This document shows, one piece after another, positions 1-64,000 of a stretch of 64,000 nt of DNA. The translations under genes were made by a program, and so were the position numbers. Each line of letters starts with the position of its first letter. Within the stretch, counting starts at the first letter, position 1. The stretch covers positions 44,009 through 108,008 of the forward strand of contig JAPLLV010000025.1 in the NCBI GenBank assembly GCA_026387405.1, in the 5' to 3' direction. Below the pieces are notes generated by a model. The model was not told the origin of the DNA, searched no databases, and worked only from the letters and a program-made list of their open reading frames with translations. This stretch comes from Candidatus Omnitrophota bacterium. GTDB taxonomy: Bacteria; Omnitrophota; Gorgyraeia; Gygaellales; Profunditerraquicolaceae.

Positions 1-384
1 TTAGTAGATTTTATCGAAAAGCATAAGCTTCCTCTTAGGGCCGAATATGTTTTTTTGGCAAGAACAAGAATACACGAACAACTTAGAAAGTTGTATGTTC
101 TAACACATGAAATATCCAGCCGGGTTCTTGTTGTTATCTTCCCTTATCTTGAAGAAGCGCCTGACAGGAATAGATTTTTGATGACACATCTCATAAAATC
201 GTGGGATGAGGCGTTCCACTTTCTTACTCTTGATTTATCGTTTGAGTTTAATAAGTATCCTTACCGGCAGCTGCAATGTACGGCGACGGATCCCGTTCAC
301 CCTAACGCATTGGGGCATTCTATTGCGGCGAGAGAAATTATGTCGGTATTAGAGCAAAATTATAAAAATAATATTTCACGATAG
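1..384 (+). CDS. SGNH/GDSL-family hydrolase, C-terminal fragment (5' end lies outside window)
   Basis: Frame is open from position 1 with no stop. The C-terminus carries SGNH block V, D-x-x-H (TDPVHPNALGHSIAAREI). It is a paralogue of the SGNH genes at 4259 and 46349. Confidence 0.5.
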   Translation, partial: LVDFIEKHKLPLRAEYVFLARTRIHEQLRKLYVLTHEISSRVLVVIFPYLEEAPDRNRFLMTHLIKSWDEAFHFLTLDLSFEFNKYPYRQLQCTATDPVHPNALGHSIAAREIMSVLEQNYKNNISR

Positions 385-462
385 AAAATTGACAGAAAGG
401 AGGTATGTAGTTAAGTAGTAACGCAGGATAAATATGTTTAGTAAATAAAAGGAGGAGATAAG

Positions 463-891
463 ATGAGGAACCATAAGTATTTTATGTTGTTAGCTGTGGT
501 CACGGCGTGCATAGCAGGTATATTGTTATTGGCTAAAGGTGTCTCTCCGGCAGCCAGCCAGTCGAAACAAAAGGCCGATATGGCCAGGACATCCAACACC
601 AATAATAGCAAAACGAATATAGCAAGCCTGTCTGGTAGCGTGTCTGCCGATTGGAAAACAGAGAAGACGGCGATTTATAAGGAATCGGATAAAGTAATGG
701 AAGAGCTGAAAAAATTACCCGAATTTAAAGATATAGCCGCAAAAAATGCCCCTCAGGCACTGCTAAATCGGTTTGGAGCAAAGGTGAACGAAAAAGTCGC
801 TAATAATTTAGGCATTCCCGTGAAGGATGTCATTAAGGCAATCGACGAATTAATCGCGGAAAACAATAAAACCAGCGCTAAAAGAAAATAG
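463..891 (+). CDS. hypothetical secreted/membrane-anchored protein
   Basis: Strong SD (AAAGGAGGAG) 8 nt upstream of ATG. N-terminal hydrophobic signal/anchor (FMLLAVVTACIAGILLLA), then a low-complexity Ser/Asn/Lys-rich region. No recognisable family. Confidence 0.45.
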   Translation: MRNHKYFMLLAVVTACIAGILLLAKGVSPAASQSKQKADMARTSNTNNSKTNIASLSGSVSADWKTEKTAIYKESDKVMEELKKLPEFKDIAAKNAPQALLNRFGAKVNEKVANNLGIPVKDVIKAIDELIAENNKTSAKRK

Positions 892-909
892 TTTTACCGC
901 GTCTATATT

Positions 910-2847
910 ATGAAGAATAAAGCACGGGCTTTTTTTTGGCTATGCCTCGTGTTGTTGGTGCTAATTAAAATCGCGGTTATTATTAATTTCTTCGGCTTTG
1001 TCGATATCTCGGCTAAATATAACCTTTTTATCAGCACCAATATTGCTCGAGGCTTAGCGCCCAATCCGCTTATTTTCCAGCAAAGTCTTCCTTATGCCGG
1101 AGGTGGCCATTTTGTCTTCAGCCTTGTTGCAGTTCCCTTTGTTTGGTTGTTAGGACCCTCATATTTTTCCCTGAGATTAGCCAGTTTAGTATTCCTCATT
1201 GCGACTTACATTATGTTGTTCATGCTATGCAAGCGTTACTTTGGTTTAAGGACAGCTATTTTTGCCTCTTTAATGTTTATTATAACACCCGGATTGTTAT
1301 CTCTATTTTCCGTGGAAGGGGAAGGAAGGCATTTCCATTTAAACCTTTTATTTCTCTTTTGCCTTGCTTTATTTGCCAAGATACATGAATCCAGGCGTCC
1401 GCTATATTATACGCTTTTTGGGTTGGCCTGCGGCTTGGGTGTATATTTTTACCCTGCTTTCTTGATCAGCGTTTTTGTGTTTTTTCTATTTTTATTAATA
1501 GATGCGGATTTAAGCAGGCCTGACTTTATCTTTCATTTCGCGCTTACAACTGTAGGCATAGTTTTATTCGCTGAACTAATTGAATTTGGCGTGCCATGGT
1601 ATAGAACCGTCTATGCTGTAATTTTCGATAACCCTGTCAAAAACATTAGTAACGTAGATAATATCGCTGCCATAATTAATCGTTTTGTTATGATTTGGGT
1701 TAAGAACTTACCAAATATATTCTCATCTTCTATTGAGCATTTTAACTATTTAAGCAACCAGCCAATCGCCGCATATTTTAATTTCTTGTCAGGCCCGCCC
1801 CAGATTGTCTTACTGACGAAGATATCTTTGGAGGTTTTCCGGGCATCTTTGATTACGATCTTAGTTTTGTCGTCTTGGTCTGCAATTAAAATTGGAAAGC
1901 GGGTATTCAATAATTTACTGAATTTGCGGGGAAGAAAAATTGTCCCCACCAATGAATTCATATATCTTTTTCTTTTCACCCATCTTTTTATCTACATTTT
2001 TATCTATAGCTTTAATAATGAAGGAATCGGCAATTATAAGTATTTTCTTCCTCTCTTTTCTAACATCATAATTTTTATTGCATATTTTTTGAATAAAGCT
2101 TGGGGGAAAAGTAAATATTTTTTCATAGGTTTAGCTGTCGTTATATTCTTCCCCGGGGTTTCTTATACATATTCTGTTTTCGCCCGGACACCCGAATCAT
2201 TAAAAAATCTGTATAAACATGGTATCTATTTTTATGAGCATCAGTGCGGAGAGATTGCCACAAATAAATCTCTCTTAATCCATAAGTTTATGTGCCAGAA
2301 GCTAAATATCAATATGTGTCACCAGCTGGGTATATATTATGCGGAACGTTTTACTTTGGATTCGGCAAGCCAAGATTTCGAATATATCAGCAACGGTGAT
2401 TTTAAAAAATTAAGATATCTATATCAGGGATACATAGATAAAACCACGGCAAATTTGAAAGGGGATGTTAATGGAGTTATCGTCGAAATCAATAAGTTGG
2501 ATATTAACTACAGAAGATTCGGTTATCTGGGCCTAGGAGAAGGGATTATCCCAGTGTATGAGTCAGGCAATTTCTATGACGTCAATAACAATTTTGAAGA
2601 ATGGAGGGTGGTTATTAAAAATTGCGTTCTTCATATCCCCGAGGAATATAAAGAATATTTTTTCGAAGGCGCAGGAGAGGGGCTTGCGAGATTATTTGCG
2701 CAAGCGTATAGTCCAACCATTATAAATGACGGCAGTTTATATGACGCCGGTATGTTGGATAAGTTTCTTAATATCGTTGAGGCGCCTGCTTATAAGAAGG
2801 CATTCCTGGCAGGTTTTTTTAACAAAGATATCTGGGCACCTTTTTAG
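910..2847 (+). CDS. GT-C-fold polytopic membrane glycosyltransferase (ArnT/PMT_2-like) with C-terminal soluble domain
   Basis: About 11 N-terminal TM helices with loop motifs paralogous to the ORFs at 7335, 10520, 15599, 17107 and 35014. A roughly 250 aa non-membrane C-terminal domain follows. Confidence 0.6.
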   Translation: MKNKARAFFWLCLVLLVLIKIAVIINFFGFVDISAKYNLFISTNIARGLAPNPLIFQQSLPYAGGGHFVFSLVAVPFVWLLGPSYFSLRLASLVFLIATYIMLFMLCKRYFGLRTAIFASLMFIITPGLLSLFSVEGEGRHFHLNLLFLFCLALFAKIHESRRPLYYTLFGLACGLGVYFYPAFLISVFVFFLFLLIDADLSRPDFIFHFALTTVGIVLFAELIEFGVPWYRTVYAVIFDNPVKNISNVDNIAAIINRFVMIWVKNLPNIFSSSIEHFNYLSNQPIAAYFNFLSGPPQIVLLTKISLEVFRASLITILVLSSWSAIKIGKRVFNNLLNLRGRKIVPTNEFIYLFLFTHLFIYIFIYSFNNEGIGNYKYFLPLFSNIIIFIAYFLNKAWGKSKYFFIGLAVVIFFPGVSYTYSVFARTPESLKNLYKHGIYFYEHQCGEIATNKSLLIHKFMCQKLNINMCHQLGIYYAERFTLDSASQDFEYISNGDFKKLRYLYQGYIDKTTANLKGDVNGVIVEINKLDINYRRFGYLGLGEGIIPVYESGNFYDVNNNFEEWRVVIKNCVLHIPEEYKEYFFEGAGEGLARLFAQAYSPTIINDGSLYDAGMLDKFLNIVEAPAYKKAFLAGFFNKDIWAPF

Positions 2848-2848
2848 T

Positions 2849-4231
2849 ATGATCAAAAGCATATGTTTAGTTTTTCCGCGCTTTAAATATCCATCAGGGG
2901 ATCCGCCCTTAGGGCTCTGTTCTTTAGCCGCTTATCTGAGGGACAGATTAAAGGTGGAGGTTTCCATCTTGGATGCGACATTCCATCCTTCGCTTGATTA
3001 CGTATCGCAATATCTGAAATCCAAGAAACCAGAGCTGGTAGGAATTTATTTTTCTACCCTGATGTATGAAAAAGCAAGGCTTATCGCGCAGATTGCCAAA
3101 AAAACAGGAGCTATCGTGGTCGGGGGAGGCCCCCACGCTACCATAAGCCCTGAATCTGTTATTGATGACGTTGATATAACAGTGCTGGGTGAAGGGGAGG
3201 AGACCCTGCGCGAACTAGCCATGATTCTTCCCTCGTTAGACCTATCCCAGATCAAGGGGATCTGGTATAAAGACGGACAAGGCAATGTCCGCAAAACTCC
3301 CCCCAGGGATGTCATGGTAAATCTGGATTATATAGGTTTTCCCGCTCTGGACCTTGTTGAGATGGAGAGATATTTTTTGTACTGGCATTATCTTGATATC
3401 ATGACATTTAGTGCGCGAGGAATAAATATAATGTCCTCAAGAGGCTGTCCCTTTAGCTGCACCTTTTGTCAGCCCACCCTAAAAAAGCTTTTCGGTGATA
3501 AAGTGAGATACAAAAGTCCCGATTATTTGGCCGAAGAAATAACGTACTATATGCATACTTTTAATGTCAATATGTTCTTTTTCCATGATGATACTTTTGC
3601 CGCGGATAAAACCTGGGCGAATAGTTTTTTCGATATGCTGGAAAAAAGAAGACTAAATATCGTTTGGGGATGCAATACCCGGGTTAACAATATGGACGAG
3701 TCCATGATGCGCCGGATGTACGAAGTTGGCTGCCGTGTTATTCACTTTGGCATAGAGTCCGGCTCCCAGCGGGTCTTAGATGAGATTTACGCAAAAAGAA
3801 TTACTTTGGACCACGTAAACAAAGTAATTGAAATAGCCAAGAGAGTGGGAATGTATTCCTCGGGATTTTTTATACTAGGCGCTCCCGGAGAGACCAAGAT
3901 GGAGATGAACAAGACCATAAAACTCGCCCTTTCTTCAGGGCTCAATGAAGCCGCTTTTTCAATTGCCACCCCCCTCCCCGGAACGATGCTGTACGATATG
4001 ATTAAAAATGACAGAAATTTTACCATCAGCAAGGATTATTCCGACTTCGATTATTATAGAGGATTGTCCTATGCTGACCATAATTCTAGAAACAGACAAT
4101 TGATCCTTGCCCAACGCAAGGCCTTGTTTTTATTTTATCTCCATCCCCTGAGATTGCAATATATCCTCAGGCATTTTTTTAGCTTTAGAGGAATGGTTAA
4201 GCTTTATATTAAAATAAGAAGGTTTTTTTAG
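2849..4231 (+). CDS. cobalamin-binding (class B) radical SAM enzyme
   Basis: N-terminal B12-binding-like region (VVGGGPHATISPE), then CxxxCxxC (SSRGCPFSCTFCQP). Start placed at ATG 2849, directly after the upstream stop; the longer ORF in the track overlaps the previous gene. Confidence 0.8.
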   Translation: MIKSICLVFPRFKYPSGDPPLGLCSLAAYLRDRLKVEVSILDATFHPSLDYVSQYLKSKKPELVGIYFSTLMYEKARLIAQIAKKTGAIVVGGGPHATISPESVIDDVDITVLGEGEETLRELAMILPSLDLSQIKGIWYKDGQGNVRKTPPRDVMVNLDYIGFPALDLVEMERYFLYWHYLDIMTFSARGINIMSSRGCPFSCTFCQPTLKKLFGDKVRYKSPDYLAEEITYYMHTFNVNMFFFHDDTFAADKTWANSFFDMLEKRRLNIVWGCNTRVNNMDESMMRRMYEVGCRVIHFGIESGSQRVLDEIYAKRITLDHVNKVIEIAKRVGMYSSGFFILGAPGETKMEMNKTIKLALSSGLNEAAFSIATPLPGTMLYDMIKNDRNFTISKDYSDFDYYRGLSYADHNSRNRQLILAQRKALFLFYLHPLRLQYILRHFFSFRGMVKLYIKIRRFF

Positions 4232-4258
4232 TTGTCAGCATAACGTCGTTACATTTAT

Positions 4259-5833
4259 ATGAACATAGAATATTCACGCAATGCCCCGACTCCGCTGAAA
4301 CAAAAAATAGCGTTAATCTTCGGGGGAATTCTACTTTTTTTGGTTCTAATAGAAGCGATATTGCGTTTGGGCGGGTATGTCGTGTTGCGCATGCGAGACC
4401 GCAGCAATGCCCTGGCGCTAAAAAATAAGGGCAACTATGTGATTTTATGCATCGGAGAATCTACTACTTTTTGCGGAGGGACTAAAGACGCATATCCTAC
4501 CCAATTAGAAGAGATATTAAATCAGCATAATTTAGGGATTCGTTTTAGCGTGGTGAACCTGGGTGTACCGACGGATACTTCCCATCTGGTGGGACAATTA
4601 GGAAGCAACATAGATAAGTATAATCCGCAAATGGTTATTGCGATGTTGGGGATTAACGATGGCGCGGGGTATTTGCGCAATATTGATAATAAGGGAATAT
4701 CTCCAATCAGCAGATTCATTAATTCTTTAAGGGTGTATAAGCTATTGAAGCTTATTCGGTTACATCAAGAGGCAAATAAACCGATAAAAGCCAATATCAG
4801 CAACGAAGCATTATTGGCGCAGTCATACATCAAGAATGGTTTGCGTTTTTCAGAAGCGACCAAGGTTTTAGAGACCGCCCTCTCGCTCGATAATAACAGA
4901 GACGATTTGCACTGCGCGTTGGGAGAAGTGTTTAGCCTGCAAGGTAAATCTACAGAGGCCAAAGAAGAATTCAGAAAGGCTATTAATCTGAACCATTATA
5001 ATGATAAGGCGTTCTGTAACTTGGCAGCTATTGCGGAGAAAGAAGTAAATCTGCAAGAAGCAGAAATCCAACTTAGGAGCGCGTTCGCCTTTAACCCCGG
5101 CAGTGCAAAAATTGCGTTTGAGCTAGGTTTGATTTGTATGAAGCAAAACAAATTTCAAGAAGGAGAAGGCTTTTTGCGTAAGGCCGCTAGTCTGAATACC
5201 AAAGATTACTCAAGCATATATTCGCGTTGCGGATGGGAATTATGCAATAGGGGGCAGATTGAGGCCGGCGAGAAGGTCTTCCAAGAGTGTATCGCGAATC
5301 AGCCCAAAAACACATCTTGTTATATAGATTTAGGGAAATTTTATCTCGAGAAGTCAAGATTCACCGATGCAGAGGCGTTATTTAAAAAAGCGCTCGAGCT
5401 CGATTCCCCTAATGAATTGATCTACGGGGCATTAGCCGCAATCTACATGAATATGAATCAAAAAGAACTTGCGGAAATATATTATAGAAGAGCAAACCTG
5501 ACCAGGTTGGAGTATTATAATCCTCTGACGGTAAGTAATTATTTAAAGCTCAGGCAGATTGTACAGGAGCGAGGAATACGGTTAGTATGTGTCCAGTATC
5601 CTGTGCGCAGCATTGAGCCGCTAAAGAAGATATTTGCCGACGACAAAGACATCATTTTCGTGGATAACGAAAAAATATTTAGAGAAGCTTTGTATCGCGA
5701 GGGCTATAGTTCTTATTTCAGCGATATGTTCGGTGGAGATTTCGGTCACTGCACGCGCAAAGGATACCGTCTCCTCGCCGGAAATATTGCCAATATACTG
5801 ATAAAAGAATTATTCAAGAAGAACAAAAGTTAG
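4259..5833 (+). CDS. membrane-anchored SGNH-hydrolase-like protein with inserted TPR repeats
   Basis: N-terminal TM anchor. SGNH block I variant (LCIGESTTFCGG), block III (GINDG), C-terminal block V (DFGHCTRKGY). About 250 aa of TPR-like repeats lie between them. Confidence 0.6.
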   Translation: MNIEYSRNAPTPLKQKIALIFGGILLFLVLIEAILRLGGYVVLRMRDRSNALALKNKGNYVILCIGESTTFCGGTKDAYPTQLEEILNQHNLGIRFSVVNLGVPTDTSHLVGQLGSNIDKYNPQMVIAMLGINDGAGYLRNIDNKGISPISRFINSLRVYKLLKLIRLHQEANKPIKANISNEALLAQSYIKNGLRFSEATKVLETALSLDNNRDDLHCALGEVFSLQGKSTEAKEEFRKAINLNHYNDKAFCNLAAIAEKEVNLQEAEIQLRSAFAFNPGSAKIAFELGLICMKQNKFQEGEGFLRKAASLNTKDYSSIYSRCGWELCNRGQIEAGEKVFQECIANQPKNTSCYIDLGKFYLEKSRFTDAEALFKKALELDSPNELIYGALAAIYMNMNQKELAEIYYRRANLTRLEYYNPLTVSNYLKLRQIVQERGIRLVCVQYPVRSIEPLKKIFADDKDIIFVDNEKIFREALYREGYSSYFSDMFGGDFGHCTRKGYRLLAGNIANILIKELFKKNKS

Positions 5834-5839
5834 ACTAAA

Positions 5840-7285
5840 ATGCGGATAGCCTTTATAAATTCTTGTTTAGGAGGAGACTTTAGTGCTATGGATATAGGTA
5901 TCACGTCCTTAGCCACGTACTTAAATGAAAGAACGGACCATAAAGCCGGTATCATAGATTTAACTTTTCATAGGAAGTCATGGAAAGAAGAACTAAGAAA
6001 AGAAATAGGAGAGAAAAAACCAGATATAATCGGGATTTCCTGTAACACGATGTATATGCAATATGTGAAAGCGATCATGGCGGAAGTGAAATCTAATTAC
6101 AGATTGCCTGTTATTCTGGGAGGACACCATGTTTCAATATACCCCGGAGAAACCATCGCCTTGCCTGAAGTTGACGCGGTATGCATAGGAGATGGAGAGG
6201 ATGCGCTTTGTGAATTTCTAGATCGTTTGTCTGCCGGGAAAAGTATCTCCGGTATCGCAGGCATCTGGGCAAAAGAGGATCGCAAAATCATAAAGAATGC
6301 GGTAGGTTGTTTTCGCCAGAATATCGATGATTTACCGATCCCGAATTGGGACCTCTGGAAAGACCTGGATAAATATTTTTATCATCTTGGGATGCTTTAT
6401 ATAATAGGAAGCAGGGGTTGTCCTTATAAATGCACCTTTTGCGATGCCCACGGAATTGCCGAGGTAGTCCGGGGTCGTTATTTTCGTAACCGGGACCCGG
6501 TAAAGTATGCGCAGGAGATCGGATACCAGTGGGAGAAATATAAGAATAGAGATTTGCGGCTCTTCCAGTTATTCGACCCGGTTTTCACGATGTCCCATGA
6601 TTGGGTGGCGGCATTTTGCGATGAATATAGAAGGCAAGGCTTACATAAGAAGATCAAATTCAGCGTATTTTCAAGGATAGACCATCTGGACGCGCAGAAA
6701 ATAAAAATATTGGCCCAATCAGGTTGCGGAATAGTCAGGGTTGGGGTCGAAGCCGGAGATGAATTTATCAGGCAGGAGATCTATCAAAAGAGAGTTTCTG
6801 ACGAGGATATCCGGAAGATATTCAGGTTATTGCACGATGCGAGGATTTGCATCACTGCTTATTACATATTAGGGGGGCCTTCCGAGTCACCCGGGACACT
6901 TCAGAAGACAATTGATTTGGCGCTGGAGCTTGACGCTGGACGGTCAGCCTTCTTTATATACAAACCTTTGACCAAAGAAGGTGTCAAACAGGTCTACGAT
7001 CTGGGCGGCTGGATTGACGGGTATAGATGGGGTAAGGCCGACAATATCACTTTTGACGCAGTTATTAATAATAAAGAGTTGACGCCGAAACAAGTCGAAT
7101 GGTATCAATTTAAGGCTTATTTTTTTACCTTTGTACGTAGGCTATTGCGGATTTTAAAAAGGCAGAAGCTGAGATATCTGATTTATCTCATTGTTTATCT
7201 GTATCGAGGGTTTAAATATGGCTTAAGTTTACCTTATATGGTTATTTATTACCACATCTACGGATATGATAATATAGATAAATAG
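5840..7285 (+). CDS. cobalamin-binding (class B) radical SAM enzyme
   Basis: B12-binding-like N-terminus (ILGGHHVSIYPGE); radical SAM cluster motif IGSRGCPYKCTFCDAHG. Confidence 0.8.
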   Translation: MRIAFINSCLGGDFSAMDIGITSLATYLNERTDHKAGIIDLTFHRKSWKEELRKEIGEKKPDIIGISCNTMYMQYVKAIMAEVKSNYRLPVILGGHHVSIYPGETIALPEVDAVCIGDGEDALCEFLDRLSAGKSISGIAGIWAKEDRKIIKNAVGCFRQNIDDLPIPNWDLWKDLDKYFYHLGMLYIIGSRGCPYKCTFCDAHGIAEVVRGRYFRNRDPVKYAQEIGYQWEKYKNRDLRLFQLFDPVFTMSHDWVAAFCDEYRRQGLHKKIKFSVFSRIDHLDAQKIKILAQSGCGIVRVGVEAGDEFIRQEIYQKRVSDEDIRKIFRLLHDARICITAYYILGGPSESPGTLQKTIDLALELDAGRSAFFIYKPLTKEGVKQVYDLGGWIDGYRWGKADNITFDAVINNKELTPKQVEWYQFKAYFFTFVRRLLRILKRQKLRYLIYLIVYLYRGFKYGLSLPYMVIYYHIYGYDNIDK

Positions 7286-7334
7286 GTTACTTTGGGTTTG
7301 TGCGCATAGAACTGAATAGAAATTTATTTTATAA

Positions 7335-9059
7335 ATGAGAAGAGTTTTGTTAGAGATTAATAAACGGAAGGCATGGTTTTTATTGCTATTCCTGTTTTTA
7401 TTTTACTTAACCAATAACTATGTTTGGTTAAACAGTAAAGGTAGTTTTGGCGATGGTCCAGATATGATATCTCATTTAAAAACTACTATTAGTATTTATC
7501 CAAAATTGTTATCATTAATAAACCCCGGTATAGGCGAATCGCGTTTAGATAATCTGATAAAAATACTTCAGTTTAGCCAATGGTGGCCACCCATGATATA
7601 TATAAATGCAGCTATTTTTTATTTGTTCTTTGGTTTATCAAATCTTGTCGTACAAATGTCCAATATTGTATTCTTTTTGATCTTGATTGTTTCCACCTAT
7701 CTGATAGGCAGAGAATTGAAAGATGATAATAACGGCATGTTGGCAGCTTTTCTAATTTCTTTTTACCCCGTAACATTCGGGCTAAGTAGGAATTTTGGTA
7801 TTGATTTTCCATTGACTGCTATGGTATCACTGGGGATATTTTTTCTTATTAAGACCGACGGTTTTACAAGCAGAAAATATTCTTTACTGTTTGGGATTGT
7901 TTCTGGGTTGGGAATTTTGACAAAATGGGCTTATCTTTTATTTATTCTTGGCCCCCTTTTTTACACGCTCTTTGCTTTCCCGCCTGAGATAGAGAATGTT
8001 AAAATTAAAAGAGGTAAAATATATAATTTACTCTTCGTATTTCTGTTGGTATTTTCAATTTCGTATATATGGGCATCTTCTCATTGGAGATTTATTTTTG
8101 AATTTGGGTGGCCCAGGCTTACCGCGAATTATTTACCAAAAGATGCTTTAAGCAAATATGATAATGAACATTTAATGACATCTTTAATTAATGAACCCAT
8201 AGGCATAAAAATTTTTTCTCGCGAATGGTTTTTATTTTATATTTTTCACATACTTAATAATATAAGTATATTTTTTTCTATTGTTTTTATAATAAGTTCG
8301 ATCGTTTTTGTTAGATTCGCTGGGGATCGGAAAAAGAAACTCATTTTAATTTGGATAATTTTCTCGTATTTGTTTTTCACTTTTTGTTCTCTTAAAGTTG
8401 GGCGTTACTATGTTCCTGTTCTGCCAGCAATAGCCGTAATTTCTGCCTTTGGCATACAAGAGATAAAAACCAATCTCTTAAGAAAAGGGTTAATTATAGT
8501 GATAGTCTTGGTAGGGATATTTCAGTTTTATCGCTTATCTTTTGATTTTATGAGTAGGTTTCCATTAAGGTTTATTTATATACATAACGTGGTCCACCCG
8601 TTATTTAAATCACCATCTTCAGATATCATTGGAACATATGCCTTCCCGCCTCGTGTTACTAATTTTGAAGATACCGCTGTTAGTTTAGGCAAGGAGATGA
8701 TAGCTGATTATCAAGGTGTAACGCCAATGAGCGTAATGATCAAAAGTGGCTACGGAGAGCGTGAAAATATTTATTATTTCCTTTGTCTCCATTATCCAAG
8801 CGCTAGGATTGTAATATGGAATAATGATTATAACCCAGACGAAGCCGGGAGCTTCGATTATCTTATTACTATACAAGCTATTGATTCCGGTAGGCCTGAG
8901 TATGGTTTATTCGATTTATGTAGTTCGAAAGGGAATTTTAGTAATGAGAAAAATATAAAGCCAAAAAATATCTTTGAGAAGGAGTACACAAGAATTTTGG
9001 CAAAACATCAGATTTTCCCAGGCGGCACGCATGTATACTTAGTCGGGCATAAATCATAG
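7335..9059 (+). CDS. GT-C-fold membrane glycosyltransferase (ArnT/PMT_2-like)
   Basis: Polytopic membrane protein. Clear paralogue of the 15599 ORF (…RKYSLLFGIVSGLGILTKW… vs …RRYSLLFGIVTGIGALIKG…). Confidence 0.65.
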   Translation: MRRVLLEINKRKAWFLLLFLFLFYLTNNYVWLNSKGSFGDGPDMISHLKTTISIYPKLLSLINPGIGESRLDNLIKILQFSQWWPPMIYINAAIFYLFFGLSNLVVQMSNIVFFLILIVSTYLIGRELKDDNNGMLAAFLISFYPVTFGLSRNFGIDFPLTAMVSLGIFFLIKTDGFTSRKYSLLFGIVSGLGILTKWAYLLFILGPLFYTLFAFPPEIENVKIKRGKIYNLLFVFLLVFSISYIWASSHWRFIFEFGWPRLTANYLPKDALSKYDNEHLMTSLINEPIGIKIFSREWFLFYIFHILNNISIFFSIVFIISSIVFVRFAGDRKKKLILIWIIFSYLFFTFCSLKVGRYYVPVLPAIAVISAFGIQEIKTNLLRKGLIIVIVLVGIFQFYRLSFDFMSRFPLRFIYIHNVVHPLFKSPSSDIIGTYAFPPRVTNFEDTAVSLGKEMIADYQGVTPMSVMIKSGYGERENIYYFLCLHYPSARIVIWNNDYNPDEAGSFDYLITIQAIDSGRPEYGLFDLCSSKGNFSNEKNIKPKNIFEKEYTRILAKHQIFPGGTHVYLVGHKS

Positions 9060-9205
9060 TTATGATTATAACGCGCGTCATTATTAAATTTATTGAAGCT
9101 ATACAACAACTAATACTGAAATGATTATTCCGTTATTTTTGATGATTTCAGACGCCTTTAGCGGAAGATAGCGAAAAAGCATCAACATCGCGAATTATTT
9201 AGCAA

Positions 9206-9958
9206 ATGACAAAGGAAAAGATCATTGTAGTAATGCCGGCGTATAATGCCGAATTGACTTTAGAAAAGACCGTAAAAGATATACCCCCCGGTAGCGTGGA
9301 TGAGATTATTTTGGTGGATGATGGTAGCGAGGATAATACTGCGGGAATTGCTCGGCGATTGGGGCTTTGTGTATTTACACATCCCAAAAATCTCGGCTAT
9401 GGCGCAAACCAGAAGACCTGTTATAAGCTGGCATTAGAAAGCGGGGCTGAATATGTAATAATGATCCATCCCGATTATCAATATGATGCGCGCCTTATTC
9501 CCTCCGCTATTAAGATATTAAAGATTGGGGTTTGCGATATCATTCTTGGTAACCGGATTAGGACGAGAGAAGAATGTTTATCTCACGGAATGCCCCACTA
9601 CAAGTATTTCGCAAATCGGACCCTTACAATTATTGCAAATGTCTGTCTTGGACAAAACTTAGGAGAATTCCATTCTGGTTTTCGCGCTTACCGTAGAACG
9701 GTATTAGAAACAATCCCTTTTGAGCGTAATTCAAACGGTTTTGTTTTTGACGCACAGTTTTTGGTACAAGCTGTTCATTTTAATTTTACCTTAGGAGATA
9801 TTCCTATGCCAGTGCGTTATTTTAAAGAAGCATCTTCGATTAATTTACATAGGGGCACTATTTATGGATTGCAATTTCTATGGGTATTGATAAGTTACTA
9901 TCTCTATCGGCTAAAGTTAATGAAATCTACTCTTTTTATCCCGAAGAGTAGTATTTAG
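9206..9958 (+). CDS. GT2 polyprenyl-phosphate sugar synthase (Dpm1/ArnC/GtrB-like)
   Basis: VVMPAYNAE…VDDGSEDNT, DxD-type GT2 core, C-terminal TM helix ([15 protein letters not shown]). Classic lipid-linked donor-synthase partner for GT-C enzymes. Confidence 0.8.
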
Positions 9959-10142
9959 ACTATACAAAAACATTATGGGAACATATTCATAAATGGTTCT
10001 AGAAAGCCATAAGTACCTTATATATTTTAAAAAAACATATTCGACATCTTGACAAATTAACAAGAATGTTTTGAAAACCGCGTTCAGCGAGCCCGATAAC
10101 CGCAGAATGTCTAACATATACACACTGAAAGGAGGTAATCCA

Positions 10143-10523
10143 ATGAAGAAAGAAAAATTCATCTCTAAAATAATTTTTATTTCAGCTTTGTTAATTCCGT
10201 TTGCCCAAACTTTGTTATCCGGATGCCTTAAAGATAAAGCAGAAAAAAACATAAAGGTCATTAAGGCTAACGCCGAAACGATAATACCGGTAATTAAAGA
10301 GAAGCCATTAGCAGTTAAGGAATGGGAGTTGGTGTGGGGGGACCTGTGGAATAATGAGGCGGCAGAGTTCAAGAGAGAAGGAATCAGCGATGCCAAAATT
10401 GTCGAACAGCTGAACCCCATCGCCGCCGAACGAGTTTCCAAAAGGCTTAACATGGGTAAAGACAAAGTAAGGCAAATTGTGGATGATTATTATACTGCTT
10501 TAAATCAACCAAAAGCTAAATGA
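10143..10523 (+). CDS. small lipoprotein, unknown function
   Basis: SD AAAGGAGGT 6 nt upstream of ATG 10143. Signal peptide with lipobox LLSGC. Confidence 0.5.
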   Translation: MKKEKFISKIIFISALLIPFAQTLLSGCLKDKAEKNIKVIKANAETIIPVIKEKPLAVKEWELVWGDLWNNEAAEFKREGISDAKIVEQLNPIAAERVSKRLNMGKDKVRQIVDDYYTALNQPKAK

Positions 10524-11929
10524 AATTTTCGCATTTTAAGATATTTTCGCGAAGGAATCTGTTGATTCTGATCGTGGGTTTTTTTGTTCTGAATAATCTC
10601 ATATGGTGGAACTATAATAAGTTCATCCAGGGGCCTGACGAAGGCAAGCATCTCTTTCTCAGCGTCCTTAATCTGAAGAGGTACCCGGAGCAGATTTTCT
10701 TTAACTTCGCACCTTTTGAGACACCCCTTTATTATCTCACCGCAGATATTTTCTACAAGATCCTGCACAGTACCTCCTACCATGTTTCTATGTTGAATAA
10801 TATCTTCTATATGATACTGCTTTTAGCGGGTGTAAGCAGGTTGGAGCGGATTTTTCTGGGTACCTCAGGGTTGTTATCCCCAATCTTCTTAATGTTTATT
10901 CCCCAATTGGCGGTCCATTCAAGGTTCTTTAACCCGGATATCGCTTTATGCGCGATAATTGCCTGGTTAGCGTATTCTTTAAAAAAATTGTATGATGAAC
11001 CCAGGCTGCTATATTTTTTCATGAGTTTGTTATTCATATCTTTAGGCTCATATACAAAAATTTCATTTTTAGCCTTTTGCGTTCCGCTCATATTGTATTA
11101 CCTATTCCTTTCCCTTAAGAATAAGCAACTCATTAAGGTGCGCTATATCTTTATCTTGGCAGCTATGCAATTTATTGTATTCTATGCGTTTTATCCAGGG
11201 ATAGTAAATCACCTGAGCTGGTACGGCAAAGCAAAGGTATTTGGCACCCAATATGGAGGGGGCGCATCGCCATTTGTCATCCCCTTTAAATATTATGAGA
11301 AAGGTCTTTCTGGAAAGATCCAGGAAGAGTTGTTCTTGATCCTTAACTCCCGCCTCGGTTTAGTAATGTTTGTTTTCTTTATCTTCTCTATCATAGCGCT
11401 AATGGTTTCTCGAATGAAAAGACAGGATAAGGGGTGCATAATTACTTTTTTTATCGGGAGCCTGCTGGTTTTTACTCTCGGCACTTACTTGTACCTTGAG
11501 GATCGCTATCTTATACCCCTGGCTGTCTTTGAGTCTATTGTTATCGCCTACGGAGTCAACTTCTTGTTTAGAAAAAGAATTGTTTATAAATCAATCGCCA
11601 TAGTTTTCCTGTGTCTTTGTCTGGCGCAATATTACGGAATATCTTATTCGAAACGGTTCATAGAGCATTTTTCAAAGTTTAGGATTTTTAACACAGTGGT
11701 AAATCTAACTTATTATCCGTATACTTCTCAGAATAGAATTATTTGGGGCTTGCCCTATCCCGATAATCCCGCCGAGAGGATAGTTTCTATAATGCAAGAT
11801 AATTTTAAAAAAGGCATAGATTATAAAGTTTATTTTCTGGATACGTACATTTCGGATGACTATACGAAGAGTTCTTTCGCCTTTTTCCTTTCCAACAGGG
11901 TTAATTACTCTCCTGCGTGCAGAAAATAG
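10520..11929 (+). CDS. GT-C-fold membrane glycosyltransferase (ArnT/PMT_2-like)
   Basis: Polytopic membrane protein with an acidic DE-containing first periplasmic loop (GPDEGKHL), as in ArnT/PMT. Confidence 0.6.
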   Translation: MKFSHFKIFSRRNLLILIVGFFVLNNLIWWNYNKFIQGPDEGKHLFLSVLNLKRYPEQIFFNFAPFETPLYYLTADIFYKILHSTSYHVSMLNNIFYMILLLAGVSRLERIFLGTSGLLSPIFLMFIPQLAVHSRFFNPDIALCAIIAWLAYSLKKLYDEPRLLYFFMSLLFISLGSYTKISFLAFCVPLILYYLFLSLKNKQLIKVRYIFILAAMQFIVFYAFYPGIVNHLSWYGKAKVFGTQYGGGASPFVIPFKYYEKGLSGKIQEELFLILNSRLGLVMFVFFIFSIIALMVSRMKRQDKGCIITFFIGSLLVFTLGTYLYLEDRYLIPLAVFESIVIAYGVNFLFRKRIVYKSIAIVFLCLCLAQYYGISYSKRFIEHFSKFRIFNTVVNLTYYPYTSQNRIIWGLPYPDNPAERIVSIMQDNFKKGIDYKVYFLDTYISDDYTKSSFAFFLSNRVNYSPACRK

Positions 11930-12692
11930 CGATTGTTGCTCTGCATTTAAAGAAGCAAAGCTAATCCCCCTAGAGGATAAAGAGCTTTTTAGCGAATTCT
12001 GTGAGAATGCCAAGTTCCAATTCTTTAAGAAATTATCTATTTATAATCCTGTTGCCGAAAAAGAAGAGAGCTTTATCCTTTATATCAGGAAAAACAGGAA
12101 TTTCTTTAGCGAGGAGACTCGTAAGTTGGCGAAGATCTTTAAGGGTTTTAAGCTTTTTGTAGTGCTTAAGGATAATACCATATTGGATATAAACAGGTCC
12201 TGCGAATTCAGGCGTAACGGAGAAGATTTCTCTATCGAATGGCCGGGGAGCAGGTTTTCAATTAAGGGTAGAATTGAATCCGGTGGTGATAGGGGCCTAG
12301 GATTTATTTTCTACTCCGATAGGATAAATGATATTAAGTTGATCCAGATGGCCGTGTCCGTATTCTCCGACCGGAATTTTTATTTCAATGAGAACGGGAG
12401 CTTCAGGCTGCTGGAAGGGAAGCTTGAGGTGCCTACCCTTATGAGTAATAACAGGTTTTCCGAGGGATTAAGAACCTCAGGCATAACTAAATACTTTACA
12501 TATGAACCGCGTATTCCTTACGATGACTATTTCTCGCAGATTGAATTCGTAAACAAAGAGGAGATAGACCTGGTATATGGCTTGAGGCCTTCTGTTGCCG
12601 CCAAGAGCCCGGGGGAGTTGTTTTCGATACGCATCAGTGACACCCTAAGCGATAAAGGCGTCTCTAAACCATGGGGGACTGTCAAACCGTGA
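11856..12692 (+). CDS. hypothetical soluble protein (start uncertain)
   Basis: 278 aa ORF with ATG at 11856 that overlaps the upstream gene by 74 nt. No alternative start lies just after the upstream stop. No family recognised. Confidence 0.35.
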   Translation: MTIRRVLSPFSFPTGLITLLRAENSDCCSAFKEAKLIPLEDKELFSEFCENAKFQFFKKLSIYNPVAEKEESFILYIRKNRNFFSEETRKLAKIFKGFKLFVVLKDNTILDINRSCEFRRNGEDFSIEWPGSRFSIKGRIESGGDRGLGFIFYSDRINDIKLIQMAVSVFSDRNFYFNENGSFRLLEGKLEVPTLMSNNRFSEGLRTSGITKYFTYEPRIPYDDYFSQIEFVNKEEIDLVYGLRPSVAAKSPGELFSIRISDTLSDKGVSKPWGTVKP

Positions 12693-13789
12693 AGGTGATT
12701 TTTATTACCCGCGAAGGGTATCAGTTACCGGGTGCCAGGGTTAGGTGTTATAATTTTTCCAGGCAGCTTTCCCAGCGTGGATTGACTACGGAGGTGTTGT
12801 CATTCGCAGATACCCTGGGTGCAAAAGACGGTGCCTGGGAATCTCAGATGAGGGTGCGAGAAAAGATAAAATATAATTGGATAGCGTTTAAGAAGCTCGC
12901 ACGCGAAAAAAAATCAATTTTTTGCATACAACGTTTTAATTACCATGCTTTTGCGCCATATTTCGCGCATCTTTTAAATAATAATAGAATCATCCTTGAT
13001 CTGGATGATTGGGAGATGAGAGAGAGGCCTTGTTATTATTTAGGTTTTTACCCCAGTTCCAAGGCGCATTTTTTTACCAGGCATATAGCCAGAAGAAGCG
13101 TTTTCTGTATTGCCGCAAGCAGTTTCTTAAAGGATTTCCTTCTGCAGTTTAACAAGCGCGTATATTATATTCCTTCGGGAGTAGATACGGCATTGTTCAA
13201 ACCGTCTTTAAATGGCCTGGACAAGGAAAGAATAATCTTTTCCTGGATCGGCACATTTCATAAATTGGAGTATATCGAGAATATAAGGTTATCCCTCGAT
13301 TGCTTTATCAGGCTTAGGAAGAAATACGGTGAAATATATTTTGATATCGTCGGGGATGGGATCTACCGCGATTTGCTCGTTAGGGATATCGAAAAGATAA
13401 ACGATGCGCATGTCCAGCTTAAGGGTTGGATCGCGCCTGAAAAAATTCCCCAATATCTGGCCGGTGTCCATGTCGGGCTCCTGCCGGTTGCCCGGGACAC
13501 GAAATTTAATCGGGCTAAAAGTCCCACCAAGCTCTTTGAATACATGTCGATGTCCAAACCGATAATTGCCAGCAGGGTCGGCGAGGCAGCCCTGGTTATC
13601 AAAGACGGCTATAACGGATATTTAGCCGATGATAAAGAGCAGTTCATGGCCAGGATGCAGGAGTTGATTGATGACGAGTCCTCGCGTCAAAGAATGGGCG
13701 TTATGGCGCGCCAGAGCGTGGCGCAGGATTATTCTCTTGATGTATTAGGGGGGAAGCTGCGCGAAATATTTATGAAGATAAGTGTTTGA
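12671..13789 (+). CDS. GT4 (GT-B fold) glycosyltransferase
   Basis: C-terminal EX7E-type motif region (KLFEYMSMSKPIIASRVGEAALVIKDGYNGYL). Confidence 0.8.
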   Translation: MGDCQTVKVIFITREGYQLPGARVRCYNFSRQLSQRGLTTEVLSFADTLGAKDGAWESQMRVREKIKYNWIAFKKLAREKKSIFCIQRFNYHAFAPYFAHLLNNNRIILDLDDWEMRERPCYYLGFYPSSKAHFFTRHIARRSVFCIAASSFLKDFLLQFNKRVYYIPSGVDTALFKPSLNGLDKERIIFSWIGTFHKLEYIENIRLSLDCFIRLRKKYGEIYFDIVGDGIYRDLLVRDIEKINDAHVQLKGWIAPEKIPQYLAGVHVGLLPVARDTKFNRAKSPTKLFEYMSMSKPIIASRVGEAALVIKDGYNGYLADDKEQFMARMQELIDDESSRQRMGVMARQSVAQDYSLDVLGGKLREIFMKISV

Positions 13790-14642
13790 TATCTCAATAG
13801 TTGTAGTAACCTTTAATAGCGAGGAGTTCATTATCCCCTGCCTGGATTCACTCTTTATGCGGGAAGGCCTGGGGCTTGAAGTCATAGTAGTAGACAATGG
13901 TTCCCGGGATAACACCTTAAGTTTGATCAGGGATAAATATCCCCAAACCAAAGTCATTGTCAACGAGCAAAATTTAGGCCCCTGCAAGGCAAGGAATCAG
14001 GGTATTGAGATCAGCTCAGGGAAGTGGGTATTAGTTTTAGACAGCGATGTCGTGCTGGATGAGTCTTTTTTCCAGAATATAAAACGGATACTGACTGAGA
14101 TCCCTCTAGATGTGGGGATGATCCAACCGAAGATATTGAACGTCGATAAAACGACCATATATTCCACGGGTATTTTTTTGTCATTTTTGAGAAGATTTCA
14201 TGATGTGGGGCAAGGCCAGGCGGATTCCGGGAAATTTAACAATGCCGGATATATTTTTGGAGCCTGTTCGGCTGCGGCGCTTTACCGCCGAGTGATGCTC
14301 CAGCAATTGAAGGAAAAAACAGGTTATTTTGATGAGAGATTCTTCTTTTTGGTGGAAGACGTAGACCTTGCCTGGAGGGCGCGCATGCTGGGCTGGAAGG
14401 CTTTTTTTTCACCGCAGGCAACCTGTTTCCATAAGGGGAACAGTTCATCCACCGGGAAAAAATTAAGACAATACCTATGCCTTCGTAATCGCTACTACAC
14501 GATAATAAAAAATGAAGGCTTTGCGCGTTATGCAATAAAGATTCTCCCATTACTATGTTACGATATACCCAGATTCTTTTATTTAGTGGTTACCAATCCA
14601 TATTTATTTCTATATGCCAGGCCTTTCCGTCATCGTTCCTAG
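13782..14642 (+). CDS. GT2 glycosyltransferase
   Basis: ISIVVVTFNSEEFI…VVDNGSRDNT…DSDV. Paralogue of the 33951 ORF. Confidence 0.75.
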   Translation: MFDISIVVVTFNSEEFIIPCLDSLFMREGLGLEVIVVDNGSRDNTLSLIRDKYPQTKVIVNEQNLGPCKARNQGIEISSGKWVLVLDSDVVLDESFFQNIKRILTEIPLDVGMIQPKILNVDKTTIYSTGIFLSFLRRFHDVGQGQADSGKFNNAGYIFGACSAAALYRRVMLQQLKEKTGYFDERFFFLVEDVDLAWRARMLGWKAFFSPQATCFHKGNSSSTGKKLRQYLCLRNRYYTIIKNEGFARYAIKILPLLCYDIPRFFYLVVTNPYLFLYARPFRHRS

Positions 14643-15612
14643 CTATAACAGTGAAAAGTCCATTGGTAGAACCCTTGCGGCGATAAGAGGGTCTTCGTAT
14701 GGCCAATATGAATTAATCGTCGTAGACGACGGCAGCAGCGACCAGACTGCCCTGATTGCAGAGAAATACGCGGATAAACTTATCAGGCTTCCCTGTAATT
14801 CGGGGAAGAACAACGCGCGCAGAAAGGGCCTCGGGGCCGCCAGTGCAGAGATAATAGTCAACATAGATTCCGATGTTGTTGTTAGGCCCGATACCTTGGC
14901 TAATATATCTAATTACTTTAGCGAACACCCCGAGACCGGCGCTATAACGGGGCTGTTTTCTAAGCATCATCCCAACGATGATTTCTTCAGCCAGTACAAA
15001 AATCTTTACATGCATTACATTTTCAAAAGATTGCCGGAAAAGGTTACCTTTTTATTCGGATCGATCTACGCCATACGCAAGGAGTCGGCAGTTATTTGCA
15101 ATAATCATTACAAGTTCGGCGAAGATACTGCCTATGGGCAGCAGCTGGTTTCTTGCGGAAGACAGATAGCTTTTTTAAACGACCTGGAAGTGACCCACCT
15201 TAAGAAATATAATTTTTTCTCATTGTTAAAAAATGATTTCCGGATTGCTTTTTATTGGGCAAATATTCTTATAAAATATAAAGGATGGGAACAATTGGGA
15301 AAAAATAAGATAGGTTTTGCCCATTCTCCCGTTGAGCAATTGATAAGCGTTGTCCTGGCATTTTTAATATCCTTGTGCGTCTTTGTGCCTTTATTGAGAA
15401 ACCTCAAATTTTTAGCGGCTTCTTTTTGCCTGGTTATCTTATGGCTCGTCCTTAATTTAAGGTTCTTTTGGTTTTTGTTTAGGGAAAAAGGCTTGCTGTT
15501 TATTCTGGGTTCCATTTTTTTAACTTTTTTGGATAACATTGTCATGGCATCAGGGATAATATTGGGTCTGGTGTTCGGATTAACTTCTTTTTTCCGCGAT
15601 GATAAAGAATAA
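14614..15612 (+). CDS. GT2 glycosyltransferase with C-terminal TM helices
   Basis: LSVIVPSYNSEKSI…VVDDGSSDQT…DSDV, followed by four hydrophobic helices. Confidence 0.75.
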   Translation: MPGLSVIVPSYNSEKSIGRTLAAIRGSSYGQYELIVVDDGSSDQTALIAEKYADKLIRLPCNSGKNNARRKGLGAASAEIIVNIDSDVVVRPDTLANISNYFSEHPETGAITGLFSKHHPNDDFFSQYKNLYMHYIFKRLPEKVTFLFGSIYAIRKESAVICNNHYKFGEDTAYGQQLVSCGRQIAFLNDLEVTHLKKYNFFSLLKNDFRIAFYWANILIKYKGWEQLGKNKIGFAHSPVEQLISVVLAFLISLCVFVPLLRNLKFLAASFCLVILWLVLNLRFFWFLFREKGLLFILGSIFLTFLDNIVMASGIILGLVFGLTSFFRDDKE

Positions 15613-17105
15613 GTATTATCTGGCCCTTTTTTTGCTTATAGCATTTCACTTAGTGAATAACTATATCTGGATAAAAAAAGATGCCGAAAGCCTGGGGTGG
15701 GATGTCTGTCATCACGTAGATATCACTGTCTCTGTGCACCATGAATTAAAGGAGGTTATTCTTGCGAAGATGCCATTATACCAGAAGGCATCTCAGATAG
15801 CCCGCATCTTTACATCAGGCAGGTTAGAGTGGCCAAGGTTTGTGCATTTTTTTGCCGCAGCGATCTCTCTGCCGGCGCAAGACATGCTTTTTTCTTTCCG
15901 CTTTACGAATATATTCTACCTTTTAATCATGATCATAAGTGTTTATCTAATAGGCACGCTTATCAGCGGCCCTCAGGCCGGGGTACTTTCCGCGGCGTTG
16001 GTTTCATTTTACCCGGGCCTGTTTCAAAATTCACGTAAATTCGGCCTGGATTTTCCTTTGGCGGCCGTAGTATGCCTATCTATTTATTTACTTTTGGCCT
16101 CAAATCAATTCAGGGAACGAAGATACAGCTTATTATTTGGCATAGTAACCGGTATAGGGGCATTGATTAAGGGGCAGATCCTTGTCTATGTATCAGCGCC
16201 CGTGCTTTATTCGTTCTTCCTCATATTCAAAGAGAGGCGCGCCCTCCCCTCCGGCACGCTAAAGAATATTTTAATGTCCGCAATAAGTTTCACGGCGATA
16301 GCGCTTATCTGGTGGCACAGGGTATTTTCTCATGAGATGGTATTTGCCCTCGATAAGCATATGGCGTGGGGGTCTTTTCCTGAACCAATACCCAGTCCAT
16401 TGCTCGAAAGATTTCAAGGGTTTATAACAGATACTTATCTGAATATTTCTCCTGCCCTTTTCTGGGTGTTTATCGCCCTATAACTACAGATATACCTATC
16501 CTATCTTTGGGTCTATTGCGTTGATTTCAGTTATCGGGCTGTCGGAATTGCCGCTAAAAAAATCAGTTCGGTTTTCCATGTTCTGGTTGATTATATGCTT
16601 TTCGTGTTTTCAATTTTTTCATATAAGCTATTTCAGGATTATAAGGCGATCCCAGGCAGCTACAGAGTGGTCGCACCCTCCGAGAAATAATAATCACAGG
16701 CAGATTGTCAGGATGTTTAATGAAGAGATAGAGAAATCTTCGGTCTCCCTGCGGAATGTCGGGATTATCGAAGAGAGATACATGAACGGCGACCGCTGCG
16801 TAAGATTGGGTTATTTTTTGAAGGTCCTGGATAGACATAATCTTGTGTCTTTGAGCGCGGGTGGGATTTACCCCTCAATGACAAAAGACGAATTTTTAAG
16901 AAGCGCACAGGACCTGCAGTTTCTGATTGCTTTTTCTCAATCTGCGGCCGGCCCGGACCTCGCGGGACTTATGGATTTTTCTGAAGGAGGGCAGAGAGAT
17001 AAAGCCGCCAAGGCTGTAGCGTTATTTCGGGGATTTAAGATCGTAAGATCCGCTTTGCTTTTTCCTGAAGGGTTGCGCGTCTTCCTTCTAAAACGGGAGC
17101 AGTGA
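15599..17105 (+). pseudogene. GT-C membrane glycosyltransferase paralogue interrupted by a frameshift (15599-16483 in one frame; continues in another frame from about 16443 to 17105)
   Basis: The first ORF aligns with the N-terminal half of the 7335 protein. The downstream ORF aligns with the following part of that paralogue (LSELPLKKSVRFSMFWLIICFSCFQF vs FAGDRKKKLILIWIIFSYLFFTFCSLKV). The two frames overlap over 16443-16483. Confidence 0.5.
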
Positions 17106-17106
17106 A

Positions 17107-18669
17107 ATGAGCTATTCCGGCTCGATGAACAAAGGTTGGAGTGAAGAACCCGGGAAATCACGTTTGATTATACTGTTGATTTTTCTGCTGGCTTTATTCT
17201 TGAGGCTTTATGATCTGGGGGGAGAGAGCATTTGGCTTGATGAAGCCGCAAGTATCAGTTTTTCGAAAGGCACGTTATTTCAGGTAATCAACCGCATAAG
17301 CGGATTAACCTACAATATCTGCTTGTACTTTTGGATTAGGCTGTTCGGCTCTTCTGAAGTTTCTGCGCGTTTGCCTTCCGCGATATTCGGGTCTCTGGTA
17401 GTTTTTATGATTTATAAAGTAGGAAGGTCTCTTTTTAATAAAAAGACGGGAATGGCCAGTTCTTTATTGGCGGGCCTGTCTATTTTTTATATCCAATATT
17501 CACAGGAAGCCCGTTCCTATATTCTTACAACGCTATTGACATTAGTTTCGATGTATTTTTTTATCAGGTTGTTGGAAAAACGCAAACTCTGTATTTCAAT
17601 AGGCTATATGGTATCCAATATCCTCTTGTTATATGCACACCCCTTTGCTATTTTGATCCCTCTTGTACAGAACCTGTATTTTTTTACTTTATCACCAAGA
17701 TCAAACGGAAGAAAAGGGAATTCTCTTAAGATCTGGCTTTTTCTCCAGCTCCCGTTATTTATATACTTTTTCCAGGGTATCAGCAGTTACGTCGCGGTTT
17801 TTTATCGAGTAAAGGAAACCATGGTTGATTTATGGATACCCAGGCCCGCGCCCATATCTATCCTTGTTTCTTTTCTAGAATTTTCTGGGTCGCTGTCCCT
17901 GATGGTTTGTTTTTTTATTTCTTCGTTATTTTCATTGTTAATTTTTGAGAAAATAAGGGGAAAACTAAATTTTAAGATTATTCTCGGCTCATTAGCGGAT
18001 TTTAGATGGAACATGTACTTTTCCGATATCCAGAGTAATTATTTTCTGATTTTATGGCTATTTTTCCCCATACTTGCGCTCTTTATTTTCTCTGTTTTTT
18101 TTATACCATCATATTGGACGCGGTATCTAATAATCTCTTCGCCGGCTTTTTATTTACTTGCCGGGCATGGGATAAGTAATCTTAAGGACTTCTTTACTAA
18201 ACTGATCTTACTTACCGCTATTGTTGTTTTTTCATTAATAAATATCCATAGTTACTGGCGTGATGTCAATAAAGAGCCATGGAGGGATGCCGCCGGGTAT
18301 GTCCAAAGAAAAGCACTTCCTAAAGACTCCTTAATTTTTATCGCGCCTTACGCGAGATGCCCGTTTGATTATTATTTTACCAGGAAGGATGTGCAGGAAA
18401 TTGCTACTACTCCGGATCCGGGTTTTATTGCAATTACCGGAGAAAAAATAAGGCTTCTGAATGAGATTATAGGGGCAAAAGAAAGGGTTTGGGTGATACT
18501 GTACCATTATAGGGACCCCCGGGGGTTATTAAAAGAATACTTTAGCAGCCATTTTCAAATATCGGTTAAAAAAGATTATAGTCGCGCGCGGTTTCTAAAT
18601 CTTAAATTCCAGAATTTTATTAACACTCAAGAGATCGCCATAGAGGTCTATTTGTTGAAGAAAAAGTGA
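17107..18669 (+). CDS. GT-C-fold membrane glycosyltransferase (ArnT/PMT_2-like)
   Basis: N-terminus LRLYDLGGESIWLDEAASISF matches the ArnT/PMT_2 loop-1 DE motif. About 12 TM helices and a C-terminal soluble domain. Confidence 0.7.
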   Translation: MSYSGSMNKGWSEEPGKSRLIILLIFLLALFLRLYDLGGESIWLDEAASISFSKGTLFQVINRISGLTYNICLYFWIRLFGSSEVSARLPSAIFGSLVVFMIYKVGRSLFNKKTGMASSLLAGLSIFYIQYSQEARSYILTTLLTLVSMYFFIRLLEKRKLCISIGYMVSNILLLYAHPFAILIPLVQNLYFFTLSPRSNGRKGNSLKIWLFLQLPLFIYFFQGISSYVAVFYRVKETMVDLWIPRPAPISILVSFLEFSGSLSLMVCFFISSLFSLLIFEKIRGKLNFKIILGSLADFRWNMYFSDIQSNYFLILWLFFPILALFIFSVFFIPSYWTRYLIISSPAFYLLAGHGISNLKDFFTKLILLTAIVVFSLINIHSYWRDVNKEPWRDAAGYVQRKALPKDSLIFIAPYARCPFDYYFTRKDVQEIATTPDPGFIAITGEKIRLLNEIIGAKERVWVILYHYRDPRGLLKEYFSSHFQISVKKDYSRARFLNLKFQNFINTQEIAIEVYLLKKK

Positions 18670-18681
18670 TATAAATATCGC

Positions 18682-20091
18682 ATGCCTAAAGAAAAAATAA
18701 TTATTATTGGATCGGGCCCGGCGGGGATGGCTTGCGCTTTTACTCTTTCAAAATCAGCCCGCCCATGCGTTATCATAGAAAGGGATGATGCCCCCGGAGG
18801 ATTCTGCCAAACAGTCGATTTTTATAATTATCTTTTTGATATCGGGGGACACCGCTTTATATCTAAATCAGAAGAGATCAAACGATTATGGCAAGATGTC
18901 ATGGGCGATGACTTGCTGAAGGTAAAAAGGGTATCCAGGATATATTACAGGAAACGCTATTTTAATTACCCGTTGTCATTCGGCAATACGTTTTATAATC
19001 TGAATCCTTTAGAGGGTTTTTATTGCGTTATCAGCTATTTAAAATCAAAGTACTTCAATAATAACAAGGAAAATACGGTGGAAGAATGGATTGTCAGCCG
19101 TTTTGGTAAACGGCTATTCCAAATCTTTTTTAAGACTTACACGGAGAAAGTATGGGGCGTGGCATGCCAGAATATCTCTGCTGATTGGGCAAAACAAAGG
19201 ATACGCGGTTTATCTCTGAGAGTGGCAATGCAAAAGGCGATCTTCAGGATGGCGAAAAATACCCCAAAGACGCTCAGCGAAGAATTTTATTATCCCAAGC
19301 GGGGACCGGGAGAATTCTATCGCAGATTAAAGGATTTTTCCTCGGGCAAGGGATCGCAGTTTATTTTTGGCAAAGAGGTGGTAAGTATCGCCCATGCCTC
19401 CGGGAAAATCACCGCAGTTTTTTGGGAAGATAAAAGCCATGGGCAGCGATTAGAAATGCCCGTAGATTACTTATTTTCCAGCATGCCCTTGCCCCTCCTT
19501 GTTAAATCATTGCAACCTGCCGCTCCGGATTATGTTTTACAGGCAGCGGGTAAGCTGAAATTCAGGAGTTTTATCGCTGTGAATATCATCCTAGATAGGG
19601 CAGAAATTTTTTCTGACCAGTGGTTGTATATACATTCTCCAGAAGTAAAATTAGCCCGCGTTCAGAATTATAAAAATTGGAGCCCTCATATGGTGGAAGA
19701 TCCAAATAAAACTACTCTGGGGCTTGAGTATTTTTGTGATGAAGAAGACCGGATCTGGAAGATGAATGACGTTGATTTGATCGGATATGCGGTGGAGGAG
19801 CTTGAAAGGATCGGGATCACCTCTCGCCGGCATCTCATTAATGCCTTCGTGGTGCGCCGAACGTACGCTTATCCTATTTACTATCTGGATTATCAAGAGA
19901 ATGTCAAAATATTGAGAGATTATCTGTCGCAATTCTCGAATATGCAGACTATGGGTAGAAGCGGATTATTCTGTTACGACAATTCCGACCACGCATTATT
20001 GACCGGTATTTACGCCGCAAGAAATTTTTTGGGGGATGGATATTTTGACGTATGGTCGGTTAATACTGACGAGCGTTATCTTGAGTCTTAA
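18682..20091 (+). CDS. FAD/NAD(P)-binding oxidoreductase (amine-oxidase / UDP-galactopyranose-mutase-like fold)
   Basis: N-terminal Rossmann dinucleotide motif IIIGSGPAGMACAF…ERDDAPGG. Confidence 0.6.
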   Translation: MPKEKIIIIGSGPAGMACAFTLSKSARPCVIIERDDAPGGFCQTVDFYNYLFDIGGHRFISKSEEIKRLWQDVMGDDLLKVKRVSRIYYRKRYFNYPLSFGNTFYNLNPLEGFYCVISYLKSKYFNNNKENTVEEWIVSRFGKRLFQIFFKTYTEKVWGVACQNISADWAKQRIRGLSLRVAMQKAIFRMAKNTPKTLSEEFYYPKRGPGEFYRRLKDFSSGKGSQFIFGKEVVSIAHASGKITAVFWEDKSHGQRLEMPVDYLFSSMPLPLLVKSLQPAAPDYVLQAAGKLKFRSFIAVNIILDRAEIFSDQWLYIHSPEVKLARVQNYKNWSPHMVEDPNKTTLGLEYFCDEEDRIWKMNDVDLIGYAVEELERIGITSRRHLINAFVVRRTYAYPIYYLDYQENVKILRDYLSQFSNMQTMGRSGLFCYDNSDHALLTGIYAARNFLGDGYFDVWSVNTDERYLES

Positions 20092-20102
20092 GGGGTGAAA
20101 AA

Positions 20103-20978
20103 ATGGTTTTTTCCGTAATCGTGCCGTTCTTAAATGAGGCATTATACATCAGAGACTGTGCGGATTCTTTGTTGAGGCAGGATTTCGATAAGAGCCAGTA
20201 TGAGATCATTTTTATCGATAACGGCTCAACGGATAGGTCGCTTGAGATATTACGCGCCTTCTCCGGAATAACGGTCCTCCGGGAAAACAAGAAATATGAG
20301 TTTGCTGCGCGCAATACAGGCATGCGTGCGGCCAAAGGCAAAATTTTCGCCTGCACCAATGCCGATTGCGTGGCTTCTTGCGACTGGCTCAGCCAGATTT
20401 ATCGCGGGATTACGGAGGAAGATGTATCCATTGTATTAGGAAGGATAGAGTTTGCATCAAAGGATAAATTTCTATTGGGGATGTTCGAAGATTACGAAGC
20501 CATAAAGCTGCAATACGTTTTTAATAATTGCGGAAGAAGGTATCTATTTGCCAATGCGAATAATATGGCCGTTAAAGCCGAGGTATTCAAAAAGGTAGGG
20601 CCTTTTGTTGATTGGCATAGAGGAGGAGACACGGAATTGTTGCATCGATATCTCTCGTTTGATCCCGGGGCAAAGGTGAAATACTTACCCAATATGAACA
20701 TAGAGCATAGGGAGATAACGACTACGTTCATGTGGCTTAAGAAAATAAGCGTCAACGCCGAAAACAATAAAATAGTTGAAGTGCAGAATGATTATAGGGC
20801 TCTTGGTAGCAGGGTTAAGCTCGAGGTATATAAATGTTGTTCCAGAATTAATAATTACGGATTATTTAAGAGAACCGTTTTATTTATTTTGTTGATAGTC
20901 GGAAATTTGTTTTATAAGTTGGGGGAGCTAAGGGGATACTATAAAGCCCATTTTTTATATAAGATTAACAACCGTTAA
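20103..20978 (+). CDS. GT2 glycosyltransferase
   Basis: FSVIVPFLNEALYI…IFIDNGSTDRS. Confidence 0.75.
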   Translation: MVFSVIVPFLNEALYIRDCADSLLRQDFDKSQYEIIFIDNGSTDRSLEILRAFSGITVLRENKKYEFAARNTGMRAAKGKIFACTNADCVASCDWLSQIYRGITEEDVSIVLGRIEFASKDKFLLGMFEDYEAIKLQYVFNNCGRRYLFANANNMAVKAEVFKKVGPFVDWHRGGDTELLHRYLSFDPGAKVKYLPNMNIEHREITTTFMWLKKISVNAENNKIVEVQNDYRALGSRVKLEVYKCCSRINNYGLFKRTVLFILLIVGNLFYKLGELRGYYKAHFLYKINNR

Positions 20979-20982
20979 GAAT

Positions 20983-22110
20983 ATGGCTCGCTTGATAAAG
21001 CCCGCAAGTATAAGGTTAGAAGCCTCAAGTTTTTGCCAGTTACGATGCCCATGTTGTCCTCAGGCAGAAGGGATCATCAGCGGCGCTTCTGCCTGTTACG
21101 ATACCGCACCCGAAACCCATCGGCAAGAAGATTTTTTAAATCCCTGGTCTATGCACGCCCATCTCGTAAAGAATAAAATAGGCTCAGGGTATCTGACTTT
21201 TTCAAGTTTCGTCAGGTTAGTGGATAAAAACCCATGGATACGGCATATCGAATTATCCAACTGGGGAGAGGCGTTTTTGAATCCTCATCTAATTGACATC
21301 ATGGCATACGCACATAAGCACGGGATTGCGTTAACTGCCGATAACGGGGTAAATTTCAATACTGTATCAGAAGAAGCACTGGAAGCACTAGTGAAATATG
21401 GGTTTTTAAGCCTTTCTTGCTCGATAAACGGGGTAACTGACAAAACATATAAAATGTACAGCGTTGGCGGCGATCTCGAAGTAGTTTTGCGCAATATAGA
21501 AAAAATTAACACTTATAAGAAAAAATATAAAATGCTGTTGCCGTTACTTCATTGGCAGTTTGTTATATTCGGCCACAATGAACAAGAGCTGCTTCCCGCA
21601 AAAAGGCTGGCAGGAACAATGGGGATGTATTTTATCCCCAGGTTTAATGTGAGCGACGCGTATTCCCCGGTAATTCAAAAGTCTTTTATAAAGAGGCAAA
21701 CGCTCGGGGGATATTCTTCCCGGAGGGAATATTTTGAAAGGAGGGGGATCGCTAATAGGCAGAAAATGATTTGCGCGCAGCTTTGGAATGCCCCCCAGAT
21801 TAATTGGGATGGGAGGCTGTTGGGTTGCTGTGTGAATTACTGGGATGATTTCGGGAATGTTTTTGACAACGAACTTGTCGATATGCTGCAGAGTGATAAG
21901 ATCGCGTATGCCCGCCAGATGCTTTTAGGAAAAAGGCCTCCCCGCGATGATATATTATGCACCCATTGTATATACTATAAGATCATGAGAGACAAGGGTA
22001 AATGGTTAAATATGGCCGAAATCATTCTATACAAGAGCGGATATGATCTAAAATACAGGTGTATCCGTTTATTCAATGGGTATCCACTTCCGGTTAAGTA
22101 CTGTATATAA
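20983..22110 (+). CDS. radical SAM enzyme with Cys-rich SPASM/twitch-like C-terminal domain
   Basis: CX3CX2C (SSFCQLRCPCC) near the N-terminus. Cys-rich C-terminus (CAQLWN…GCCVNYWDD…CTHCIYY). Confidence 0.7.
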   Translation: MARLIKPASIRLEASSFCQLRCPCCPQAEGIISGASACYDTAPETHRQEDFLNPWSMHAHLVKNKIGSGYLTFSSFVRLVDKNPWIRHIELSNWGEAFLNPHLIDIMAYAHKHGIALTADNGVNFNTVSEEALEALVKYGFLSLSCSINGVTDKTYKMYSVGGDLEVVLRNIEKINTYKKKYKMLLPLLHWQFVIFGHNEQELLPAKRLAGTMGMYFIPRFNVSDAYSPVIQKSFIKRQTLGGYSSRREYFERRGIANRQKMICAQLWNAPQINWDGRLLGCCVNYWDDFGNVFDNELVDMLQSDKIAYARQMLLGKRPPRDDILCTHCIYYKIMRDKGKWLNMAEIILYKSGYDLKYRCIRLFNGYPLPVKYCI

Positions 22111-22142
22111 GATATGATTGTTGCGTATCTCTTGATAGCTCC

Positions 22143-23639
22143 ATGGAAAGAATCTTACTGATAAATCCCGGGCAGGTGTATTATAAAAAAACATTTCGGA
22201 CATGTTGGCCGGGATCTATAGGCTTGCCATTGGGGATGCTTTATGCGGCTGCTGCCTTAGAAAGAGAAAGGTGCCGCGTCAAAGTGCTGGATTGTCTCGT
22301 TTCCGATCACACCATCCTGGAGAAACGCGGTGATCATTTTTTCTATGGTATCCCCGACAATAAACTGCGGACTTTGGTAAAAGAATATAAACCGGATATC
22401 GTGGCTATAGGCAGCCAATTCATGACACAGGAGGAAAATGTTTCCAGGACCGCTAAATTGGTCAAAGATATCGATACTTCTATTCAGGTAATCGTTGGCG
22501 GAGCAAATACAGGTTGCAGATACAAATATCTCCTTGAGCAGGGAGATATCGACATCGCCATAAAAGGAGAGAGCGAACAGGCTATTAGCAATCTTATTAA
22601 GTACTTTAGAGGAAATATAAAACTAGAGTCTATCTCTGGTATCGCGTATCGCAGAGAAAACCAAGTTTGCGAAACCGTTGGTCCCGAATATATCGATAAT
22701 TTGGATGGTTTGCCTCTTCCCGCCTATCATTTAGTCGATATGGAAGCTTACTTTAACCTATATAAAAAAGGAGTCTATGCGCGCGATCGTAATGTTAAAC
22801 GAGTTATACCAATGGTCACAAGCAGAGGGTGCCCGTATAGATGTATTTTTTGTTCCGTTTCGCATAGTATGGGAAAGCGTTGGCGGGCTCATTCAGCTGA
22901 ATATACCTCGCGTCACATCATAGCTGTTTCAAAACGATACAACGTAAGGCACATACATTTTGAAGACGACAATCTCTTAATGGACATAAAACGGTTCATG
23001 GCTATACTGGATACCCTAAATAAAGAAAGTATAACTTGGGATACCCCTAATGGTATCCGAGTTGATCCGCGCATAGATGAGGATATTCTAAAGAGGTTCA
23101 AGCAATGCGGATGCAAGTACCTCACGATAGGCATTGAATCCGGCGATCAGGAAGTCTTGGATAGGGTAATAAAAAAAGACATAACATTAGAAGACGTAAC
23201 GGCCTTTGCCAAGAAATGTAAAAGGATCGGCTTGCCCTTACGCGCATTTTTTATACTGGGGTTTCCCGGGGAAACGATAGAATCGATGTATAAGACCGTA
23301 GCATTTGCCTGCTTTATTCTCAAGAAGTATAATGTGGAGATAATAAATCACATCGCGACACCAATTTTTGGCACAGAACTGTACGATATCTGCCGCGATA
23401 ATGATTATTTTGCAAGCGAGGTTTCGCCGCGAACTCTCTCTGAATCGACGGTCCCGGACGGGCATTGCCTGATACGCACCGAAACGTTTACGGCAAAAGA
23501 CGTAGAATCTTTAAGTAATTCGCTTACAAGAAAAGTATACAGAAGACTATTCATCAGAGGGTTACGGTATCCGCTTAGTTCCCTGAGGAGAATAGGCAAC
23601 ACATACATGTTTATTAGGGCCCTGCGATGGTTGGTGTAA
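22143..23639 (+). CDS. cobalamin-binding (class B) radical SAM enzyme
   Basis: B12-binding-like N-terminus (IVGGANTG); VTSRGCPYRCIFCSVS. Confidence 0.8.
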   Translation: MERILLINPGQVYYKKTFRTCWPGSIGLPLGMLYAAAALERERCRVKVLDCLVSDHTILEKRGDHFFYGIPDNKLRTLVKEYKPDIVAIGSQFMTQEENVSRTAKLVKDIDTSIQVIVGGANTGCRYKYLLEQGDIDIAIKGESEQAISNLIKYFRGNIKLESISGIAYRRENQVCETVGPEYIDNLDGLPLPAYHLVDMEAYFNLYKKGVYARDRNVKRVIPMVTSRGCPYRCIFCSVSHSMGKRWRAHSAEYTSRHIIAVSKRYNVRHIHFEDDNLLMDIKRFMAILDTLNKESITWDTPNGIRVDPRIDEDILKRFKQCGCKYLTIGIESGDQEVLDRVIKKDITLEDVTAFAKKCKRIGLPLRAFFILGFPGETIESMYKTVAFACFILKKYNVEIINHIATPIFGTELYDICRDNDYFASEVSPRTLSESTVPDGHCLIRTETFTAKDVESLSNSLTRKVYRRLFIRGLRYPLSSLRRIGNTYMFIRALRWLV

Positions 23640-24544
23640 TTAGCAAAAATTGTTACGATACGAATCCAATATTTTCTATTGTTATTCCTACTTATAACCG
23701 CCGCGAACAATTAAAAGAATGCCTCGCATCATTATTCAGCCAGATTCCCGGGCGAGGTTTATTTGAGATTATCGTTATCGAAGATGGCAGCGATTGTGTT
23801 TTATGCGAAGATAAGGATTTTGGCTCCGACACGGGAAAGATACGGTATATAACTACGAGGCATCAAGGTCCGGCCGCGGCCCGGAATCTCGGCATAAAAG
23901 AAGCGCGCGGGGAGATCGTTATCTTCCTTGACGATGATGTAATAGCGGCTAGCGGGTGGGCTAAATCGGTAATAGAGAGTTGGAAAAGTTATCCAGGCAT
24001 AGATGGCATTGGCGGATATATCGTAAGTGACCCCAAAGACACTATATGCGCAAGAGTGAGTTGTGTTTTTTTTAACTGGTTCCTGGATAAGGCCGTGACG
24101 AAAGCCGATTACGCCTGTTTTATGAGCACGTGCAATGCAGGATATACTAAAAAAGCTCTCATAAGAGTCAATGGGTTTGATGAGCAGTTTAGGGGAGCGT
24201 ACGGTGAGGACCGGGATTTGAACGCGAGGATCCTACAGAGCGGCGGGAAAATGCGCTTGACTAAAGATATGATAGTTTATCACGATAGATACTTGAGTTT
24301 TTCCCGCTTCCTGACGCGAAATTTTAATTACGGGAAAGCCTCTTTTCACATATATAACAAGCACCCTAAATTCGCGCGTTCACAATTTTGCAGTTATCTG
24401 TATTTATCCAACTCGATGTTCTATGCGTTCGAAAAACATAGGGAAAAGATCCTGGCGTGTCTATTGTTAGCCGTCTCGCAAATAGCCACTCTTTGCGGAT
24501 ATTTTGTCGCTTCTTTTACCTGGCGTAGAGGAAATTCCCGATGA
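23627..24544 (+). CDS. GT2 glycosyltransferase
   Basis: FSIVIPTYNRREQL…VIEDGSD…DDDV. Confidence 0.75.
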   Translation: MVGVISKNCYDTNPIFSIVIPTYNRREQLKECLASLFSQIPGRGLFEIIVIEDGSDCVLCEDKDFGSDTGKIRYITTRHQGPAAARNLGIKEARGEIVIFLDDDVIAASGWAKSVIESWKSYPGIDGIGGYIVSDPKDTICARVSCVFFNWFLDKAVTKADYACFMSTCNAGYTKKALIRVNGFDEQFRGAYGEDRDLNARILQSGGKMRLTKDMIVYHDRYLSFSRFLTRNFNYGKASFHIYNKHPKFARSQFCSYLYLSNSMFYAFEKHREKILACLLLAVSQIATLCGYFVASFTWRRGNSR

Positions 24545-25641
24545 GCATCCTTCCGCTCACCACGAGAATTGACGCAAACCTGGGGTACGCATGCAACAAT
24601 GACTGTCTTTTCTGTTATTTTAAAGAGCGCAAAAGAACCAGGAATAGCATCTCGACTCAACAGGCGAAGAGGCTTTTTAGCCGTATCAAACGGTTGGGTA
24701 TCGAGACGCTTGAGATAACCGGCGGAGAAGTAACGATCCGAGATGATATCATTGAACTCATCGCTTTTGCCAAAAGAGACCTGCGGTTCAAGAAAATCAC
24801 AGTAATTACAAACGGGAGCAGATTCTGCGATGAGGAATTCACGGCAAGCGCTTCTGCCGCCGGGGTGGACGATGTCTTGATTTCTCTTCATGGTTCTTCT
24901 GCCAGGCTGCACGATAAACTTGTGGGAAGGGGGGGTGCTTATGATAATGCGGTTGAAGCGATAAACAACGTTATCCGGGCAGGCATATCTTGCCGGACGA
25001 ATACCGTAGTTACGGCTTATAATTACCGTGAGGCTTCAAATATCGCAGCGCTAATTTATAGCCTCGGCGTTCGTAAGGTCAATTATATTTATTTTTCTCC
25101 CTTAGATGATGCCGCTAATGTGGAAACGGATTTATGGGTAAGATATTCGGATACCGCATCGCATATCAGGGCCATGCTTAGTTTATATAAGGATAAGTTT
25201 AAGGCCATCTCTATTAAAGTATTCCCATTTTGTTTACTCGGAGGTTACGAAGAATACATAACCAATTTCTTTCAAAACATATACGATCCATATGAGTGGG
25301 ATTTTTATAATCGTGTGCGCATACGCAGGAATATGCTTCAGCGAGATTTGGCGGTAGCAGCCGGATTACTATTGTTTATGGACATAAGAAGGATCCTGCA
25401 AATAGGTTTTCGGAAGAGTTGTTACGAAAGCATCGTGCGCGTGCAGTCCTTCCGGGAGTGCGTCAAGGCGCATGTATGCAGGCGTTGCAAATATGATTAT
25501 ATATGTCCCGGTATTTGGAAATCGTATGCGCAACGTTTCGGCATGAACGAGCTTAATCCGGTACTCGGGAAAAAGATAAAAGATTTAGACTTTTGTCTTC
25601 GCAAAAGATTTTCCGATTACCCTATCGAACCTTATGCATAG
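24541..25641 (+). CDS. radical SAM/SPASM-domain enzyme
   Basis: LGYACNNDCLFCYF cluster motif; ITGGEVTI; C-terminal Cys cluster (CRRCKYDYICPG). Confidence 0.75.
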   Translation: MSILPLTTRIDANLGYACNNDCLFCYFKERKRTRNSISTQQAKRLFSRIKRLGIETLEITGGEVTIRDDIIELIAFAKRDLRFKKITVITNGSRFCDEEFTASASAAGVDDVLISLHGSSARLHDKLVGRGGAYDNAVEAINNVIRAGISCRTNTVVTAYNYREASNIAALIYSLGVRKVNYIYFSPLDDAANVETDLWVRYSDTASHIRAMLSLYKDKFKAISIKVFPFCLLGGYEEYITNFFQNIYDPYEWDFYNRVRIRRNMLQRDLAVAAGLLLFMDIRRILQIGFRKSCYESIVRVQSFRECVKAHVCRRCKYDYICPGIWKSYAQRFGMNELNPVLGKKIKDLDFCLRKRFSDYPIEPYA

Positions 25642-25665
25642 GCTATTCGTAACGATTCAGGATTG

Positions 25666-26709
25666 TTAATTACGGAATATGTGGCAGCAGTTTATGCATC
25701 TGGGGGGCAGGGTTTTATTGTCTAAGAAAGATTTTCTCGCCGCCAGGGCTTTTTGATTGTTCCACAATGTCTTAACGCATTCATTTTTGATATTTCCAAT
25801 AATTGTATCGCAAATTTTTGCGCTTCCATCGGGTAAAATATAAAGGTAAGTCCAAGGGACATAACAGCTGAATTCATTCATATCAAAACTTGCGAGACCA
25901 GACGCCTCATTTACATAAAGCTTCATTATATCATCGATCAGGAAATTATTTTTCAGGCGAAAATGCAATTTAAATTTTTTAGCTAAAGATGCCGATTTTT
26001 CTATCTGCGAACGAAGGTATTGTTTATCCAGCTCTCTATACTCTTCTAATAGATCGGAGCCCGTTAGCCTGCAGTCAGGAGTAAGGCAGATCCCATCAGC
26101 CCCTAGATCGTAAGCAAATTCAATCATCTCTGGTAAGAGGGGTATGGTTTCTTTCAAGATAATGGTATTAATGATCACTTTTGGGAGGAAACGCCTCCCG
26201 CGGCGCTTTATCTTTGATATCTCGCGCATTGCCGCGGTGGCCTTTTGTAATATACCGTCAAGTCCCCTGATTTTATCGTGGACATATCCTATTGGAGCGT
26301 CAATGCTTAGATTGATCAGCCACACGCCATTCGTAATTAAGTCCTGGACGACATCTTTGTTTAACATCGAACCATTAGTCAGCACTTGCACACGGTGACG
26401 CCGCGAGCTGATCCTTATAATATCCATAAAATCTTTTGTCAATGTCGGCTCGCCTCCGGTAAAGGTAATGATAGACCATCCGGGCAGCCGTTCGATAAGC
26501 GGAGCCAGCTCGGCAAGGGTCAATTCTCCCTGATGATGCCTTAATATATTTTGGATATCACACATATAACACGCAGCGTTGCATCGATGCGTTAGACATA
26601 TTCCTACACGTAGAGGCAGGGGGGCGCGAATCCCGTACGTTCTTCTTAATAGCAGGGTATATTTTCGTAATAAGAAATTATATGTTGAAAAAGCCAGCGT
26701 ATTCGCCAT
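25666..26709 (-). CDS. radical SAM/SPASM-domain enzyme (paralogue family A)
   Basis: CLTHRCNAACYMCDI, FTGGEPTL, C-terminal Cys cluster (CDTIIGN…PRCINCCH). Paralogous to the 28297 and 31501 ORFs. Confidence 0.75.
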   Translation of the reverse strand: MANTLAFSTYNFLLRKYTLLLRRTYGIRAPLPLRVGICLTHRCNAACYMCDIQNILRHHQGELTLAELAPLIERLPGWSIITFTGGEPTLTKDFMDIIRISSRRHRVQVLTNGSMLNKDVVQDLITNGVWLINLSIDAPIGYVHDKIRGLDGILQKATAAMREISKIKRRGRRFLPKVIINTIILKETIPLLPEMIEFAYDLGADGICLTPDCRLTGSDLLEEYRELDKQYLRSQIEKSASLAKKFKLHFRLKNNFLIDDIMKLYVNEASGLASFDMNEFSCYVPWTYLYILPDGSAKICDTIIGNIKNECVKTLWNNQKALAARKSFLDNKTLPPRCINCCHIFRN

Positions 26710-26856
26710 AACTATTTCCTTTTTGATAACCGCGCAGGTTGATTTAAAAAGTATAGCATAGAGGTATAAAAAAGGTAAATAAATTTTGATAGTTTTTATG
26801 TACCCCCCGGGTATAATATATGCGGTTTTTTGATGTTTGAAAGAAAGGGTTGTGGG

Positions 26857-28305
26857 ATGAAGGTATTATTGATTACGACTCCGTATAAGAGTAAGGCGTA
26901 CAGGGTATTGAACAAAAGAATTCCTGCGACGCTTCCTTTTTTAGGCATCGCATATGTGGCGGCGGTCCTCGAGCGGGAAGGTATCCCCGTTCGGTTGTTA
27001 GACGCATGGGGTAGAAATCTAGGTTTTGAAGATATCCGCAAAGAGATTGCCGCCTTTCGTCCGGATATAATCGGCATCACCTGTACGGCAAGTGCATTTG
27101 GGGTCAGCGTAGAGTTGGCAAGGAAAATCAAGGATTGTGCAAAGGATATCACTATAGTCTTGGGAGGGCCGTATGTTTCGGCCATTCCCGAAGAAACTCT
27201 GCGTGAAATACCCTGGGTCGATGTGGTAGTGATAGGCGAGGGCGAACATACCATGCTGGAGTTGGCGCAAGCCAATCCTTTACATGCAATCAAAGGGATT
27301 GCCTATCGTTCAGGAGGCCGCATCTTGGTTAATGAGCCCCGGCCCCTCATATACAACCTCGATGCGTTGCCTTTTCCTGCCAGGAATTTTTATCGCATGG
27401 CTGATTACCGCCGCCCTTTTTACGAATTCCACGGAACACCGTTTGCATCCATCGTCACAAGCAGGGGATGCCCTTTTAAATGCCGATTCTGCGCGTCGCA
27501 TACCGTGGCCGGCAGGGAAATACGCCTGAGGAGTATCCCAAATATTATTAAAGAGATTGATATGCTCCTTGAGCGATATAAAGTCAGGTTTATCAGCATA
27601 GCTGATGACGCGCCGGTATTTACCATGGACGAAGCGCGCCTGAGTGAATTTTGCCGGGCGATCAAGGGGAAAGGATTTCTTTGGGGAGCCAAGGCGAGGG
27701 CTGATTCAATCAATGAAAATAACCTTAGGATGCTTAGGGATGCGGGATGCAGAATACTTGAGATCGGCTGTGAGTCGGGCAATCCGGGCATATTGGAGGG
27801 ATGGGAAAAGGGAGTTTCCGTTACTCAGATCAAAAATGCCTTCAGGCTCATGAACAAATTCGGGATAAATTCCGTGGCGATGTTTATGCTGGGTGCTCCT
27901 GCCGAAACAAAAGAGACGGTGCTTGGTACGATACGGTTTGCCAAAGAACTCGGAGCAACGTATTGCATTGCCAGAATACTCTATCCTTATCCTGGCACGG
28001 AAGCCTATGCTGATCTCAAAGCGCAAAAGATGCTGCATTCGAAAAGCTGGGATGAGATCAGGTATCCGCAAAGCGGAGATTCTATCCTTGTGCATCCGAA
28101 TTCAACCACCAGCGAGCTATGCCTGCCAAATCTGACCTTTAACCAGTTGCTTAGACTGCAAAGGCGCATGCACAGGGATTTTTATTTGAATAAACGGTAT
28201 ATATTCTCTACGTTATCAAGATTAAAAGATTGGCATGCCGTTAAGGTATATGGCAGGCTCTTGATTGGTGTGGTGCGTTTTTGGTTCAGGTGGGGTTTAC
28301 AGTAA
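26857..28305 (+). CDS. cobalamin-binding (class B) radical SAM enzyme
   Basis: VLGGPYVSAIPEE; VTSRGCPFKCRFCASH. Start chosen at ATG 26857 (MKVLLITTPY); TTG 26830 and ATG 26833 are alternatives. Confidence 0.8.
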   Translation: MKVLLITTPYKSKAYRVLNKRIPATLPFLGIAYVAAVLEREGIPVRLLDAWGRNLGFEDIRKEIAAFRPDIIGITCTASAFGVSVELARKIKDCAKDITIVLGGPYVSAIPEETLREIPWVDVVVIGEGEHTMLELAQANPLHAIKGIAYRSGGRILVNEPRPLIYNLDALPFPARNFYRMADYRRPFYEFHGTPFASIVTSRGCPFKCRFCASHTVAGREIRLRSIPNIIKEIDMLLERYKVRFISIADDAPVFTMDEARLSEFCRAIKGKGFLWGAKARADSINENNLRMLRDAGCRILEIGCESGNPGILEGWEKGVSVTQIKNAFRLMNKFGINSVAMFMLGAPAETKETVLGTIRFAKELGATYCIARILYPYPGTEAYADLKAQKMLHSKSWDEIRYPQSGDSILVHPNSTTSELCLPNLTFNQLLRLQRRMHRDFYLNKRYIFSTLSRLKDWHAVKVYGRLLIGVVRFWFRWGLQ

Positions 28306-29373
28306 CCTTGCCCGCATTAAGAAGATAGAGATCTTATCCCTAAGAGCGTATTCCCGTAGCGCCGAGCATATGCATGGCCGGGAACATCGAAATAATTCCT
28401 GCCTTTGTGCCTGAGCGGTTTTCCCAAACCAGATTTCTTTTAGGGATTGTGCGCGTACATTACCAATGGCAGGGAAGTAATAACATAGCTTAACGTCGCC
28501 ATTGGACAAGATGTACATATTCTTTAGCCCAATATAACAGTGTTTTCTTGGCGGTACGCTCGCAGGATCCCTGTAGTACAGCTTCATCTTCTCAAGATAA
28601 TATATCGGAGTGACAATGGGGAATCCTATCTTTTTTTTATGAATGAGCAGATCGATTTGTCTGTCCAGCTCTTTTAAGTCCTCTATTTTGAACAAGGGGT
28701 CTTGAGCCCATGCAAAGGCCGGCCCTACAACGCGCACGTTATGCCCGAAACTGGAAAGTATTGGGATGAAATCTACGATATCCGCTCCGGTTTCTCGCGC
28801 CCACAAGACGAAATCGTTCAAGGTTTTATAATTATCCCTGGTAATTACCGGAGAATAGCATATTCGTACCCTATTATTCCTGGATCGAATGTACTTCGTA
28901 GCTTCGACAATTCGCGCGTGAAGGCCTTTGATGCCTTTGTATGAATCATGGATATCTGGGTCGATACTGTTTATTGAGAAGTTGAGATAGTTGACTCCGG
29001 TGGCGAGAATACTGTCAATGTGCTTCGCGTCAAATACGATACCATTGGTGATGGCCGTAGTGTAAAATCCCAGATTGTTTGCCCGCGTCAGTATTTCAGA
29101 AAAGTCCGATCTCACAAAGGGTTCTCCCCCGGTAAAATTAATGACACTATAAGGCGACCATGCGCGTAATTGGGAAAGCAGCGAAAGGCATTCGCGCGCA
29201 GAGAGTTCCTCTTTTTCACAAGGTTTCCATAAATCGCAGGTTGTGCACCGGGCATTGCATCTTTCCGTGACAGCGAAAGAGATTATCTGCGGCGGCTGTA
29301 CGCGCTTTTTTGAAGACATCGCGCACTTATTCAGGAGTTCTTTTTTGAGAGCAGAGATGGCATGCTTTAGCAT
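28297..29373 (-). CDS. radical SAM/SPASM-domain enzyme (paralogue family A)
   Basis: VTERCNARCTTCDLW, FTGGEPFV, C-terminal LCYYFPAIGNV…CSRPCIC. Confidence 0.75.
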   Translation of the reverse strand: MLKHAISALKKELLNKCAMSSKKRVQPPQIISFAVTERCNARCTTCDLWKPCEKEELSARECLSLLSQLRAWSPYSVINFTGGEPFVRSDFSEILTRANNLGFYTTAITNGIVFDAKHIDSILATGVNYLNFSINSIDPDIHDSYKGIKGLHARIVEATKYIRSRNNRVRICYSPVITRDNYKTLNDFVLWARETGADIVDFIPILSSFGHNVRVVGPAFAWAQDPLFKIEDLKELDRQIDLLIHKKKIGFPIVTPIYYLEKMKLYYRDPASVPPRKHCYIGLKNMYILSNGDVKLCYYFPAIGNVRAQSLKEIWFGKTAQAQRQELFRCSRPCICSALREYALRDKISIFLMRARLL

Positions 29374-29385
29374 ATTCGGTGTTTT

Positions 29386-30339
29386 TTATGCGTAAAGAGA
29401 TTTTTTGGTTTTGTGCGCATTTCGCCAAAAGCGTAAATATGTTATAAGGATAGCAAGGGTGCGCTTTACCTTCTCAATATCGAAATAAGCGTAAGTTCTA
29501 TAACCTGAGAAATATGTCTTTTGAAGGAATTGTTTGAAAGCAGGATAACTTGCATGAATGAGTTCCGCACCTATATCCCAAGGTTTGGGAGAGTCCAGGA
29601 AATGGCATAATATATCGTGGTGGAAGCGTAAATCTAGTACGGGTTCCCGGGTAAAGAAAGGCACATTGAATTTTTCCGGCAGAAAAGCGACACGGTTATA
29701 GAGTATTATATTGAGAATAGCTTGATCAGCGCTGGGGAATTGAGAGGGGTGTTTGTCCATAAGCGCAACGCATTTTTCCGTGTAGTTATTTTCTCTCCAT
29801 CTGCGCGCGTCAATAAGCATGACGCCGGCGTTGAAATATCGCGCATTATCCGGCATGCCGCATTTAAGCAGGGCGTCGCGCTCTAAGTGCCAGACGTTCT
29901 TAATGATAGTGTTTGAGACAACCGCTGCGACATTATTGTTTAGCGGGAAAGAAAATAATGCGCGTAAATCAGTTAATACAAGTAAATCCGCGTCAAGATA
30001 GATAAATCGCTCTACCTTAAGGGAGTCCGGGATATGAATCCGCACCAGGGTCATTTTATTGCCATAAATCCCCCTTGATTTACCCAAATTTATAGCTGTT
30101 GTATCATAGAGATGCAATGCGTATTTTCCCGTGAATTCATGTAGTGTCATGTGCAGCCGTTTGACCCTCTCCAGATCATAATCCTTAAGAAATAAATGGA
30201 GATTAACAAAACTACCAGACAAGGCAAGTGAGGCCAGTGCGGAATATAATGTTACGTGCAGGCCGATTTCCATATTTCTGTCAGCGGCTAGGGCAATTTC
30301 TAATCGTTTCTGGTTCTGTGAACCTTTATAATTATCCAT
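29386..30339 (-). CDS. GT8 glycosyltransferase (LPS-type retaining glycosyltransferase family)
   Basis: DxD YLDADLLV and the NAGVMLIDARRW motif typical of GT8. Confidence 0.75.
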   Translation of the reverse strand: MDNYKGSQNQKRLEIALAADRNMEIGLHVTLYSALASLALSGSFVNLHLFLKDYDLERVKRLHMTLHEFTGKYALHLYDTTAINLGKSRGIYGNKMTLVRIHIPDSLKVERFIYLDADLLVLTDLRALFSFPLNNNVAAVVSNTIIKNVWHLERDALLKCGMPDNARYFNAGVMLIDARRWRENNYTEKCVALMDKHPSQFPSADQAILNIILYNRVAFLPEKFNVPFFTREPVLDLRFHHDILCHFLDSPKPWDIGAELIHASYPAFKQFLQKTYFSGYRTYAYFDIEKVKRTLAILITYLRFWRNAHKTKKSLYA

Positions 30340-31504
30340 GGCCGTTGGTATTATTAATAAGGTTCGGACGCAGATATGAGCAGGATAGTTGCTTTATCAG
30401 CAGAATAATCATCAAGAGTATGAGAACGGATACATATTTTAATGGTATCGGAGGGCCTAGGTTAGAAAGATAGGGATAATAACTAAGAAATGAAGAGAGG
30501 GCTAATATTATAGGAATAAAGAAAAATCGTGGATGATAAAAAACAAAGACAATGCTAAGAATATCCGCCAGAAAAAAATACCGCTCATGCATCATTGGCG
30601 AGATGAAGGGGATAAGTAAGGAGCTGAACATCGCGATATCGATATAGGCTTGCGCTTTCCGTCCTTCTTCATATTTAATATAGGAGAATGCGAGTGTCAT
30701 AAGAAGCATTATCAATAAAACAGAGAGCCCGCCGGATAATAAGATCCCCGGATTATTAGGGATCCATTGGTAGATATTAGGGGCATTAAAGGTTAAGCTG
30801 TAATGCCTCTGGATCGATACTATTTTCCAATCGTAAAATAATAAATCAGTAAACGGCTTCCCGGCCAACCAGCATGGAATGATCGAAAGGATGTAGATGA
30901 GGGGAGTATAGATAAGCAACTTCCATATCCTGCCCTTATTTTGTAAGGCCCAGGTAGCGTAGAGAGGAAGCAGGATCAGCGGTGCCACGGGTTTACAGGT
31001 TAAAGAAGCCGCAAATAATATAACTATCTTCCAGTCGTTAGTTGAGTTGTCGAGCAATAGATAATAAAGAGAGGCCATGATGAGGGCGATGTGTACTGTA
31101 TCCCACTGCCCCCAATAACTACTGTTGATGATTACGGAAGGGTAGAAAAGGAAACACCAGCATGCCAAAACAGCGGGGAATGTATTATCTTTATAGCGAA
31201 GTTTAACAATCTTGTATACGAATAAACATATTACCGCTTCAAAAAAAAGCGAAATAAACTTAATTGCATACAATGCTTTTATAGGTATAAGGGTAACTAA
31301 TAATAAAAAGTACAGGAATATATGTGATACATGGAAAAAGTAACTCAGGCCGCTTATCCCATGCGTACGCAAATACTCATAATAGGCAAGGTGCATATTT
31401 GTATCGTAGCTGACGAAATAAAATAAGGGCACCCGGATGCTTATGGCCAGACAAATTCCTAAGAGGAGGAGAAATCGCGCTTGTTTTATCCGCCAAAGTT
31501 TCAC
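30332..31504 (-). CDS. polytopic integral membrane protein, possibly a GT-C/DUF2029-like glycosyltransferase
   Basis: Ten or more TM helices and no soluble domains. Only the context suggests a membrane glycosyltransferase or flippase-like role. Confidence 0.45.
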   Translation of the reverse strand: MKLWRIKQARFLLLLGICLAISIRVPLFYFVSYDTNMHLAYYEYLRTHGISGLSYFFHVSHIFLYFLLLVTLIPIKALYAIKFISLFFEAVICLFVYKIVKLRYKDNTFPAVLACWCFLFYPSVIINSSYWGQWDTVHIALIMASLYYLLLDNSTNDWKIVILFAASLTCKPVAPLILLPLYATWALQNKGRIWKLLIYTPLIYILSIIPCWLAGKPFTDLLFYDWKIVSIQRHYSLTFNAPNIYQWIPNNPGILLSGGLSVLLIMLLMTLAFSYIKYEEGRKAQAYIDIAMFSSLLIPFISPMMHERYFFLADILSIVFVFYHPRFFFIPIILALSSFLSYYPYLSNLGPPIPLKYVSVLILLMIILLIKQLSCSYLRPNLINNTNGHG

Positions 31505-32634
31505 GCAGGACTCCCTGCTAATCTGTGTTCATGGTGTTGCCAAGCCATTTTGTTTAGGATTAAAAAATGCAGTAATTTCTCAGCGTACCCATATTTGCGC
31601 ATACATCCGGCTAGGCATGGTTTTGTGCACTCCAGTATCTGGATACGCTGCCGCTGGGCAGTTTTTGAGAACCAGAGTGTTTGTAGAGAATCACCGCGGA
31701 CATTTCCTATAGGGGGGAACCAAGGGCATAATTGCACCTCTCCGGTGTGTGAAATATAAAGATTGCGAAAGCCAACGGTGCAGGCATGCCGGGTTCGTAA
31801 TAGATCGGTATTTCTGAAGAACGCCTTTATTAAGGCTAAATTATTTTTGGGGGTAATTATAGGAAATCCCTTACGTTTCATCTCAATCAGCGTTTCTACT
31901 TCTTTGTCTAAAGCGTCAAGGTGATCAAGGCGGGCCAATGGCAGCGCCAGGGTTTTTTCGGATAATGGTGTCGAGAACGCGGGTAGTTTGGGATGTATGC
32001 CTAGAATAGGTTGGAAATCCACGCTGTCAACGCCCAGTTCTGTTGCCCAGCGGGCAAAATGGCTTAACTCTTTATAGGTATCGCGCGTAACAAGGCAGAG
32101 TACTCCTATGCGCGGACGCGGATTTTTCGTTCGGATATAACGTATGGCCGATACAATACGTTGATGTAGCTGCGTATCCCCCTTGTAATGATTATGTAGT
32201 TCAGGTCTAACACTGTTTAGAGAGAATACTATAGAATCTACGCCGGTACGAAGTAGGGTATCATACATATCAGGAGTAAATACAATACCGTTTGTGCTTA
32301 CGTTCGTGCAAACTCTAACTTTATTTGCATAAGTTAATAAATCCAGGAAACCATTTTTTACAAAAGGTTCTCCTCCGGTAAAAGACATATAACAAGATCC
32401 GAGCCACCTGTAGAGTTGCGTGACAATATCTTTGCACTCATCGAGCGATAGTTCGTGAGGGTCGGGTTCATTTTGCCACCTCAGGCAGGTAACGCAGCGG
32501 GCATTGCATTGGTAGGTCACCGAGAAGTATATTACCTGCGGGGTATTTAAGCACCGGCGGACCCGCGTGCCTATATTCAATAGCGCATCATTTCTGACAA
32601 CGCTCAAGGCGTATCTGAAGAATTTCTGTTTCAT
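31501..32634 (-). CDS. radical SAM/SPASM-domain enzyme (paralogue family A)
   Basis: VTYQCNARCVTCLRW, FTGGEPFV, C-terminal LCPWFPPIGNV…CTKPCLAGC. Confidence 0.75.
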   Translation of the reverse strand: MKQKFFRYALSVVRNDALLNIGTRVRRCLNTPQVIYFSVTYQCNARCVTCLRWQNEPDPHELSLDECKDIVTQLYRWLGSCYMSFTGGEPFVKNGFLDLLTYANKVRVCTNVSTNGIVFTPDMYDTLLRTGVDSIVFSLNSVRPELHNHYKGDTQLHQRIVSAIRYIRTKNPRPRIGVLCLVTRDTYKELSHFARWATELGVDSVDFQPILGIHPKLPAFSTPLSEKTLALPLARLDHLDALDKEVETLIEMKRKGFPIITPKNNLALIKAFFRNTDLLRTRHACTVGFRNLYISHTGEVQLCPWFPPIGNVRGDSLQTLWFSKTAQRQRIQILECTKPCLAGCMRKYGYAEKLLHFLILNKMAWQHHEHRLAGSPA

Positions 32635-32803
32635 CTTTTGTCCGCTACTTTCTTATCCATTATTACAATGATGCCGTTACCCGGCTTTCCTGCATGATCC
32701 CCGGAGGCAGGCAAACGTGTCGTCCATATGATGAAGGGATTCATGCAGATTATCCAGACATAGCTCGATTGGATAAGGCATGGGCGAGTTTGTGCCGAAA
32801 TGC

Positions 32804-33931
32804 CTATTCTTTTCTCTCTTTTGTAGCCAGGCAAGTTCCATAGAGCATCCACCAGATAAGACTTACTTCGGGGAGAAAGAAGCTAAAGTCGATAAAATTA
32901 TGGGCCAGGAATGCCGAACAAGCAGCTAAGAGCGCGGCATTTTGTTTTATTTCGGAGGAATTTTTTAGCCGTAAAATAGCGCCTTTAAAAATTACAAAAA
33001 TCAGCCACAGGAATGATGTTATCCCCAAGACCCCCGTTTCCGCCCAGAGCTGTAAATAAGAGTTATGGGCGTAGCGTGCCTGCGGCAGATTAAAATTTCC
33101 CAGTCCTACCCCGGTTAATGGATAGGAGCCGATGATTTTTAACGTATCCTGCCAATAGCCAAGCCGCATGGTTGCGGAGAATATAGGATGGATATGCTGT
33201 TTTCCCGTTATCCACCTTAAGCCAAACACTATTCCAATTATCAATAATAAGCTGGTCAGTAAAATAATCCCTCTTTTCTCTATTTTTCCTTTCAGATAAA
33301 AATAGGCCGATAGAGCCAGAAAAGCGCTTAGCAGGCCACCTAATGATTTTGTCAGGAATAAAGCCAAAAAAAGCGGCAAAAGAGCGAAAGTTTTATATCT
33401 ATTTAAGAGGGCAAGCGGGATTGTCATGGCCAGGTAGCCCGCTAAAATATTCGGCGTTACAAAAGGAAAGAATACGCGCCTGCGCTGGATATAATCTAAA
33501 GTGAAATCGGAAGTAATATTATGGCGGGTCAGATACTCTGACACATGCCTGAAGCCAAAAAAATACTGGTAGATAGCCAGTAGGGCTATGATTATTCCGG
33601 AGTAGACTACGATATTAACGATTTGTTTTTTATTTTTTTCCGCAAGGGTTGCACCGAAGATTAACAGCAGCATACCGGTCACATATTTGTAGAGTTCGCT
33701 AAGGCTGTTAAGCCTGTTTTGCGAGAAGGAGACTGAGATTATAAGAGCAAGGGAGAATAAAAGAAGGGGGTAGACGACAGTTTTTAAGTTTTTAAAAGAG
33801 GGCTTTTTGAAGATGACCCAACCGGCTAAACAAGTCGCCAGAAGAATGGAATAGAAATAATTGGCATAAGGGAATGCCAGGGAAGAGATAAAAGGGCGGA
33901 TGAAGATTAGAATTAGAAGAACGCTTAACAT
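32804..33931 (-). CDS. O-antigen ligase / polymerase family membrane protein (Wzy_C-like)
   Basis: Polytopic protein with the periplasmic-loop motif RLGYWQ…GVGLGNF…AHNSYLQLWAETG, characteristic of WaaL/Wzy_C. Confidence 0.75.
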   Translation of the reverse strand: MLSVLLILIFIRPFISSLAFPYANYFYSILLATCLAGWVIFKKPSFKNLKTVVYPLLLFSLALIISVSFSQNRLNSLSELYKYVTGMLLLIFGATLAEKNKKQIVNIVVYSGIIIALLAIYQYFFGFRHVSEYLTRHNITSDFTLDYIQRRRVFFPFVTPNILAGYLAMTIPLALLNRYKTFALLPLFLALFLTKSLGGLLSAFLALSAYFYLKGKIEKRGIILLTSLLLIIGIVFGLRWITGKQHIHPIFSATMRLGYWQDTLKIIGSYPLTGVGLGNFNLPQARYAHNSYLQLWAETGVLGITSFLWLIFVIFKGAILRLKNSSEIKQNAALLAACSAFLAHNFIDFSFFLPEVSLIWWMLYGTCLATKERKE

Positions 33932-33950
33932 TATGCTATAATTTTAGCTT

Positions 33951-34913
33951 ATGAGGCAAGTATTGTCAAAGGAATTGGTAAGCGTCGTTGTGGTAAGCGC
34001 TAAAGACAGCGATTACCTTAAGGCGTGCCTGGATTCGATCAAGGGGCAAGACTATCCTCGCGTAGAAGTTTTTCTTATCGACACGTCGGATGCGCATGAT
34101 CTAGGTCAAGGCCTGGCCGGCGATTATCCCTTTATGACATTGTGTCATAGTTCCGGCGCCTCCTACTGTCAGGCATTAAATATGGGCATAGAAATTTCCA
34201 GGGGTAAGTTTATCCTTTGCCTGAACGACGACGTAATCTTGGACAAAAGTTTTATCCAGGAGGCGCTTAAGGGGTTCGCCGTCAGTAAGAACATAGGGAT
34301 GGTTAGCGCAAAGGTGCTGCGTTTTGATAAAAGAACCATAGACAGCGCCGGACTACGGTTGAGTATCTGGTGTACTGCCAAAGAGCGTGGTTACGGCAGA
34401 CAAGACAAGGGGCAGTTTGAAAAACAGGGGTTTGTGTTTGGGGTAGGGGGGGCAGTTGCTTTTTACCGCAGAGAGATGCTTGAACGGATTAAGCTAGAGG
34501 GAGAATATTTCGATAATGATTTTGGGTTTTTCTATGAAGACCTGGATGTTGCTTGGCGTGCCGAGCGCCACAGATTCCGCGGATACTATATTCCTACGGC
34601 GGTTGCCTATCACCTGCGCGGTTTAACGACACGCAAGGGCCGGGGTATCGATAAACCCTTTGCCCGCAGATTTTTGGATGACGAATTGCACGCCGGCCTT
34701 ATTAAAAACCGTTACCTGACTGTGATCAAGAATGAACGCCTATTCAACTTTATCCTGCATCTTCCTTTTATTTTTTTATATGATTGCGTAAGCTGGGGTT
34801 ATATTTTTTTGTGTAAAAGAGCCGTAATCGGGTATTTTTTGCGCAATTCCGGATGTTTTAAGCGCGCTTTTAGAAAAAGAAAAGAAAAGCAAGGCTCATT
34901 TTTATATTCCTAG
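33951..34913 (+). CDS. GT2 glycosyltransferase
   Basis: VSVVVVSAKDSDYLKACLDSI…NDDV. C-terminal region paralogous to the 13782 ORF. Confidence 0.75.
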   Translation: MRQVLSKELVSVVVVSAKDSDYLKACLDSIKGQDYPRVEVFLIDTSDAHDLGQGLAGDYPFMTLCHSSGASYCQALNMGIEISRGKFILCLNDDVILDKSFIQEALKGFAVSKNIGMVSAKVLRFDKRTIDSAGLRLSIWCTAKERGYGRQDKGQFEKQGFVFGVGGAVAFYRREMLERIKLEGEYFDNDFGFFYEDLDVAWRAERHRFRGYYIPTAVAYHLRGLTTRKGRGIDKPFARRFLDDELHAGLIKNRYLTVIKNERLFNFILHLPFIFLYDCVSWGYIFLCKRAVIGYFLRNSGCFKRAFRKRKEKQGSFLYS

Positions 34914-35013
34914 TAGTGTATCTGTAAGAAAATAATATGGTTGTAATGGCTAACTTGAAGTCTGGGCTAATCTTTTTCAAGAATTACCGTTTGTCTTCAA
35001 GGCTATCTTCCCG

Positions 35014-36786
35014 ATGAATATTTTCTGCCAGCGAATTTTTAAAAATATATCAGGAATACATAAGGTTATTTTTGTCTTAGTTTTAATAGCCCTGTTGGTG
35101 CGAATCCCTCTTTCGTTGATTAGATATTTTGACCCGGATGAATTTGAACATTTGCATGCCGCGCGTAACATTTATCATGGGATGGTTCCATACAAGGATT
35201 ACTTTGACCATCACACGCCTTTTTTCCACGCCTTTCTTTCTGCATTTTATATTTTCTTAGCAGATAAAATACAATTGATCTTCTTGGCGCGCTTCTTCAT
35301 GATTTTATTTACTGGCGGCATATTATATATGACCTATCGCATTGCGAAATTATTATATGGCGTAAACATCGCTTTATATTCAGTAGTATTTCTTAGTTAC
35401 GTCGTAATGTTTCAGGAAAAAACCTTAGAGATCAGAACTGACTTGCCGGCAGTTATTTTCTTACTTTTGAGTATCTATTTGTTTATGTTGGGAATGCAAG
35501 ATCAAGATAAACACGAGAGAAAAAGACAAAGGGATCACTTCCTGATGTCCGGTGTTACAATCTCTTGCGCGCTTCTTACGAATCAAAAGATGTTTTTTGC
35601 CATTTTTGCGCTACTTCTTATGTGGATTTGGGTTCTTTTTAATGGACATAGAAAGTTGTCTTTAAAAGAATGGTCTGGTCCGATATTATGGTTTATATTT
35701 GGTTTTTTTATTCCTTTCGGTATAACATGCCTATACTTTTCATTAAGCAACGCGCTGAAAGAATTTATCTATAGGTGCTTCGTAATGAATATATTGTGGA
35801 AAACCCGGTTTTTACCTTATCAATATGTTGGACAACTAATAATACAAAATCCATTCTTCAGCGTGTTAAGTGCGTTGGGTTTGTTATTTTCTACCTTCGC
35901 AGTATTTAAGAAAAAAAAGATACCCGATTATTATTTTGTGCCGGTATTCGTTACCTATGCATTTATAATCGGACTTTTTATTATTCGTGTTCCGCAGCGT
36001 CAATATTACTTATTTTTTATCCCTTTGTTGGCAGTTTATTGTGGTTTTGCTTTCCAGACGTTTATTGGATATTTTTCTTTTCACAATATTAAGGAACAAT
36101 GGAATAAGCAAAATTACTTGTATTTTGGTTTGATGCCCGTATTTTTGATAATAGTTTTATTGATCCCCTCTATGGTTACTTCCATTAGAATATATGGCGT
36201 TTTTTCAACTCCAGACAATAAACCTTACTTGATTTATGTTTTGCTGGGTCTGGTATCCGTATTATTTCTTTCTGGTTTTGCATTTTTTAGAGGCAAAAAA
36301 CAATTCTTTGCATTAATGCTAATGGTTTGTTTTTTATACCTCCCCTTTATAGAAACGTGTACAGAATTTTTAAAAAAGGATTGGAGGTTAAAATGTTCCA
36401 ATGTAGATCAATTGGATGAAATCAGATTCATTCTTCGGAATACGAATCCACAGGATACTATTTTTGATGGATTTAGGGGGACCGGGGTTTTCCGTAACCA
36501 AGCGTATTACTATTTCTTTTTGCATGCTGAAATTCAGAAGATGTTAACGCCCAGGGAGTCTTCGACAGATATCGTGGCGGCGCTACGCAATATGAAGCCA
36601 AAATTTGTAATTTATGATTGGTGCGTGGGAAGTCTACCGGGAGAAGTGAGGGCTTATATTAATGATAATTATACGCCGGTTCGTAAGGGAGAGATTTATC
36701 TGTCTTCTGATGAGACTACGGTTGTGGAATGGCGTAAATTTAGAAGACCGATATTGTTTCGGCTGAATCCTCGGCCAGCGCAATAA
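35014..36786 (+). CDS. GT-C-fold membrane glycosyltransferase (ArnT/PMT_2-like)
   Basis: Polytopic protein; first-loop motif FDPDEFEHLHAARNIYHG, DE-type. Confidence 0.65.
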   Translation: MNIFCQRIFKNISGIHKVIFVLVLIALLVRIPLSLIRYFDPDEFEHLHAARNIYHGMVPYKDYFDHHTPFFHAFLSAFYIFLADKIQLIFLARFFMILFTGGILYMTYRIAKLLYGVNIALYSVVFLSYVVMFQEKTLEIRTDLPAVIFLLLSIYLFMLGMQDQDKHERKRQRDHFLMSGVTISCALLTNQKMFFAIFALLLMWIWVLFNGHRKLSLKEWSGPILWFIFGFFIPFGITCLYFSLSNALKEFIYRCFVMNILWKTRFLPYQYVGQLIIQNPFFSVLSALGLLFSTFAVFKKKKIPDYYFVPVFVTYAFIIGLFIIRVPQRQYYLFFIPLLAVYCGFAFQTFIGYFSFHNIKEQWNKQNYLYFGLMPVFLIIVLLIPSMVTSIRIYGVFSTPDNKPYLIYVLLGLVSVLFLSGFAFFRGKKQFFALMLMVCFLYLPFIETCTEFLKKDWRLKCSNVDQLDEIRFILRNTNPQDTIFDGFRGTGVFRNQAYYYFFLHAEIQKMLTPRESSTDIVAALRNMKPKFVIYDWCVGSLPGEVRAYINDNYTPVRKGEIYLSSDETTVVEWRKFRRPILFRLNPRPAQ

Positions 36787-36893
36787 AATACTTTTCTCTA
36801 GCTAGGTAATTGTTGTCATAATTTTGCCCCCGCGATTTTTTGGCTTGGGATAGAGAGTATCTCAAGCGTTCGCGCGCTTTTAGAAAAAGATAC

Positions 36894-36923
36894 TTGACAA
36901 CCCCAATTTATTGTGATAAAAGA
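36894..36923 (+). promoter_or_regulatory. putative sigma70-like promoter in front of the ATP-grasp/KamA operon leader
   Basis: TTGACA at 36894-36899 with an A/T-rich -10-like ATAAAA about 16-17 nt downstream. The -10 is weak. Confidence 0.3.
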
Positions 36924-36998
36924 AGAGCATAGGCACAATATTTAGGAGAAAACTTTAGGAGGAAGAACAAAAAATTGGCAAATTAAAGGATAGTTTTT

Positions 36999-37032
36999 AA
37001 GGGCTCTTGGAACAAATGAGCCCTTATTTTTT
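36999..37032 (+). terminator. intrinsic terminator / attenuator hairpin 19 nt upstream of the first ATP-grasp gene
   Basis: AAGGGCTC-ttggaacaaat-GAGCCCTT followed by ATTTTTT. Confidence 0.5.
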
Positions 37033-37050
37033 AGATGAGGCCGCAACTTT

Positions 37051-38040
37051 ATGAAAACCGTTGGATTAACCTACGATTTAAAGACAGATTACAAATTTAA
37101 AGAAGGCGATCCGCAGGATGCCAACGCGGAGTTCGACCATCCTTCGACTATCGGCGTTATTGCCAAGGCCATAGAGTCGCAGGGGTACAAGGTAAAGAAG
37201 ATCGGCAATGTCACGGATGTACTGGAAAAATTAGATAACCTGGGAGTGGATATCGTTTTCAATATTTCCGAGGGCCTCTCGGGCAGGAACCGCGAATCCC
37301 AGGTGCCGATCTTGCTAGAGATGGCCGGTGTTCCTTTTGTGGGCGCCGACGCGCTTACCCTTGGCCTTACGCTCGATAAGATCATGGCCAAAAAAATATT
37401 TATCGCCGAAAAACTACCTACCCCGAAATTCTTTACGGTCAATACCGTGGAAGAACTGAATAACGCCGACCATTGTAAATTCCCCCTTATTGTTAAACCG
37501 CGATTCGAGGGTTCTTCCAAGGGCTTAAGCGACAGCTCGCGCGTGGAGAATATGGAAGAGTTAAAGATACAGGTAGAGCATACAATCTCCACCTATAAAC
37601 AGCCTGCCCTGATAGAAGAGTTTATCTCCGGCCAGGAATTTACCGTGGCCGTGGTTGGTAATGATCCCCCCGAAGCCCTGCCCGTGGTCCAGATAAAGAT
37701 CGACGGCAAGTTACAGTTGAACGATAAATTCTATACCTTTGCCAGAATAAAATCAGACAGGCTGGAATATATCTGTCCTGCTAAGATCCCCACGGAACTG
37801 AAGAACAAGCTTCAGGATCTAGCCGTCAGGACATATAACGCGGTTGAGTGCCGTGATTTCGGGAGGGTGGATTTCAGGGTGGATAGCGACGGTAAACCTT
37901 TTGTCTTGGAGATCAACCCTTTGCCCTCGCTCTCTACCGAAGACGTGTTTATGCTCTTGGCCAAGACAATAGGGATCACCTACGAAGAGATGCTTGACAA
38001 GATCCTGAAGGCAGCCTTAAAAAGGCACAATCTTAATTAA
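37051..38040 (+). CDS. D-alanine-D-alanine ligase-family ATP-grasp enzyme (copy 1)
   Basis: Ddl-like layout: N-terminal domain, then LIVKPRFEGSSKGL, the ATP-grasp lysine/Gly-rich loop, and C-terminal LEINPLPSL. Confidence 0.7.
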   Translation: MKTVGLTYDLKTDYKFKEGDPQDANAEFDHPSTIGVIAKAIESQGYKVKKIGNVTDVLEKLDNLGVDIVFNISEGLSGRNRESQVPILLEMAGVPFVGADALTLGLTLDKIMAKKIFIAEKLPTPKFFTVNTVEELNNADHCKFPLIVKPRFEGSSKGLSDSSRVENMEELKIQVEHTISTYKQPALIEEFISGQEFTVAVVGNDPPEALPVVQIKIDGKLQLNDKFYTFARIKSDRLEYICPAKIPTELKNKLQDLAVRTYNAVECRDFGRVDFRVDSDGKPFVLEINPLPSLSTEDVFMLLAKTIGITYEEMLDKILKAALKRHNLN

Positions 38041-38049
38041 AGGTATTAA

Positions 38050-39057
38050 ATGAAGATCGCGCTTACCTTTAACCTTAAAAAGAAAGACTCAACCAAACCG
38101 GCGGATTATTTTTCCGAGTTTGATTCCGAAGAGACCGTTGATGCGATCCGGGGCGCCCTGTACAAAAAAGGCCACAGCGTGGACCTGGTCGAGGCGCATC
38201 AGCAAAACCTGTTTTCTTATTTCCGGGATAACCGCGTGGATATGGTTTTTAACATTGCCGAAGGCACTTGCGGCAGGTTCCGCGAATCGGAGATCCCGGC
38301 CATACTGGATTATCTGGAAGTGCCTTACACCGGCTCAGACACATTTTCCCTGGCCCTGGCCTTAAATAAGGCCCTGACCAAAAAGATACTGCAGGCGGAA
38401 AATATTCCCACCCCGCGTTTCCAACTTTTCACTAAAGGTAACGAAGAGTTAAACCCTGACTTGATCTTTCCTTTGATCGTCAAGCCTAATTGCGAAGGCT
38501 CGGCCAAAGGCATCAATGCCGCTAATGTGGTACGCGACGAGAGCGCGCTTTTTAGAAAAGCGCGGGAGATAATAAAGGTTTATAGACAGGAGGCGCTGGC
38601 CGAGGAGTTCATTGAAGGGAAAGAACTAACGGTGGGTATCCTGGAAAACGGCAAGACCACGATCCTGCCGATACTGGAGATCGATTTTTCAAGCTGCGAA
38701 GGGAGCGGAGAGTATTTTTATTCCTGGAGGATGAAGGAATATCAGGGTGACGAACAGCAGAGGCTCACGCCCACTTTTCACTGCCCGGCGCGCCTGGATA
38801 AGGATACTGAAAGGCGCGTAAAAGAGGTGGCACTCAAGACCCATCACGCGGTGGGATGTCTAGATATCTCCCGTACCGATATACGTTTAAGCCGCGATAA
38901 CATCCCGTATGTCCTTGAGATAAATCCTTTGCCCGGGCTCGATCCCAAGGAATCTAATCTTCCCCTCATGGCCTATGCCGCGGGCATGAAATACGAAGAC
39001 CTTATTGAAGCGATCCTTATAAGCGCTGCTAAGCGTAAGAAAGCGGGGCTCAATTGA
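38050..39057 (+). CDS. D-alanine-D-alanine ligase-family ATP-grasp enzyme (copy 2)
   Basis: Paralogue of the upstream gene (LIVKPNCEGSAKGI; LEINPLPGL). Separated from it by 9 nt. Confidence 0.7.
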   Translation: MKIALTFNLKKKDSTKPADYFSEFDSEETVDAIRGALYKKGHSVDLVEAHQQNLFSYFRDNRVDMVFNIAEGTCGRFRESEIPAILDYLEVPYTGSDTFSLALALNKALTKKILQAENIPTPRFQLFTKGNEELNPDLIFPLIVKPNCEGSAKGINAANVVRDESALFRKAREIIKVYRQEALAEEFIEGKELTVGILENGKTTILPILEIDFSSCEGSGEYFYSWRMKEYQGDEQQRLTPTFHCPARLDKDTERRVKEVALKTHHAVGCLDISRTDIRLSRDNIPYVLEINPLPGLDPKESNLPLMAYAAGMKYEDLIEAILISAAKRKKAGLN

Positions 39058-40232
39058 CGAACGCGACCATAACCGAGGTTCAAAAGCTCCAGCCTGATGC
39101 GCCTGTCCGTAGATCCCAGCGGGCTCGCGATTACCAGCAGATAAGCCTGTATAAAGACGTTAATCCCCTGGATTGGGAGGATTGGCACTGGCAGCTCAAA
39201 AATAGGATCTGCACCAAGGAAGACCTTGCCCAGGTGATAGTTTTGAGCCCCGAAGAGGAAGAGGGCTTAAAAAAGGCAAGCGGAAAACTTTCTTTGGCCA
39301 TTACCCCATATTGGGCGACTTTAATGGACCCCGAAGATCCCAATTGTCCTATCCGGCGCCAGGCCGTGCCTACGGTGTACGAAACGCTTGTCGGTCCCCA
39401 CGAAATGGTTGATCCTTGCGCCGAAGACAGGGATTCTCCCGCCCCGCACCTGGTGCACCGTTATCCGGACAGGGTCTTGCTCCTAGCTACCGAACATTGC
39501 GCGATGTATTGCCGCCACTGCACCAGAAGGCGCCTTGTGGGGGAGACCAATAAAGAGGATAACTCGCCTTCCCGTTTTGATGCGGCTTTAGAATATTTAA
39601 AAGCGAACAAAAAGGTGCGGGATGTTTTGATCTCCGGGGGCGACCCGCTTACCCTGGAAGATGACGTAATCGAGGATCTGCTGCGCAAGATCCGCGACAT
39701 ATCGCATATTGAGTTCTTAAGGCTGGGTACGCGCGTGCCGGTGACATTGCCGCAGCGCATCAATGAGAAATTGGTTACCATGCTTAAGAAATATAACCCG
39801 CTCTGGATGAGTATCCATTTTAACCACCCCAAGGAGATAACCAAACGTTCTAAGATCGCCTGCGAAATGCTGGCAGATGCCGGTATCCCGCTGGGGAGCC
39901 AGAGTGTGCTCTTAAAAGGCATTAATGACCGTCCTTATATTATGAAGAAGCTGGTGCATGATTTATTGCAGATAAGGGTGCGGCCGTATTATATTTATCA
40001 GTGCGATCCCGTCCGGGGCACGCAGCATTTCCGCACCCCGGTTGCCGTAGGCATCAACATTATGGAGAAGCTGCGCGGCCATACCTCGGGCTACGCCGTG
40101 CCTACCTATGTCATTGACGGCCCCGGCGGCGGCGGAAAAATCCCCGTAGGCCCCAATTATATCCTTTCGCAGGCCAAAGGTAAGTACGTGCTCCGCAATT
40201 ACAAGGGTAAGATCTACACTTATCTGGAATAA
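39054..40232 (+). CDS. kamA: lysine 2,3-aminomutase (KamA-family radical SAM)
   Basis: HRYPDRVLLLATEHCAMYCRHCTRRR matches the KamA CX3CX2C region. The C-terminal half is KamA-like. TTG start overlaps the upstream stop (TTGA). Confidence 0.8.
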   Translation: MTNATITEVQKLQPDAPVRRSQRARDYQQISLYKDVNPLDWEDWHWQLKNRICTKEDLAQVIVLSPEEEEGLKKASGKLSLAITPYWATLMDPEDPNCPIRRQAVPTVYETLVGPHEMVDPCAEDRDSPAPHLVHRYPDRVLLLATEHCAMYCRHCTRRRLVGETNKEDNSPSRFDAALEYLKANKKVRDVLISGGDPLTLEDDVIEDLLRKIRDISHIEFLRLGTRVPVTLPQRINEKLVTMLKKYNPLWMSIHFNHPKEITKRSKIACEMLADAGIPLGSQSVLLKGINDRPYIMKKLVHDLLQIRVRPYYIYQCDPVRGTQHFRTPVAVGINIMEKLRGHTSGYAVPTYVIDGPGGGGKIPVGPNYILSQAKGKYVLRNYKGKIYTYLE

Positions 40233-40242
40233 GTTTTTCCGC

Positions 40243-40271
40243 TTGACCCTCCCCAATGGTTGGTATATAAT
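40243..40271 (+). promoter_or_regulatory. sigma70-like promoter
   Basis: TTGACC at 40243-48, 17 nt spacer, TATAAT at 40266-71. About 115 nt upstream of the EF-G-like ATG, which has an AAGGAG SD. Confidence 0.5.
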
Positions 40272-40387
40272 CAAGAAAATCGCTTTCAGCGATCTTCGCG
40301 GTAGTATAGAAAGCTATATATTTTCCATACTATAATAATTTTAATACCCTTACCTATATATAGCCGCAAGAAAAGGAGCTAGCCGCT

Positions 40388-42346
40388 ATGGAGCCTAAAG
40401 ATAAACGTAATTTTATCCTCTTGGGCCATGCCCAGTCCGGTAAAACCACGCTTTCTGAAAGTATCCTCTATTTAGCTAAGGCAACCAGCCGTAAAGGCAC
40501 TACCGCAGATGGTAATACGGTAAGCGATTACAATTTTGACGAGATTGAAAAAAAGAGCTCCATAAACGCCAGCCTGCTCTATTGTGATTATAAAGGCACG
40601 AGGATCCAGATGATCGATGCCCCCGGTTACGCGGATTTTTTAGGCGAGGTTATTTCCGGCTTACGCGCGGTAGATAGCGCGGTAGTGATAGTAGACGCGA
40701 CCGCGGGAGTTGAGGTAGGGACAGAGCGCGCCTGGCAGTTCCTGGAGGAATTCTCCCTACCCTGTATTATTTTCATTAATAAGACGGATAAACCCGAAGC
40801 CGATGTAAATAAGACCTTGTCGGATATCAAGTCGCGCTTTTCAAAGAGCGCGATGGTGGTCGATAAGCTTGACGCCCCGGAGTTAGTAGAGGCTATTGCC
40901 GAAAGCAATGATTCACTGCTGGAAAAATATTTAGAGGGTAAGGCCTTAACACCCGAAGAATTAGTTTCAGGGTTGCGTAAGGCGGTATTCGGCCGCAAGG
41001 TCTTTCCCGTAGTGATAGGTTCGGCCTCAACCGATAAAGGGGTAGCGGAGTTACTCGACCATGTTATAAAATATCTGCCGAATCCCCTGGAGCGCCAGCC
41101 TATCAAGGCGCGGCAGGCGGATAAACCGGATAGCGAGCAGGAATTAGCCTGTAGCGCAGACGGTCATCTAGCCGCCTTTGTCTTTAAGAATATTTCTGAC
41201 CCCTATGTGGGGCAGTTGACATTTTTACGTATTTTTTCCGGCACCCTGGCTTCGAACACCGCCTTTCACAATGTTAATAAAGAAACCAAAGAGCGCATCG
41301 GCACTATCTACATTATGCAGGGCAGAGAGCAAAAAGCCGTGGATACCGCCAGCTGCGGTGATATCGTGGCCCTGGCAAAATTAAAAGGGACCGCTGCTTC
41401 GGATTCCATCGGTAATGATAAGGGCCGCGTTATTTTTGAACCGATGGTATTCCCTGAACCGGCTATCTCGGCTTCGGTAAAGCCAAAATCGCGCGAAGAC
41501 GAAGAGAGGATTTCCGAGGCCCTACATAAATTAGCTGCGGAGGATCCTACTTTCAAGGTCACCCATGACCCCCAGACCAAGGAATTGATCATTTCAGGGC
41601 TAGGCGATCAGCACCTGGCGGTTATGGTAGGCAGGCTGCAAAAGCGTTTCAAGGTTGAAGTCGAACTTGGCAAGCCCAAGGTTTCCTATAAAGAGACGAT
41701 TACTAAGAGCGTCAAGGTGCAGGGAAAATTCAAACGTCAGTCAGGGGGCAGGGGCCAATACGGGGATGTCTGGATCGAGATCGAGCCTTTAGGACGGAGT
41801 GAGGGTTTTGAGTTCGTGGATAAGATTTTCGGCGGGGCTATCCCCAGGAATTTTATCCCCTCGGTTGAAAAGGGCGTGGTCAATGCCTTGGTTCAAGGGG
41901 CAGTTGCCGGTTATCCGATAGTTGATGTGCGGGTGAGGCTGGTAGACGGCTCATACCATGAGGTGGATTCCTCGGATATGGCTTTTCAGATCGCGGGGGG
42001 CATGGCTCTAAGAAAAGCCGTGCTTGCCGCCGGGCCCGTATTATTGGAGCCGATCATGGATGTAGAGATAACCATCCCGGAGGAGTGTTTGGGCGCAATA
42101 TCCGGAGATGTTAATTCCCGGCGCGGACGGATCATGGGTATGGATGTTAAAGCCAAATCCCAGATTATCAAGGCCACCGTTCCATTGTCGGAGATGTTTA
42201 CCTATGCCAATGATCTACGTTCCCTTACCGGGGGAAGAGGGACTTATATCATGCGTTTTTCGCATTACGAAGAGGTGCCGCACAAACAAGCCTCGACCAT
42301 TATCAGCCAGTATCAGGCCTCCAGGAAGCCCGAAGAAGAACAATAA
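40388..42346 (+). CDS. EF-G-family translational GTPase paralogue (divergent; switch-II His replaced)
   Basis: All EF-G domains are recognisable: G domain, domain II, and domains IV/V with SGGRGQYGDVWIE. G1 is GHAQSGKTT, switch I lacks RGITI, and switch II reads DAPGYADF instead of DTPGHxDF. G4 is NKTD. Confidence 0.75.
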   Translation: MEPKDKRNFILLGHAQSGKTTLSESILYLAKATSRKGTTADGNTVSDYNFDEIEKKSSINASLLYCDYKGTRIQMIDAPGYADFLGEVISGLRAVDSAVVIVDATAGVEVGTERAWQFLEEFSLPCIIFINKTDKPEADVNKTLSDIKSRFSKSAMVVDKLDAPELVEAIAESNDSLLEKYLEGKALTPEELVSGLRKAVFGRKVFPVVIGSASTDKGVAELLDHVIKYLPNPLERQPIKARQADKPDSEQELACSADGHLAAFVFKNISDPYVGQLTFLRIFSGTLASNTAFHNVNKETKERIGTIYIMQGREQKAVDTASCGDIVALAKLKGTAASDSIGNDKGRVIFEPMVFPEPAISASVKPKSREDEERISEALHKLAAEDPTFKVTHDPQTKELIISGLGDQHLAVMVGRLQKRFKVEVELGKPKVSYKETITKSVKVQGKFKRQSGGRGQYGDVWIEIEPLGRSEGFEFVDKIFGGAIPRNFIPSVEKGVVNALVQGAVAGYPIVDVRVRLVDGSYHEVDSSDMAFQIAGGMALRKAVLAAGPVLLEPIMDVEITIPEECLGAISGDVNSRRGRIMGMDVKAKSQIIKATVPLSEMFTYANDLRSLTGGRGTYIMRFSHYEEVPHKQASTIISQYQASRKPEEEQ

Positions 42347-42379
42347 CCAAAAGCTTTATTATAATAAGGATAAAACAAA

Positions 42380-43081
42380 ATGAAGATAAGCGTATTTTCT
42401 ATCTCTACTCTTACGCCGGGGAAATATAATATCAAGGACCAGCGCCTTGACGCCGTGGACAAAATAGTCAAGGCCAAGAAAAAAACCTATGTGCAGGTGG
42501 AGGTGGTCGGAGCGGAAGCGGTATTCGAAGCAGACGCGCTTCTGGCGCTTGAAGATATGCGTTCGGACCTGATCCTAAGGGACCTGGAGTTCATAGAGAC
42601 GCGCCTCGGCCGTTGCGGCGATGAGAAGGAAAAAGGACTTTTGCTCAAACTTAAAGGGATCCTGGAGAAAGAGCAGTTTCTTTTTAGCGCCGGCTTGGGG
42701 GAAGAAGAAATCCAGTCCATGGCAAGCTATAGTTTGGTAACCTTAAAACCGGTTGTTATGGCCAGGCAGGAAGAGACGGATAACCCCAATGATCTATTGG
42801 CCAGGGCCCTCAGAGAAAGCGGGTATTTGAGTTTTTTTACCGCCGGGGAGAAAGAGACGCGCGCCTGGTTGATCAGAAAAGGGACTTCTGCCTGGGAGGC
42901 CGCGGGGGTAATACATTCAGATATCCAGAAAGGGTTTATCCGCGCCGAGATCATCGGTTACGATGATTATATTAATGCCGGCGGCGAGACTCCGGCCAAG
43001 CAGCAGGGGAAGATGCGCCTGGAGCAAAAAGAATATGTGATGCAGGATTGCGATCTGGCGAATTTTAGGTTTAACAAATAA
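42380..43081 (+). CDS. YchF/Ola1-like protein lacking the P-loop and most of the G domain (coiled-coil + TGS domains retained)
   Basis: C-terminus TRAWLIRKGTSAWEAAGVIHSDIQKGFIRAEII…GKMRLEQKEYVMQDCDLANFRFN aligns closely to the YchF TGS domain. The N-terminus starts after the position of the Walker A motif. About 50 aa around G3/G4 are also missing. Confidence 0.7.
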   Translation: MKISVFSISTLTPGKYNIKDQRLDAVDKIVKAKKKTYVQVEVVGAEAVFEADALLALEDMRSDLILRDLEFIETRLGRCGDEKEKGLLLKLKGILEKEQFLFSAGLGEEEIQSMASYSLVTLKPVVMARQEETDNPNDLLARALRESGYLSFFTAGEKETRAWLIRKGTSAWEAAGVIHSDIQKGFIRAEIIGYDDYINAGGETPAKQQGKMRLEQKEYVMQDCDLANFRFNK

Positions 43082-43092
43082 AGATAATTGAA

Positions 43093-43168
43093 AGTCATTG
43101 CGAGGAGGCCGAAGGCCGACGAAGCAATCCCTAAAACGTGATTGCTTCGCACTTCGTGCTCGCAATGA
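43093..43168. repeat. small palindromic repeat element, intergenic copy (TIRs GTCATTGCGAG / CTCGCAATGAC, inner hairpin)
   Basis: Terminal inverted repeats plus an internal stem CGAAGCAATC-loop-GATTGCTTCG. A second copy lies in-frame inside folC at 45127-45270. Confidence 0.5.
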
Positions 43169-43190
43169 CAACAGATAATAGGGGGACAAG

Positions 43191-44783
<1,593 letters not shown>

Positions 44784-44831
44784 TGAGTATATCGCAACGA
44801 TAAGCGATTAGCGATATGCGATAAGCAAATA

Positions 44832-46361
44832 ATGACCTACCCCCAAGCCATTCAATACCTGGGAGGCTTCATCAACTATGAAAGGCTTCTTGACTGGCCG
44901 TATAAAGAATCTCTCCAGTTAGACCGATTCAAGATTTTCCTGGAAACAATAGGTAATCCTCAACTTTCCTTGCGTTGTATCCACGTCGCCGGCTCAAAAG
45001 GCAAGGGTTCTACCTGTGCTTTTATTGCCTATATATTGCGCCAGGCAGGTTTTAAAGTCGGTCTCTATACCTCGCCGCACCTTTCGGATTTCAGGGAGAG
45101 GATCAGGATATTGGCTCCTTCAAGGTTGTCATTGCGAGGAGCGATAGCGGTTGCGAGGCGAAGCCGAAGCAAACCAGCAGCCTGCGATAGATGGGATTCC
45201 TCGCTGCGCTCGGAACAGGCTGCGCAATCTCTAAAACGTGATTGTTTCGCCCCTTCGGGGCTCGCAATGACAGAGAGAATGGTTTGTGAGTTTGAAGGAA
45301 TGATCTCCAAGAGAGGCCTGGCAGCATTGGTAGCCAGATTAAAACCAGCCATAGATGTTTATAACAAGAGTTCGGAATACGGGCCGCTCTCATCTTTTGA
45401 GGTTTATACCGCCGCGGCGTTCGTTCATTTCAAGGAAAAAAAAGTAGATTTCGCGGTCCTGGAAACGGGCTTAGGCGGGAGATTTGACGCTACAAATACG
45501 CAAGACGCCATGGTTGTGGTTATAACCCCTATTAGCTATGAGCATACCGATAGGCTCGGTAATACATTGGCCAAGATCGCAGGCGAGAAGGCCGGGATTA
45601 TTAAAAAAAGTTGTCAGTTGCCAGTTGTTAGTTGTCAGAGAATAGTTATTTCGGCGCCACAGGATAAGGAAGCGAGGGAAGTCATCAGAAATAGGTGTAA
45701 GGCAGCAAGGGCAAAGTTATTTGAAGTGGGAAGGGATTTATTGTATAAAAAAATTCAAGGTTCAAAATTCAAGGTTCAAGGCATATTTGGAGAATATGGA
45801 AATTTAAAAACCAGGCTGCTCGGCGAGCACCAGTGGGTCAATGCCGCTACTGCCATAGGGGCGATAGAGGCCTTGCGCAATTACGATATTAAAGTAAGGG
45901 CCGGTGCAATAAAAAAAGGACTTTATGATACCTTATGGCCGGGAAGATGCGAGGTTGTTTCCAGGAAACCCATTATTGTTTTAGACGGGGCCCAGAATGC
46001 AGCATCCAGTCTGGTGTTAAAAAAAGCCATATCGCAGAATTTCAAATATAAGAGATTAATCCTGGTTCTGGGAATTTCCAGTGACAAGGATATTCTAGGG
46101 ATCTGTAGGCAGATATGTCCTAAGGCAAGCGAGATAATCCTGACGCAGGCCGATAATCCCAGGGCAGCCAGCGTTAATACAATAGAAGAGGTTATCAGGC
46201 GTCAGGCGTTTGGTGCCAGGTGTTGGATTCATAAGACTAAAGATGTGCGGGAGGCGTTAAGATTAGCCAAACTGAAGGCAGCCCCTGAGGGCCTAATTTT
46301 AGTCACGGGTTCGCTGTTTGTAGTGGGAGAGGCAAGGAAACTAAGTTTATGCTTAAATTAA
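44832..46361 (+). CDS. folC: folylpolyglutamate synthase / dihydrofolate synthase (Mur-ligase family)
   Basis: HVAGSKGKGSTCAFIAYIL…YTSPHL P-loop region and the Mur-ligase C-terminal domain. Carries three repeat-derived in-frame insertions. Confidence 0.85.
   Translation: MTYPQAIQYLGGFINYERLLDWPYKESLQLDRFKIFLETIGNPQLSLRCIHVAGSKGKGSTCAFIAYILRQAGFKVGLYTSPHLSDFRERIRILAPSRLSLRGAIAVARRSRSKPAACDRWDSSLRSEQAAQSLKRDCFAPSGLAMTERMVCEFEGMISKRGLAALVARLKPAIDVYNKSSEYGPLSSFEVYTAAAFVHFKEKKVDFAVLETGLGGRFDATNTQDAMVVVITPISYEHTDRLGNTLAKIAGEKAGIIKKSCQLPVVSCQRIVISAPQDKEAREVIRNRCKAARAKLFEVGRDLLYKKIQGSKFKVQGIFGEYGNLKTRLLGEHQWVNAATAIGAIEALRNYDIKVRAGAIKKGLYDTLWPGRCEVVSRKPIIVLDGAQNAASSLVLKKAISQNFKYKRLILVLGISSDKDILGICRQICPKASEIILTQADNPRAASVNTIEEVIRRQAFGARCWIHKTKDVREALRLAKLKAAPEGLILVTGSLFVVGEARKLSLCLN
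45127..45270. repeat. palindromic repeat element, 144 bp (48 codons) copy inserted in-frame in folC
   Basis: Same terminal inverted repeats and …CTAAAACGTGATTG(C/T)TTCGC… core as the 43093 copy. Length is an exact multiple of 3. Translated as …SRLSLRGAIAVARRSRSKPAACDRWDSSLRSEQAAQSLKRDCFAPSGLAMTE…. Confidence 0.55.
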
Positions 46362-47404
46362 GTCGGTGCTTATTAGTGTTAGGAGCAAATATTCTAAGCA
46401 TCGCTTTACTCTTTTTAATAGTAGAAATTGCATACCGATTTTACAAGGATGGTTTTTGGGGGGCTATTAAAAATATAAGGGAATATTACAACGTTCCGTA
46501 CTCGAATTTAGGAACGAAAGATTGGGTTGTCTATGACAAAATCCTGGGATACAAGTTGAACTCAAAGGCTTCTTCAGACAATAAGTTGTATATAGTAGAT
46601 CAAGAGGTAATGCTGCCTAAGCCGAAGGGGGCTTACAGGATAATCTTCTTGGGCGACTCCATTCCATTTGATAACCCGAGCTTTGTTGATTATATAAAGG
46701 AAGCAACTGCTAAAAATACAAGCATAGAGATCATAAAAGCTTGCGTGCCAGGTTATACCGCTTATCAGGAACTGATGTTTATGCAGAGAGACTTAATTCA
46801 TGCTACTCCCAATCTGGTGGTATGGTGTTATTGTTTAAATGATAACCATAGATTTCTTCATAAATTTAATGTGGACGGAAAAATGCTGAGGACTCAAGAG
46901 GCAGAGGATAGTTTAAAGATTAATTCGCTTTTTGACAAAATAATAAGCAGGAGCTATGTGCTTAGTTTGATTAAAGTGCACTTAGTCGCTAAAAAGCTTG
47001 CCAGAAAAACCAGCGATTTTCCCTGGGAAGACCTCCCCGACTTTAATATCGCATGGAAAGACTATTCTTGGATAAATTATGAGGAGAATTTAAGAAAGAT
47101 GGAGCAGATTTTAGATAAAAACGGCAGTAAATTATGCATACTCATTTTTCCATTCGGACCTCAGTTAAATCCAGGGACCCTAGCATTAAATCGAGATTTC
47201 GTTTTAAAGCCCCAAGCGAAATTAAAAGAATTGTGTATGAGATATCACGTTCCTGTGCTCGACCTATTTTCTCTCTTTTATTCACTTGAGAATAAGCACG
47301 AGAAAATATTTAAAGATGATGGAATCCATCTAACAAAGCTAGGACATGAGGTTGTCTCCCAAGAGGTCATAGAATTTTTAAAAAAACAAGGTTTATTGTA
47401 TTAA
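46349..47404 (+). CDS. membrane-anchored SGNH/GDSL-family hydrolase
   Basis: N-terminal TM helix; block I RIIFLGDSIPF, block III CLNDNHR, block V DDGIHLTKLGHEVV. Confidence 0.6.
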   Translation: MLKLSRCLLVLGANILSIALLFLIVEIAYRFYKDGFWGAIKNIREYYNVPYSNLGTKDWVVYDKILGYKLNSKASSDNKLYIVDQEVMLPKPKGAYRIIFLGDSIPFDNPSFVDYIKEATAKNTSIEIIKACVPGYTAYQELMFMQRDLIHATPNLVVWCYCLNDNHRFLHKFNVDGKMLRTQEAEDSLKINSLFDKIISRSYVLSLIKVHLVAKKLARKTSDFPWEDLPDFNIAWKDYSWINYEENLRKMEQILDKNGSKLCILIFPFGPQLNPGTLALNRDFVLKPQAKLKELCMRYHVPVLDLFSLFYSLENKHEKIFKDDGIHLTKLGHEVVSQEVIEFLKKQGLLY

Positions 47405-47472
47405 TACTCCATTACGTTGAGAGAATTCGTATGCGTGTTTTACAATTTATCCCGAAGCAATAGGTAATTTTT

Positions 47473-48924
47473 ATGAGAGACGTCCTTAAGGTTATAAATT
47501 CAACCGATACCATCGCTGCAGTCGCTTCATCTTTGGGCGAATCCGGGATCGGCATCGTACGTATAAGCGGCCGGGAAGCGCTGTCTATCGCAGATAAAAT
47601 TTTTCTTTCCAAGGATAATAAAAAGCCTTCTGAATTCAGGGCCTACACCGTGCATTACGGTTGGATTATTGACCAACGACCAACGACCAACCCCGCCTGC
47701 CTAGTGATACCCGGGGCGGGCAGGGACCAACGACAAAACATAGTTGACGAAGTAATCTTGACCGTGATGCGCGCGCCGCGTTCCTATACCAAAGAGGACG
47801 TAGCAGAGATTAACTGCCACGGAGGCATCGTTGGTCTCCGTAGGGTGTTAGGTTTAGTTTTGGAGAACGGTTGCCGCCTGGCTGAGCCGGGTGAATTTAC
47901 CAAGCGCGCCTTTTTAAACGGGAGGATCGACCTTACGCAGGCAGAGGCAGTCTTAGATATAATCCGCGCCAAGACTGATTCCGCTTTGAGCTTGGGCGTT
48001 GAGCAGCTGAAAGGCGGGCTATCCAGGAAGATTAATAAATGGAGAGAAGGCTTATTGGATGCCCTTGCGACCCTGGAGGCGAGCATAGATTTTCCTGAGG
48101 AAGAACTGAACGCCGCAGGCCTTGAGGTAATTTCCGCAAGGATCGCCAAGATAAATAGCGAGATGAAGTCTATGCTGGAAAATGCAAGGTTCGGCAGGGT
48201 AATGCGCGAGGGGGTGCATACGGTTATCTGCGGCCGGCCGAATGTAGGAAAGTCTTCGCTTTTAAACGCGCTTTTAAGACAGGAGCGCTCAATTGTTACG
48301 GCAGTGCCCGGGACCACCCGCGACACTATCGAAGAGATCATAGATATAAAAGGTATTCCTGTAAGGATCGTGGATACGGCCGGGATCCTGGAGCCGCGTG
48401 ACCTGGTTGAAAGACACGCGGTCCTGCGCTCAAAAAAGCAGATTGACCTGGCGGATCTGGTGATCCTGTTGTTTGACGGCGCTCATCAGCTGACCAAGGA
48501 TGACAGGGCGTTGATAAGCAGGCTTAAGAGAAGGACGACCTTGGCGGTGATTAATAAGATAGACAAATCTCAGAAAATAGAGCGTCCATATATTGCCAAG
48601 AATTTTAAGCAGGTAGTAGAGATTTCGGCAAAGAACGGCAAGAATATCGATTTACTCGAAGATTCTATAGCCGGTATGGTCTTTAGCGGCAGGGCCGGTT
48701 CGCCGGGTGCGCTTTTTGTCGCAAATATGCGGCATCTTGAATCTATCAAAGAAGCGCAAAAACTTATTGCAGAAGCACTTAATTCGGTAGATAATGGTCT
48801 GTCCTTGGAATTCATTAGCCAGGATCTTAAGGAGGCGGTCGCCAACCTGGATAAGCTTTTAGGCAGGAGTTTTTCCGAAGATCTCCTGGATAAGATCTTT
48901 AGCGATTTCTGCATAGGGAAATAA
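47473..48924 (+). CDS. mnmE: tRNA modification GTPase MnmE
   Basis: INCHGG, G1 [15 protein letters not shown]3 DTAG, C-terminal FCIGK. A repeat-encoded insertion sits in the N-terminal domain loop. Confidence 0.9.
47671..47737. repeat. about 65 bp GC-rich imperfect-palindromic repeat element, copy in-frame within mnmE
   Basis: GACCAACGACCAACCCCGCCTGCC-(t/c)(a/g)GTGATAC-(c/a)(c/a)GGGGCGGGCAGGGAC(C/T)AACGAC. A second copy lies at 61766-61830. Encodes [21 protein letters not shown]. Confidence 0.5.
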
Positions 48925-48935
48925 GCGAGGTAAGC

Positions 48936-49493
48936 GTGGATAAGAAAAAAATAGAACATGCGGTCAAGGATATATTAGAGGCGATAGGCGAGAATCCTAA
49001 GCGCAAAGACCTGCAAGATACCCCCAGACGGGTGGCTGAAATGTATGAAGAGATTTTCGCCGGTATCGGCAAGGATCCCAAAAAAGAACTGGAGGTAATT
49101 CTTGACCAGAAGCATAACGAGATAATCCTTTTAAAGAATATTCCTTTGTATTCGATCTGTGAACACCACTTAACCCCTTTTGTGGGCAAGGCAAGCATTG
49201 CTTATATACCCAAACAGGGCCGGGTGACAGGGTTAAGTAAGCTGGCGCGCGTGGTTGATACTCTGGCAAAGCGGCCGCAGGTACAAGAACGCCTGACTAC
49301 GCAGATCGCCGAGATAGTTATGGAGAAACTCAAGCCCAAAGGTTGTATGGTGGTGTTGGAGGCCGAGCACCTTTGCATGTCTATGCGCGGAGTCAGGAAA
49401 CCCGGCACCACTACCGTGACCTCGGCGGTAAGAGGGATATTCCAGGACAATGAAAAGACGCGCGCAGAAACCCTGGCGCTATTAAAGATGTAA
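48936..49493 (+). CDS. folE: GTP cyclohydrolase I
   Basis: CEHHLTPF…GKASIAYIP and the C-terminal region typical of FolE. GTG start. Confidence 0.9.
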
Positions 49494-49515
49494 TAAAAGA
49501 GGAGGAACAGGAAGG

Positions 49516-50511
49516 GTGAAAAAAATAACTCTATTGGCGTTTTTAGTTTTAGTATTGTCCGGTTGCGCCGCATACAGATTTGGCTACGGTAAACCGCCGC
49601 ATAACAAAGGTTACCTTGCCTCGCGAGACGGATATACTATCTTGGAATATACCGTAGGCCAGGATAACTCTGTTCCCGAAAACCTTAAGTTTGCCAAGGA
49701 GCGTTTTAAAAGGCGGCGCCATACCGTCGAGCGCTATTATAAAAAGATGGGTTATATCGAAAACCGTTTTAAAGAGTGGTTCTGGGATCCGCCGGTATAT
49801 TTCGTAAAATTAATAACCGGGGTTTTTCGTGTCCCCGCCCTGGCTATATCGGATTACAGGTACAGGCATAATCCAAAATACCGGGATAGGGTCAAGAGAA
49901 AAGAGGAGGAGCAGGATTTAAAAGAGGAGACGATTAACAAAAAATTACGGGAAGCCCTGGGTGTTTATATACAAAAAGACCTGGCAAAAGAGGGTCCGGT
50001 TACGGCCAAAACGGAAGAACCCAAACCCGTAGAACCCAAGCCGGAAGAACCCAAACCAGAAGCCGTCCAACAAGCGAAGCCTGTCCAGCCGGTTGAGGCC
50101 GAAGTTGCGCAGGAAGTTAAGGAAGGAACAAAGAGCGTAAGCCTCGGCGTAGTTACAGAAGTGCCCGGAAAAAAGGCGCGTAAGGCTCCCGCAAGAAAAC
50201 CAAAATCCCGCCCCAAGAAAGAAACGCAGGTTATCGGAGAACCCGTGGCATTGATTATGGCCAAGCCCGTTACCGGCTATTCGCCGTTAAAAGTGCAGTT
50301 TTACGGAGGCAGGTCTTATTCTCCCCACGGCAGGATAATCGCTTATTCGTGGGATTTCGGCGACGGTGATACCTCTACAAAGAAGAATCCCGCCAATACA
50401 TATTTGAGCATGACATACGAACCGCGAGAGTTTACCGTTACTCTTACTGTCACCGACAATAAGGGTAACAGCGCTTCCGCCAATCAGGTGATCGAGGTGC
50501 TTAATAAATAG
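49516..50511 (+). CDS. lipoprotein with Pro/Glu/Lys-rich linker and C-terminal PKD domain
   Basis: SD GAGGAGG. Lipobox LSGC. EPKPVEPKPEEPKPE repeats. PKD-like YSWDFGDGDTS…VTLTVTDNKGNSA. Confidence 0.6.
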   Translation: MKKITLLAFLVLVLSGCAAYRFGYGKPPHNKGYLASRDGYTILEYTVGQDNSVPENLKFAKERFKRRRHTVERYYKKMGYIENRFKEWFWDPPVYFVKLITGVFRVPALAISDYRYRHNPKYRDRVKRKEEEQDLKEETINKKLREALGVYIQKDLAKEGPVTAKTEEPKPVEPKPEEPKPEAVQQAKPVQPVEAEVAQEVKEGTKSVSLGVVTEVPGKKARKAPARKPKSRPKKETQVIGEPVALIMAKPVTGYSPLKVQFYGGRSYSPHGRIIAYSWDFGDGDTSTKKNPANTYLSMTYEPREFTVTLTVTDNKGNSASANQVIEVLNK

Positions 50512-50723
50512 GCATCTTTCAAAGTCCCCCCCCATCTAGATCCCCATAAATCCGCTTTTAGTCATTGCCATCTTAAGCAGCCTGTTTTTCTTCCCTGTCC
50601 GGGCTGCAGATTTTGCCTGCTTGCTTATGGCTCATTTACGATCACGTTGAATAATTCTATTGAAATTTTATTTAAAATGTAGTAACATAACAAGTTAGGT
50701 ATATAGAACGATACTATAATATA

Positions 50724-52205
50724 ATGCAAAAAAATAAAAAAAGAGCAATAGCAAAAGGTGTTCTATATTTTGTTATTTGTTTCTTTGGTTTTGTAATCCC
50801 TGCTTCAGCAGAGGTTGCGGTAGCGGATAATAAAAATCTCACCTTCAATATCCTGCCATATCTTAGAACAGACGTAGTCACCTTAAAGAATAACATTGGC
50901 CTGGATAGCAGAAATAAAGACGACTCTTCGACTTATTTCGGTGTTGACTACAGTTTAGGATTCGACCTTAAATTTAAAGACAGCGGTCCCGAGGCATACC
51001 TGAAGTTAGAGAGAAACGGCCCCTATGACTACGATGCGCCGCTATTTATCCGTAATACATTAAGGACATCCACCGCGCAGGCAGAGAGGTACCGCGGAAA
51101 CGAACTATTACCTCACGTAGAGGAATTCTGGTATGACACTCCTTTATTTGAACTTCCTTTAAGGCTCAAGAGCGGACTTTTTGCTTACCATGCGGCTAAT
51201 GACCTCGCCGTACCCGCCAGCTACGAGAATTATTCACTTAGCTTATATAGAGAAAATGAAAATTTAAAGTGGCACTTTTATTATTGTAAACCAGATTTGG
51301 TTAATAAAAGTTACCTGGGGCCGCGCATTAAACAAGAGAGAGAGCAGGGTATCCATTATACGCCTAATAAGGCCAACTTTTTTGCTACAGACGCAGTTTT
51401 CACTTTCAAAAATAATTCCTTGCAACCCTATGTAGAGGTTCTTTCCGATGGTTCCGGAGATAGTCGCGCAAATCTTTTTTCTACGCCCACGCATAATGAT
51501 TTATTGGGCACTCTCGGCCTTGCCTGGAATTCCACTTTTGATAAATTATCTATAGCGATAGAAACAGCCAGGAATTTCGGAAAGGTACAGAGCAGCGATG
51601 AGAATTTCAAGGACGTAGAGCATTGCGGGTATCTTTTATACGCGGATGCCGCGTATAATTTTGAACGGATAATCCCGCATTCCAGGTTTGTCCTTGCTTC
51701 AGGCAACAAAGTTACTACGGATATGGTAGATAATGGAGATGAGGTGTTGACCAGCGGCAAAAATCGTGCTTTTAGCGCCTACTCGCCGTTCAATACCAAT
51801 TTATTAGATTCGATATATCCTGACGCGAATAATCTGCCTTTAGTGGCTATGGGCGCAGGCAATGGGTTGAATTACGGCATCAACCGTCCCACCACCTTTG
51901 GAGACCCCCGGTTATTTGTTCTTGACTGGTGGTATTTAAGGGCAATGGAAAGAGGGGTAGGCACCTTTGAAGGATCAAGTAAGATGCTCTCACCCGATTT
52001 AGGCAACGAATTGGATCTATCTTTTAATTACGAACTTAATAAAAATATTACTCTTGGCCTGTTGAGCGGTTGTTTTTTACCGGGGAGATATTACAAGGAA
52101 GACAGGGATGATACAGAAGGTAGTCTTTTCACCCCCTTTGTGCGGGGCGATGGCGAGGCCGACCCTGCCTATCAGATCGAATTAAGCTGTACTTTAACTT
52201 TTTAA
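50724..52205 (+). CDS. secreted protein, probable outer-membrane beta-barrel
   Basis: N-terminal signal peptide, alternating amphipathic beta-strand pattern, C-terminal …LSCTLTF ending in Phe. Confidence 0.5.
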   Translation: MQKNKKRAIAKGVLYFVICFFGFVIPASAEVAVADNKNLTFNILPYLRTDVVTLKNNIGLDSRNKDDSSTYFGVDYSLGFDLKFKDSGPEAYLKLERNGPYDYDAPLFIRNTLRTSTAQAERYRGNELLPHVEEFWYDTPLFELPLRLKSGLFAYHAANDLAVPASYENYSLSLYRENENLKWHFYYCKPDLVNKSYLGPRIKQEREQGIHYTPNKANFFATDAVFTFKNNSLQPYVEVLSDGSGDSRANLFSTPTHNDLLGTLGLAWNSTFDKLSIAIETARNFGKVQSSDENFKDVEHCGYLLYADAAYNFERIIPHSRFVLASGNKVTTDMVDNGDEVLTSGKNRAFSAYSPFNTNLLDSIYPDANNLPLVAMGAGNGLNYGINRPTTFGDPRLFVLDWWYLRAMERGVGTFEGSSKMLSPDLGNELDLSFNYELNKNITLGLLSGCFLPGRYYKEDRDDTEGSLFTPFVRGDGEADPAYQIELSCTLTF

Positions 52206-52239
52206 TAAACCGGGCTCTAAATACGGGAAGGATATCTTT

Positions 52240-53808
52240 ATGCGGGTGCAGGCAAAATTAATCTCCTTATTGCTATTCTTCAGCGCTATATTTATCGCGG
52301 GTAGATACTGGTATCAGGCATTCGAGAATAAAAGAATGTACCTGCTGTTCCAAAGTGATAACAAAGAAAAAACTATCTACTTTGATAAGATCGTCAAGTT
52401 GGAAGGGGTAAACCTGGAAGTGTTTGCCATCGATTATACCTACTGGGATGAGATGGCGGATGCTATCCGTAAAAATGATCTAGAATGGGCTAAGAAAATG
52501 ATGGACGAGACCGTCCTCAAGACTTATAAAGCGGATGCGGTATGGGTATACAATACAAATTTTTCCCTGTTTTATTCCATAAATAGCCAATATGCCTCTG
52601 TGATAAAAGAATCCCCCATCCCCAAAGAAGCTATCAATGAGATATTCTTAAAAAAACGCCTTTGCCATTTTTTTGTAAATACCAGCGCAGGTATAATCGA
52701 AATTCGCGGCGCCACAGTGCATCTTACCTCGGATCCGGAAAGAAAGACCCCTCCGCAGGGTTATTTTTTCGTCGGCCGGCTATGGAAGAGCGGGTATGTC
52801 AGTGAACTAGGGGAGCTGATGGGAGGAGAGATTAAGGTTGGCACAAAAAAAGAAACAATCCCCGGTCTTGAAGCCCTGGCAGCCGCTAATTCCATTATTT
52901 TCTCCAGAGAACTTGCAGACTGGAGAGGGAATCCGATAGCCTATGTTTACGTTACCATACAATCCCAGGAGTTACAAACTTACAAACTTTTTTCCAGAAA
53001 TGCGTCGGCAGTATTTATCGTTTTTCTTGTCTGCGTTATAATTTTTATGGCCTTATTCATTACCACAACAGTAAATATACCCTTAGGAATAATCTCCGGC
53101 GTTTTAAAAAAAGATGATCCCGCCGGCCTGCGCAGTCTGGAAAAAGATACCAGCGAGTTCGGCGATATCTCACGGTTAATACGCAGATTCTTCAAGCAGA
53201 AACAAGAACTGATCCAAGAGATCGCCGAACGTAAGAAGGTAGAGGATGCGCTGAAAGAGAACGAGGCTTATTTCACGGTAATATTAAATTCATTACCGGT
53301 AGGAATGGTGGTCATCGATTCTGAAACACACATTATCGCTGAAGCCAATCCCGCGGCTGCTAGAATGATTGGCGCGGATAAAAGTCAAATAGTAGGGAAG
53401 CTTTGCTATCAATACATCTGTCCGGCAGAGAAAGGAAAATGCCCGGTTAGCGGCTTAGGTCAGAACATCGAAGGTTCCGAGCGCGTGCTGCTGAGGGCTA
53501 ATGGCGACAGGGTACCGATTCTTAAAACTGTGATCTCAGTTACATTGAAAGGCCGTAAATACCTCTTAGAGAGTTTTATGGATATCGCGGACCGTAAAAA
53601 AACAGAGGAACAACAGAAGGTCCTTTTGAAAGATTTAGAGGATATGAATAAGATCATGGTGGGTCGCGAACTCAAGATGATCGAGTTAAAACAGGAGATC
53701 AACAGATTGAGCCGGGAACTGGGAAGACAGTCGCCTTATAATGAAGAGGATAAAGGGGTTGGAGGAGAGAATAAAGACAACAATATCGCTGATTCCGATG
53801 GAGCCTAG
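52240..53808 (+). CDS. membrane sensor protein: periplasmic domain, PAS domain, coiled coil (no kinase domain)
   Basis: Two TM helices flank a roughly 230 aa periplasmic region. PAS (FTVILNSLPVGMVVID…AEANPAAARMIG). Cys motif CYQYICPAEKGKC. C-terminal coiled coil. Confidence 0.6.
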   Translation: MRVQAKLISLLLFFSAIFIAGRYWYQAFENKRMYLLFQSDNKEKTIYFDKIVKLEGVNLEVFAIDYTYWDEMADAIRKNDLEWAKKMMDETVLKTYKADAVWVYNTNFSLFYSINSQYASVIKESPIPKEAINEIFLKKRLCHFFVNTSAGIIEIRGATVHLTSDPERKTPPQGYFFVGRLWKSGYVSELGELMGGEIKVGTKKETIPGLEALAAANSIIFSRELADWRGNPIAYVYVTIQSQELQTYKLFSRNASAVFIVFLVCVIIFMALFITTTVNIPLGIISGVLKKDDPAGLRSLEKDTSEFGDISRLIRRFFKQKQELIQEIAERKKVEDALKENEAYFTVILNSLPVGMVVIDSETHIIAEANPAAARMIGADKSQIVGKLCYQYICPAEKGKCPVSGLGQNIEGSERVLLRANGDRVPILKTVISVTLKGRKYLLESFMDIADRKKTEEQQKVLLKDLEDMNKIMVGRELKMIELKQEINRLSRELGRQSPYNEEDKGVGGENKDNNIADSDGA

Positions 53809-53827
53809 AAAGGTTATTAATTAACAA

Positions 53828-55855
53828 ATGAGCGTCCTTGCGAATTATTATTTCAATTTCTATGCTATCCCCGTAGGCGTTGCCGCCATATCAGTTCTGA
53901 TAATGGGGATAATTGTGTTCTTGCAGAATACAAGATCAGTTATTAACCTGTTCTTCGCGTTAACTTGTTTGAGTGTCTTCTTATGGCTTTCCGGTTTTTC
54001 CATGATTTATTTAAGCAAAGAGTCCCCAGTAGCGTTATCTTGGTTTAGGTATTATTCCCTGATCGGCATAGTTACTATTGCGCCAAATATCTATTTCTTT
54101 GTAAGGGCGCTGGCAAAATCATTAAAGAATCAAAAGCGCTTAGTCATATCCGTTTATTCCCTCGCGCTTATTTCTTATCTGTCAGGATTTAACTCTCATT
54201 TTGCTACCGGTGCAATGTATTTTTGGGGGTGGTATCCCTTATTCGGCCCCTTTTCTTACCCTTTTCTTACCTTCTTTTTAGTATTGATGTTTGTAAGTTT
54301 TCGCGAGCTTTGGTTGTCACAAGGGAAGATGGCGACAAAGATCGAGAATAAAAGAATAAAAATTGTATTTATCGGCGTCCTGGTGGGATACACTGCTGCG
54401 TTGGATTTTCTCCCCGCCCTTCAAATAGGGTTATATCCCTTTGGCTACTTCTATATCTTTGTGTGGATCTCGTTTATGGGCTACGCTGTCTTCAGATATA
54501 AGTTGATGAAACTCACGCCGGCGATTGTTGCCGAACAGGTTATTTCCATTATCCCCAATTTTTTGATTTTGGTTGATAGGGAGGGTAAAATAATCAGGGC
54601 CAACCGCGCCATTGAAGAAGCGCTCGGGTATGATAAAGAAGAGCTGATCAAAAAGCCGGTAGAGGCGATTATTCCGCAAAAGGATACGGTTAAATTATTG
54701 TTTAGTGATTTAGAGAAAAAAGAGACTATTGCTAATTTAGAAACTACTTACCAGTCAAAAGGCGGAAAGGCAATATCGGTTATTTTTTCCGGGGCAGCAA
54801 TACATAATGATGCCGGAGATATCGTGGGGTTCGTAGTTACGGCGCTAGACAACACAGGGCGCAAAAAGGCCGAGGAAGAAAGAGAGAGGTTGATCAAAGA
54901 ACTTAAAGAGCACCAGGAGTTACTTGAGGAGCAGAAGCAAGGGGCAGAGGATTCCGGCAGGGCAGTAAAGAATGTAGCCGAAGATCTTATGGAGTCAAAG
55001 AAGATATTGGAGTATCAAAAAAAGTCTCTCGAAGGTGTTAATAAAGAATTAGACGACTTTACCTATATAGTTTCGCATGATTTAAAAGAACCCTTAAGAA
55101 GCATAGACGCCTACTCAAAATTCATAGCAGATGATTACAAGGATAAATTAGGCGAAGAGGGGAGGCATTATCTGGAACGGGTAAGAGCAAATACAGAAAG
55201 GATGAAAAGGCTTATTGAAGACCTCCTTGAGATATCCAGGCTCAAAAAGAGAGGGAGCACCATTGTAGAGGTCGCAACAGAGGATATCATAGGCGAAGTA
55301 GAGATGAGGCTTGAATACGCTATAAAGCAAAAGGCCGTAGAGATCATAATAAAAGATAAGCTTCCAAGGATGTTTTGCGACCGGGTTAGATTAACCGAGG
55401 CCTTTTTGAATCTGGTCTCCAACGCCATTAAGTTTAATGATAAACAAAAACCCGTAATAGAAATCGGATGCAGTGAAAAAGGGGATTTTTATGAATTTTA
55501 CGTAAGGGATAACGGCATTGGTATACAAGAGGAATATTTTGACAAGATATTTGAGATATTCCAGAGGTTAGGTAAGAGGGAGGACGCTGAAGGGACCGGC
55601 GCAGGCCTTACCATAGTAAAGAAGATAATCCAGCTGCATAGGGGGAAGATCTGGCTTGAATCTAAAATAGGAGAGGGTTCCACGTTCTATTTTAATATCC
55701 CCAAGGAAAAGAGCGTTATTTTAGGAAATAAATTGATAGGCGAGATACTGGTAGAGAAAAAGCTTGTAACAGAGGATGAGATTAAAAAGGCGTTAGACGA
55801 ACAGGAGAGGACGGGCAGGATAGACAAAGGAGGGCAGGATGGCGGAAGAACATAG
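53828..55855 (+). CDS. sensor histidine kinase with N-terminal 7TM domain, PAS, HisKA and HATPase_c
   Basis: Seven N-terminal helices; H-box FTYIVSHDLKEPLRSI; N/G boxes VRDNGIGI…GTGAGLTIVKKI. Confidence 0.8.
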   Translation: MSVLANYYFNFYAIPVGVAAISVLIMGIIVFLQNTRSVINLFFALTCLSVFLWLSGFSMIYLSKESPVALSWFRYYSLIGIVTIAPNIYFFVRALAKSLKNQKRLVISVYSLALISYLSGFNSHFATGAMYFWGWYPLFGPFSYPFLTFFLVLMFVSFRELWLSQGKMATKIENKRIKIVFIGVLVGYTAALDFLPALQIGLYPFGYFYIFVWISFMGYAVFRYKLMKLTPAIVAEQVISIIPNFLILVDREGKIIRANRAIEEALGYDKEELIKKPVEAIIPQKDTVKLLFSDLEKKETIANLETTYQSKGGKAISVIFSGAAIHNDAGDIVGFVVTALDNTGRKKAEEERERLIKELKEHQELLEEQKQGAEDSGRAVKNVAEDLMESKKILEYQKKSLEGVNKELDDFTYIVSHDLKEPLRSIDAYSKFIADDYKDKLGEEGRHYLERVRANTERMKRLIEDLLEISRLKKRGSTIVEVATEDIIGEVEMRLEYAIKQKAVEIIIKDKLPRMFCDRVRLTEAFLNLVSNAIKFNDKQKPVIEIGCSEKGDFYEFYVRDNGIGIQEEYFDKIFEIFQRLGKREDAEGTGAGLTIVKKIIQLHRGKIWLESKIGEGSTFYFNIPKEKSVILGNKLIGEILVEKKLVTEDEIKKALDEQERTGRIDKGGQDGGRT

Positions 55856-56315
55856 GATCATAAAAATACTTTTGGTAGAAGATAACCCCGATGATATTGA
55901 TATAACAGAAAGGGCGCTTAAAGAAGCAAAGGTAGTTAATAAGCTCTGGATTGTAAGAGACGGGCAGGAGGCGCTGGATTTTTTGCAGCATAAAGGACAG
56001 TACCTTGACCATTCTGCCAGCGCAAAGCCCGGCTTGATACTCTTAGACATAAATCTCCCAAAGCTTAACGGGATAGATGTCCTTAAGGCCATAAAAGAAG
56101 ACGCTGATTTAAAGAGGATACCCATTGTGATGCTTACTGTTTCCAAGAGAGATGAGGATATAATCAAGAGTTATAGCTACGGCTGCAATAGTTTCATCCA
56201 GAAGCCGGTTAACTTTGAGAGATTTGTAGAGGTAGTTAAGGAGATAAGTCTGTACTGGGGGTTGTTGAATATCTATCCGCCTAATGGTCAGGAAGCGCAA
56301 GACAGCATCCGCTAA
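55839..56315 (+). CDS. stand-alone response-regulator receiver (CheY-like)
   Basis: ILLVEDNPDDIDI…LDINLPKLNG…MLTVS. Confidence 0.8.
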   Translation: MAEEHRIIKILLVEDNPDDIDITERALKEAKVVNKLWIVRDGQEALDFLQHKGQYLDHSASAKPGLILLDINLPKLNGIDVLKAIKEDADLKRIPIVMLTVSKRDEDIIKSYSYGCNSFIQKPVNFERFVEVVKEISLYWGLLNIYPPNGQEAQDSIR

Positions 56316-56324
56316 TTATTTTTT

Positions 56325-57542
56325 ATGCCTATAAGAATTTTGCTGATAGAGGATAACCAGGATCACGCAGAGATTACAAAGAGGATCCTGCAAAAATCAG
56401 ACGCAGGCTATCAGGTGGATTCTGCCATGGATGCGCAAGAGGGTTTGAAAAAAATATTTGAAAATCCTTACGATGCAGTGCTCTGTGACTATCGCCTTCC
56501 GGGTTTAACGGCGCTTGATATATTAAAAGAGATGAATAATAAAAAAAAGGACACCCCTTTTGTTGTAGTTACCGCTCTGGGAAACGAAAAGGTTGCGGTG
56601 GACATAATGAAGGAAGGCGCGTATGATTATATAGTCAAAGACGTTTTGTATAACGATACATTGGATATAGTTATTAAAAAGGTCATCGATAGATACAAAG
56701 CAAAGAAAGAAAAAGAGGGGCTGGAAGAAGAGATAAGAAAGGCATATGTGGAACTAAGAGAAACACAGGATCAACTTATCCAGTCTGAGAAATTAAGCGC
56801 TATAGGTCAGTTAGCCAGCGGAGTGGCGCATGAAGTAAGGAACCCTTTAGCGATAATAATGCAAGGGCTCAATTATCTGGAAGATAAGATACCCGCCACA
56901 GAAAGGGAAGCCTCTGAAATCTTGATCATGCTTAAAGATAACATAAAAAGAGCGGATAAGATCATAAACACTCTTCTTGATTTTTCCAGAGCTGGAAGTT
57001 TGAATTTACAGCCGGAAGATATAAACTCTATTTTGGAAATTTCTTTAAATTTGGTAAGGGCCAGACTTAAATTCGAGAATATCGATGTTATATTAGAGAC
57101 AAAAGAAGATATACCCTTTGTTTTGGGAGATAAGAACAAATTAGAACAGGTGTTCATTAATATATTTTTGAATGCGGTCCAGGCTATGCCCAAAGGCGGC
57201 AGGATTATTATCCGCAGTTTTGATAAAAAATTAGAAGAAATAAAAAACGGCATAGGTAAAAGAGCGGATGATCATTTTCAGGTTGGAGAAAAGACTGTAA
57301 TAGTTGAAATTGAAGACACGGGCATCGGTATTACTGAAAAAAACCTGAAGAGAATCTTTGATCCATTCTTTACTACTAAAACCACAATGGGTGGTGCCGG
57401 TTTAGGATTATCTGTGGGTAGAAATATAATCCATATGCATAAAGGCCTGATATTCGCAGAAAGCAAACCCGGGGAGGGGACTAAAATAACCATCCTTTTA
57501 AAGGTGGCCAAAGGTGATAGAGTGAGCAAGAAAAAGGAATAA
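56325..57542 (+). CDS. hybrid receiver-histidine kinase (REC + HisKA + HATPase_c)
   Basis: REC (ILLIEDNQDHAEI…DYRLPGL); H-box VAHEVRNPLAII; EDTGIGI…GGAGLGLSV. Confidence 0.8.
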   Translation: MPIRILLIEDNQDHAEITKRILQKSDAGYQVDSAMDAQEGLKKIFENPYDAVLCDYRLPGLTALDILKEMNNKKKDTPFVVVTALGNEKVAVDIMKEGAYDYIVKDVLYNDTLDIVIKKVIDRYKAKKEKEGLEEEIRKAYVELRETQDQLIQSEKLSAIGQLASGVAHEVRNPLAIIMQGLNYLEDKIPATEREASEILIMLKDNIKRADKIINTLLDFSRAGSLNLQPEDINSILEISLNLVRARLKFENIDVILETKEDIPFVLGDKNKLEQVFINIFLNAVQAMPKGGRIIIRSFDKKLEEIKNGIGKRADDHFQVGEKTVIVEIEDTGIGITEKNLKRIFDPFFTTKTTMGGAGLGLSVGRNIIHMHKGLIFAESKPGEGTKITILLKVAKGDRVSKKKE

Positions 57543-57572
57543 TGGGCTTATTGTAAAAAATGGAGGGGGGAT

Positions 57573-57959
57573 ATGTGGGAGAAAAAAGGGGGAAAAAAGA
57601 TATTGATCGTTGATGACGAAGAGGATTTCACGAAATTGATAAAATTAAACCTTGAGCGAACCGGAAAGTATGAAGTTAAAACAGAGAACCAGGGCGCATT
57701 CGGCTTTACCACCGCCAAGGCCTTTAAACCGGATTTAATTCTATTGGATATCTTACTGCCGGATGCAGAAGGCAGCGAAGTGGCTTCTCAGCTGAAAGAT
57801 GATGAAGCTACCAGGAATATCCCAATCGTATTTTTAACTGCAATTATAGCTAAACAGGAAGTAAAAGAGAGCGGCGGCGTTATAGGCGGCCATCCTTTTA
57901 TATCTAAACCGGTAGACATAAAGCAGCTTATCGAGGTTATTGACAAAAATATTTCCTGA
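57573..57959 (+). CDS. stand-alone response-regulator receiver
   Basis: ILIVDDEEDFTKLIKLNLE…LDILLPDAEG…FLTA. Confidence 0.8.
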   Translation: MWEKKGGKKILIVDDEEDFTKLIKLNLERTGKYEVKTENQGAFGFTTAKAFKPDLILLDILLPDAEGSEVASQLKDDEATRNIPIVFLTAIIAKQEVKESGGVIGGHPFISKPVDIKQLIEVIDKNIS

Positions 57960-58059
57960 AATTCATAGAAACTATTTCTAGGCAGTTCGAGAAGAATTTC
58001 TGTCTCTTCTTGCCGCCTTAAAAAGGCACAAAATACAACATATTTTTTTCTTTCTCTCC

Positions 58060-59634
58060 CTAAACAAAGAAATCCCTATCTAAGCTCCGGTACTGGATAG
58101 CCTCTGATAGGTGCTCTGTCTTAATGTTTTCACACCCCGCCAGGTCCGCAATCGTCCTTGATACCTTCAGTATCTTATCATACGCCCTTGCGCTGAAATT
58201 AAGCTCAGCCATTGCCATCTTGAGCAATCCGCTTTCCTCCTTGCCTAACTCGCAAAACTTTCTCACCTGTTTGTGGCTCATCTGGGCGTTACACATAATA
58301 CCTTCACCCTTTCCGCCACAAATCGTGGCGGGTCCGCCAAGCATTTTGGCGGAAAATCTTTCCTTTTGAATCGCGTGTGCCTTTTCCACCCTTTCTTTGA
58401 TTTGAGCGGAGCTTTCCGCAGGCAAGGTACTGGTCAATTCCTGGTATCTGGCAGCAGGCACTTCTATGTGTATATCTATCCTGTCAAGCAGCGGCCCGGA
58501 TATTTTTGAGCGGTATCTGGCGATCTGGGTGGTTGAGCAACGGCAGGGGTGTTTATGTTGTCCTTGTGTACCGCAGGGGCAGGGGTTCAGGGCGCAGACA
58601 AGCATGAACGCTGCAGGAAAGGTCAGGGAGCGGTTGATGCGCGATATAGATATACAGCCGTCCTCCAGAGGTTGACGCAGCGCCTCTAAGGCGTTACGGT
58701 GGAACTCCGGGAGCTCATCCAAAAATAATACGCCTTGGTGCGCCAGGCTTATCTCTCCGGGTTTGGGGATCGATCCCCCTCCTACGAGGGCAATGTCTGA
58801 GATCGAGTGATGCGGATTACGAAAAGGCCTTACGCAAACCAGGCCGCTTTTTATCAGGCAGCTTCCTGTTACCGAATGCACCTTGGTAACTTCCAGGATT
58901 TCCTCTAAGGATAGGTCAGGCATAATGGTGGGGATTCTTTTGGCGAGCATAGTTTTTCCGCTCCCGGGCGGCCCGATAATGGCAATATTATGCCTTCCGG
59001 AAACAGCGACCTCCAGCGCCCTCTTTGCCAAATATTGCCCCTTTACTTCTGAAAAATCTACTGCGTAATGCCCGTTTTCCAGGAAAAGCCTGTCTATATC
59101 CGATACCAAAGGAGGGATCGCCGCAGGATTATGCAGGAACTCAACCGTTTCTTTCAGGGTCCTTAAAGGGAAAACGCGCGCCTCCGGAACTATCGCGGCC
59201 TCCCGGGCGCTCTGCTGCGGCAGTATGATATTCTTTAGCCTGGATTTGGACAAGGCAATGGCAATAGGCAGCCCTCCCTGGATTGGCCGCAGAGAGCCAT
59301 TTAAAGACAATTCGCCCAGTATGTAGTATTCCATAAGCTTCTGGCTATCCAATTGGCCGCTTGCGGCGAGTATCCCTAAGGCAATTGCCAGGTCAAAGGC
59401 AGGCCCTTCTTTTTTTATGTCTGAAGGCGCCAGGCTTACCGTGATCCTTTCTCCAGGCCAGTTAAAGCCGGAATTCTTTATTGCGGATTTGACCCGCTCT
59501 TTGCTCTCCCTTATAGCAGTATCTGCCAGCCCCACCAGGGTTACCGCCGGCAGGCCTGAGGAGACATCCACTTCGATTTCAACAGGGTATGCCTCTATGC
59601 CGAACAAGCCGAAACAAAGAGATTTGGCAAGCAT
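58060..59634 (-). CDS. comM: YifB/ComM-family Mg-chelatase-like AAA+ ATPase
   Basis: N-terminal ChlI-like domain ([18 protein letters not shown]), Walker [12 protein letters not shown]-terminal Cys-rich Mg-chelatase C domain. Confidence 0.85.
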
Positions 59635-59838
59635 CTTTTACCTCCTTCGCAGTAGTAGACACCCGATTTTATCGGTTTATCCATCCTTACCTATATAAGA
59701 CGTTAAAAAGTGCCAAATCTAACAGGGATTTTTGTCCCGCCAGGGACTTCCTCCTCTGGCGGGGCTTGCTATCACCCCTGAAAATCCCTTGCTTTTTGTC
59801 TTTGTAATCTATATAATAATAGCCTATAACAGAATCAG

Positions 59839-60465
59839 ATGAAGAACCTTAAGGTAGTTTTAATCGCTTTTTTGGTTGGGATAACGGCAGTCTGTGTCTT
59901 TGAGTATCTGACCCTGCTTAGAGAGAAGATGATGCTGCTGGATAGCTTAAATAAGACCAAGAATGAGCTGGGGCTCCTTCAGCAAGAGAGACTAAACCTT
60001 TTGCAGGGATTAGAGAAAGAGAAAGAGCAGGAGAACCAGCTGGAGGGGCTCAAGGTTTTATATAAGAATAACCTAAGGGCGACAAGAAGAAAAGTTGCCA
60101 AACTCCGCGCAGAGCAGAAACTAAGCGAAGACCTCTCTGGCCATGTTAATATCCTTAAGCTTGAAAATTCTGTGCTGCGCAGGAGGTATGCAAGGTTGAA
60201 TCAGAAGCTGGATCAGTTAGAGCAAAGAAATCAGGATTTTCAGCAGAAGTTTAACTCCTTAAGCGAGCTTAAGAAGGCGATACAGGCCTTGCGGCGTAAG
60301 GAGCGAAAAGTAGAAGAGGGGCGCAAAGTAGAAGAGGTGATGGTACAGGAGTCACCGACCAGAAAAATAATCAAAGGCAATAAGGGGTTTCTGGTTAAAG
60401 ACGGTAAGCCCACCCTTCCGCTTAAGATCAATATCGAAGTAACCCCGGATACTAAATTGCCATGA
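59839..60465 (+). CDS. membrane-anchored coiled-coil protein, unknown function
   Basis: One N-terminal TM helix, then a long heptad-rich Leu/Glu/Lys/Gln region. Confidence 0.4.
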   Translation: MKNLKVVLIAFLVGITAVCVFEYLTLLREKMMLLDSLNKTKNELGLLQQERLNLLQGLEKEKEQENQLEGLKVLYKNNLRATRRKVAKLRAEQKLSEDLSGHVNILKLENSVLRRRYARLNQKLDQLEQRNQDFQQKFNSLSELKKAIQALRRKERKVEEGRKVEEVMVQESPTRKIIKGNKGFLVKDGKPTLPLKINIEVTPDTKLP

Positions 60466-60908
60466 ATGAAATTTTCCCGCAGATTGTGAAGAATAAGATC
60501 TTTATGACTACACTCGCCGCCTGGATAATCGCCCAGATGGTTAAGGTTACCTTAGGGGTAATGCGTGAAAAAAGGTTTGATTTCCGCTGGTTTATAGGAA
60601 CCGGCGGTATGCCTTCCAGCCATGCCGCCGGCGCCTCTTGCCTAGCCACCGCCATCGGGCTTGAATTCGGGTTCGACACGGTGTATTTTGCACTTGCCGC
60701 GGCATTCGCTCTGGTAGTGATGTTCGATGCCCAAGGGGTACGCAGGGCAACCGGAAGGCAGGCCAGGATATTGAATAAGATAACCGAGGATATCTACTGG
60801 CAGGGTAAGATTAAAGAGCACCGCCTGCGCGAACTCGTGGGGCATACTCCGATGGAAGTGATCGTGGGGTTTTTATTAGGCGTAACCATAGCTGTATTGG
60901 CTCAATAA
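60462..60908 (+). CDS. DUF212 / divergent PAP2-family membrane protein (YuiD-like)
   Basis: GMPSSHAAGASCLATAIG…FDAQGVRRATGRQARILN matches the DUF212 signature. Confidence 0.7.
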   Translation: MNEIFPQIVKNKIFMTTLAAWIIAQMVKVTLGVMREKRFDFRWFIGTGGMPSSHAAGASCLATAIGLEFGFDTVYFALAAAFALVVMFDAQGVRRATGRQARILNKITEDIYWQGKIKEHRLRELVGHTPMEVIVGFLLGVTIAVLAQ

Positions 60909-60930
60909 TATTAACAAAAGAGAGGATTTA

Positions 60931-61764
60931 ATGAATAGAAGATTGTTGGTAATCCTGATAATTATGATAGCAGCGGTAATTTCTCTTGCGGTATTCATGG
61001 GAAAGGGCCATAGAAAATCCGCAAAAGTGACTAAATCAACTAATGTAACCGCTCCGGTTTCCAGCTCTGCCGGGGCCCTGTTGGCCCGGGCAAAGGACTT
61101 TGAGGCAAAGGGCAATCTCTGGGAGGCCAAACTCGTTTATCAGCAGTTAATTGCGGCTTATGCAAATTCCCCGGAGGTGATGGATTGGCAAAAGAAGTCC
61201 GAAGAATTGAATATGGGATTGTTGTTTTCTCCCGCGATCACGCCTAAAAGCGTTTCCTACGAGATAAAGCACGGCGATACGCTTACCAAGATCGCCAAAG
61301 AGTTCAAGACTACCACCCAGCTGATCATGAAGAGTAATCATCTTTCCGACGATAAGATCGTTCCCGGGAGAAAGATCAAAGTTTGGAATACTCCTTTTAG
61401 CATACTTGTGGATAAATCCCAGAATATCCTTATGTTAAAGAGTGGAGAAGAGATATTAAAGACTTATATTGTTTCGACGGGTGTAAATAATTCTACGCCG
61501 GTGGGCACATATAAGATTAATAATAAGCTTGTCAATCCTACCTGGTTTAAGGCAGGGGCGGTGGTGGCCCCGGGAAGCGCGGATAACCTCCTGGGTACGC
61601 GCTGGCTGGGATTTGACCTCCCCGGTTATGGTATTCACGGTACCATTGATCCACAGAGCCTAGGCAAGCAGGTCACGCAGGGGTGCGTGCGCATGGCCAA
61701 TAGCGAAGTGGAAGAGTTATATTCTATCGTCCCAACCGGCATTGAAGTAACAATCGTTGATTAA
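60931..61764 (+). CDS. L,D-transpeptidase (YkuD family) with LysM domain
   Basis: Signal anchor; LysM (YEIKHGDTLTKIAKEF); catalytic GIHGT…GCVRM. Confidence 0.8.
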   Translation: MNRRLLVILIIMIAAVISLAVFMGKGHRKSAKVTKSTNVTAPVSSSAGALLARAKDFEAKGNLWEAKLVYQQLIAAYANSPEVMDWQKKSEELNMGLLFSPAITPKSVSYEIKHGDTLTKIAKEFKTTTQLIMKSNHLSDDKIVPGRKIKVWNTPFSILVDKSQNILMLKSGEEILKTYIVSTGVNNSTPVGTYKINNKLVNPTWFKAGAVVAPGSADNLLGTRWLGFDLPGYGIHGTIDPQSLGKQVTQGCVRMANSEVEELYSIVPTGIEVTIVD

Positions 61765-61765
61765 A

Positions 61766-61830
61766 ACTAACGACCAACCCCGCCTGCCCGGTGATACAGG
61801 GGCGGGCAGGGACTAACGACCAACGACTAA
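61766..61830. repeat. about 65 bp GC-rich repeat element, intergenic copy immediately upstream of the accA start
   Basis: CTAACGACCAACCCCGCCTGCCCGGTGATACAGGGGCGGGCAGGGACTAACGACCAACGAC. Homologous to the in-frame mnmE copy. Confidence 0.5.
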
Positions 61831-61831
61831 T

Positions 61832-62779
61832 ATGGCTGGCCTTGATTTTGAAAAACCGATCACCGAACTCGAAAAGAAGATCGAAGAACTAAAAGCTTTT
61901 GTCTCGGACAAAAAGATCGATCTCACTTCCGAAGTGAGGCGTCTTGAGGAGAAGCTGGAGTATTTAAAAAAGGACACTTACGGAAGCCTTACTGCCTGGC
62001 AGAGGGTGCAGCTTGCCCGGCATCCGCAGCGGCCGTACACCCTGGATTACGTAAGTATGTTTTTGACCGATTTTCTGGAGCTGCACGGCGACCGCAGTTT
62101 TGCCGACGACAAGGCCATGATCACGGGTTTAGCCAATTTCGAAGGCCAGAAGGTAGTTGTGATCGGGCACCAGAAGGGCAGGGACACCAAGGAGAATCTC
62201 AAGCGGAACTTCGGTTGTGCGCACCCGGAGGGATACCGTAAGGCCTTAAGGATGATGCAGCTTGCCGAAAAATTCGATCTACCGATTATAGTTTTTATTG
62301 ACACGCCCGGCGCCTATCCGGGCATTGACGCCGAGGAACGCGGCCAGGCCCAGGCCATTGCCTTGAATTTAAGAGAGATGTCCAGCATTGCCGTCCCCAT
62401 TGTGGCTACGGTCATCGGCGAGGGGGGCTCAGGCGGGGCCTTAGGGATAGGCGTGGCAGATAGGGTCTGTGTGCTGGAAAATGCCTATTATTCTGTGATT
62501 TCTCCCGAGGGGTGCGCGGCGATCCTTTGGAAAAGCGGGGCCAAGGCGCCTCAGGCTGCCGAGGTCTTGAAATTAACCGCCCAGGACCTATCGGCTATGG
62601 GCATCATCGATGAGGTGGTCCCGGAACCTTTAGGCGGGGCGCACCGCGACCCGCAAAGGATGGGAGAGACCCTCAAAGGAGTTATCAAGAAACATCTGGG
62701 TGAGTTAAAGCATTATGATAAAGAAAAGCTTTTGGGCTTACGTTACCAGAAGTACAGAGGCATAGGGAAATTGGCATGA
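61832..62779 (+). CDS. accA: acetyl-CoA carboxylase carboxyltransferase alpha subunit
   Basis: [20 protein letters not shown]…[11 protein letters not shown]…[10 protein letters not shown]…GEGGSGGAL. Confidence 0.9.
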
Positions 62780-63291
62780 TTGTACAGGAGTTGATCCTAT
62801 TAGGTCTGTTAAAGGAAAGCCCCAAGCACGGTTATGAGATAAAAAAGAAGATCAAGGAGATCTTTCAGCTTTTTGCCGGCGCCGAAATAAAATCCATATA
62901 TTATCCCCTATCCGTATTGGAAAAAAAAGGCCTGGTGGCAAAAAAAGCGAGAAGATACGGCAGACGCCCGGCGTGTTTTGTCTATTGTCTTACCCCCAAA
63001 GGACAGTCCCGTTTTTATGAACTTCTGAGCAAGAGCTTCCTTAATTTTAAAAGGCCGCAGTTTAGCCTGGACCTGAGCTTATATTTTCTCTCTTTTGCCA
63101 AGTCCGCCGTGGCTAAAAGAAGGTTACGCGCGCGTATGCAGGTTTTGGGCCGTTTAATTAAGTCTATGCGGCAGATGACCGATGCTACGGAAAATAAATC
63201 TTCATTATCGCTTTCGCGCATCCTTGACCATAACCTGCAGATGGTAGAGGCAGAGTCAAAGTTCCTCGCGGGGCTTATCCGCACATTATGA
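62776..63291 (+). CDS. PadR-family transcriptional regulator
   Basis: N-terminal winged helix [19 protein letters not shown]…[13 protein letters not shown]. Confidence 0.65.
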
Positions 63292-63353
63292 TAAAGTGAG
63301 TTCTTTTTTTCCTTTGCCTGCACGAAAAATATCGCACAAAAAAAGGAGGGAAA

Positions 63354-63617
63354 ATGAAACTAACGATGCTTTTGACAGGGTTCTTGGTATCGTTTGCGGG
63401 CATTGTGATCGGCCTGTTCCTGATAAAAAAACCCGGCCGCGTCATCGATCTACAAAAGGCTTTTTATCTGGGCATTAACTGGAAGATGGAGCCGGTTTCA
63501 TTATCCAGGGAAATAACCTCTACCCGCATTATGGGTTTTCTTTTAACTGTAATCTCTGTTTTATCGTTTTTAGTTTGTCTCGTCCGTTTCCCCCACGTTT
63601 TTCTTTCAAGGTGTTAA
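63354..63617 (+). CDS. small two-helix membrane protein, unknown function
   Basis: AGGAGG SD 7 nt upstream; two hydrophobic helices. Confidence 0.35.
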   Translation: MKLTMLLTGFLVSFAGIVIGLFLIKKPGRVIDLQKAFYLGINWKMEPVSLSREITSTRIMGFLLTVISVLSFLVCLVRFPHVFLSRC

Positions 63618-63734
63618 TAAGCGGAACCCGCTTGCTGCGAGGTGCTTAGGGATCCTTGAAATATGGGTAAAAATAGTGTATACTTAGAGTGATAAAAAAT
63701 TGTAAATTGCCTAGGTGGCATTATAGGCAATGGA

Positions 63735-63781
63735 TGCCACGGATTTAAGAGGTCTTAGCCTCTATCCGTGGTTTTTTATTT
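63735..63781 (+). terminator. intrinsic-terminator-like hairpin inside a larger nested-palindrome structure
   Basis: CCACGGAT-(19 nt loop with an inner AGAGG/CCTCT stem)-ATCCGTGG followed by TTTTTTATTT. The additional stems ATTGCCTA/TAGGCAAT and GTGGCAT/ATGCCAC lie upstream, outside these coordinates, in the 63697-63734 part of the structure. Confidence 0.5.
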
Positions 63782-63825
63782 GCACAGGGTGCACAGATTT
63801 GCGGAGGTGGCGTTTTAATTAGAGA

Positions 63826-63853
63826 TTGACAGGCATTGATTGAGTGATAATAT
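63826..63853 (+). promoter_or_regulatory. sigma70-like promoter reading toward the window end
   Basis: TTGACA at 63826-31, 16 nt spacer, TAATAT at 63848-53. Confidence 0.45.
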
Positions 63854-64000
63854 GAGGATAAAGAAATACGAATTTCCGGAAGCAGGGACAAAAAAGCCTG
63901 CCTACCGGCAGGCAGGGAGGTGTTGAAGTGCGGGGGCAGATTCGCCGGCGTTTTATAAGATGGCGCGTAGGCCATGAGATTAAGCTCTCGGTAGAAGATT

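Follow-up and report, generated by a model that had tools for sequence, protein, structure and literature searches.

The locus analysed here raises the question of what is assembled by a long run of predicted GT-C glycosyltransferases encoded beside a Dpm1-like donor synthase, and on which acceptor. It lies in a 64,000-nucleotide stretch of DNA (hereafter the window) from the MAG of an uncultured Candidatus Omnitrophica bacterium, where a preliminary description had outlined an island of about 36 kb (463-36786) built around the GT-C genes. Our analysis identifies a surface-glycan biosynthesis island of at least 47 kb, of which the right-hand 37 kb fall within the window. Its right end, near 36.8 kb, agrees with the earlier outline and is supported by a GC shift (about 0.41 in the island vs. 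0.46) and by conserved flanking genes; on the left the island continues for at least 10 kb upstream of window position 1, with AsnB-like, GT4 and GT2 genes, one GT-C gene and at least two more radical-SAM genes. The ORFs from 463 to 25641 are indeed all on the plus strand, with gaps of at most 184 bp and frequent overlaps, the arrangement behind the earlier suggestion of one very long operon (coordinates refer to the plus strand unless marked with a minus); 98% of the island is coding, and promoter and terminator scans gave no excess over shuffled sequence. An SGNH/GDSL gene of 338 aa that starts upstream reaches into the left edge of the window with its 3' end (55-384); its full counterpart in L001 and L008 shows the Lipase_GDSL_2 domain and comes after a 565-aa PMT_2 GT-C gene. 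Next is a small protein of 142 aa (463-891) that has a TM/signal segment at its N terminus and contains a stretch rich in S/T/N; Pfam and NCBIfam-type profile searches returned no family match for it.

Seven GT-C paralogues had been proposed in the locus, and profile searches, structure prediction for two of them and inspection of the first loop, which were among the checks suggested, together support that number. The Pfam PMT_2 gathering score was passed by six ORFs: 910-2847 (645 aa, about 10 TM; 34.2 bits vs. a cut-off of 26.1), 7335-9059 (574 aa, 56 bits), 10520-11929, 15599-16483, 17107-18669 (520 aa, 50 bits, first-loop motif WLDEAA, weak matches to Agl23 and mannosyltransferase families) and 35014-36786, the last island gene (590 aa, about 13 TM, also matching PMT, loop motif DPDEFEH). 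The seventh (30332-31504, minus; 390 aa) had no Pfam match; its 118 homologues are named Gpi18-like or GT87 mannosyltransferase and share an invariant D34, and its AF2 model (pLDDT 89) matches PimE, GPI-MT-I and ALG3. The AF2 model of the 7335 protein (pLDDT 78) had ArnT (5f15, E 1.7e-9) as its top Foldseek match, and STT3 and AglB were also found; against the PDB the order was ArnT, then STT3, with Pmt4 and Pmt1/2 scoring far lower, so that its closest structural match is a lipid A transferase. The loop after TM1 of this protein carries D40, D43 and H47, and in the alignment the Asp directly past TM1 is kept in all the paralogues, including the 910 protein. By family, modelled fold and first-loop Asp, these membrane ORFs are assigned as GT-C enzymes. 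The count of six intact and one broken gene held for the total only, as two are broken: in the window, the gene at 10520-12692 (ORFs 10520-11929 and 11856-12692) has a deletion of 86 bp after position 11907, and that at 15599-17105 (ORFs 15599-16483 and 16521-17105) one of 98 bp after position 16477. In independent same-strain read assemblies, 99.98-100% identical to the window, each is a single gene, of 752 and 534 aa, respectively. The deposited MAG carries both splits too, a disruption that counts against the LPS-like reading set out below.

The GT2 at 9206-9958, located between the 574-aa and the 752-aa GT-C genes, had been described as a Dpm1-like partner of these enzymes. Its only PDB relatives are DPMS (Dol-P-Man synthase, 5mlz) and ArnC, and its best NCBIfam matches (PpgS, AglJ and Dol-P-hexose transferase) each lie below the curated cut-off; we regard it as a candidate polyprenyl-phosphate-sugar synthase. 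The GT2 at 14614-15612, assigned by Pfam, with about three C-terminal TM helices and 42-46% identical orthologues in L018 and L019, is possibly a second enzyme of this type, its PDB matches being generic GT2. Since the GT-C enzymes adjoin a GT2 of the polyprenyl-phosphate-sugar synthase type, the glycosylation at the periplasmic face suggested earlier, with lipid-phosphate sugars as donors, appears a reasonable reading. A predicted lipoprotein of 126 aa with the lipobox LSGC (10143-10523) follows the 9206 gene, and a 126-aa gene was also called in L001.

The remaining glycan genes recorded earlier were recovered by Pfam. They comprise a GT4 (12671-13789; 46-60% identical in L021 and L057), four further GT2 in addition to that at 14614 (13782-14642, 53-56% identical in L021 and L057; 20103-20978; 23627-24544, 38-46% identical in relatives; 33951-34913), an LPS alpha-galactosyltransferase-like GT8 (29386-30339, minus; Glyco_transf_8 133 bits, PRK15171 93 bits and below cut-off), an O-antigen ligase/polymerase-like Wzy_C membrane protein (32804-33931, minus; 54.7 bits vs. 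a cut-off of 31.7) and, besides the truncated SGNH gene, an SGNH/GDSL domain fused to TPR repeats and anchored by one predicted N-terminal TM (4259-5833). The GT4 and the 13782 GT2 belong to the conserved scaffold described below. The Wzy_C gene and its divergent GT2 partner at 33951 have orthologues in the same arrangement in L019 (39% and 50%, respectively). Most GT2 matches in NCBIfam are far below the curated family cut-offs. Overlooked in that inventory were a UDP-galactopyranose-mutase (UGM)-like flavoenzyme (18682-20091), which scored above the cut-off of NF005548 (557 bits) and matched eukaryote-type UGM in the PDB over its full length (E 1e-18), and nine radical-SAM genes. Neither the window nor the 10 kb upstream holds genes for an exporter (Wzm/Wzt, Wzx), a priming phosphoglycosyltransferase or classical nucleotide-sugar pathways.

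No other feature of the island is as unusual as its radical-SAM content. The CX3CX2C motif is intact in all nine genes, four of which encode B12-binding enzymes (2726-4231, with B12-binding and Radical_SAM domains, the motif CPFSCTFC and a true start likely near 2849; 5840-7285, with AprD4, TsrM and TokK as best PDB matches; 22143-23639; 26830-28305), four SPASM enzymes (20983-22110; 25666-26709, minus, assigned by Pfam; 28297-29373, minus; and its 40% identical paralogue 31501-32634, minus) and one another type (24541-25641). Six belong to a conserved core, with identities in relatives of 44-62% (20983), 49-58% (22143), 51-66% (24541), 67-68% (26830), 53-62% (28297) and 49-62% (31501); the GT2 at 23627 is part of the same core. 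For the two conserved genes that were checked, the nearest relatives of solved structure act on sugars, namely AprD4 for 26830 (2e-25) and the sugar decarboxylase BlsE for 24541 (1.2e-16), and in the related locus L014 a radical-SAM enzyme is fused to a DegT sugar aminotransferase. The best NCBIfam matches are HpnJ for 26830 (232 bits) and 2726 (167 bits), a "lipid biosynthesis B12-binding/radical SAM" family for 5840 and, among others, several peptide maturases for the SPASM proteins; since all of them lie far below the curated cut-offs (360-578 bits for the HpnJ-type and lipid-biosynthesis families), no reaction is assignable to these enzymes.

Comparison with 80 species-level Omnitrophota genomes, in which 10-kb flanks around the conserved GT4 were inspected, and with the syntenic loci L018-L020, fetched through a conserved radical-SAM gene, changed the view of what the island is built around. 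Within 10 kb of the GT4, radical-SAM genes occur in 72 of the 80 loci and GT-C genes in 35; Wzm/Wzt is present in 18 only. It lies in the syntenic loci L021-L024, and L014 has GT9 together with Wzm/Wzt. None of the GT-C paralogues of the window is found at 35% identity or more in L018-L020, and the best matches elsewhere are 35% for the upstream GT-C (L021) and 40% for the 534-aa one (L057). The island shares its chromosomal site with L019, where flank genes are 69-76% and island genes 39-67% identical, and the 35014 GT-C is missing there although the flank is conserved. A Dpm1-like GT2 directly adjoining a GT-C gene occurs in few related loci, at 25-27% identity, and the 12-kb low-GC segment carrying the GT-C genes of 645, 574 and 752 aa and the Dpm1-like GT2 looks like an insertion relative to the closest loci. 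In L018 the island is flanked by LptE and BamD, indicating a diderm with LPS transport.

Taken together, we favour, with a confidence somewhat above even, an ABC-transporter-type pathway for a surface, LPS-like glycan, with sugars tailored by radical-SAM enzymes in the cytoplasm and decoration by GT-C enzymes from polyprenyl-phosphate sugars at the periplasmic face. The glycan would be built by the cytoplasmic GT4, GT2 and GT8 enzymes, presumably on a polyprenyl carrier, with a furanose nucleotide sugar supplied by the UGM-like flavoenzyme and a uronic acid probably amidated by the AsnB-like amidotransferase encoded upstream. The nine radical-SAM enzymes of the window and at least two upstream may modify nucleotide- or lipid-linked sugars in the cytoplasm by C-methylation, deoxygenation, epimerisation, decarboxylation or ring contraction; for lipid-linked sugars as radical-SAM substrates there is a precedent in HpnI/HpnK/HpnJ and Cds (PMC13459092). 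All of these enzymes require SAM and a reductant, and those of the B12 class cobalamin in addition. Export through a Wzm/Wzt ABC-2 transporter, which only the closest syntenic relatives were seen to carry, is suggested by synteny. At the periplasmic face the seven GT-C enzymes (eight with the upstream one) would attach branch or cap sugars, as suggested by fold, Asp motif and gene adjacency, from donors made by the 9206 GT2 and possibly the 14614 GT2. The SGNH proteins may add or remove O-acyl groups, and the Wzy_C protein would ligate or polymerise the product, with a lipid anchor of the LPS type as the most likely acceptor. Against this reading stand the missing exporter, priming and nucleotide-sugar pathway genes, the limited occurrence of Wzm/Wzt within the 10-kb flanks, the radical-SAM and GT2 matches far below cut-offs and the small number of related loci in which a Dpm1-like GT2 adjoins a GT-C gene.

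The same enzymes might instead serve protein O-glycosylation: GT-Cs of the PMT/ArnT-like kind, together with a Wzy_C oligosaccharyltransferase resembling PglL, would modify secreted or surface proteins (S-layer, pilins or giant Omnitrophota proteins). Besides polyprenyl-phosphate sugars, the donors would include a polyprenyl-PP-glycan that the cytoplasmic GTs assemble and the radical-SAM enzymes tailor. We consider this unlikely. The PMT_2/PMT domains are consistent with it, as is the Wzy_C protein, whose family takes in PglL-type O-oligosaccharyltransferases; that PMT-type GT-Cs can glycosylate proteins and that Wzy_C also serves protein O-glycosylation counts against the LPS-like reading. 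The two small secreted proteins of the island, one of them S/T/N-rich, the TPR domain of the periplasmic SGNH protein and the very long surface proteins encoded by Omnitrophota (bioRxiv 10.64898/2026.06.07.730766) could likewise be accommodated. However, the modelled PMT_2 paralogue ranks ArnT and STT3 far above the Pmt enzymes, no MIR domain is present, a polysaccharide anchored on a lipid is suggested by the LPS-core-type GT8/GT9 and the Wzm/Wzt of related loci, and no conserved candidate acceptor protein was found in the loci.

Less probable still is a remodelling of membrane-lipid head groups, in which GT2s would glycosylate a lipid and B12/SPASM radical-SAM enzymes convert the sugar head groups, for instance into cyclitols through the ring contraction that has been proposed for HpnJ and Cds, to give unusual glycolipids. 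In line with it are the HpnJ and lipid-biosynthesis matches and an alternating GT2/radical-SAM module conserved in four genomes, and HpnI/HpnJ and Cds again serve as the precedent. Those scores are nevertheless well below the cut-offs, squalene-hopene cyclase, ether-lipid and tetraether genes occur in no locus, and Wzy_C, GT4, GT8, AsnB, UGM-like, SGNH and ABC-2 exporter genes with seven to eight GT-Cs are hallmarks of polysaccharide assembly.

A conventional O-antigen or capsule cluster, with GT-C and radical-SAM annotations that are incidental or non-functional (pseudogenes, MAG mis-assembly), seems very improbable. The two frameshifted genes, and a GC content lower than outside the island, a trait of many O-antigen loci acquired by horizontal transfer, would fit, but both genes are intact in the read assemblies, the cluster motif is kept in every radical-SAM gene, orthologues 44-68% identical across several genomes argue for purifying selection, and genes of these classes are found again in 72 of the 80 genomes. 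To our knowledge, classical O-antigen clusters carry no such GT-C/radical-SAM arrays, and none was found in the literature searched; the loci are not ordinary O-antigen clusters, which favours the preliminary description. Least credible of all is a RiPP or cofactor cluster, mycofactocin- or proteusin-like, whose peptide would be modified by SPASM/B12 radical-SAM enzymes and then glycosylated beside unrelated GT-C genes: SPASM and class B enzymes are typical RiPP maturases, relatives carry tandem arrays of up to nine SPASM paralogues and the NCBIfam matches include MftF for the 23627 GT2 (137 bits) and peptide maturases, but these scores are all far below cut-offs, the gaps of the almost fully coding island hold no precursor-sized ORF, the only conserved small-ORF families across the 80 loci are antisense shadow ORFs, RiPP recognition element, leader peptidase and peptide-exporter genes are absent, and the radical-SAM genes lie in between GT genes at a conserved, Wzm/Wzt-bearing glycan locus.

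Similar islands are present across the phylum and appear to be undescribed in the literature searched. As judged from the compared genomes, the conserved scaffold among related Omnitrophota consists of the radical-SAM, GT4 and GT2 genes, joined in the closest relatives by the Wzm/Wzt ABC exporter, rather than of the GT-Cs around which the island had been thought to be built; the GT-C, Dpm1-like and SGNH genes form by the same comparison a variable, low-GC shell, as would be expected for surface-antigen diversification.

The block running from the left edge of the window to ~36.8 kb, densely packed and ~98% coding, is a real and non-random feature. It exemplifies a type of surface-glycan island, rich in radical-SAM genes, that occurs across the Omnitrophota. 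Its start had been placed at position 463 in the preliminary description; the island is instead cut by the window edge, and same-strand glycan and radical-SAM genes continue upstream, encoding a B12 radical-SAM enzyme, a GT4, a HEAT-repeat protein, a GT2, an AsnB-like amidotransferase, a SPASM radical-SAM enzyme, an eighth GT-C (565 aa) and an SGNH protein whose gene has its 3' end at window positions 55-384. The HEAT-repeat protein (366 aa, HEAT/PBS-lyase type; 1871-2971 of L008, a read assembly of the same strain) is encoded between the conserved GT4 and GT2 and is absent from the closest syntenic relatives, L021-L024. The right boundary near 36.8 kb was supported, with GC content passing from ~0.41 to ~0.46 and the island giving way to two Ddl-like ATP-grasp genes, a KamA-like radical-SAM gene and genes for EF-G, YchF and PurH. 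The first three of these (37051-40232) adjoin the island directly: the ATP-grasp genes stand in tandem and resemble those of D-Ala-D-Ala ligases, and the KamA-like gene after them is of the lysine-2,3-aminomutase type. Together they may produce a peptide or a modification that contains beta-lysine. In L019, one of three syntenic loci (L018-L020) fetched via a conserved radical-SAM gene, the island has this trio as its neighbour too, at 69-76% identity, so that the chromosomal site is conserved and its content variable.

The EF-G homologue (40388-42346), encoded beside YchF after the KamA-like gene, is short (652 aa) and could represent a second EF-G paralogue with a specialised role. Among the housekeeping genes beyond the island, the start of a 351-aa SGNH/GDSL gene is overlapped by a 509-aa Mur-ligase-like gene that has only the Mur_ligase_M/C domains (44832-47404), and a sensory block at 50724-57542, for which we found no evidence of a link to the island, comprises a CHASE4-PAS protein, a 7TM-PAS histidine kinase and a hybrid response-regulator/histidine kinase, preceded by a 493-aa ORF with no family match. 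Promoter and terminator scans gave no excess over shuffled sequence and thus do not bear on how the genes are grouped into operons; tRNA and Rfam scans were both empty, and therefore offered no integration-site or riboswitch clue.

The window holds seven GT-C glycosyltransferase genes, as had been proposed. Six ORFs (910, 7335, 10520, 15599, 17107 and 35014; genes are cited by start coordinate) passed the gathering score of PMT_2 (PF13231) in a Pfam scan, with 34.2, 56.1, 41.8, 51.0, 50.1 and 42.8 bits against a cut-off of 26.1. The expectation that each membrane ORF would match PMT_2, GT39 or GT83 models held for these six and failed for the seventh, 30332-31504 on the reverse strand, which has no Pfam or NCBIfam match, PF09594 (GT87/DUF2029) included, and was recognised by its homologues, fold and first-loop Asp. 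Because a phmmer search of the 7335 sequence against the PDB gave a marginal ArnT match only (E 0.095), structure prediction was needed for this protein, the sole PMT_2 paralogue modelled. Its AF2 model (pLDDT 78.4, pTM 0.85) has a GT-C fold, and the top 24 Foldseek matches in the PDB were all GT-C enzymes, with ArnT first (E 1.7e-9, TM 0.56-0.60), then STT3, AglB, ALG12/9, AftA and PglB. The first-loop Asp lies 5-15 residues past TM1 in all seven PMT_2 paralogues (six in the window and the upstream one), within the motifs GPDMISH, GPDEGKH, GWDVCHH, DPDEFEH, GVDSSNH, VDIS and WLDEAA; in the 7335 model TM1 is helix 2-33, and D40 and D43 stand in the following loop and helix start. The 30332 protein has nine TM segments and 118 homologues (E down to 5e-53), annotated as Gpi18-like or GT87 mannosyltransferases, many of which carry PF09594, PF13231, PF05208 or PF03155, and its Asp34, at the start of the first loop, is invariant in 36 sequences. 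The first 19 matches of its AF2 model (pLDDT 89.4) were all GT-C-fold proteins (GT-C enzymes and PIG-U), headed by PimE (9dm5), GPI-MT-I (9wno) and ALG3 (9s6r; TM 0.65). The GT-C assignment thus stood up on family model (six PMT_2 matches), fold (7335 and 30332) and first-loop Asp (in all).

The window GT-Cs are deeply diverged from one another, 33% identity being reached by the 7335/15599 pair only. Homologues of 7335 outside its own strain do not exceed 35% identity over more than half the length; one reaches 39%, but covers 36% of the query. Two genes, and not one as first described, are broken when compared with the read-level assemblies of the same strain, which are 99.98-100% identical to the window. 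Relative to these, the window is without 86 bp after 11907 and without 98 bp after 16477, both ordinary coding sequence, and either deletion frameshifts one GT-C gene: in the read assemblies 10520 and 11856 form one 752-aa PMT_2 protein, and 15599 and 16521 one 534-aa protein, whose split forms are encoded in the deposited MAG (MCX5696753.1 and MCX5696754.1, and MCX5696758.1). The deletions at 11907/11908 and 16477/16478 are not flanked by repeats; they may stem from errors in assembling the MAG or reflect a variant allele. Within the island a GT-C gene is closely preceded, in two places (463-891 and 10143-10523), by the gene of a small exported protein with no family match, one with a TM/signal segment and an S/T/N-rich stretch, the other a lipoprotein with an LSGC lipobox; their being paralogues was not supported (BLASTP E 1.2).

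The pairing of a candidate Dpm1-like donor synthase with the GT-Cs was supported, at the level of enzyme type, for the GT2 9206, which lies between two GT-C genes and whose only PDB matches are DPMS (5mlz, 1.3e-6) and ArnC. The protein has no C-terminal TM helices, and its best NCBIfam scores are all below the equivalog cut-offs (PpgS 76 bits against 370, AglJ 65 against 325, Dol-P-hexose transferase 58 against 375). Given this DPMS/ArnC-like GT2 adjoining 7335 and 10520, the GT-C donor would be a polyprenyl-phosphate sugar. Gene 18682, overlooked in the preliminary description, is by its similarity a UDP-galactopyranose-mutase (UGM)-like flavoenzyme, resembling PDB 4dsg over its full length (E 1.1e-18, residues 4-451) and scoring 557 bits for the unnamed NCBIfam family NF005548 (cut-off 389), and just 38.7 bits for the UGM model TIGR00031. 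GT4, GT2 and GT8 enzymes, periplasm-facing SGNH proteins and a Wzy_C protein (54.7 bits) are also encoded in the window. Genes for a Wzm/Wzt exporter were found neither in the window nor in the 10 kb preceding it in L008; they occur in the syntenic L021-L024 and in two other related loci, L057 and L014. Neither the window nor the gene families common in the 80 related loci surveyed include a priming enzyme of the WecA or WbaP type.

Nine radical-SAM genes, likewise overlooked, are present in the window, all nine with the CX3CX2C motif. Four are B12-binding (2726, 5840, 22143 and 26830; PF02310 and PF04055 above cut-off), four are of the SPASM type (20983, 25666, 28297 and 31501; PF04055 and PF13186 above cut-off), with no equivalog-level NCBIfam match found for the latter, and the ninth is 24541. 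The nearest solved relatives are AprD4 for 26830 (E 2e-25), whose top NCBIfam match is HpnJ, and BlsE for 24541 (E 1.2e-16); orthologues of 28297 in other Omnitrophota show 53-64% identity. Between PMT_2 GT-C genes of L014, a related island, lies the gene for a 734-aa radical-SAM::DegT/DnrJ/EryC1 sugar aminotransferase fusion (6009-8213), whose predicted domains directly connect radical-SAM chemistry with the metabolism of sugars. The AprD4 and BlsE relatives, the HpnJ match, this fusion and the precedents of HpnI/K/J and Cds (PMC13459092) all support sugar-directed radical chemistry. Radical-SAM enzymes need SAM, reductant and, for the B12 class, cobalamin, and would therefore have to act in the cytoplasm.

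Comparison with other Omnitrophota separated conserved from variable genes. The core common to L018, L019 and L020 comprises radical-SAM 20983, 22143, 24541, 26830, 28297 and 31501 (44-68% identity) and the GT2s 23627 and 14614 (38-46%), to which L019 adds the Wzy_C protein (39%) and the GT2 33951 (50%). No orthologue of the window GT-Cs at 35% identity or above was found in these three loci, in which a pair of a large membrane protein plus an SGNH protein recurs. The gene order of L021-L024 is UGM-like, Wzm, Wzt (1,132 aa), B12+SPASM fusion, B12 radical-SAM, GT4, GT2, AsnB, SPASM, GT-C, GT4b, GT2 and B12 radical-SAM, and those of these genes that have orthologues in the window strain (35-69% identity) are arranged alike there. 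Between the upstream GT-C and GT4 12671 the window strain has, compared with these loci, an insertion of ~12 kb carrying genes for an SGNH protein, a 142-aa protein, the 645-aa GT-C (910-2847), a B12 enzyme, an SGNH-TPR protein, a second B12 enzyme, the 574-aa GT-C (7335-9059), the Dpm1-like GT2, the lipoprotein and the 752-aa GT-C, and including the lowest GC of the window (0.35-0.38 at 8-12 kb). Radical-SAM, GT4, GT2 and, in part, Wzm/Wzt genes thus form a conserved scaffold, and the GT-C, Dpm1-like and SGNH genes a variable shell. The preliminary description had the island built around the GT-Cs; these are its variable part, and radical-SAM, GT4 and GT2 genes are what is conserved across related loci.

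The family of 7335 offers no conserved stretch, and a wider survey was anchored on the strongly conserved upstream GT4 (398 aa), for which the species representatives of GTDB yielded 233 relatives. Of the 233, the best 80, almost all from Omnitrophota MAGs and 47-57% identical over the full length, were taken, and ORFs within 10 kb either side were classed with HMMs from the window paralogues and two family alignments (A1 and A2). Among these best 80 loci, 72 carried a radical-SAM gene of any kind, 65 a B12-binding one and 56 a SPASM one; GT2 genes occurred in 51, GT-C in 35, SGNH in 23, and carbamoyltransferase and Wzm and/or Wzt in 18 each. B12+radical-SAM+SPASM fusion proteins of ~1,100-1,400 aa were found in 11 of the 80. 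Directly upstream of the conserved GT4, tandem SPASM paralogues (~330 aa), up to nine, fill L053 (1-9891) and L084 (70-9870), and seven B12 radical-SAM genes lie in L071 (103-9376). Near the anchor of the same 80 loci there were just two 9206-like GT2s, neither of which adjoins a GT-C; only L019, L020 and another related locus, L016, showed a short GT2 adjoining a GT-C-like gene.

These observations suggest an ABC-transporter-type, LPS-like pathway, in which cytoplasmic glycosyltransferases would build a polyprenyl-linked glycan whose nucleotide-linked or lipid-linked sugars would be tailored by the radical-SAM enzymes in the same compartment. Wzm/Wzt, to which only synteny points, would export the product, to which GT-Cs would add sugars at the periplasmic face from polyprenyl-phosphate donors; the SGNH proteins may handle O-acylation, and Wzy_C may ligate or polymerise the product. 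An LPS-type anchor would find support in the NCBIfam resemblance of the GT8 to LPS alpha-galactosyltransferase, in the GT9 and Wzm/Wzt of L014 and in the LptE and BamD genes adjoining the island of L018. Tentatively, we propose a previously undescribed, two-layer and phylum-wide diversification of Omnitrophota surface glycans, in which arrays of cobalamin-dependent and SPASM radical-SAM enzymes would act directly on lipid-linked or polymeric sugars, with C-methylation, epimerisation, deoxygenation and carbocycle formation as candidate reactions, and rapidly exchanging GT-Cs would add periplasmic decorations.

Parts of this scheme have counterparts in known systems. Mycobacterial arabinogalactan and LAM are made with Glf, GlfT1/2, Wzm/Wzt (Rv3781/Rv3783), Ppm1/DPA donors, EmbA/B/C, AftA-D and PimE. 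As proposed here, a lipid-linked glycan made in the cytoplasm, with furanose from UGM, is exported by an ABC-2 transporter and extended outside by many GT-C paralogues using polyprenyl-phosphate sugars; 30332 folds as PimE, and AftA and EmbB are among the fold matches. There is, however, no sequence orthology, the PMT_2/ArnT-like and GT87-like proteins of the island corresponding only at fold level; the island is without DprE1/2-type donor genes and has at least 11 radical-SAM enzymes where the mycobacterial system has none, and its host is diderm, probably with LPS, the exporter being deduced from synteny. The three-component side-chain systems (GtrA/B/C, ArnC/ArnT, streptococcal GacI/GacL and SccN/SccM, Bacillus/Listeria CsbB/YfhO) also use a Dpm1-like GT2 to make a polyprenyl-P-sugar, which a neighbouring GT-C transfers to an exported glycan or lipid at the outer face, an arrangement mirrored by 9206 between its two GT-C genes. 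Unlike them, the island has no recognised GtrA/GtcA-type flippase gene and has 7-8 GT-Cs for one or two candidate donor synthases, and identity to characterised members, as in the phmmer comparison with ArnT, is too low for family assignment.

Radical-SAM tailoring of sugars is known from AprD4, GenK, BtrN, NeoN and BlsE for aminoglycosides and nucleosides, and from HpnI/HpnK/HpnJ and Cds for lipid head groups. The island would share with the AprD4/BlsE type the use of B12-domain and SPASM/twitch radical-SAM enzymes on sugar moieties, and with HpnI/HpnJ the alternation of GT2 and radical-SAM genes. Those enzymes, in contrast, act on small molecules or hopanoid/GDGT lipids and on no surface polysaccharide, all island scores fall under equivalog cut-offs, and for 9-11 enzymes, with arrays of up to nine in relatives, we found no precedent in a glycan locus. 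In Haloferax N-glycan finishing (AglD/AglR/AglS; AglJ), a Dol-P-hexose synthase GT2 and a PMT_2-type GT-C add the terminal sugar outside; AglJ and Dol-P-hexose transferase are among the best NCBIfam models for 9206, and Agl23 for 17107, but the present host is bacterial, there is no AglB/STT3 oligosaccharyltransferase and scores are far under the cut-offs.

A protein O-glycosylation system would also employ such genes, PMT-type GT-Cs and Wzy_C/PglL-type enzymes performing this function elsewhere in bacteria. Known GT-C acceptors are lipid A for ArnT and Ser/Thr for PMT; the fold match favours ArnT over the PMTs and no conserved acceptor protein was found, making protein O-glycosylation unlikely. 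Remodelling of hopanoid or ether-lipid head groups is quite improbable, since lipid-core genes are absent. The radical-SAM arrays and the number of GT-Cs are at odds with an ordinary O-antigen cluster, which homologous loci might have proved to be. A RiPP cluster was rejected for want of a precursor peptide gene, there being no plausible small ORF in any intergenic gap of the island, and the only conserved small-ORF families across the 80 loci being antisense shadow ORFs.

Omnitrophota are abundant nanobacteria, for the most part uncultured, and some may attach to other cells or prey on them; their surface chemistry is therefore central to their biology. No description of such an island was found in the literature searched, and a 2026 survey of the phylum reported only generic LPS/capsule glycosyltransferases, in hypervariable loci (bioRxiv 10.64898/2026.06.07.730766). 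An island packed with radical-SAM genes in most of the species sampled predicts anaerobic, radical-based modifications of the sugars of a cell-surface polymer, possibly yielding C-methyl, deoxy, epimerised or carbocyclic sugars, a chemistry documented, as far as we found, just for small-molecule antibiotics and a few lipid head groups. The divergent GT-C set, together with the lipid-phosphate-sugar synthase, is natural material for the study of donor and acceptor specificity, and the enzyme families, with their conserved orthologue sets, lend themselves to expression and assay with no need to grow the organism. If the proposed two-layer diversification is true, the envelope glycans of these bacteria would carry sugar structures unknown from cultured bacteria.

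Follow-up and report, generated by a model that had tools for sequence, protein, structure and literature searches.

Why does one bacterial locus hold nine radical SAM (rSAM) genes among its glycosyltransferase (GT) genes, and on what would the encoded enzymes act? The locus lies in a 64,000-nucleotide stretch of DNA (the window) from a metagenome-assembled genome of an uncultured Omnitrophota bacterium. With a probability only a little above one half (about 0.55), it appears to be a cell-envelope glycoconjugate island, in which two rSAM tailoring modules are set in a polyprenyl-phosphate/GT-C glycosylation system.

Gene content of the locus

The nine rSAM genes proposed by a sequence-only reading, four with a B12-binding domain and five of SPASM/twitch-like type, were confirmed at their coordinates by a Pfam scan and by the CX3CX2C motif, which is present in all nine proteins. 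PF02310 and PF04055 score above the gathering cut-offs in the four B12 genes (2849, 5840, 22143, and 26857). PF04055 and the SPASM model PF13186 are found in 20983..22110, 25666..26709 (-), 28297..29373 (-), and 31501..32634 (-), and PF04055 alone in 24541..25641. None of the nine proteins reaches a curated NCBIfam cut-off. The interleaving with GT genes also held: seven GT-C (six of PMT_2 type and one GT87/Gpi18-like, 30332..31504), six GT2, one GT4, one GT8, and one Wzy_C gene lie amid the rSAM genes. Assuming that rSAM genes make up 3-4% of the background, the binomial probability of nine in about 29 consecutive genes is 1e-7 to 2e-6, and the arrangement was found again in other genomes. 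A tenth rSAM gene, KamA-like, is located just beyond the region (39054..40232). The locus yielded no classical NDP-sugar modification genes (Pfam), no small multi-TM ORF as a flippase candidate, no Wzx, and no initiating phosphoglycosyltransferase.

Two independent modules

The nine rSAM genes had been regarded as a single system; instead, they form two separate ones, Module 1 and Module 2, each with its own relatives. Module 1 is the conserved pair of B12 genes 2849 and 5840, which is flanked as follows:

910..2847, +, GT-C of PMT_2 type, nine predicted TM segments, directly upstream of B12_2849 (PF13231, 34 bits)
2849..4231, +, B12_2849, B12-binding rSAM of Module 1 (PF02310, 68 bits; PF04055, 70 bits)
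4259..5833, +, membrane-anchored protein with a partial SGNH/GDSL hydrolase match and TPR, between 2849 and 5840
5840..7285, +, B12_5840, B12-binding rSAM of Module 1 and partner of B12_2849 (PF02310, 71 bits; PF04055, 58 bits)
7335..9059, +, GT-C, PMT_2/PMT (PF13231, 56 bits; PF02366)
9206..9958, +, GT2_9206, small GT2, Pol-P sugar synthase-like (PF00535)

B12_2849, whose start codon is backed by full-length homologues and whose CX3CX2C motif lies at residue 200, belongs to a large family crossing the domains of life (2467 homologues at E<=1e-20). Its AlphaFold model (pLDDT 93.6) best matches the folds of AprD4, which superposes best of all, QCMT, and TsrM (TM ~0.7). For B12_5840, about 20 representative clusters are full-length and score above 300 bits. 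The protein between them has one N-terminal TM segment and a Lipase_GDSL_2 match at residues 64-141 that covers profile positions 1-78 of 178. TPR repeats are fused to one B12_2849 homologue (P0118). The top NCBIfam matches of GT2_9206, all below cut-off, are PpgS, AglJ, Dol-P-hexose transferase, and ArnC, and this enzyme is proposed as the putative maker of the lipid-linked donor of Module 1.

The remaining genes include Module 2, which comprises the rSAM genes 20983, 22143, 24541, 26857, 28297, and 31501, the GT2 genes 23627 and 14614, and the UDP-galactopyranose-mutase (UGM)-like flavoenzyme:

10520..12692, +, GT-C (PMT_2), one gene split in the window (pieces 10520..11929 and 11856..12692)
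12671..13789, +, GT4 (Pfam)
13782..14642, +, GT2 (Pfam)
14614..15612, +, GT2_14614, three C-terminal TM segments, Module 2 partner (Pfam; TM scan)
15599..17105, +, GT-C (PMT_2), split
17107..18669, +, GT-C (PMT_2)
18682..20091, +, FAD_18682, UGM-like flavoenzyme, PRK07208 family (NF005548, 557 bits, above the cut-off of 389)
20103..20978, +, GT2, one C-terminal hydrophobic helix (PF00535, 105 bits; TM scan)
20983..22110, +, SP_20983, Module 2 rSAM with twitch/SPASM-like C-terminus (PF04055, PF13186)
22143..23639, +, B12_22143, Module 2 B12-binding rSAM (PF02310, PF04055)
23627..24544, +, GT2_23627, membrane-anchored Module 2 GT2, overlapping the rSAM genes on both sides (Pfam)
24541..25641, +, RS_24541, Module 2 rSAM with BlsE/HxsC-like core (PF04055, 88 bits)
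25666..26709, -, SP_25666, SPASM/twitch-type rSAM (PF04055, PF13186)
26857..28305, +, B12_26857, Module 2 B12-binding rSAM (PF02310, 86 bits; PF04055, 70 bits)
28297..29373, -, SP_28297, Module 2 twitch-like rSAM (Pfam PF04055 and PF13186)
29386..30339, -, GT8 (PF01501, 133 bits)
30332..31504, -, GT87/Gpi18-like GT-C, eight TM segments, assigned via homologues (no Pfam match of its own)
31501..32634, -, SP_31501, Module 2 twitch-like rSAM, paralogue of SP_28297 (Pfam)
32804..33931, -, Wzy_C-family membrane protein (Pfam)
33951..34913, +, GT2 (Pfam)
35014..36786, +, GT-C, closing the locus with the preceding Wzy_C and GT2 genes (Pfam)

Both splits were traced with the otherwise identical Logan contig L001: a frame change interrupts the first GT-C, a single 752-aa gene on that contig, and a 98-bp deletion at 16477/16478 (blastn) the second. 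The homologues through which 30332..31504 was assigned match PF09594/PF13231 and are named 'Gpi18-like mannosyltransferase' by JGI. The start codon of B12_26857 agrees with independent gene calls on the identical Logan contig.

SP_28297, SP_31501, and SP_25666 had been described as a tight minus-strand paralogue family, which applies to the first two (40% identical) but not to SP_25666, only about 25% identical to either. No orthologue of SP_25666 was found in the related loci examined, only matches of 23-29% identity. The close family of SP_28297 itself contains only about 14 clusters.

Auxiliary cysteines and the question of peptide maturation

The assignment to the full SPASM type was not upheld. 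The seven-Cys motif is not conserved, and since only four or five C-terminal Cys are (C264, C282, C283, C326, and C329 in SP_20983; C279, C297, C330, and C334, all invariant, in SP_28297), the pattern points to one predicted auxiliary cluster per enzyme, twitch-like in kind. In RS_24541, a C-terminal CX5CX2CX5C cluster is kept in all seven orthologues.

It could be argued that the SPASM/twitch enzymes are maturases of RiPPs or of proteins, such as a glycoprotein acceptor or a metalloenzyme, and that the GT genes glycosylate the modified peptide. The top Foldseek matches of SP_28297 indeed include SkfB, PqqE, SuiB, CteB-type enzymes, and anSME, GT2_23627 scores highest in NCBIfam with the model of MftF, the mycofactocin glycosyltransferase (137 of 280 bits), and the rSAM proteins weakly match the HxsC and tungsten-cofactor maturase models. 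However, every RiPP-maturase model scores far below its cut-off, and no Cys/Gly-rich or other conserved small ORF adjoins the genes in eight loci. The earlier remark that precursor ORFs are missing beside the SPASM genes was thus corroborated: the adjoining gaps (147 and 169 nt) hold no precursor-like small ORF, and the eight-locus comparison yielded no conserved small ORF except rpsT. Moreover, no PqqD/RRE domain was found by Pfam, and CX3CX2C begins at residues 18-43, leaving no room for an N-terminal RRE. With neither a conserved small ORF nor an RRE domain, a RiPP role is unlikely, and the maturase explanation as a whole, against which the small number of conserved auxiliary Cys also speaks, is very improbable. 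The locus enzymes resemble PqqE, SkfB, SuiB, and the sactisynthases in their fold and in the opening half of the SPASM motif (CX9-15GX4C); they differ in lacking a precursor peptide and an RRE domain and in having fewer auxiliary Cys.

Conservation of the modules with glycosyltransferases

Seven further Omnitrophota loci (L013, L015, L017, L020, L178, L179, and L180) contain Module 2, with 40-68% identity and embedded GT2 genes; together with the window, this makes eight loci. B12_26857 is the most conserved and most HpnJ-like member (orthologues 67-68% identical); the orthologue identities of the other members are as follows: RS_24541 (51-66%), SP_20983 (42-62%), B12_22143 (49-60%, in five relatives), SP_31501 (46-62%), GT2_23627 (38-48%), and GT2_14614 (40-46%). 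The RS_24541 orthologue directly abuts a GT2 in all six relatives with a full-length copy, and GT2_14614 orthologues are among these neighbors. FAD_18682 is co-conserved with the module (32-34% identical in L013, L178, L179, and L180). The Wzy_C and 33951 GT2 genes have orthologues in L015 and L151. SP_28297 and SP_31501, separated here by the inserted GT8 and GT87-like GT-C genes, are adjacent in five relatives.

Module 1 orthologues (42-64% identity) recur in four further lineages and two domains of life, namely Elusimicrobiota, Woesearchaeota, Sigynarchaeota, and another metagenome contig. L181 and L182 contain the pair at 46-64% identity, the B12_5840 orthologues (62-64%) lying beside those of B12_2849 and a small GT2 within one gene; a GT2 also adjoins B12_2849 orthologues in Woesearchaeota (L183) and Sigynarchaeota (L184/L185). 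As for GT2_9206, the top NCBIfam matches of these small GT2s are Pol-P/Dol-P sugar synthases (AglJ, PpgS, PgfS, ArnC, and Dol-P-hexose transferase). Enzymes of UDP-glucose dehydrogenase type and of UDP-GlcNAc 2-epimerase type are further products of L181.

The rSAM genes therefore do co-occur with GT genes in related genomes, a point on which the initial proposal could have failed. The expected neighborhood with GT-C genes was recovered for Module 1, where PMT or GT87 GT-C genes occur in four of the five loci (L181-L185), but not for Module 2. The conserved partners of the latter are membrane-anchored GT2s; its GT-C complement differs by genome and is not orthologously conserved, and in three relatives GT-C genes are scarce or absent within 10 kb. 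Around distant SPASM homologues from other phyla, GT genes were not enriched near the seed (11 GT ORFs within 5 kb versus 14 at 5-10 kb).

Lipid, nucleotide sugar, or lipid-linked sugar

Enzymes such as HpnP/HpnR, the GDGT-tailoring rSAM enzymes, and HpnI/HpnJ act on lipids. By analogy, all or some of the rSAM enzymes might methylate, cyclize, or cross-link the isoprenoid carrier or a specialized membrane glycolipid, the product being an unusual envelope glycolipid instead of a tailored polysaccharide. HpnJ is the best NCBIfam match for B12_26857 (232 bits) and B12_2849 (167 bits), and TIGR04072, a 'lipid biosynthesis B12/rSAM' model, for B12_5840. The flavoprotein accompanying Module 1 orthologues is PRK07233/HpnE/phytoene-desaturase-like (PRK07233 first, HpnE second), which hints at isoprenoid-chain chemistry. 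The L182 module comprises four genes (flavoprotein, B12, GT2, B12) that form an island devoid of GT-C genes, Module 2 relatives adjoin LptE/BamD/MurJ genes with only two GT2 genes conserved, and squalene-hopene cyclase occurs in some Omnitrophota (PMC12324291). On the other hand, HpnJ, HpnH, HpnE, and Tes scores are all far below curated cut-offs, no squalene/hopene synthase or ether-lipid gene is present in the window or related loci, and FAD_18682 resembles UGMs (its best PDB matches; 4dsg, 70.6 bits, residues 4-451) rather than desaturases. Carbamoyltransferase, UDP-sugar dehydrogenase, and epimerase neighbors in related loci point to sugars, and most Module 1 loci contain GT-C genes. A lipid target is accordingly considered unlikely.

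Soluble nucleotide sugars are a somewhat more doubtful target. The rSAM enzymes would then replace the SDR/aminotransferase toolkit for rare NDP-sugars, ordinary Leloir GTs would use the products, and the polyprenyl-P-sugar/GT-C link would be incidental. The lack of classical NDP-sugar modification genes fits this explanation, as do the UDP-sugar substrate of the UGM-like enzyme (by homology) and the presence among the rSAM fold matches of BlsE and DesII, which act on nucleotide- or nucleoside-linked sugars. However, the tightest conserved neighbors are membrane-anchored or Pol-P-synthase-like GT2s, and the Module 1 genes lie squeezed between GT-C genes, the gaps measuring 1 to 49 nt.

Because they accompany GTs in other genomes too, the rSAM enzymes most likely modify membrane-anchored sugars, in a mode as yet uncharacterized. 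The idea that they tailor glycan sugars survived both the precursor search and the comparison of genomes, but the target needs revision: since all nine rSAM proteins have no TM segments (TM scan), the substrates are likely lipid- or nucleotide-linked monosaccharide precursors in the cytoplasm and not the finished glycan. In the proposed scheme, membrane-associated GT2s would load sugars onto polyprenyl phosphate at the cytoplasmic face, candidates being the PpgS/AglJ/ArnC-like GT2 9206 and the GT2s 14614, 20103, and 23627, whose C-terminal hydrophobic helices (TM scan) would anchor them; FAD_18682 may provide a furanose nucleotide sugar. The nine soluble rSAM enzymes would alter lipid- or nucleotide-linked sugars at unactivated carbons, most plausibly by C-methylation or HpnJ/AprD4-type rearrangement/dehydration (B12-domain enzymes) and by BtrN/BlsE/DesII-type oxidation, decarboxylation, or epimerization (twitch-like enzymes). 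The tailored donors would be flipped across the membrane and transferred by the seven GT-C enzymes and the Wzy_C protein to an extracytoplasmic acceptor.

With regard to the chemistry, sugar-acting rSAM enzymes are among the closest relatives of solved structure: AprD4 is the best solved-structure sequence match for both B12 enzymes searched (26857, 93 bits; 22143), and BlsE for RS_24541 (64 bits). B12_22143 scores best in NCBIfam with the Sden_1168 P-methyltransferase model (189 of 575 bits). AprD4 illustrates that cobalamin use cannot be taken for granted from a B12-like N-terminal domain. The SP_28297 model (pLDDT 85.6) has its best TM-scores with BlsE and SkfB; the rSAM fold matches are unspecific, with RiPP maturases (SkfB, SuiB, and PqqE) among them.

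Comparison with known systems

No literature on such an rSAM-tailored glycan system was found. Three-component periplasmic glycosylation systems, in which the lipid-linked donor is tailored, are exemplified by GtrA/GtrB/GtrC, ArnC/ArnD/ArnEF/ArnT, mycobacterial DprE1/E2 with Emb/Aft, and PpgS/Rv3779. Like them, the locus has a Pol-P-synthase-type small GT2 beside GT-C transferases, and enzymes encoded between the two could reshape the sugar while it is still lipid-linked, ahead of its transfer. Auxiliary enzymes acting on a lipid-linked sugar have a precedent in such systems, as in the combination of polyprenyl-phosphoribose synthase, MATE flippase, and GT136 with auxiliary epimerases (PMC11127046). 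The auxiliary enzymes there are deformylases or FAD/NAD epimerases, whereas those of the locus are B12-domain and twitch-like rSAM enzymes; radical SAM has no occurrence in the literature found on three-component systems. The locus also has seven GT-C genes instead of one, and the window yielded no flippase gene.

The rSAM enzymes of antibiotic sugars include the C-methylases GenK, GenD1, and Fms7, the diol dehydratase AprD4, the dehydrogenase BtrN, the decarboxylase BlsE, and DesII. Both architectures, a Rossmann/B12-like domain with an rSAM barrel and a barrel with a twitch cluster, are shared with the locus, and in sequence as well as in fold, AprD4 and BlsE rank first or close to first among the solved structures matched. 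However, identity is only 13-23%, and the family models score below cut-off (AprD4, 92-102 of 500 bits; BlsE, 74 of 400). The context also differs, being envelope glycan assembly (GT-C, Wzy_C) in a non-actinomycete rather than secondary-metabolite clusters.

The hopanoid pathway (HpnH/HpnI/HpnJ/HpnK with HpnP/HpnR) likewise combines GT2s, a B12-domain rSAM enzyme, and further rSAM enzymes, together with an amine-oxidase-fold flavoprotein. Unlike this pathway, the locus has no cyclase or squalene genes, the window flavoenzyme is UGM-like, and HpnJ, the best NCBIfam match for two of the four B12 enzymes, scores 167-232 bits against a cut-off of 577.6. In the hopanoid pathway, the B12-domain rSAM enzyme acts on a lipid-linked sugar, and calditol synthase offers another parallel.

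Radical SAM Genes and Their Classes

The sequence-only reading had placed nine radical SAM (rSAM) genes among glycosyltransferase (GT) genes at 2849-32634 and proposed a single sugar-tailoring system. All nine genes were recovered by ORF listing and Pfam scans.

Radical SAM genes of the window, named by type and start coordinate
2849..4231, B12_2849: B12-binding and rSAM domains, both above gathering cut-offs
5840..7285, B12_5840: B12-binding and rSAM domains, both above gathering cut-offs
20983..22110, SP_20983: rSAM with a PF13186 SPASM match (Pfam)
22143..23639, B12_22143: B12-binding and rSAM domains, both above gathering cut-offs
24541..25641, RS_24541: rSAM match alone (Pfam), Cys-rich tail
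25666..26709 (-), SP_25666: rSAM with a PF13186 SPASM match (Pfam)
26857..28305, B12_26857: B12-binding and rSAM domains, both above gathering cut-offs
28297..29373 (-), SP_28297: rSAM with a PF13186 SPASM match (Pfam)
31501..32634 (-), SP_31501: rSAM with a PF13186 SPASM match (Pfam)

Every one of the nine proteins carries CX3CX2C and matches PF04055 at 40.7-87.9 bits (cut-off 29.5), as expected of the radical SAM superfamily, and a TM scan predicted no transmembrane segment in any of them. Nine such genes in ~29 consecutive genes is clustering far beyond chance under an assumed background of 1-4% (P <= 2e-6). The three minus-strand genes had been described as a tight paralogue family; this holds for the close pair SP_28297/SP_31501 only (40% identity), SP_25666 being ~25% identical to either.

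The four B12-type proteins show the class B architecture, with PF02310 matches of 50.3-85.5 bits against a cut-off of 32.1. In fold searches, the AlphaFold model of B12_2849 (pLDDT 93.6) aligned with TsrM, QCMT, AprD4, and OxsB at TM 0.68-0.73, the best superpositions being on AprD4, QCMT, and TsrM. AprD4 carries a B12-type domain yet is not known to use cobalamin, and because it is among the best structural matches, cobalamin binding and use by the window enzymes are putative. With regard to the other class, PF13186 exceeds its cut-off in four proteins, but the seven-Cys SPASM motif for two auxiliary clusters (CX9-15GX4C ... CX2CX5CX3C ... C) was not found in them. Orthologue alignment revealed four conserved C-terminal Cys in the SP_28297 family (C279/C297/C330/C334) and five in SP_20983 orthologues; the pattern is therefore twitch-like, with a single cluster, rather than the full SPASM motif. 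The model of SP_28297 (pLDDT 85.6) superposed best on BlsE, SkfB, and SuiB. At the level of predicted models, the fold searches confirm two rSAM architectures and do not discriminate the substrate.

Relation to Characterized Enzymes

None of the rSAM proteins reached a curated NCBIfam cut-off, and among all rSAM, GT, and GT-C proteins no equivalog-level assignment was obtained, a flavoenzyme discussed below excepted. The nearest approach was that of B12_26857 to HpnJ, the rSAM enzyme of the hopanoid cyclitol ether (TIGR03471), at 232.5 bits against a cut-off of 577.6, the others scoring 91-167. The models of BlsE (73.8 of 400 bits), AprD4 (at most 102 of 500), HxsC4 (125.6 of 500), and the tungsten-cofactor maturase (93 of 380) likewise stayed under their cut-offs. 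Membership in the hopanoid pathway was rejected because all scores lie far below the cut-offs. The closest PDB sequences of B12_26857 and B12_22143, the two B12 enzymes searched, are AprD4 (an aminoglycoside diol dehydratase) and QCMT, and that of RS_24541 is BlsE (a sugar-nucleoside decarboxylase), while SP_28297 gave weak, generic matches only.

A peptide or protein would be another conceivable substrate. The earlier claim that precursor ORFs are absent beside the SPASM genes was borne out by a scan of the gaps there (147 and 169 nt), which contain no plausible ORF, and the only small ORF conserved over eight loci encodes ribosomal protein S20 (rpsT). In addition, no PqqD/RRE match (PF05402) was obtained, and CX3CX2C starts at residues 18-43, so that the preceding N-termini are too short to leave room for an RRE. 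RiPP maturation as the main explanation was rejected because neither precursor nor RRE was found, in line with the earlier argument against RiPP maturases, and a peptide or protein substrate is considered very improbable.

Module 2 in Omnitrophota

Comparison of gene neighborhoods indicates that the nine rSAM genes belong to two modules rather than to one system.

Modules defined by comparative analysis
Module 1: B12_2849 and B12_5840
Module 2: SP_20983, B12_22143, GT2_23627, RS_24541, GT2_14614, B12_26857, SP_28297, SP_31501, and the FAD flavoenzyme at 18682..20091 (+); GT2_23627 and GT2_14614 are GT2 genes of the window

Module 2 was found in seven further Omnitrophota loci at 40-68% identity (L013, L015 with L018/L019, L017, L020, L178, L179, and L180). 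Its commonest order is SPASM, B12, GT2, rSAM, GT2, and in all six loci where the RS_24541 orthologue is full-length, it directly abuts a GT2 gene. In five relatives, a class-I SAM methyltransferase gene precedes the SP_28297 and SP_31501 orthologues, which lie side by side; in the window, a GT8 and a GT87-like gene sit between the two. The GT-C genes, B12_2849, B12_5840, SP_25666, GT8, and GT4 fall outside the conserved core. Extra genes in the relatives encode a peptidase-U32 protein, a carbamoyltransferase, and another methyltransferase; the U32 gene stands beside rSAM genes in L013 (11284-12459) and in L179 (11180-14768), there together with the carbamoyltransferase. The U32 family includes O2-independent hydroxylases. 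In three relatives, rpsT, LptE, BamD, and MurJ genes adjoin the module.

Beyond Omnitrophota, only homologues of 20-34% identity to Module 2 were found. A genome scan for the SP_28297 family gave close relatives in two GTDB species genomes only, the other 77 loci being at 22-34% identity, and a metagenome scan gave at least one close relative, which lies on a contig of 2.2 kb. L018 and L019 (GCA_964579435, a MAG labelled 'Planctomycetales') present the same locus on two contigs with identical match statistics, the likely causes being redundancy from co-assembly and a taxonomic label of doubtful value.

Module 1 across Bacteria and Archaea

The B12_2849 family comprises 2467 proteins at E<=1e-20, the best 120 of the 2467 being at 39-63% identity, with members named from Omnitrophota, Elusimicrobiota, Bacteroidota, and several archaeal phyla. 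For B12_5840, ~20 representative clusters of full length score above 300 bits, and the wider superfamily counts 1979 representatives at E<=1e-30. B12_2849 orthologues had the same neighbors in all four contexts sampled.

Gene contexts of Module 1 relatives (identity to the window protein)
L181, upstream part: PMT GT-C, 217-aa GT2, flavoprotein, B12_2849 orthologue (50%), B12_5840 orthologue (62%)
L181, after the B12_5840 orthologue: UDP-sugar dehydrogenase-type and 2-epimerase-type genes, more GTs
L182 (Elusimicrobiota): flavoprotein, B12_2849 orthologue (46%), 239-aa GT2, B12_5840 orthologue (64%)
L183 (Woesearchaeota): GT2 genes abutting two B12-rSAM genes, with polytopic membrane proteins, GT9, GT4, and PMT around
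L184/L185 (Sigynarchaeota): GT87, B12_2849 orthologue, GT2, six further B12-rSAM genes

The flavoprotein of these relatives is PRK07233, another family than the window flavoenzyme, with HpnE as the second-best hit, and L182 is a four-gene island, at 6702-11675, amid housekeeping genes. These last features bear on an alternative in which the lipid part is modified or a special glycolipid is made: the HpnJ/HpnE-like best hits and a four-gene island lacking GT-C speak for it, and it is rated as unlikely. A second rival, the tailoring of soluble NDP-sugars, is considered slightly less likely still. L184 (GCA_030587505) and L185 (GCA_030587525), with seven B12-binding rSAM genes in ~14 kb together with GT87 and GT2, are an Asgard-archaeal counterpart of the rSAM/GT theme.

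The 733-aa protein P0118 from Omnitrophota is a B12-rSAM homologue fused to TPR repeats, which matches the separate TPR/GDSL gene lying between the two window B12 genes. Several proteins of more than 2000 aa (P0328, P0363, and P0416) contain three or four B12-rSAM-like stretches.

A check in related genomes, proposed with the sequence-only reading, showed co-conservation of rSAM with GT genes: both Module 2 and Module 1 are kept with GT2. Near distant SPASM homologues, no GT enrichment was detected (11 near vs 14 far), and the wider theme therefore rests on L029, L051, L063, and L082 only. These are non-orthologous operons, annotated solely with crude HMMs from window proteins, that combine B12-rSAM, SPASM-rSAM, GT2/GT4/GT-C/Wzy, and a PRK07208-like flavoprotein in Deltaproteobacteria, Elusimicrobia, Nealsonbacteria, and Chlorobiota MAGs.

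Glycosyltransferases, Flavoenzyme, and Export Genes

The GT genes claimed to lie between the rSAM genes are there: six PMT_2 GT-C, six GT2, GT4, GT8, and a Wzy_C-family protein. The six PMT_2 proteins exceed the gathering cut-off, and they are joined by the GT87-like protein at 30332..31504, a 390-aa polytopic protein whose homologues are annotated as GT87, DUF2029, or 'Gpi18-like mannosyltransferase'. It is therefore counted as a seventh GT-C, an identity that came through homologues only, its PDB sequence search and Pfam scan being empty. Three C-terminal TM helices are predicted in GT2_14614 and one each in GT2_20103 and GT2_23627. For GT2_9206 and for the small GT2s in L181-L184, the top NCBIfam hits are PpgS, AglJ, PgfS, ArnC, and Dol-P-hexose transferase, albeit at 45-101 bits against cut-offs of 325-529 for these Pol-P/Dol-P synthases.

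Of the Wzx/Wzy components, the Wzy_C-family protein (54.7 bits) is the only one present, and Bac_transf, Glycos_transf_4, and Polysacc_synt had no Pfam match among ORFs of at least 150 aa. Pfam scans detected no initiating phosphoglycosyltransferase, Wzx, ABC exporter, or classical NDP-sugar modification genes in the locus. A small multi-TM ORF scan and Pfam gave no flippase of the GtrA, ArnEF, or MATE type in window positions 1-37 kb, while small ORFs with 3-4 TM segments adjoin rSAM genes in L181 and L183.

At 557 bits against a cut-off of 389, the 18682 flavoenzyme clearly belongs to NF005548 (PRK07208.1-4), and it scores 38.7 against 303.75 bits on the UDP-galactopyranose mutase (UGM) model TIGR00031. 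Its closest solved structures are UDP-galactopyranose mutases, matched over nearly the full length (phmmer, 70.6 bits), and it is distant kin of eukaryote-type UGMs. Literature searches for PRK07208 returned nothing relevant.

Genomic Surroundings and Gene Integrity

Identical proteins are encoded by several Logan contigs from metagenomes and by an NCBI contig of 117.6 kb that belongs to a 'Candidatus Omnitrophica bacterium' MAG. A stretch of 98 bp present at 4238-4335 of Logan contig L001, otherwise 99.99% identical, is missing from the window at 16477/16478, and the GT-C gene at 15599..17105 is therefore read as two ORFs; the difference could be strain variation or assembly error. The GT-C gene at 10520..12692 has a frame change at 11856-11929 in the window and is a single 752-aa gene call on the Logan contig. 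Directly 5' of GT-C genes lie two small ORFs (463-891 and 10140-10523) that gave no significant family match, one of 142 aa with an N-terminal TM helix and the other of 127 aa with a lipoprotein-like LSGC lipobox.

At 37051-40232, next after the glycan locus, two D-Ala-D-Ala-ligase-like ATP-grasp genes accompany a lysine-2,3-aminomutase-like rSAM gene, the tenth in the window; the trio could make a beta-lysine-containing product. The same Ddl-Ddl-KamA trio flanks L015, at 69-76% identity. The glycan locus is a low-GC stretch (0.35-0.47), GC being ~0.50 at 38-46 kb and variable beyond. Promoter and terminator scans returned sites no commoner than in shuffled sequence, and a tRNA scan returned none.

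Proposed Pathway

The preferred reading, to which a probability of about 0.55 is given, is that by analogy the locus would follow a three-component logic of extracytoplasmic glycosylation, with the rSAM proteins as auxiliary enzymes. In three-component systems, the polyprenyl-phosphate sugar is the product of a GT2; it may be remodeled by auxiliary enzymes and is flipped before a GT-C transfers it, as in the pentofuranose systems (PMC11127046). Judging from context and homology, the B12-domain enzymes would perform C-methylation or an HpnJ/AprD4-like rearrangement or dehydration, the twitch-like enzymes a BtrN/BlsE/DesII-like oxidation, decarboxylation, or epimerization, and the UGM-like enzyme would supply furanose.

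A more tentative extension is that B12_2849/B12_5840 with a small Pol-P-sugar-synthase-like GT2, often with a flavoprotein and a GT-C, might constitute a widespread pathway making C-alkylated or ring-rearranged polyprenyl-phosphate sugars, and that the six-rSAM, Omnitrophota-specific Module 2 might be a second such pathway for a heavily radical-modified sugar. The former would range over anaerobic Bacteria and Archaea, including Omnitrophota, Elusimicrobiota, DPANN, and Asgard. If so, such sugars would be a new class of lipid-linked donors for extracytoplasmic glycosylation.

Comparison with Known Systems

Sugar tailoring by rSAM enzymes is familiar from antibiotic pathways and hopanoid lipids, and we know of no case in which the assembly of cell-surface glycans includes it as an integral step. 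Literature searches for rSAM enzymes with GT-C, O-antigen, exopolysaccharide, or polysaccharide loci returned nothing relevant, and a review of B12-dependent rSAM enzymes published in 2026 nowhere mentions polysaccharides, glycans, or sugars. Of the whole finding, Module 1, shared by two domains of life, lends itself best to testing and is of the greatest interest. If the proposal is true, carbon-centered radical chemistry, with C-methyl and rearranged sugars, would join the envelope glycans of strictly anaerobic, mostly uncultured lineages, more than 2000 unannotated B12-rSAM proteins would gain functions, and the Elusimicrobiota locus L182 would offer a compact four-gene test case for enzymology. 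The superfamilies and the glycosylation logic are known, and no known case combines them: ArnC/D/T, and DprE1/E2 with Emb, follow the same logic, whereas the auxiliary enzymes of the window would instead be rSAM proteins.

Follow-up and report, generated by a model that had tools for sequence, protein, structure and literature searches.

The polyprenyl-phosphate-sugar-dependent glycosyltransferases of the GT-C class (PMT_2, CAZy GT39- and GT83-like) include structurally characterized enzymes such as ArnT (5EZM), STT3, AglB, PglB, ALG12 and Pmt4. In bacteria such as Campylobacter, Haemophilus and Neisseria, glycosyltransferase genes are found as phase-variable contingency loci carrying homopolymer or short tandem repeat tracts. 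Genes may also be broken in the databases only: local assembly errors in uncurated metagenome-assembled genomes (MAGs) leave public databases with protein-coding genes that are incomplete or wrong, and 13 such errors were found in an example genome of 1.13 Mb (Chen, Anantharaman, Shaiber, Eren and Banfield 2020, Genome Res, PMC7111523). Such errors are short stretches of consensus that depart from the true sequence, corrupt genes and occur several times per genome.

The locus discussed here, a split GT-C gene in an Omnitrophota MAG, lies in a 64-kb stretch of one contig (the window) and can be compared with each of these systems. It is like the GT-C enzymes in its PMT_2 match, its fold and its invariant acidic residues, and unlike those of solved structure in that sequence identity to them is just 10-15% and that the window copy is interrupted in the contig. 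As in phase-variable glycosyltransferase loci, a glycan-biosynthesis gene is out of frame, but the lesion has no repeat tract and is an irreversible 98-nt deletion of unique sequence. It also parallels the local assembly errors of MAGs, with the differences that the error is in our case inferred (rather than demonstrated) by comparison with independent assemblies instead of read support, and that the density is higher (3 in 48 kb as against 13 in 1.13 Mb). We consider it probable, at roughly 0.8, that the split reflects a local error in the assembly of the deposited MAG and that the gene is intact in the organism.

Two halves of a single gene

The split gene appears in the window as a 294-aa ORF at 15599-16483 (ORF1) and a 194-aa ORF that runs from a TTG start at 16521 to 17105 (ORF2). 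The ORF2 frame, which is +1 relative to ORF1, is open from 16443 and overlaps the ORF1 frame over 41 nt (16443-16483). An earlier note on this DNA had described the pair as a frameshift-disrupted GT-C paralogue whose parts align consecutively to the intact paralogue at 7335, with the break in the overlap. Both ORFs exist as it described them, and so does their order on the paralogue: residues 26-246 are aligned for ORF1 (34% identity, E 7e-34), then residues 357-574 for the ORF2 frame (23% identity, E 9e-4). Because they align in order, the two can be read from their sequence as consecutive halves of a single GT-C (PMT_2/GT39-like) glycosyltransferase gene, and ORF1 by itself matches Pfam PMT_2 with 51 bits (gathering score 26.1, E 2.5e-13). 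The lesion is a deletion of 98 nt and not a frameshift of 1-2 nt, and a stretch of about 35 paralogue residues (321-356) is therefore unmatched between the two halves.

In the deposited MAG the split gene is annotated as a 'glycosyltransferase family 39 protein' of 276 aa (MCX5696758.1; locus-tag prefix NTU54), and our database search recovered its N-terminal half as a 276-aa protein (P0003) encoded on a contig of 117,611 nt. The record also seems to list another protein, numbered between MCX5696758 and MCX5696760, which probably represents the C-terminal fragment. In the ORF2 frame, the 12 initial codons (IFLLPFSGCLSP, within 16443-16483) are non-coding for the GT-C gene, the open frame upstream of 16479 being fortuitous.

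Coordinates of the features discussed in the text (window numbering; start positions only for genes listed in groups)
Feature	Position	Strand	Remarks
PMT_2/GT39-type genes of the glycan cluster (n=6)	910, 7335, 10520, 15599, 17107, 35014		
Intact GT-C paralogue, 574 aa	7335..9059	+	Reference used in the earlier note
Second split GT-C gene, 752-aa PMT_2 protein	10520..12692	+	86 nt (3n+2) missing at 11907/11908
N-terminal part of the split GT-C (PMT_2/GT39-like) gene	15599..16483	+	Residues 1-293 identical to P0019
Junction, 98 nt (3n+2) missing	16477..16478	.	Blunt, 0 nt microhomology
C-terminal part of the same gene	16479..17105	+	+1 frame; 100% identical to P0019
Downstream GT-C paralogue (PMT_2)	17107..18669	+	Neighbourhood conserved beside intact alleles and orthologue P0002
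Radical-SAM genes, B12-binding type	2726, 5840, 22143, 26830		
Radical-SAM genes, SPASM type	20983, 25666(-), 28297(-), 31501(-)		
Further radical-SAM gene	24541		
Wzy_C gene	32804-33931	-	
Gene of 513-aa protein, Alginate_exp beta-barrel-like (weak match; outer-membrane beta-barrel)	50724..52205	+	60 nt missing, in frame

An intact allele of the gene is found in independent assemblies, and this, like the exact lesion and the lack of other divergence described below, was observed directly. This allele encodes a protein of 534 aa (P0019), which falls in the same 90%-identity cluster as the N-terminal half of the split gene, is encoded on 15 contigs and scores 49.1 bits against PMT_2, above the gathering score. 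It consists of residues 1-293 of ORF1, 33 extra residues (GLFVYLRRLDKKKILILCWLSAPYIILSGFLSF) and the ORF2 frame from YNYRYTY on, and is identical to the window on both sides of the extra segment. At the DNA level, BLASTN found the 98 nt to be present in the aligned contigs of all eight runs that align across the junction (ERR15302224, ERR15302187, SRR20698638, SRR20698639, ERR15302165, SRR25046532, ERR15302205 and ERR15302170), with flanks 99.98-100% identical to the window. Putting the 98 nt back into the window yields an ORF of 1605 nt whose product is exactly P0019.

More distant relatives tell the same story. Using the conceptual fusion of the two gene halves as a query, two intact orthologues of 552 aa each were found, P0001 (60% identity) and P0002 (57%), with 99% of the query covered, and the homologous segment is kept within a single ORF in both of them and in six more distant family members. 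A scan of genome contigs for relatives found none, while a scan of metagenome contigs re-found the P0002 locus only.

Anatomy of the deletion

The break that the earlier note had located somewhere in the 16443-16483 overlap could be placed exactly, at 16477/16478 (atcgcc/ctataac, the 30-mer across it being TGGGTGTTTATCGCCCTATAACTACAGATA). The missing 98 nt, GGGCTATTCG...CTTGAGTT, span codons 294-326 of P0019. When the window was aligned at the DNA level with the two orthologous loci, it showed one clean gap of 98 nt, and in the protein and codon alignments the motifs FWVFI and NYRYTY are separated by 35 codons in every intact member, as against 7 nt in the window. A simple frameshift of 1-2 nt was rejected on the basis of these DNA and codon-level alignments. 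The converse scenario, an insertion in the other assemblies rather than a deletion in the window, was rejected as well, since the corresponding 33 residues are also encoded in orthologues that are 57-60% identical.

The loss amounts to 33 codons, or 1.4 transmembrane helices, and shifts the frame: residue 293 of ORF1 is followed by one aberrant codon (cta) and then by a premature stop (TAA, 16481-16483). When the lost residues are placed on the predicted model of P0001, they cover the C-terminal part of helix 304-319, the next loop and the whole of helix 323-342. Beyond the deletion, the gene resumes at Y327 in the numbering of the intact allele (YNYRYTYPIFG...), and this remaining part, which extends to the stop codon, contains the final transmembrane helices together with the alpha/beta domain of the C-terminus.

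No homopolymer, direct repeat or microhomology was found at the junction, and TRF detected no tandem arrays. The closest homopolymers are a G5 at 16368 and an A7 at 16556, and 7-nt homopolymers are found elsewhere in the split gene at 15627, 15673 and 15847 in addition to 16556. A deletion mediated by repeats or slippage was rejected given that direct repeats, tandem repeats and microhomology are all absent at the junction. As a separate observation, the distant orthologues P0001 and P0002 have an A8 run (codons N-K-K-K; ~1110-1120 in L001 and ~1030-1040 in L002) inside the segment that is missing from the window. The intact allele of the same species has an interrupted version of this run (GATAAAAAGAAAATA), which has no bearing on the lesion in the window.

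Enzyme family and predicted structure

The identity of the enzyme was addressed with an AlphaFold (AF2) model of orthologue P0001 (pLDDT 83, pTM 0.85), which displays a multi-helix membrane domain and, at its C-terminus, an alpha/beta domain of ~130 aa. A Foldseek search of the PDB with this model returned 27 matches at E<=1e-3. Those listed are all GT-C enzymes, namely STT3, AglB, ArnT (TM-score 0.57-0.59), ALG12, ALG9, AftA, PglB and Pmt4, with a probability of 1.00 for STT3, AglB, ArnT, ALG12 and PglB. The predicted model thus confirms the GT-C fold for an orthologue that is 60% identical, rather than for the window protein itself. The PMT_2 match, the paralogue alignments and the Foldseek matches of the orthologue agree with each other, and the earlier note was right to call the gene a GT-C paralogue of the one at 7335. 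NCBIfam gave no family or equivalog match for the intact proteins.

The first loop downstream of TM1 carries two acidic residues, D28 and D35 in window numbering (motif KKDAESLGWDV), that do not vary among nine family members and are probably the catalytic/donor-binding acidic residues of the first extracytoplasmic loop. Family membership predicts that the enzyme takes its sugar from a polyprenyl-phosphate donor and glycosylates an extracytoplasmic acceptor, an assignment for which the neighbouring GT2 genes and a Wzy_C gene provide context.

Genomic neighbourhood

The gene is one of six PMT_2/GT39-type genes in a large glycan cluster, which also holds several GT2 genes, a GT4 gene, a GT8 gene, a Wzy_C gene and many radical-SAM genes. 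Positions 1-37000 of the window are unusually rich in the latter, which are interleaved with the six GT-C genes, the GT2/GT4/GT8 genes, the Wzy_C gene and the gene of a GDSL-TPR protein. Further downstream, the independent contigs L021-L023, which come from three runs, all stop exactly at position 43123. Exact purH, folC and mnmE products (43191-48924) are found in the NCBI MAG only, Logan yielding non-identical members of the same clusters or none, and GC content climbs from ~0.42 to 0.50 near 38 kb. The region around 43123 (38000-46000) may be either a strain-variable region or a mis-join.

Other deletions private to the contig

The window was tiled with independent contigs over 48.4 of its 64 kb (all but 33640-37073, 43124-48060 and 56764-64000). 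Only three structural differences private to the window were found in the 48.4 kb compared, and all three are deletions, of 86, 98 and 60 nt. Over the ~29.9 kb compared in L013, L017, L021 and L024, which includes the three sites, there were 0 substitutions and 0 small indels.

The 86-nt loss affects a second GT-C gene, which is split into ORFs at 10520-11929 (469 aa) and 11856-12692 (278 aa). The 60-nt deletion, at ~51914-51916 (with a 2-nt ambiguity), removes 20 aa, LENLLLFNLGLDYKFTDKLS, from an outer-membrane beta-barrel-like protein. Re-insertion of the missing bases restores the 752-aa and 513-aa proteins exactly. As with the 98 nt, the bases missing at these two sites are kept in every aligned contig that reaches them (4 runs at 11907/11908 and 6 at ~51916). 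Junction microhomology is 0 nt at 11907/11908 and 2 nt at ~51916, and repeats and homopolymers are absent.

Origin of the deletions

Our preferred reading is that of an assembly error. The gene of the organism would be intact and encode an ordinary 534-aa polyprenyl-phosphate-sugar-dependent GT-C enzyme belonging to a glycan-biosynthesis cluster of this Omnitrophota bacterium. In the MAG contig, 98 nt at 16477/16478 would have been dropped by a local error of assembly or scaffold joining, which would be enough to eliminate 33 codons, shift the frame and introduce a stop two codons later, and the deletions at 11907/11908 and ~51916 would be two more errors of the same kind. The earlier note had listed a sequencing or assembly indel among its options, and this is the one that is best supported, except that the indel is a blunt deletion of 98 nt and not a small frameshift. 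The nature of the junctions, blunt and repeat-free, is unlike what replication slippage or recombination produce. Moreover, three repeat-independent deletions of 60-98 nt accompanied by 0 substitutions in ~30 kb do not make a credible mutational spectrum for a real lineage; extrapolated genome-wide, three in the window would mean on the order of a hundred such deletions in that lineage, which is not credible. What speaks against an artefact is that two of the three deletions are in GT-C surface-glycan genes, a class often inactivated in real populations. GT-C genes make up ~27% of positions 1-33.6 kb, and by length the chance of two of three deletions falling in them is ~0.07.

The main competitor, a real and very recent deletion private to a strain, is unlikely. 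The sampled sub-lineage would have lost the 98, 86 and 60 nt, and the GT-C gene would be a nascent pseudogene with a 294-aa product devoid of the last helices and the C-terminal domain. The lesion is indeed unambiguous in the contig, and the position of two of the three losses in surface-glycan GT-C genes would fit. Against this, three blunt losses stand beside a complete lack of substitutions and small indels, the junctions have no repeats and next to no microhomology (0, 0 and 2 nt), the missing bases are kept in all aligned contigs that reach the sites, and the lineage would need to form the consensus in the MAG's own sample and nowhere else. The truncated 294-aa and 469-aa products were found in no other assembly, in a look-up that needs identical gene calls and would miss a minority deletion allele. 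Less likely still is the more elaborate scenario of a sub-lineage in which two of the six GT-C surface-glycan transferases have just been knocked out and an outer-membrane beta-barrel trimmed, for example under selection on phage or host attachment and by an unusual repeat-independent deletion process.

No signal of decay is seen. Tajima relative-rate tests against six outgroups were non-significant for both gene halves, and the window deviates at 1 of 41 family-invariant columns in the N-terminal half and 3 of 28 in the C-terminal half, within the range of intact members. Outside the deletion, the split gene is 100% identical to the intact allele. A pseudogene in the sense of a decaying paralogue, another option of the earlier note, is not supported: both protein halves match the intact same-species allele completely, there is no acceleration or relaxed constraint, the gene is intact on 15 contigs and the 98 nt are present in all eight aligned runs. 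The absence of a decay signal is consistent with an assembly error, and it fits a very recent real event equally well.

A slippage-prone, phase-variable (contingency) switch of a surface-glycan gene, which had been the third suggestion, is extremely improbable. Phase-variable loci of other bacteria typically involve this kind of gene family and a glycan-cluster setting, and 7-nt homopolymers are present elsewhere in the gene. However, the homopolymer tract sought around 16440-16490 is lacking at the junction, as are tandem repeats at or beside it and microhomology, the two alleles differ by a unique blunt deletion and not by the number of repeat units, and the same full-length allele is found in every aligned run. 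A slippage switch is therefore excluded, since the deleted sequence is unique, its loss is irreversible and there is no tract at the site. That the gene is expressed in its disrupted form, through programmed +1 ribosomal frameshifting or as an enzyme that functions in two pieces, has similarly negligible odds in spite of the +1 frame of ORF2 and the 41-nt overlap. There is no conserved slippery site because the junction is unique to this contig. Programmed frameshifting is excluded by the single-ORF structure of every orthologue and of the same-species allele, and by a shifted product that would still be 33 residues short, which in the P0001 model means all of helix 323-342 and a portion of helix 304-319.

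Implications

There is nothing biologically novel in this locus, and its main value is as a caution. MCX5696758.1 (276 aa) covers half of an enzyme of 534 aa, at least two further genes of the contig are corrupted likewise, and several short deletions, in all probability made during assembly, create false split genes. For glycan clusters of Omnitrophota, tallies of pseudogenes, decaying genes or phase variation taken from this assembly would be misleading. If the deletions were true, they would add a modest case of surface-glycan genes that were inactivated recently.

Follow-up and report, generated by a model that had tools for sequence, protein, structure and literature searches.

How is an operon expressed when an apparent intrinsic terminator stands between its promoter and its first gene, and what could decide whether RNA polymerase passes it? 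The question arises on the + strand of a 64-kb stretch of Omnitrophota DNA (64,000 nucleotides, hereafter the window), where an operon encodes two ATP-grasp proteins (ATP-grasp 1, 37051-38040; ATP-grasp 2, 38050-39057) and a KamA-type lysine 2,3-aminomutase (39054-40232). These genes were assigned by Pfam and NCBIfam, and the PDB matches were D-Ala-D-Ala ligases. We know of no function for an operon that joins two Ddl-like ligases to a lysine 2,3-aminomutase. A preliminary description had placed a promoter at 36894, a leader of about 100 nt and a hairpin-plus-U-tract terminator in front of the first gene, and had suggested that an upstream open reading frame (uORF) or a small riboswitch controls the passage. 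We used the comparative alignment that it recommended to examine these proposals.

Of the 80 aligned genome loci, 77 carry the cassette of putative promoter, leader and hairpin in front of the orthologous gene, and the rest retain remnants. It was also present on 36 metagenome contigs, where all 30 testable copies preceded the same gene, and its orientation and its operon were the same in 107/107 loci. Wherever a locus extended far enough, the order was ATP-grasp 1, ATP-grasp 2, KamA, while the upstream neighbour came from at least nine unrelated gene families, on either strand. Each locus, like the 64-kb window, had a single cassette; a search of the window and of 0.7 Mb of loci returned no further copy of the cassette or of its GGAGG-N-TTG motif. 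The leaders had a pairwise identity of 0.58, and their core one of 0.62, compared with 0.37 at four-fold degenerate sites of the adjacent gene and a random expectation of 0.27; the leader is therefore more conserved than neutral sites. The operon proteins are about 80% identical, with synonymous sites near saturation. Judged from these alignments, the cassette directly upstream of ATP-grasp 1 is a self-contained unit of promoter, leader and terminator, and the conservation of promoter, leader and hairpin far exceeds chance.

The putative promoter consists of a -35 hexamer, TTGACA (36894-36899, + strand), without variation in 77/77 aligned loci, and of an extended -10 element (36912-36922, + strand) with TGTG at 36912-36915 (a TRTG motif), one further base and TAAAAG at 36917-36922. 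The two hexamers are separated by 17 nt, and TGTG starts 14 nt 3' of TTGACA. Across the 77 loci the T, TG and TAAAA positions were invariant or at least 90% conserved at fixed spacing; the consensus of the -10 hexamer is TAAAAA where the window has TAAAAG. The final T of this hexamer is missing in all loci, and the A2, T6 pattern of a canonical -10 is thus not seen, although TTGACA, the 17-nt spacer and the TG one base before the -10 agree with a sigma-70 extended -10 promoter. Because the -10 lacks its last T, it is the -35, the spacing and the TG motif that support the promoter call; for the same reason our promoter scan did not list the site at 36894. A canonical TATAAT-type promoter is present elsewhere in the 64-kb window. 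In many loci an UP-like A-rich sequence precedes the -35. We infer that the TTGACA/TG-n-TAAAA element is a promoter, and its geometry predicts transcription to start at the A at 36929 (+ strand), 7 nt past the -10, which would give a terminated RNA of about 104-105 nt (36929-37032). The promoter and the leader of about 100 nt were thus both present as first described, and conserved across the 77 loci. Sequence patterns that might suggest a further promoter within the leader, either TTGGAA paired with a -10 in the hairpin or sigma-54/sigma-28 patterns, were rejected, the spacing being too variable and the -10-like bases unconserved.

An inverted repeat, TATTGTG (36909-36915) and CACAATA (36934-36940), brackets the -10 and the predicted start site. 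Its 5' arm sits in the promoter spacer and overlaps the TRTG motif, and its 3' arm would fall at about +6 to +12 of the RNA. In the 77 loci 80% of the cells were paired, and G-C to A-T double changes occurred in nine sequences; this covariation stems mainly from one clade, and the repeat is absent in some lineages. An RNA helix was rejected, as transcription is predicted to begin only past the 5' arm, the arm that overlaps TRTG. The repeat might possibly be an operator.

The predicted terminator occupies 36998-37032 (+ strand), with a stem of 36998-37006 and 37018-37026, an 11-nt loop and a U-tract at 37027-37032. In the window the hairpin has 9 pairs and a folding energy of -14.6 kcal/mol (z = -3.1; 1 of 200 shuffles was as stable) and is followed by UUUUUU; our terminator scan missed it only because the loop limit of the scan was 8 nt. 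Across the 77 loci the terminators had about 10 pairs with a mean energy of -13.4 kcal/mol, and the 9 nt that follow contained 4-9 U. The arms GGGCUC and GRGCCC and the U-tract were at least 90% conserved in these loci, 90% of the stem cells were paired, and one pair showed U-A, U.G and C-G exchanges. The change from U-A to U.G fits an RNA hairpin on the + strand, and covariation in the stem is limited because most positions are conserved in sequence. Both hallmarks of an intrinsic terminator, a G+C-rich stem-loop with a U-tract and pairing kept in relatives, were therefore found, in agreement with the preliminary description, and the element probably stops most transcripts. The hairpin arm and loop of the window resemble boxA, a likeness that was set aside as the main clade does not share it.

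If termination occurs here, the operon would have to be reached by read-through, as had been proposed. Between U-tract and ATG lie 0 to 272 nt, most often 8 nt, and at most 12 nt in 36 of 78 loci. In about half of the loci there is thus no room for another promoter, which argues that the operon is fed by read-through; a promoter in a gap of 0-12 nt is impossible. The operon has no other consistent promoter, and the next gene, encoding EF-G, has a promoter-like site of its own near 40243-40272. The hairpin could instead end the transcript of the upstream glycosyltransferase gene, or be a chance fold. A + strand gene ending at 36786 does precede it, but 212 nt separate the hairpin from that gene's stop, with the conserved promoter between them, and the cassette stays at the ATP-grasp gene when the upstream family or strand changes. 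We consider this explanation almost certainly wrong, and the hairpin, kept with the operon whatever lies upstream, does not belong to the upstream gene.

The uORF fared differently. In the window the ATP-grasp ATG, at 37051, lies 18 nt past the U-tract, and an ORF of 12 codons (MSPYFLDEAATL; ATG 37016 to TGA 37052-37054, + strand) starts inside the hairpin and ends on that ATG as ATGA, an arrangement taken in the preliminary description for an attenuation or translational-coupling device. The ORF and its overlap do exist in the window but are not part of the conserved element. The spacer at 37033-37050 (+ strand) is variable; in the window only part of the left arm of a palindromic repeat is left there (AGATGAGGCCGCAACTTT), and this remnant supplies the last codons of the ORF, and the 3' half of the ORF lies in it. 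L083, L086, L059, L019, L024, L082 and other loci have the complete repeat after the U-tract, and L068 shares the truncated form of the window. The terminator of L083, a locus with 95% identity in the ATP-grasp protein, is followed by about 120 nt of extra palindromic sequence, and the counterpart of the ORF there ends far from the ATG; the arrangement is absent from other close relatives as well. The wide range of the gap to the ATG also speaks against a device of this kind, and no ribosome-binding motif precedes the ATG at 37016. The ATGA overlap itself is accounted for by the conserved Met-Lys with which the protein starts. No other copy of the palindromic repeat was found in the 64-kb window, and for lack of a second copy there the idea of a dispersed element was rejected. 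By these comparisons the ORF and its overlap do not go beyond chance and are a local accident, and we regard a function in coupling or attenuation as extremely improbable. The case illustrates that a plausible uORF with an ATGA overlap can arise by accident of repeat insertion.

We then asked what the leader itself conserves between promoter and hairpin. A Shine-Dalgarno-like GGAGG (36958-36962, + strand) was present, as such or as GGGGG/GGAGA variants, in 77/77 loci. It is followed by a UUG and A-rich sequence, which in the window reads as a mini-ORF, TTG GCA AAT TAA (M-A-N-stop; 36975-36986, + strand). The start position of this mini-ORF was TTG in 75 of the 77 loci, GTG in two and never ATG; it lay 12-14 nt from GGAGG in 72/77 loci, and the distance from TTG to the GGGCUC arm of the hairpin was 23-28 nt in the 77 loci. 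GGAGG is rare before other genes in these genomes, and the few genes that it leads have it 5-10 nt from the start, a distance that the 12-14 nt of the leader exceed. GGAGG, TTG and hairpin persist in lineages without the 5' part of the leader. The window also carries a second AGGAG at 36944-36948, the product of a local duplication. The main clade has TTGGA-like repeats at intervals of about 11 and 15 nt. Folding of the leader predicted an accessibility of the GGAGG and TTG sites that was not above that in shuffled contexts.

Reading from the TTG, a frame-0 stop occurred 0-14 nt before the stem in 50/77 loci, compared with 13/77 for each of the other frames, an enrichment inflated by relatedness, as the peptide MEKIG is common to 30 loci. 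A stop at codon 6 was maintained by three different sequences. In 26/77 loci the frame-0 stop lies inside or past the hairpin, and in six loci the ORF passes through the hairpin and stops on the ATGA of the gene. The ORF ranges from 1 to 35 codons, and its peptide is unconserved. Lysine is encoded at codon 2 or 3 in about 71/77 loci, and a Lys codon is absent in 5/77, the window included; the leader ORF has no tandem regulatory codons of the trp type. With ORFs of three codons, as in the window, about 11 nt remain between stop and stem, so that a terminating ribosome would barely reach it.

Since the operon modifies an amino acid and a terminator could serve as an expression platform, a small riboswitch responding to lysine, beta-lysine or another metabolite was a candidate, and very small aptamers overlapping terminators have precedents. 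Rfam gave no match at the gathering threshold in the whole 64-kb window or in seven related loci, and nothing but noise at E <= 10 for the leader of the window, for L040 and for L051. The terminator was the only helix found by RNAalifold, with the full and the truncated alignment, and a mutual-information scan of 109 sequences detected no helix beyond it; no covarying pair outside the terminator was conserved in 77-109 sequences. Folding of the nascent leader against shuffled sequences revealed no conserved antiterminator, and together with RNAalifold no mutually exclusive 2:3 and 3:4 structures of the trp type. Pairing of the upstream leader with the 5' arm did not exceed that of shuffled sequence, and the upstream leader folded less stably than shuffled sequence (-9.2 vs -10.4 kcal/mol). 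Likeness to the lysine riboswitch (RF00168) and others of that kind is confined to the position before a lysine-related operon and the terminator as output; the leader matches no Rfam model and has no aptamer fold. The two checks suggested beforehand, an Rfam scan and folding for an alternative antiterminator, thus both turned out against a riboswitch, and a fold that escaped these searches is, in our judgement, very improbable.

Two other readings deserve more weight. One holds that the cassette mainly serves to make the terminated RNA of about 105 nt, with its conserved hairpin and U-tail, and that this RNA works in trans as a small regulatory RNA, the operon living on leak through the terminator. 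The perfect consensus of the -35, a promoter as conserved as the RNA, a stem conserved in sequence and not merely in pairing, and an unstructured, purine- and A-rich body would all suit a small RNA, and GGA motifs are enriched (3.05 per leader vs 1.3 expected). The strict linkage to one operon in the same orientation (107/107 loci) and the modal gap of 8 nt point instead to a role in cis; moreover, some lineages do without the 5' third of the RNA. The leader resembles the Csr/Rsm sponge RNAs in being short and in having several GGA motifs, an intrinsic terminator and a conserved strong promoter, but the GGA count ranges from 1 to 6, eight leaders having a single motif, which makes it a poor fit to a CsrA-type sponge. 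A sponge is disfavoured by these variable counts and positions and by motifs that do not lie in conserved hairpin loops, and the cis linkage is a further difference. We consider a primarily trans-acting RNA unlikely; roles as small RNA and as cis-attenuator are not mutually exclusive. The other reading invokes a trans-acting RNA-binding protein that would recognise GGAGG...UUGGAAAAA and/or the hairpin and promote or prevent termination. It would explain why unstructured motifs are conserved in sequence at fixed distances from the hairpin, why the stem sequence is conserved, and why GGAGG and TTG are too far apart for a standard ribosome-binding site; the TTGGA-like repeats of the main clade would also fit. 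These repeats are unconserved outside that clade, however, no candidate regulator gene was linked to the cassette among the neighbour genes, and neither the restriction of the start to TTG or GTG nor the frame-specific stops are predicted by protein binding. A protein in this role strikes us as a minority possibility.

The conservation of the cassette, its linkage to the operon and the lack of an alternative fold lead us to favour, with roughly even confidence, a dedicated transcription-attenuation cassette of the ATP-grasp/ATP-grasp/KamA operon, gated most likely by a ribosome on the mini-ORF. RNA would start near 36929 from the conserved promoter, and about 100 nt on the hairpin and U-tract (36998-37032) would halt most transcripts, so that only read-through transcripts would reach the operon. 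As no conserved fold exists besides the terminator, an RNA switch probably does not decide between termination and read-through. The part that senses would more likely be the single-stranded tract in which GGAGG is followed after 12-14 nt by UUG and A-rich codons, 23-28 nt from the hairpin, and its most likely partner would be the ribosome. Loading at the Shine-Dalgarno-like site, a ribosome could translate the mini-ORF of 1 to 7 codons (M-A-N-stop at 36975-36986 in the window) and end at, or run into, the 5' arm of the hairpin, hindering formation of the terminator. The same ribosome may also free the start region of the first gene, about 8 nt past the U-tract in most loci. The predicted direction of control is that operon output would track translational capacity or, given the lysine at codon 2 or 3 in most loci, possibly charged Lys-tRNA. 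A pure ribosome model does not require the stem to be conserved in sequence, a feature that fits protein recognition or a stable small RNA.

Ribosome-gated attenuation of this kind has relatives among known systems. The E. coli ampC attenuator exerts growth-rate control through ribosome binding beside a terminator, and in the pyrE and pyrBI attenuators termination is suppressed by a ribosome that keeps close behind RNA polymerase up to the terminator's edge. The Omnitrophota leader shares with ampC and pyrE a single leader terminator without antiterminator helix, the need of downstream genes for read-through, and a Shine-Dalgarno-like site, a putative start codon and a very short ORF that ends just before or runs into the hairpin, with the proviso that the counts of such ORFs are inflated by relatedness. 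It differs in having no sequence relationship to them, in a UUG start 12-14 nt from GGAGG, in the conserved stem sequence and in a host phylum that rarely uses Shine-Dalgarno sites. Compared with the attenuators of trp, his and leu, it has a leader ORF, a terminator and possible sensing of a charged tRNA, but no 2:3 antiterminator, no run of regulatory codons and no fixed ORF length; the ATP-grasp/KamA operon, moreover, consumes lysine and does not make it. In the Bacillus subtilis vmlR leader, a uORF encoding the tripeptide Met-Ile-Asn precedes an intrinsic terminator (PMC9226507). Resistance leaders of the vmlR type have in common with ours a uORF of tripeptide scale with its own Shine-Dalgarno upstream of a terminator, but they use several alternative stem-loops, none of which is conserved in the Omnitrophota leader, and they precede resistance factors and not biosynthetic enzymes.

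Literature searches on the operon and on the leader returned nothing relevant, and with no Rfam family and no report in the literature searched the cassette appears to be undescribed. By the comparisons made here, it is among the most conserved non-coding sequences of its phylum and adjoins one of the most conserved operons. Omnitrophota are widespread, uncultured and very small bacteria, and to our knowledge almost nothing is known of their gene regulation. The presence of the cassette indicates that the ATP-grasp/ATP-grasp/KamA operon is under tight control and is probably important. In metatranscriptomes, the ratio of reads on the two sides of the U-tract can be put to direct use. The cassette also allows one to study how a terminator may be controlled with no alternative RNA fold involved, in bacteria where Shine-Dalgarno sites are seldom used. 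More tentatively, and with more doubt than belief, it may represent a new class of attenuator without an RNA switch, in which a ribosome or a free 30S subunit at a rare strong Shine-Dalgarno site and a UUG mini-ORF would decide on passage through the terminator, and whose leader may persist as an abundant small RNA. If this is true, a near-universal and highly conserved operon of the Omnitrophota would be tied to translational capacity.

All parts of the preliminary description could be located in the window. A candidate -35 hexamer, TTGACA, was read at 36894-99, a terminator hairpin of 9 pairs with an 11-nt loop lies at 36998-37026 and is followed by UUUUUU up to 37032, the ATG of the first ATP-grasp gene is at 37051, and a 12-codon upstream ORF (uORF; MSPYFLDEAATL) runs from ATG 37016 to TGA 37052-54, its stop overlapping the ATP-grasp start as ATGA. 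Folding gave the hairpin a free energy of -14.6 kcal/mol, which corresponds to z = -3.1 relative to dinucleotide-shuffled sequence. Promoter and terminator were both absent from the consensus-scan output for the window, the former because its -10 lacks the final T and the latter because an 11-nt loop exceeds the scanner's 8-nt limit.

To place this arrangement in the phylum, one genome per species was scanned, yielding 80 loci that encode the first ATP-grasp protein at 75-82% identity. In nearly all of them the 160 nt preceding the ATG contain one and the same element, with the order cTTGACA, 14 nt, TRTG-n-TAAAAA, (A)TAgATACAATATTT, GGAGG, 12-14 nt, TTGGAAAAA, ~15 nt, AAGGGCTC-loop-GAGCCCTT-ATTTTTT. 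In an alignment of 77 copies, no variation was seen in TTGACA, in the TG-n-TAAAA motif or in the TTG, and conservation of the hairpin arms and T-run was at least 90%; most copies measure 136-152 nt, counted from the -35 through the T-run. Leader copies had a pairwise identity of 0.58, and of 0.62 within the GGAGG...TTGGAAAAA block, compared with 0.37 at four-fold degenerate positions in the neighbouring gene and 0.27 expected from composition alone; the leader is therefore under selection. Some lineages (L065, L078) no longer have the leader's 5' third and retain precisely the GGAGG-TTG-hairpin core. In L060 (3640-3800), a ~140-nt insertion separates the 5' part from the core, with core and terminator intact. 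A 7-bp inverted repeat, TATTGTG/CACAATA (36909-15/36934-40), flanks the -10 and predicted start on both sides. Pairing across loci is 80%, some double changes occur, and the repeat is conserved in most loci and absent in some lineages; its 5' arm falls on the TRTG motif. It is a weakly supported candidate operator.

The hairpin could have belonged to the upstream gene, or the cassette could have been a free-standing gene at a chance location. The gene immediately upstream is drawn from at least nine unrelated families, including uncharacterised proteins of ~245 aa and ~210 aa, GT2 glycosyltransferases, the window's PMT-family glycosyltransferase (end at 36786) and an O-antigen-ligase-like neighbour on the opposite strand. 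The 3' side is constant: ATP-grasp 1, ATP-grasp 2 and KamA always follow, and then usually an EF-G or YchF-like gene. In a profile search each locus, and likewise the 64-kb window, gave a single copy of the cassette. The GGAGG-N-TTG motif occurred 71 times in leaders versus 8 times elsewhere in 0.7 Mb, with a terminator at none of those 8. When metagenomes were scanned with a pattern comprising only the promoter and TTGRAAAA, 80 loci were returned, of which 36 held the true element; the ATP-grasp gene came next in 30/30 with enough downstream sequence. With a varied upstream gene and a constant downstream operon, both explanations were ruled out. The window also carries, 3' of the glycosyltransferase stop and ahead of the leader promoter, a 10-bp hairpin (36843-36867) and after it a short GC hairpin with TTTT; this region (36843-36882) is possibly the upstream gene's own terminator.

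The T-run and the ATG are 0-186 nt apart in genomes and as much as 272 nt apart in metagenome contigs, with a mode of 8 nt. Gaps of 12 nt or less, in 36/78 loci, leave no room for a second promoter, so the operon depends on transcripts passing the terminator, as had been proposed.

The downstream genes in the window encode two D-Ala-D-Ala-ligase-like ATP-grasp proteins, which score below D-Ala-D-Ala ligase cutoffs, and a KamA-type aminomutase whose closest model is the lysine 2,3-aminomutase AblA (515 bits; cutoff 525). The trio (37051-40232) shows ~75-85% protein identity across Omnitrophota, with synonymous sites near saturation. The first protein is annotated only in metagenome-assembled Candidatus Omnitrophota genomes (hundreds of relatives, ~80% identity). 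EF-G follows KamA with its own promoter-like site, TTGACC...TATATAAT, at ~40243-40272. A 233-aa ORF at 42380-43081 aligns to no more of YchF than its C-terminal third (275-367 in a profile of 368 positions), and the same short form lies 3' of KamA in 21 loci. In L083, the closest relative (95% protein identity), an Rfam match to the c-di-GMP-I-GGC riboswitch (61 bits; gathering score 59) lies between KamA and the next gene (6370-6446); Rfam gave no such match in the window's equivalent KamA-EF-G gap (40233-40387).

The uORF had been suggested to act as an attenuation or translational-coupling device. The L083 leader is near-identical to the window's through the terminator and then carries ~120 nt of extra palindromic sequence; its ORF starting in the hairpin loop stops far from the ATG, and L085 and L086 differ again. 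Window positions 37033-37050 are a truncated left arm of the L083 repeat, with an identical truncation in L068. The ATGA overlap arises because the Met-Lys protein start is conserved. Judged by these comparisons, the uORF is a local accident. Longer gaps are occupied by assorted palindromic repeats. One family, AATGAG[GC][GC]CAYAACTTAYGGA with an inverted copy, directly follows the T-run in at least nine loci, often trailed by another long hairpin that ATCCCG/CGGGAT closes; carriers include L083 (2860-3000), L086, L059, L019, L024 and L082, and unrelated palindromic inserts occupy the same spot elsewhere.

A small riboswitch, possibly for lysine, had been the other suggestion. No Rfam family matched the leader at the gathering threshold (window and seven loci), nor was there a credible match at E <= 10 or E <= 5 in three loci. 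RNAalifold (77 sequences) predicted the terminator as the sole structure, and mutual information, scanned over 109 distinct sequences, revealed no second helix. The terminator (mean -13.4 kcal/mol, ~10 pairs, median loop 8 nt) was 90% paired across loci, and one pair that alternates between U-A, U.G and C-G fits a + strand RNA. No conserved antiterminator emerged with the 3' arm removed: native upstream sequence folded slightly worse than shuffled (-9.2 vs -10.4 kcal/mol) and paired with the 5' arm no more commonly. The alignments show a conserved predicted promoter-leader-terminator cassette, dedicated to one operon and devoid of an alternative RNA fold; the riboswitch idea was discarded. The 5' arm and loop of the window hairpin (37002-37015, GCUCUUGGAACAA) resemble the E. 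coli boxA sequence GCUCUUUAACAA; one clade carries GCUCUUUAAUAU, which is absent from the main clade.

GGAGG, or its GGGGG/GGAGA variants, lies 12-14 nt 5' of the TTG in 72/77 loci. The genomes sampled (window and 80 loci) make very little use of Shine-Dalgarno sites, so the leader's invariant GGAGG stands out: before other genes it occurs in 2/52 cases in the window (5-6 nt) and in a handful among ~700 ORFs, 5-10 nt from the start. GGA motifs are enriched in the leader, in non-conserved number. At the start position, 23-28 nt ahead of GGGCTC, 75 loci have TTG and 2 have GTG. The ORF opened there has 1-35 codons and encodes MEKIG in 30 loci, either MEK or MKK in 15, and MAN in the window; in six loci it runs through the hairpin and ends on the gene's ATGA. 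A frame-0 stop falls 0-14 nt before the stem base in 50/77 loci versus 13/77 per other frame. A codon-6 stop is maintained by three distinct sequences (GGA-TAG, GGA-TGA and GAT-TGA). Sequence relatedness inflates these counts.

We infer that the element is an attenuator whose read-through would be set by a trans-acting factor binding the single-stranded GGAGG...UUG tract, the ribosome being the most economical candidate. GGAGG has a single general partner, the 3' end of 16S rRNA; the conserved triplet that comes after GGAGG is in every case a start codon (UUG/GUG), with A-rich codons behind it, and translation would end just before the hairpin, where the stop usually sits. Melting the hairpin would also aid translation of the first gene, because its start directly follows the U-tract. 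The main rivals are attenuation that depends on a protein and a small RNA with dual use. The ribosome model has its weak points: the GGAGG-UUG spacing is long, ATG is never the start, ORF length varies, a ribosome stopped on a 3-codon ORF would only just reach the hairpin, the stem sequence is conserved and predicted accessibility is unremarkable.

In its proposed ribosome-set read-through, the cassette is similar to the ampC and pyrE attenuators, which are ribosome-linked precedents. Tripeptide uORF leaders, for example that of vmlR (PMC9226507), are a further parallel. Of the initial interpretation, the leader/attenuator stood, and both the uORF and the riboswitch fell. As far as genome comparison can tell, the element is a real phylum-wide leader of Omnitrophota, which would act as an attenuator through the sensing proposed here, and it is apparently new to description.
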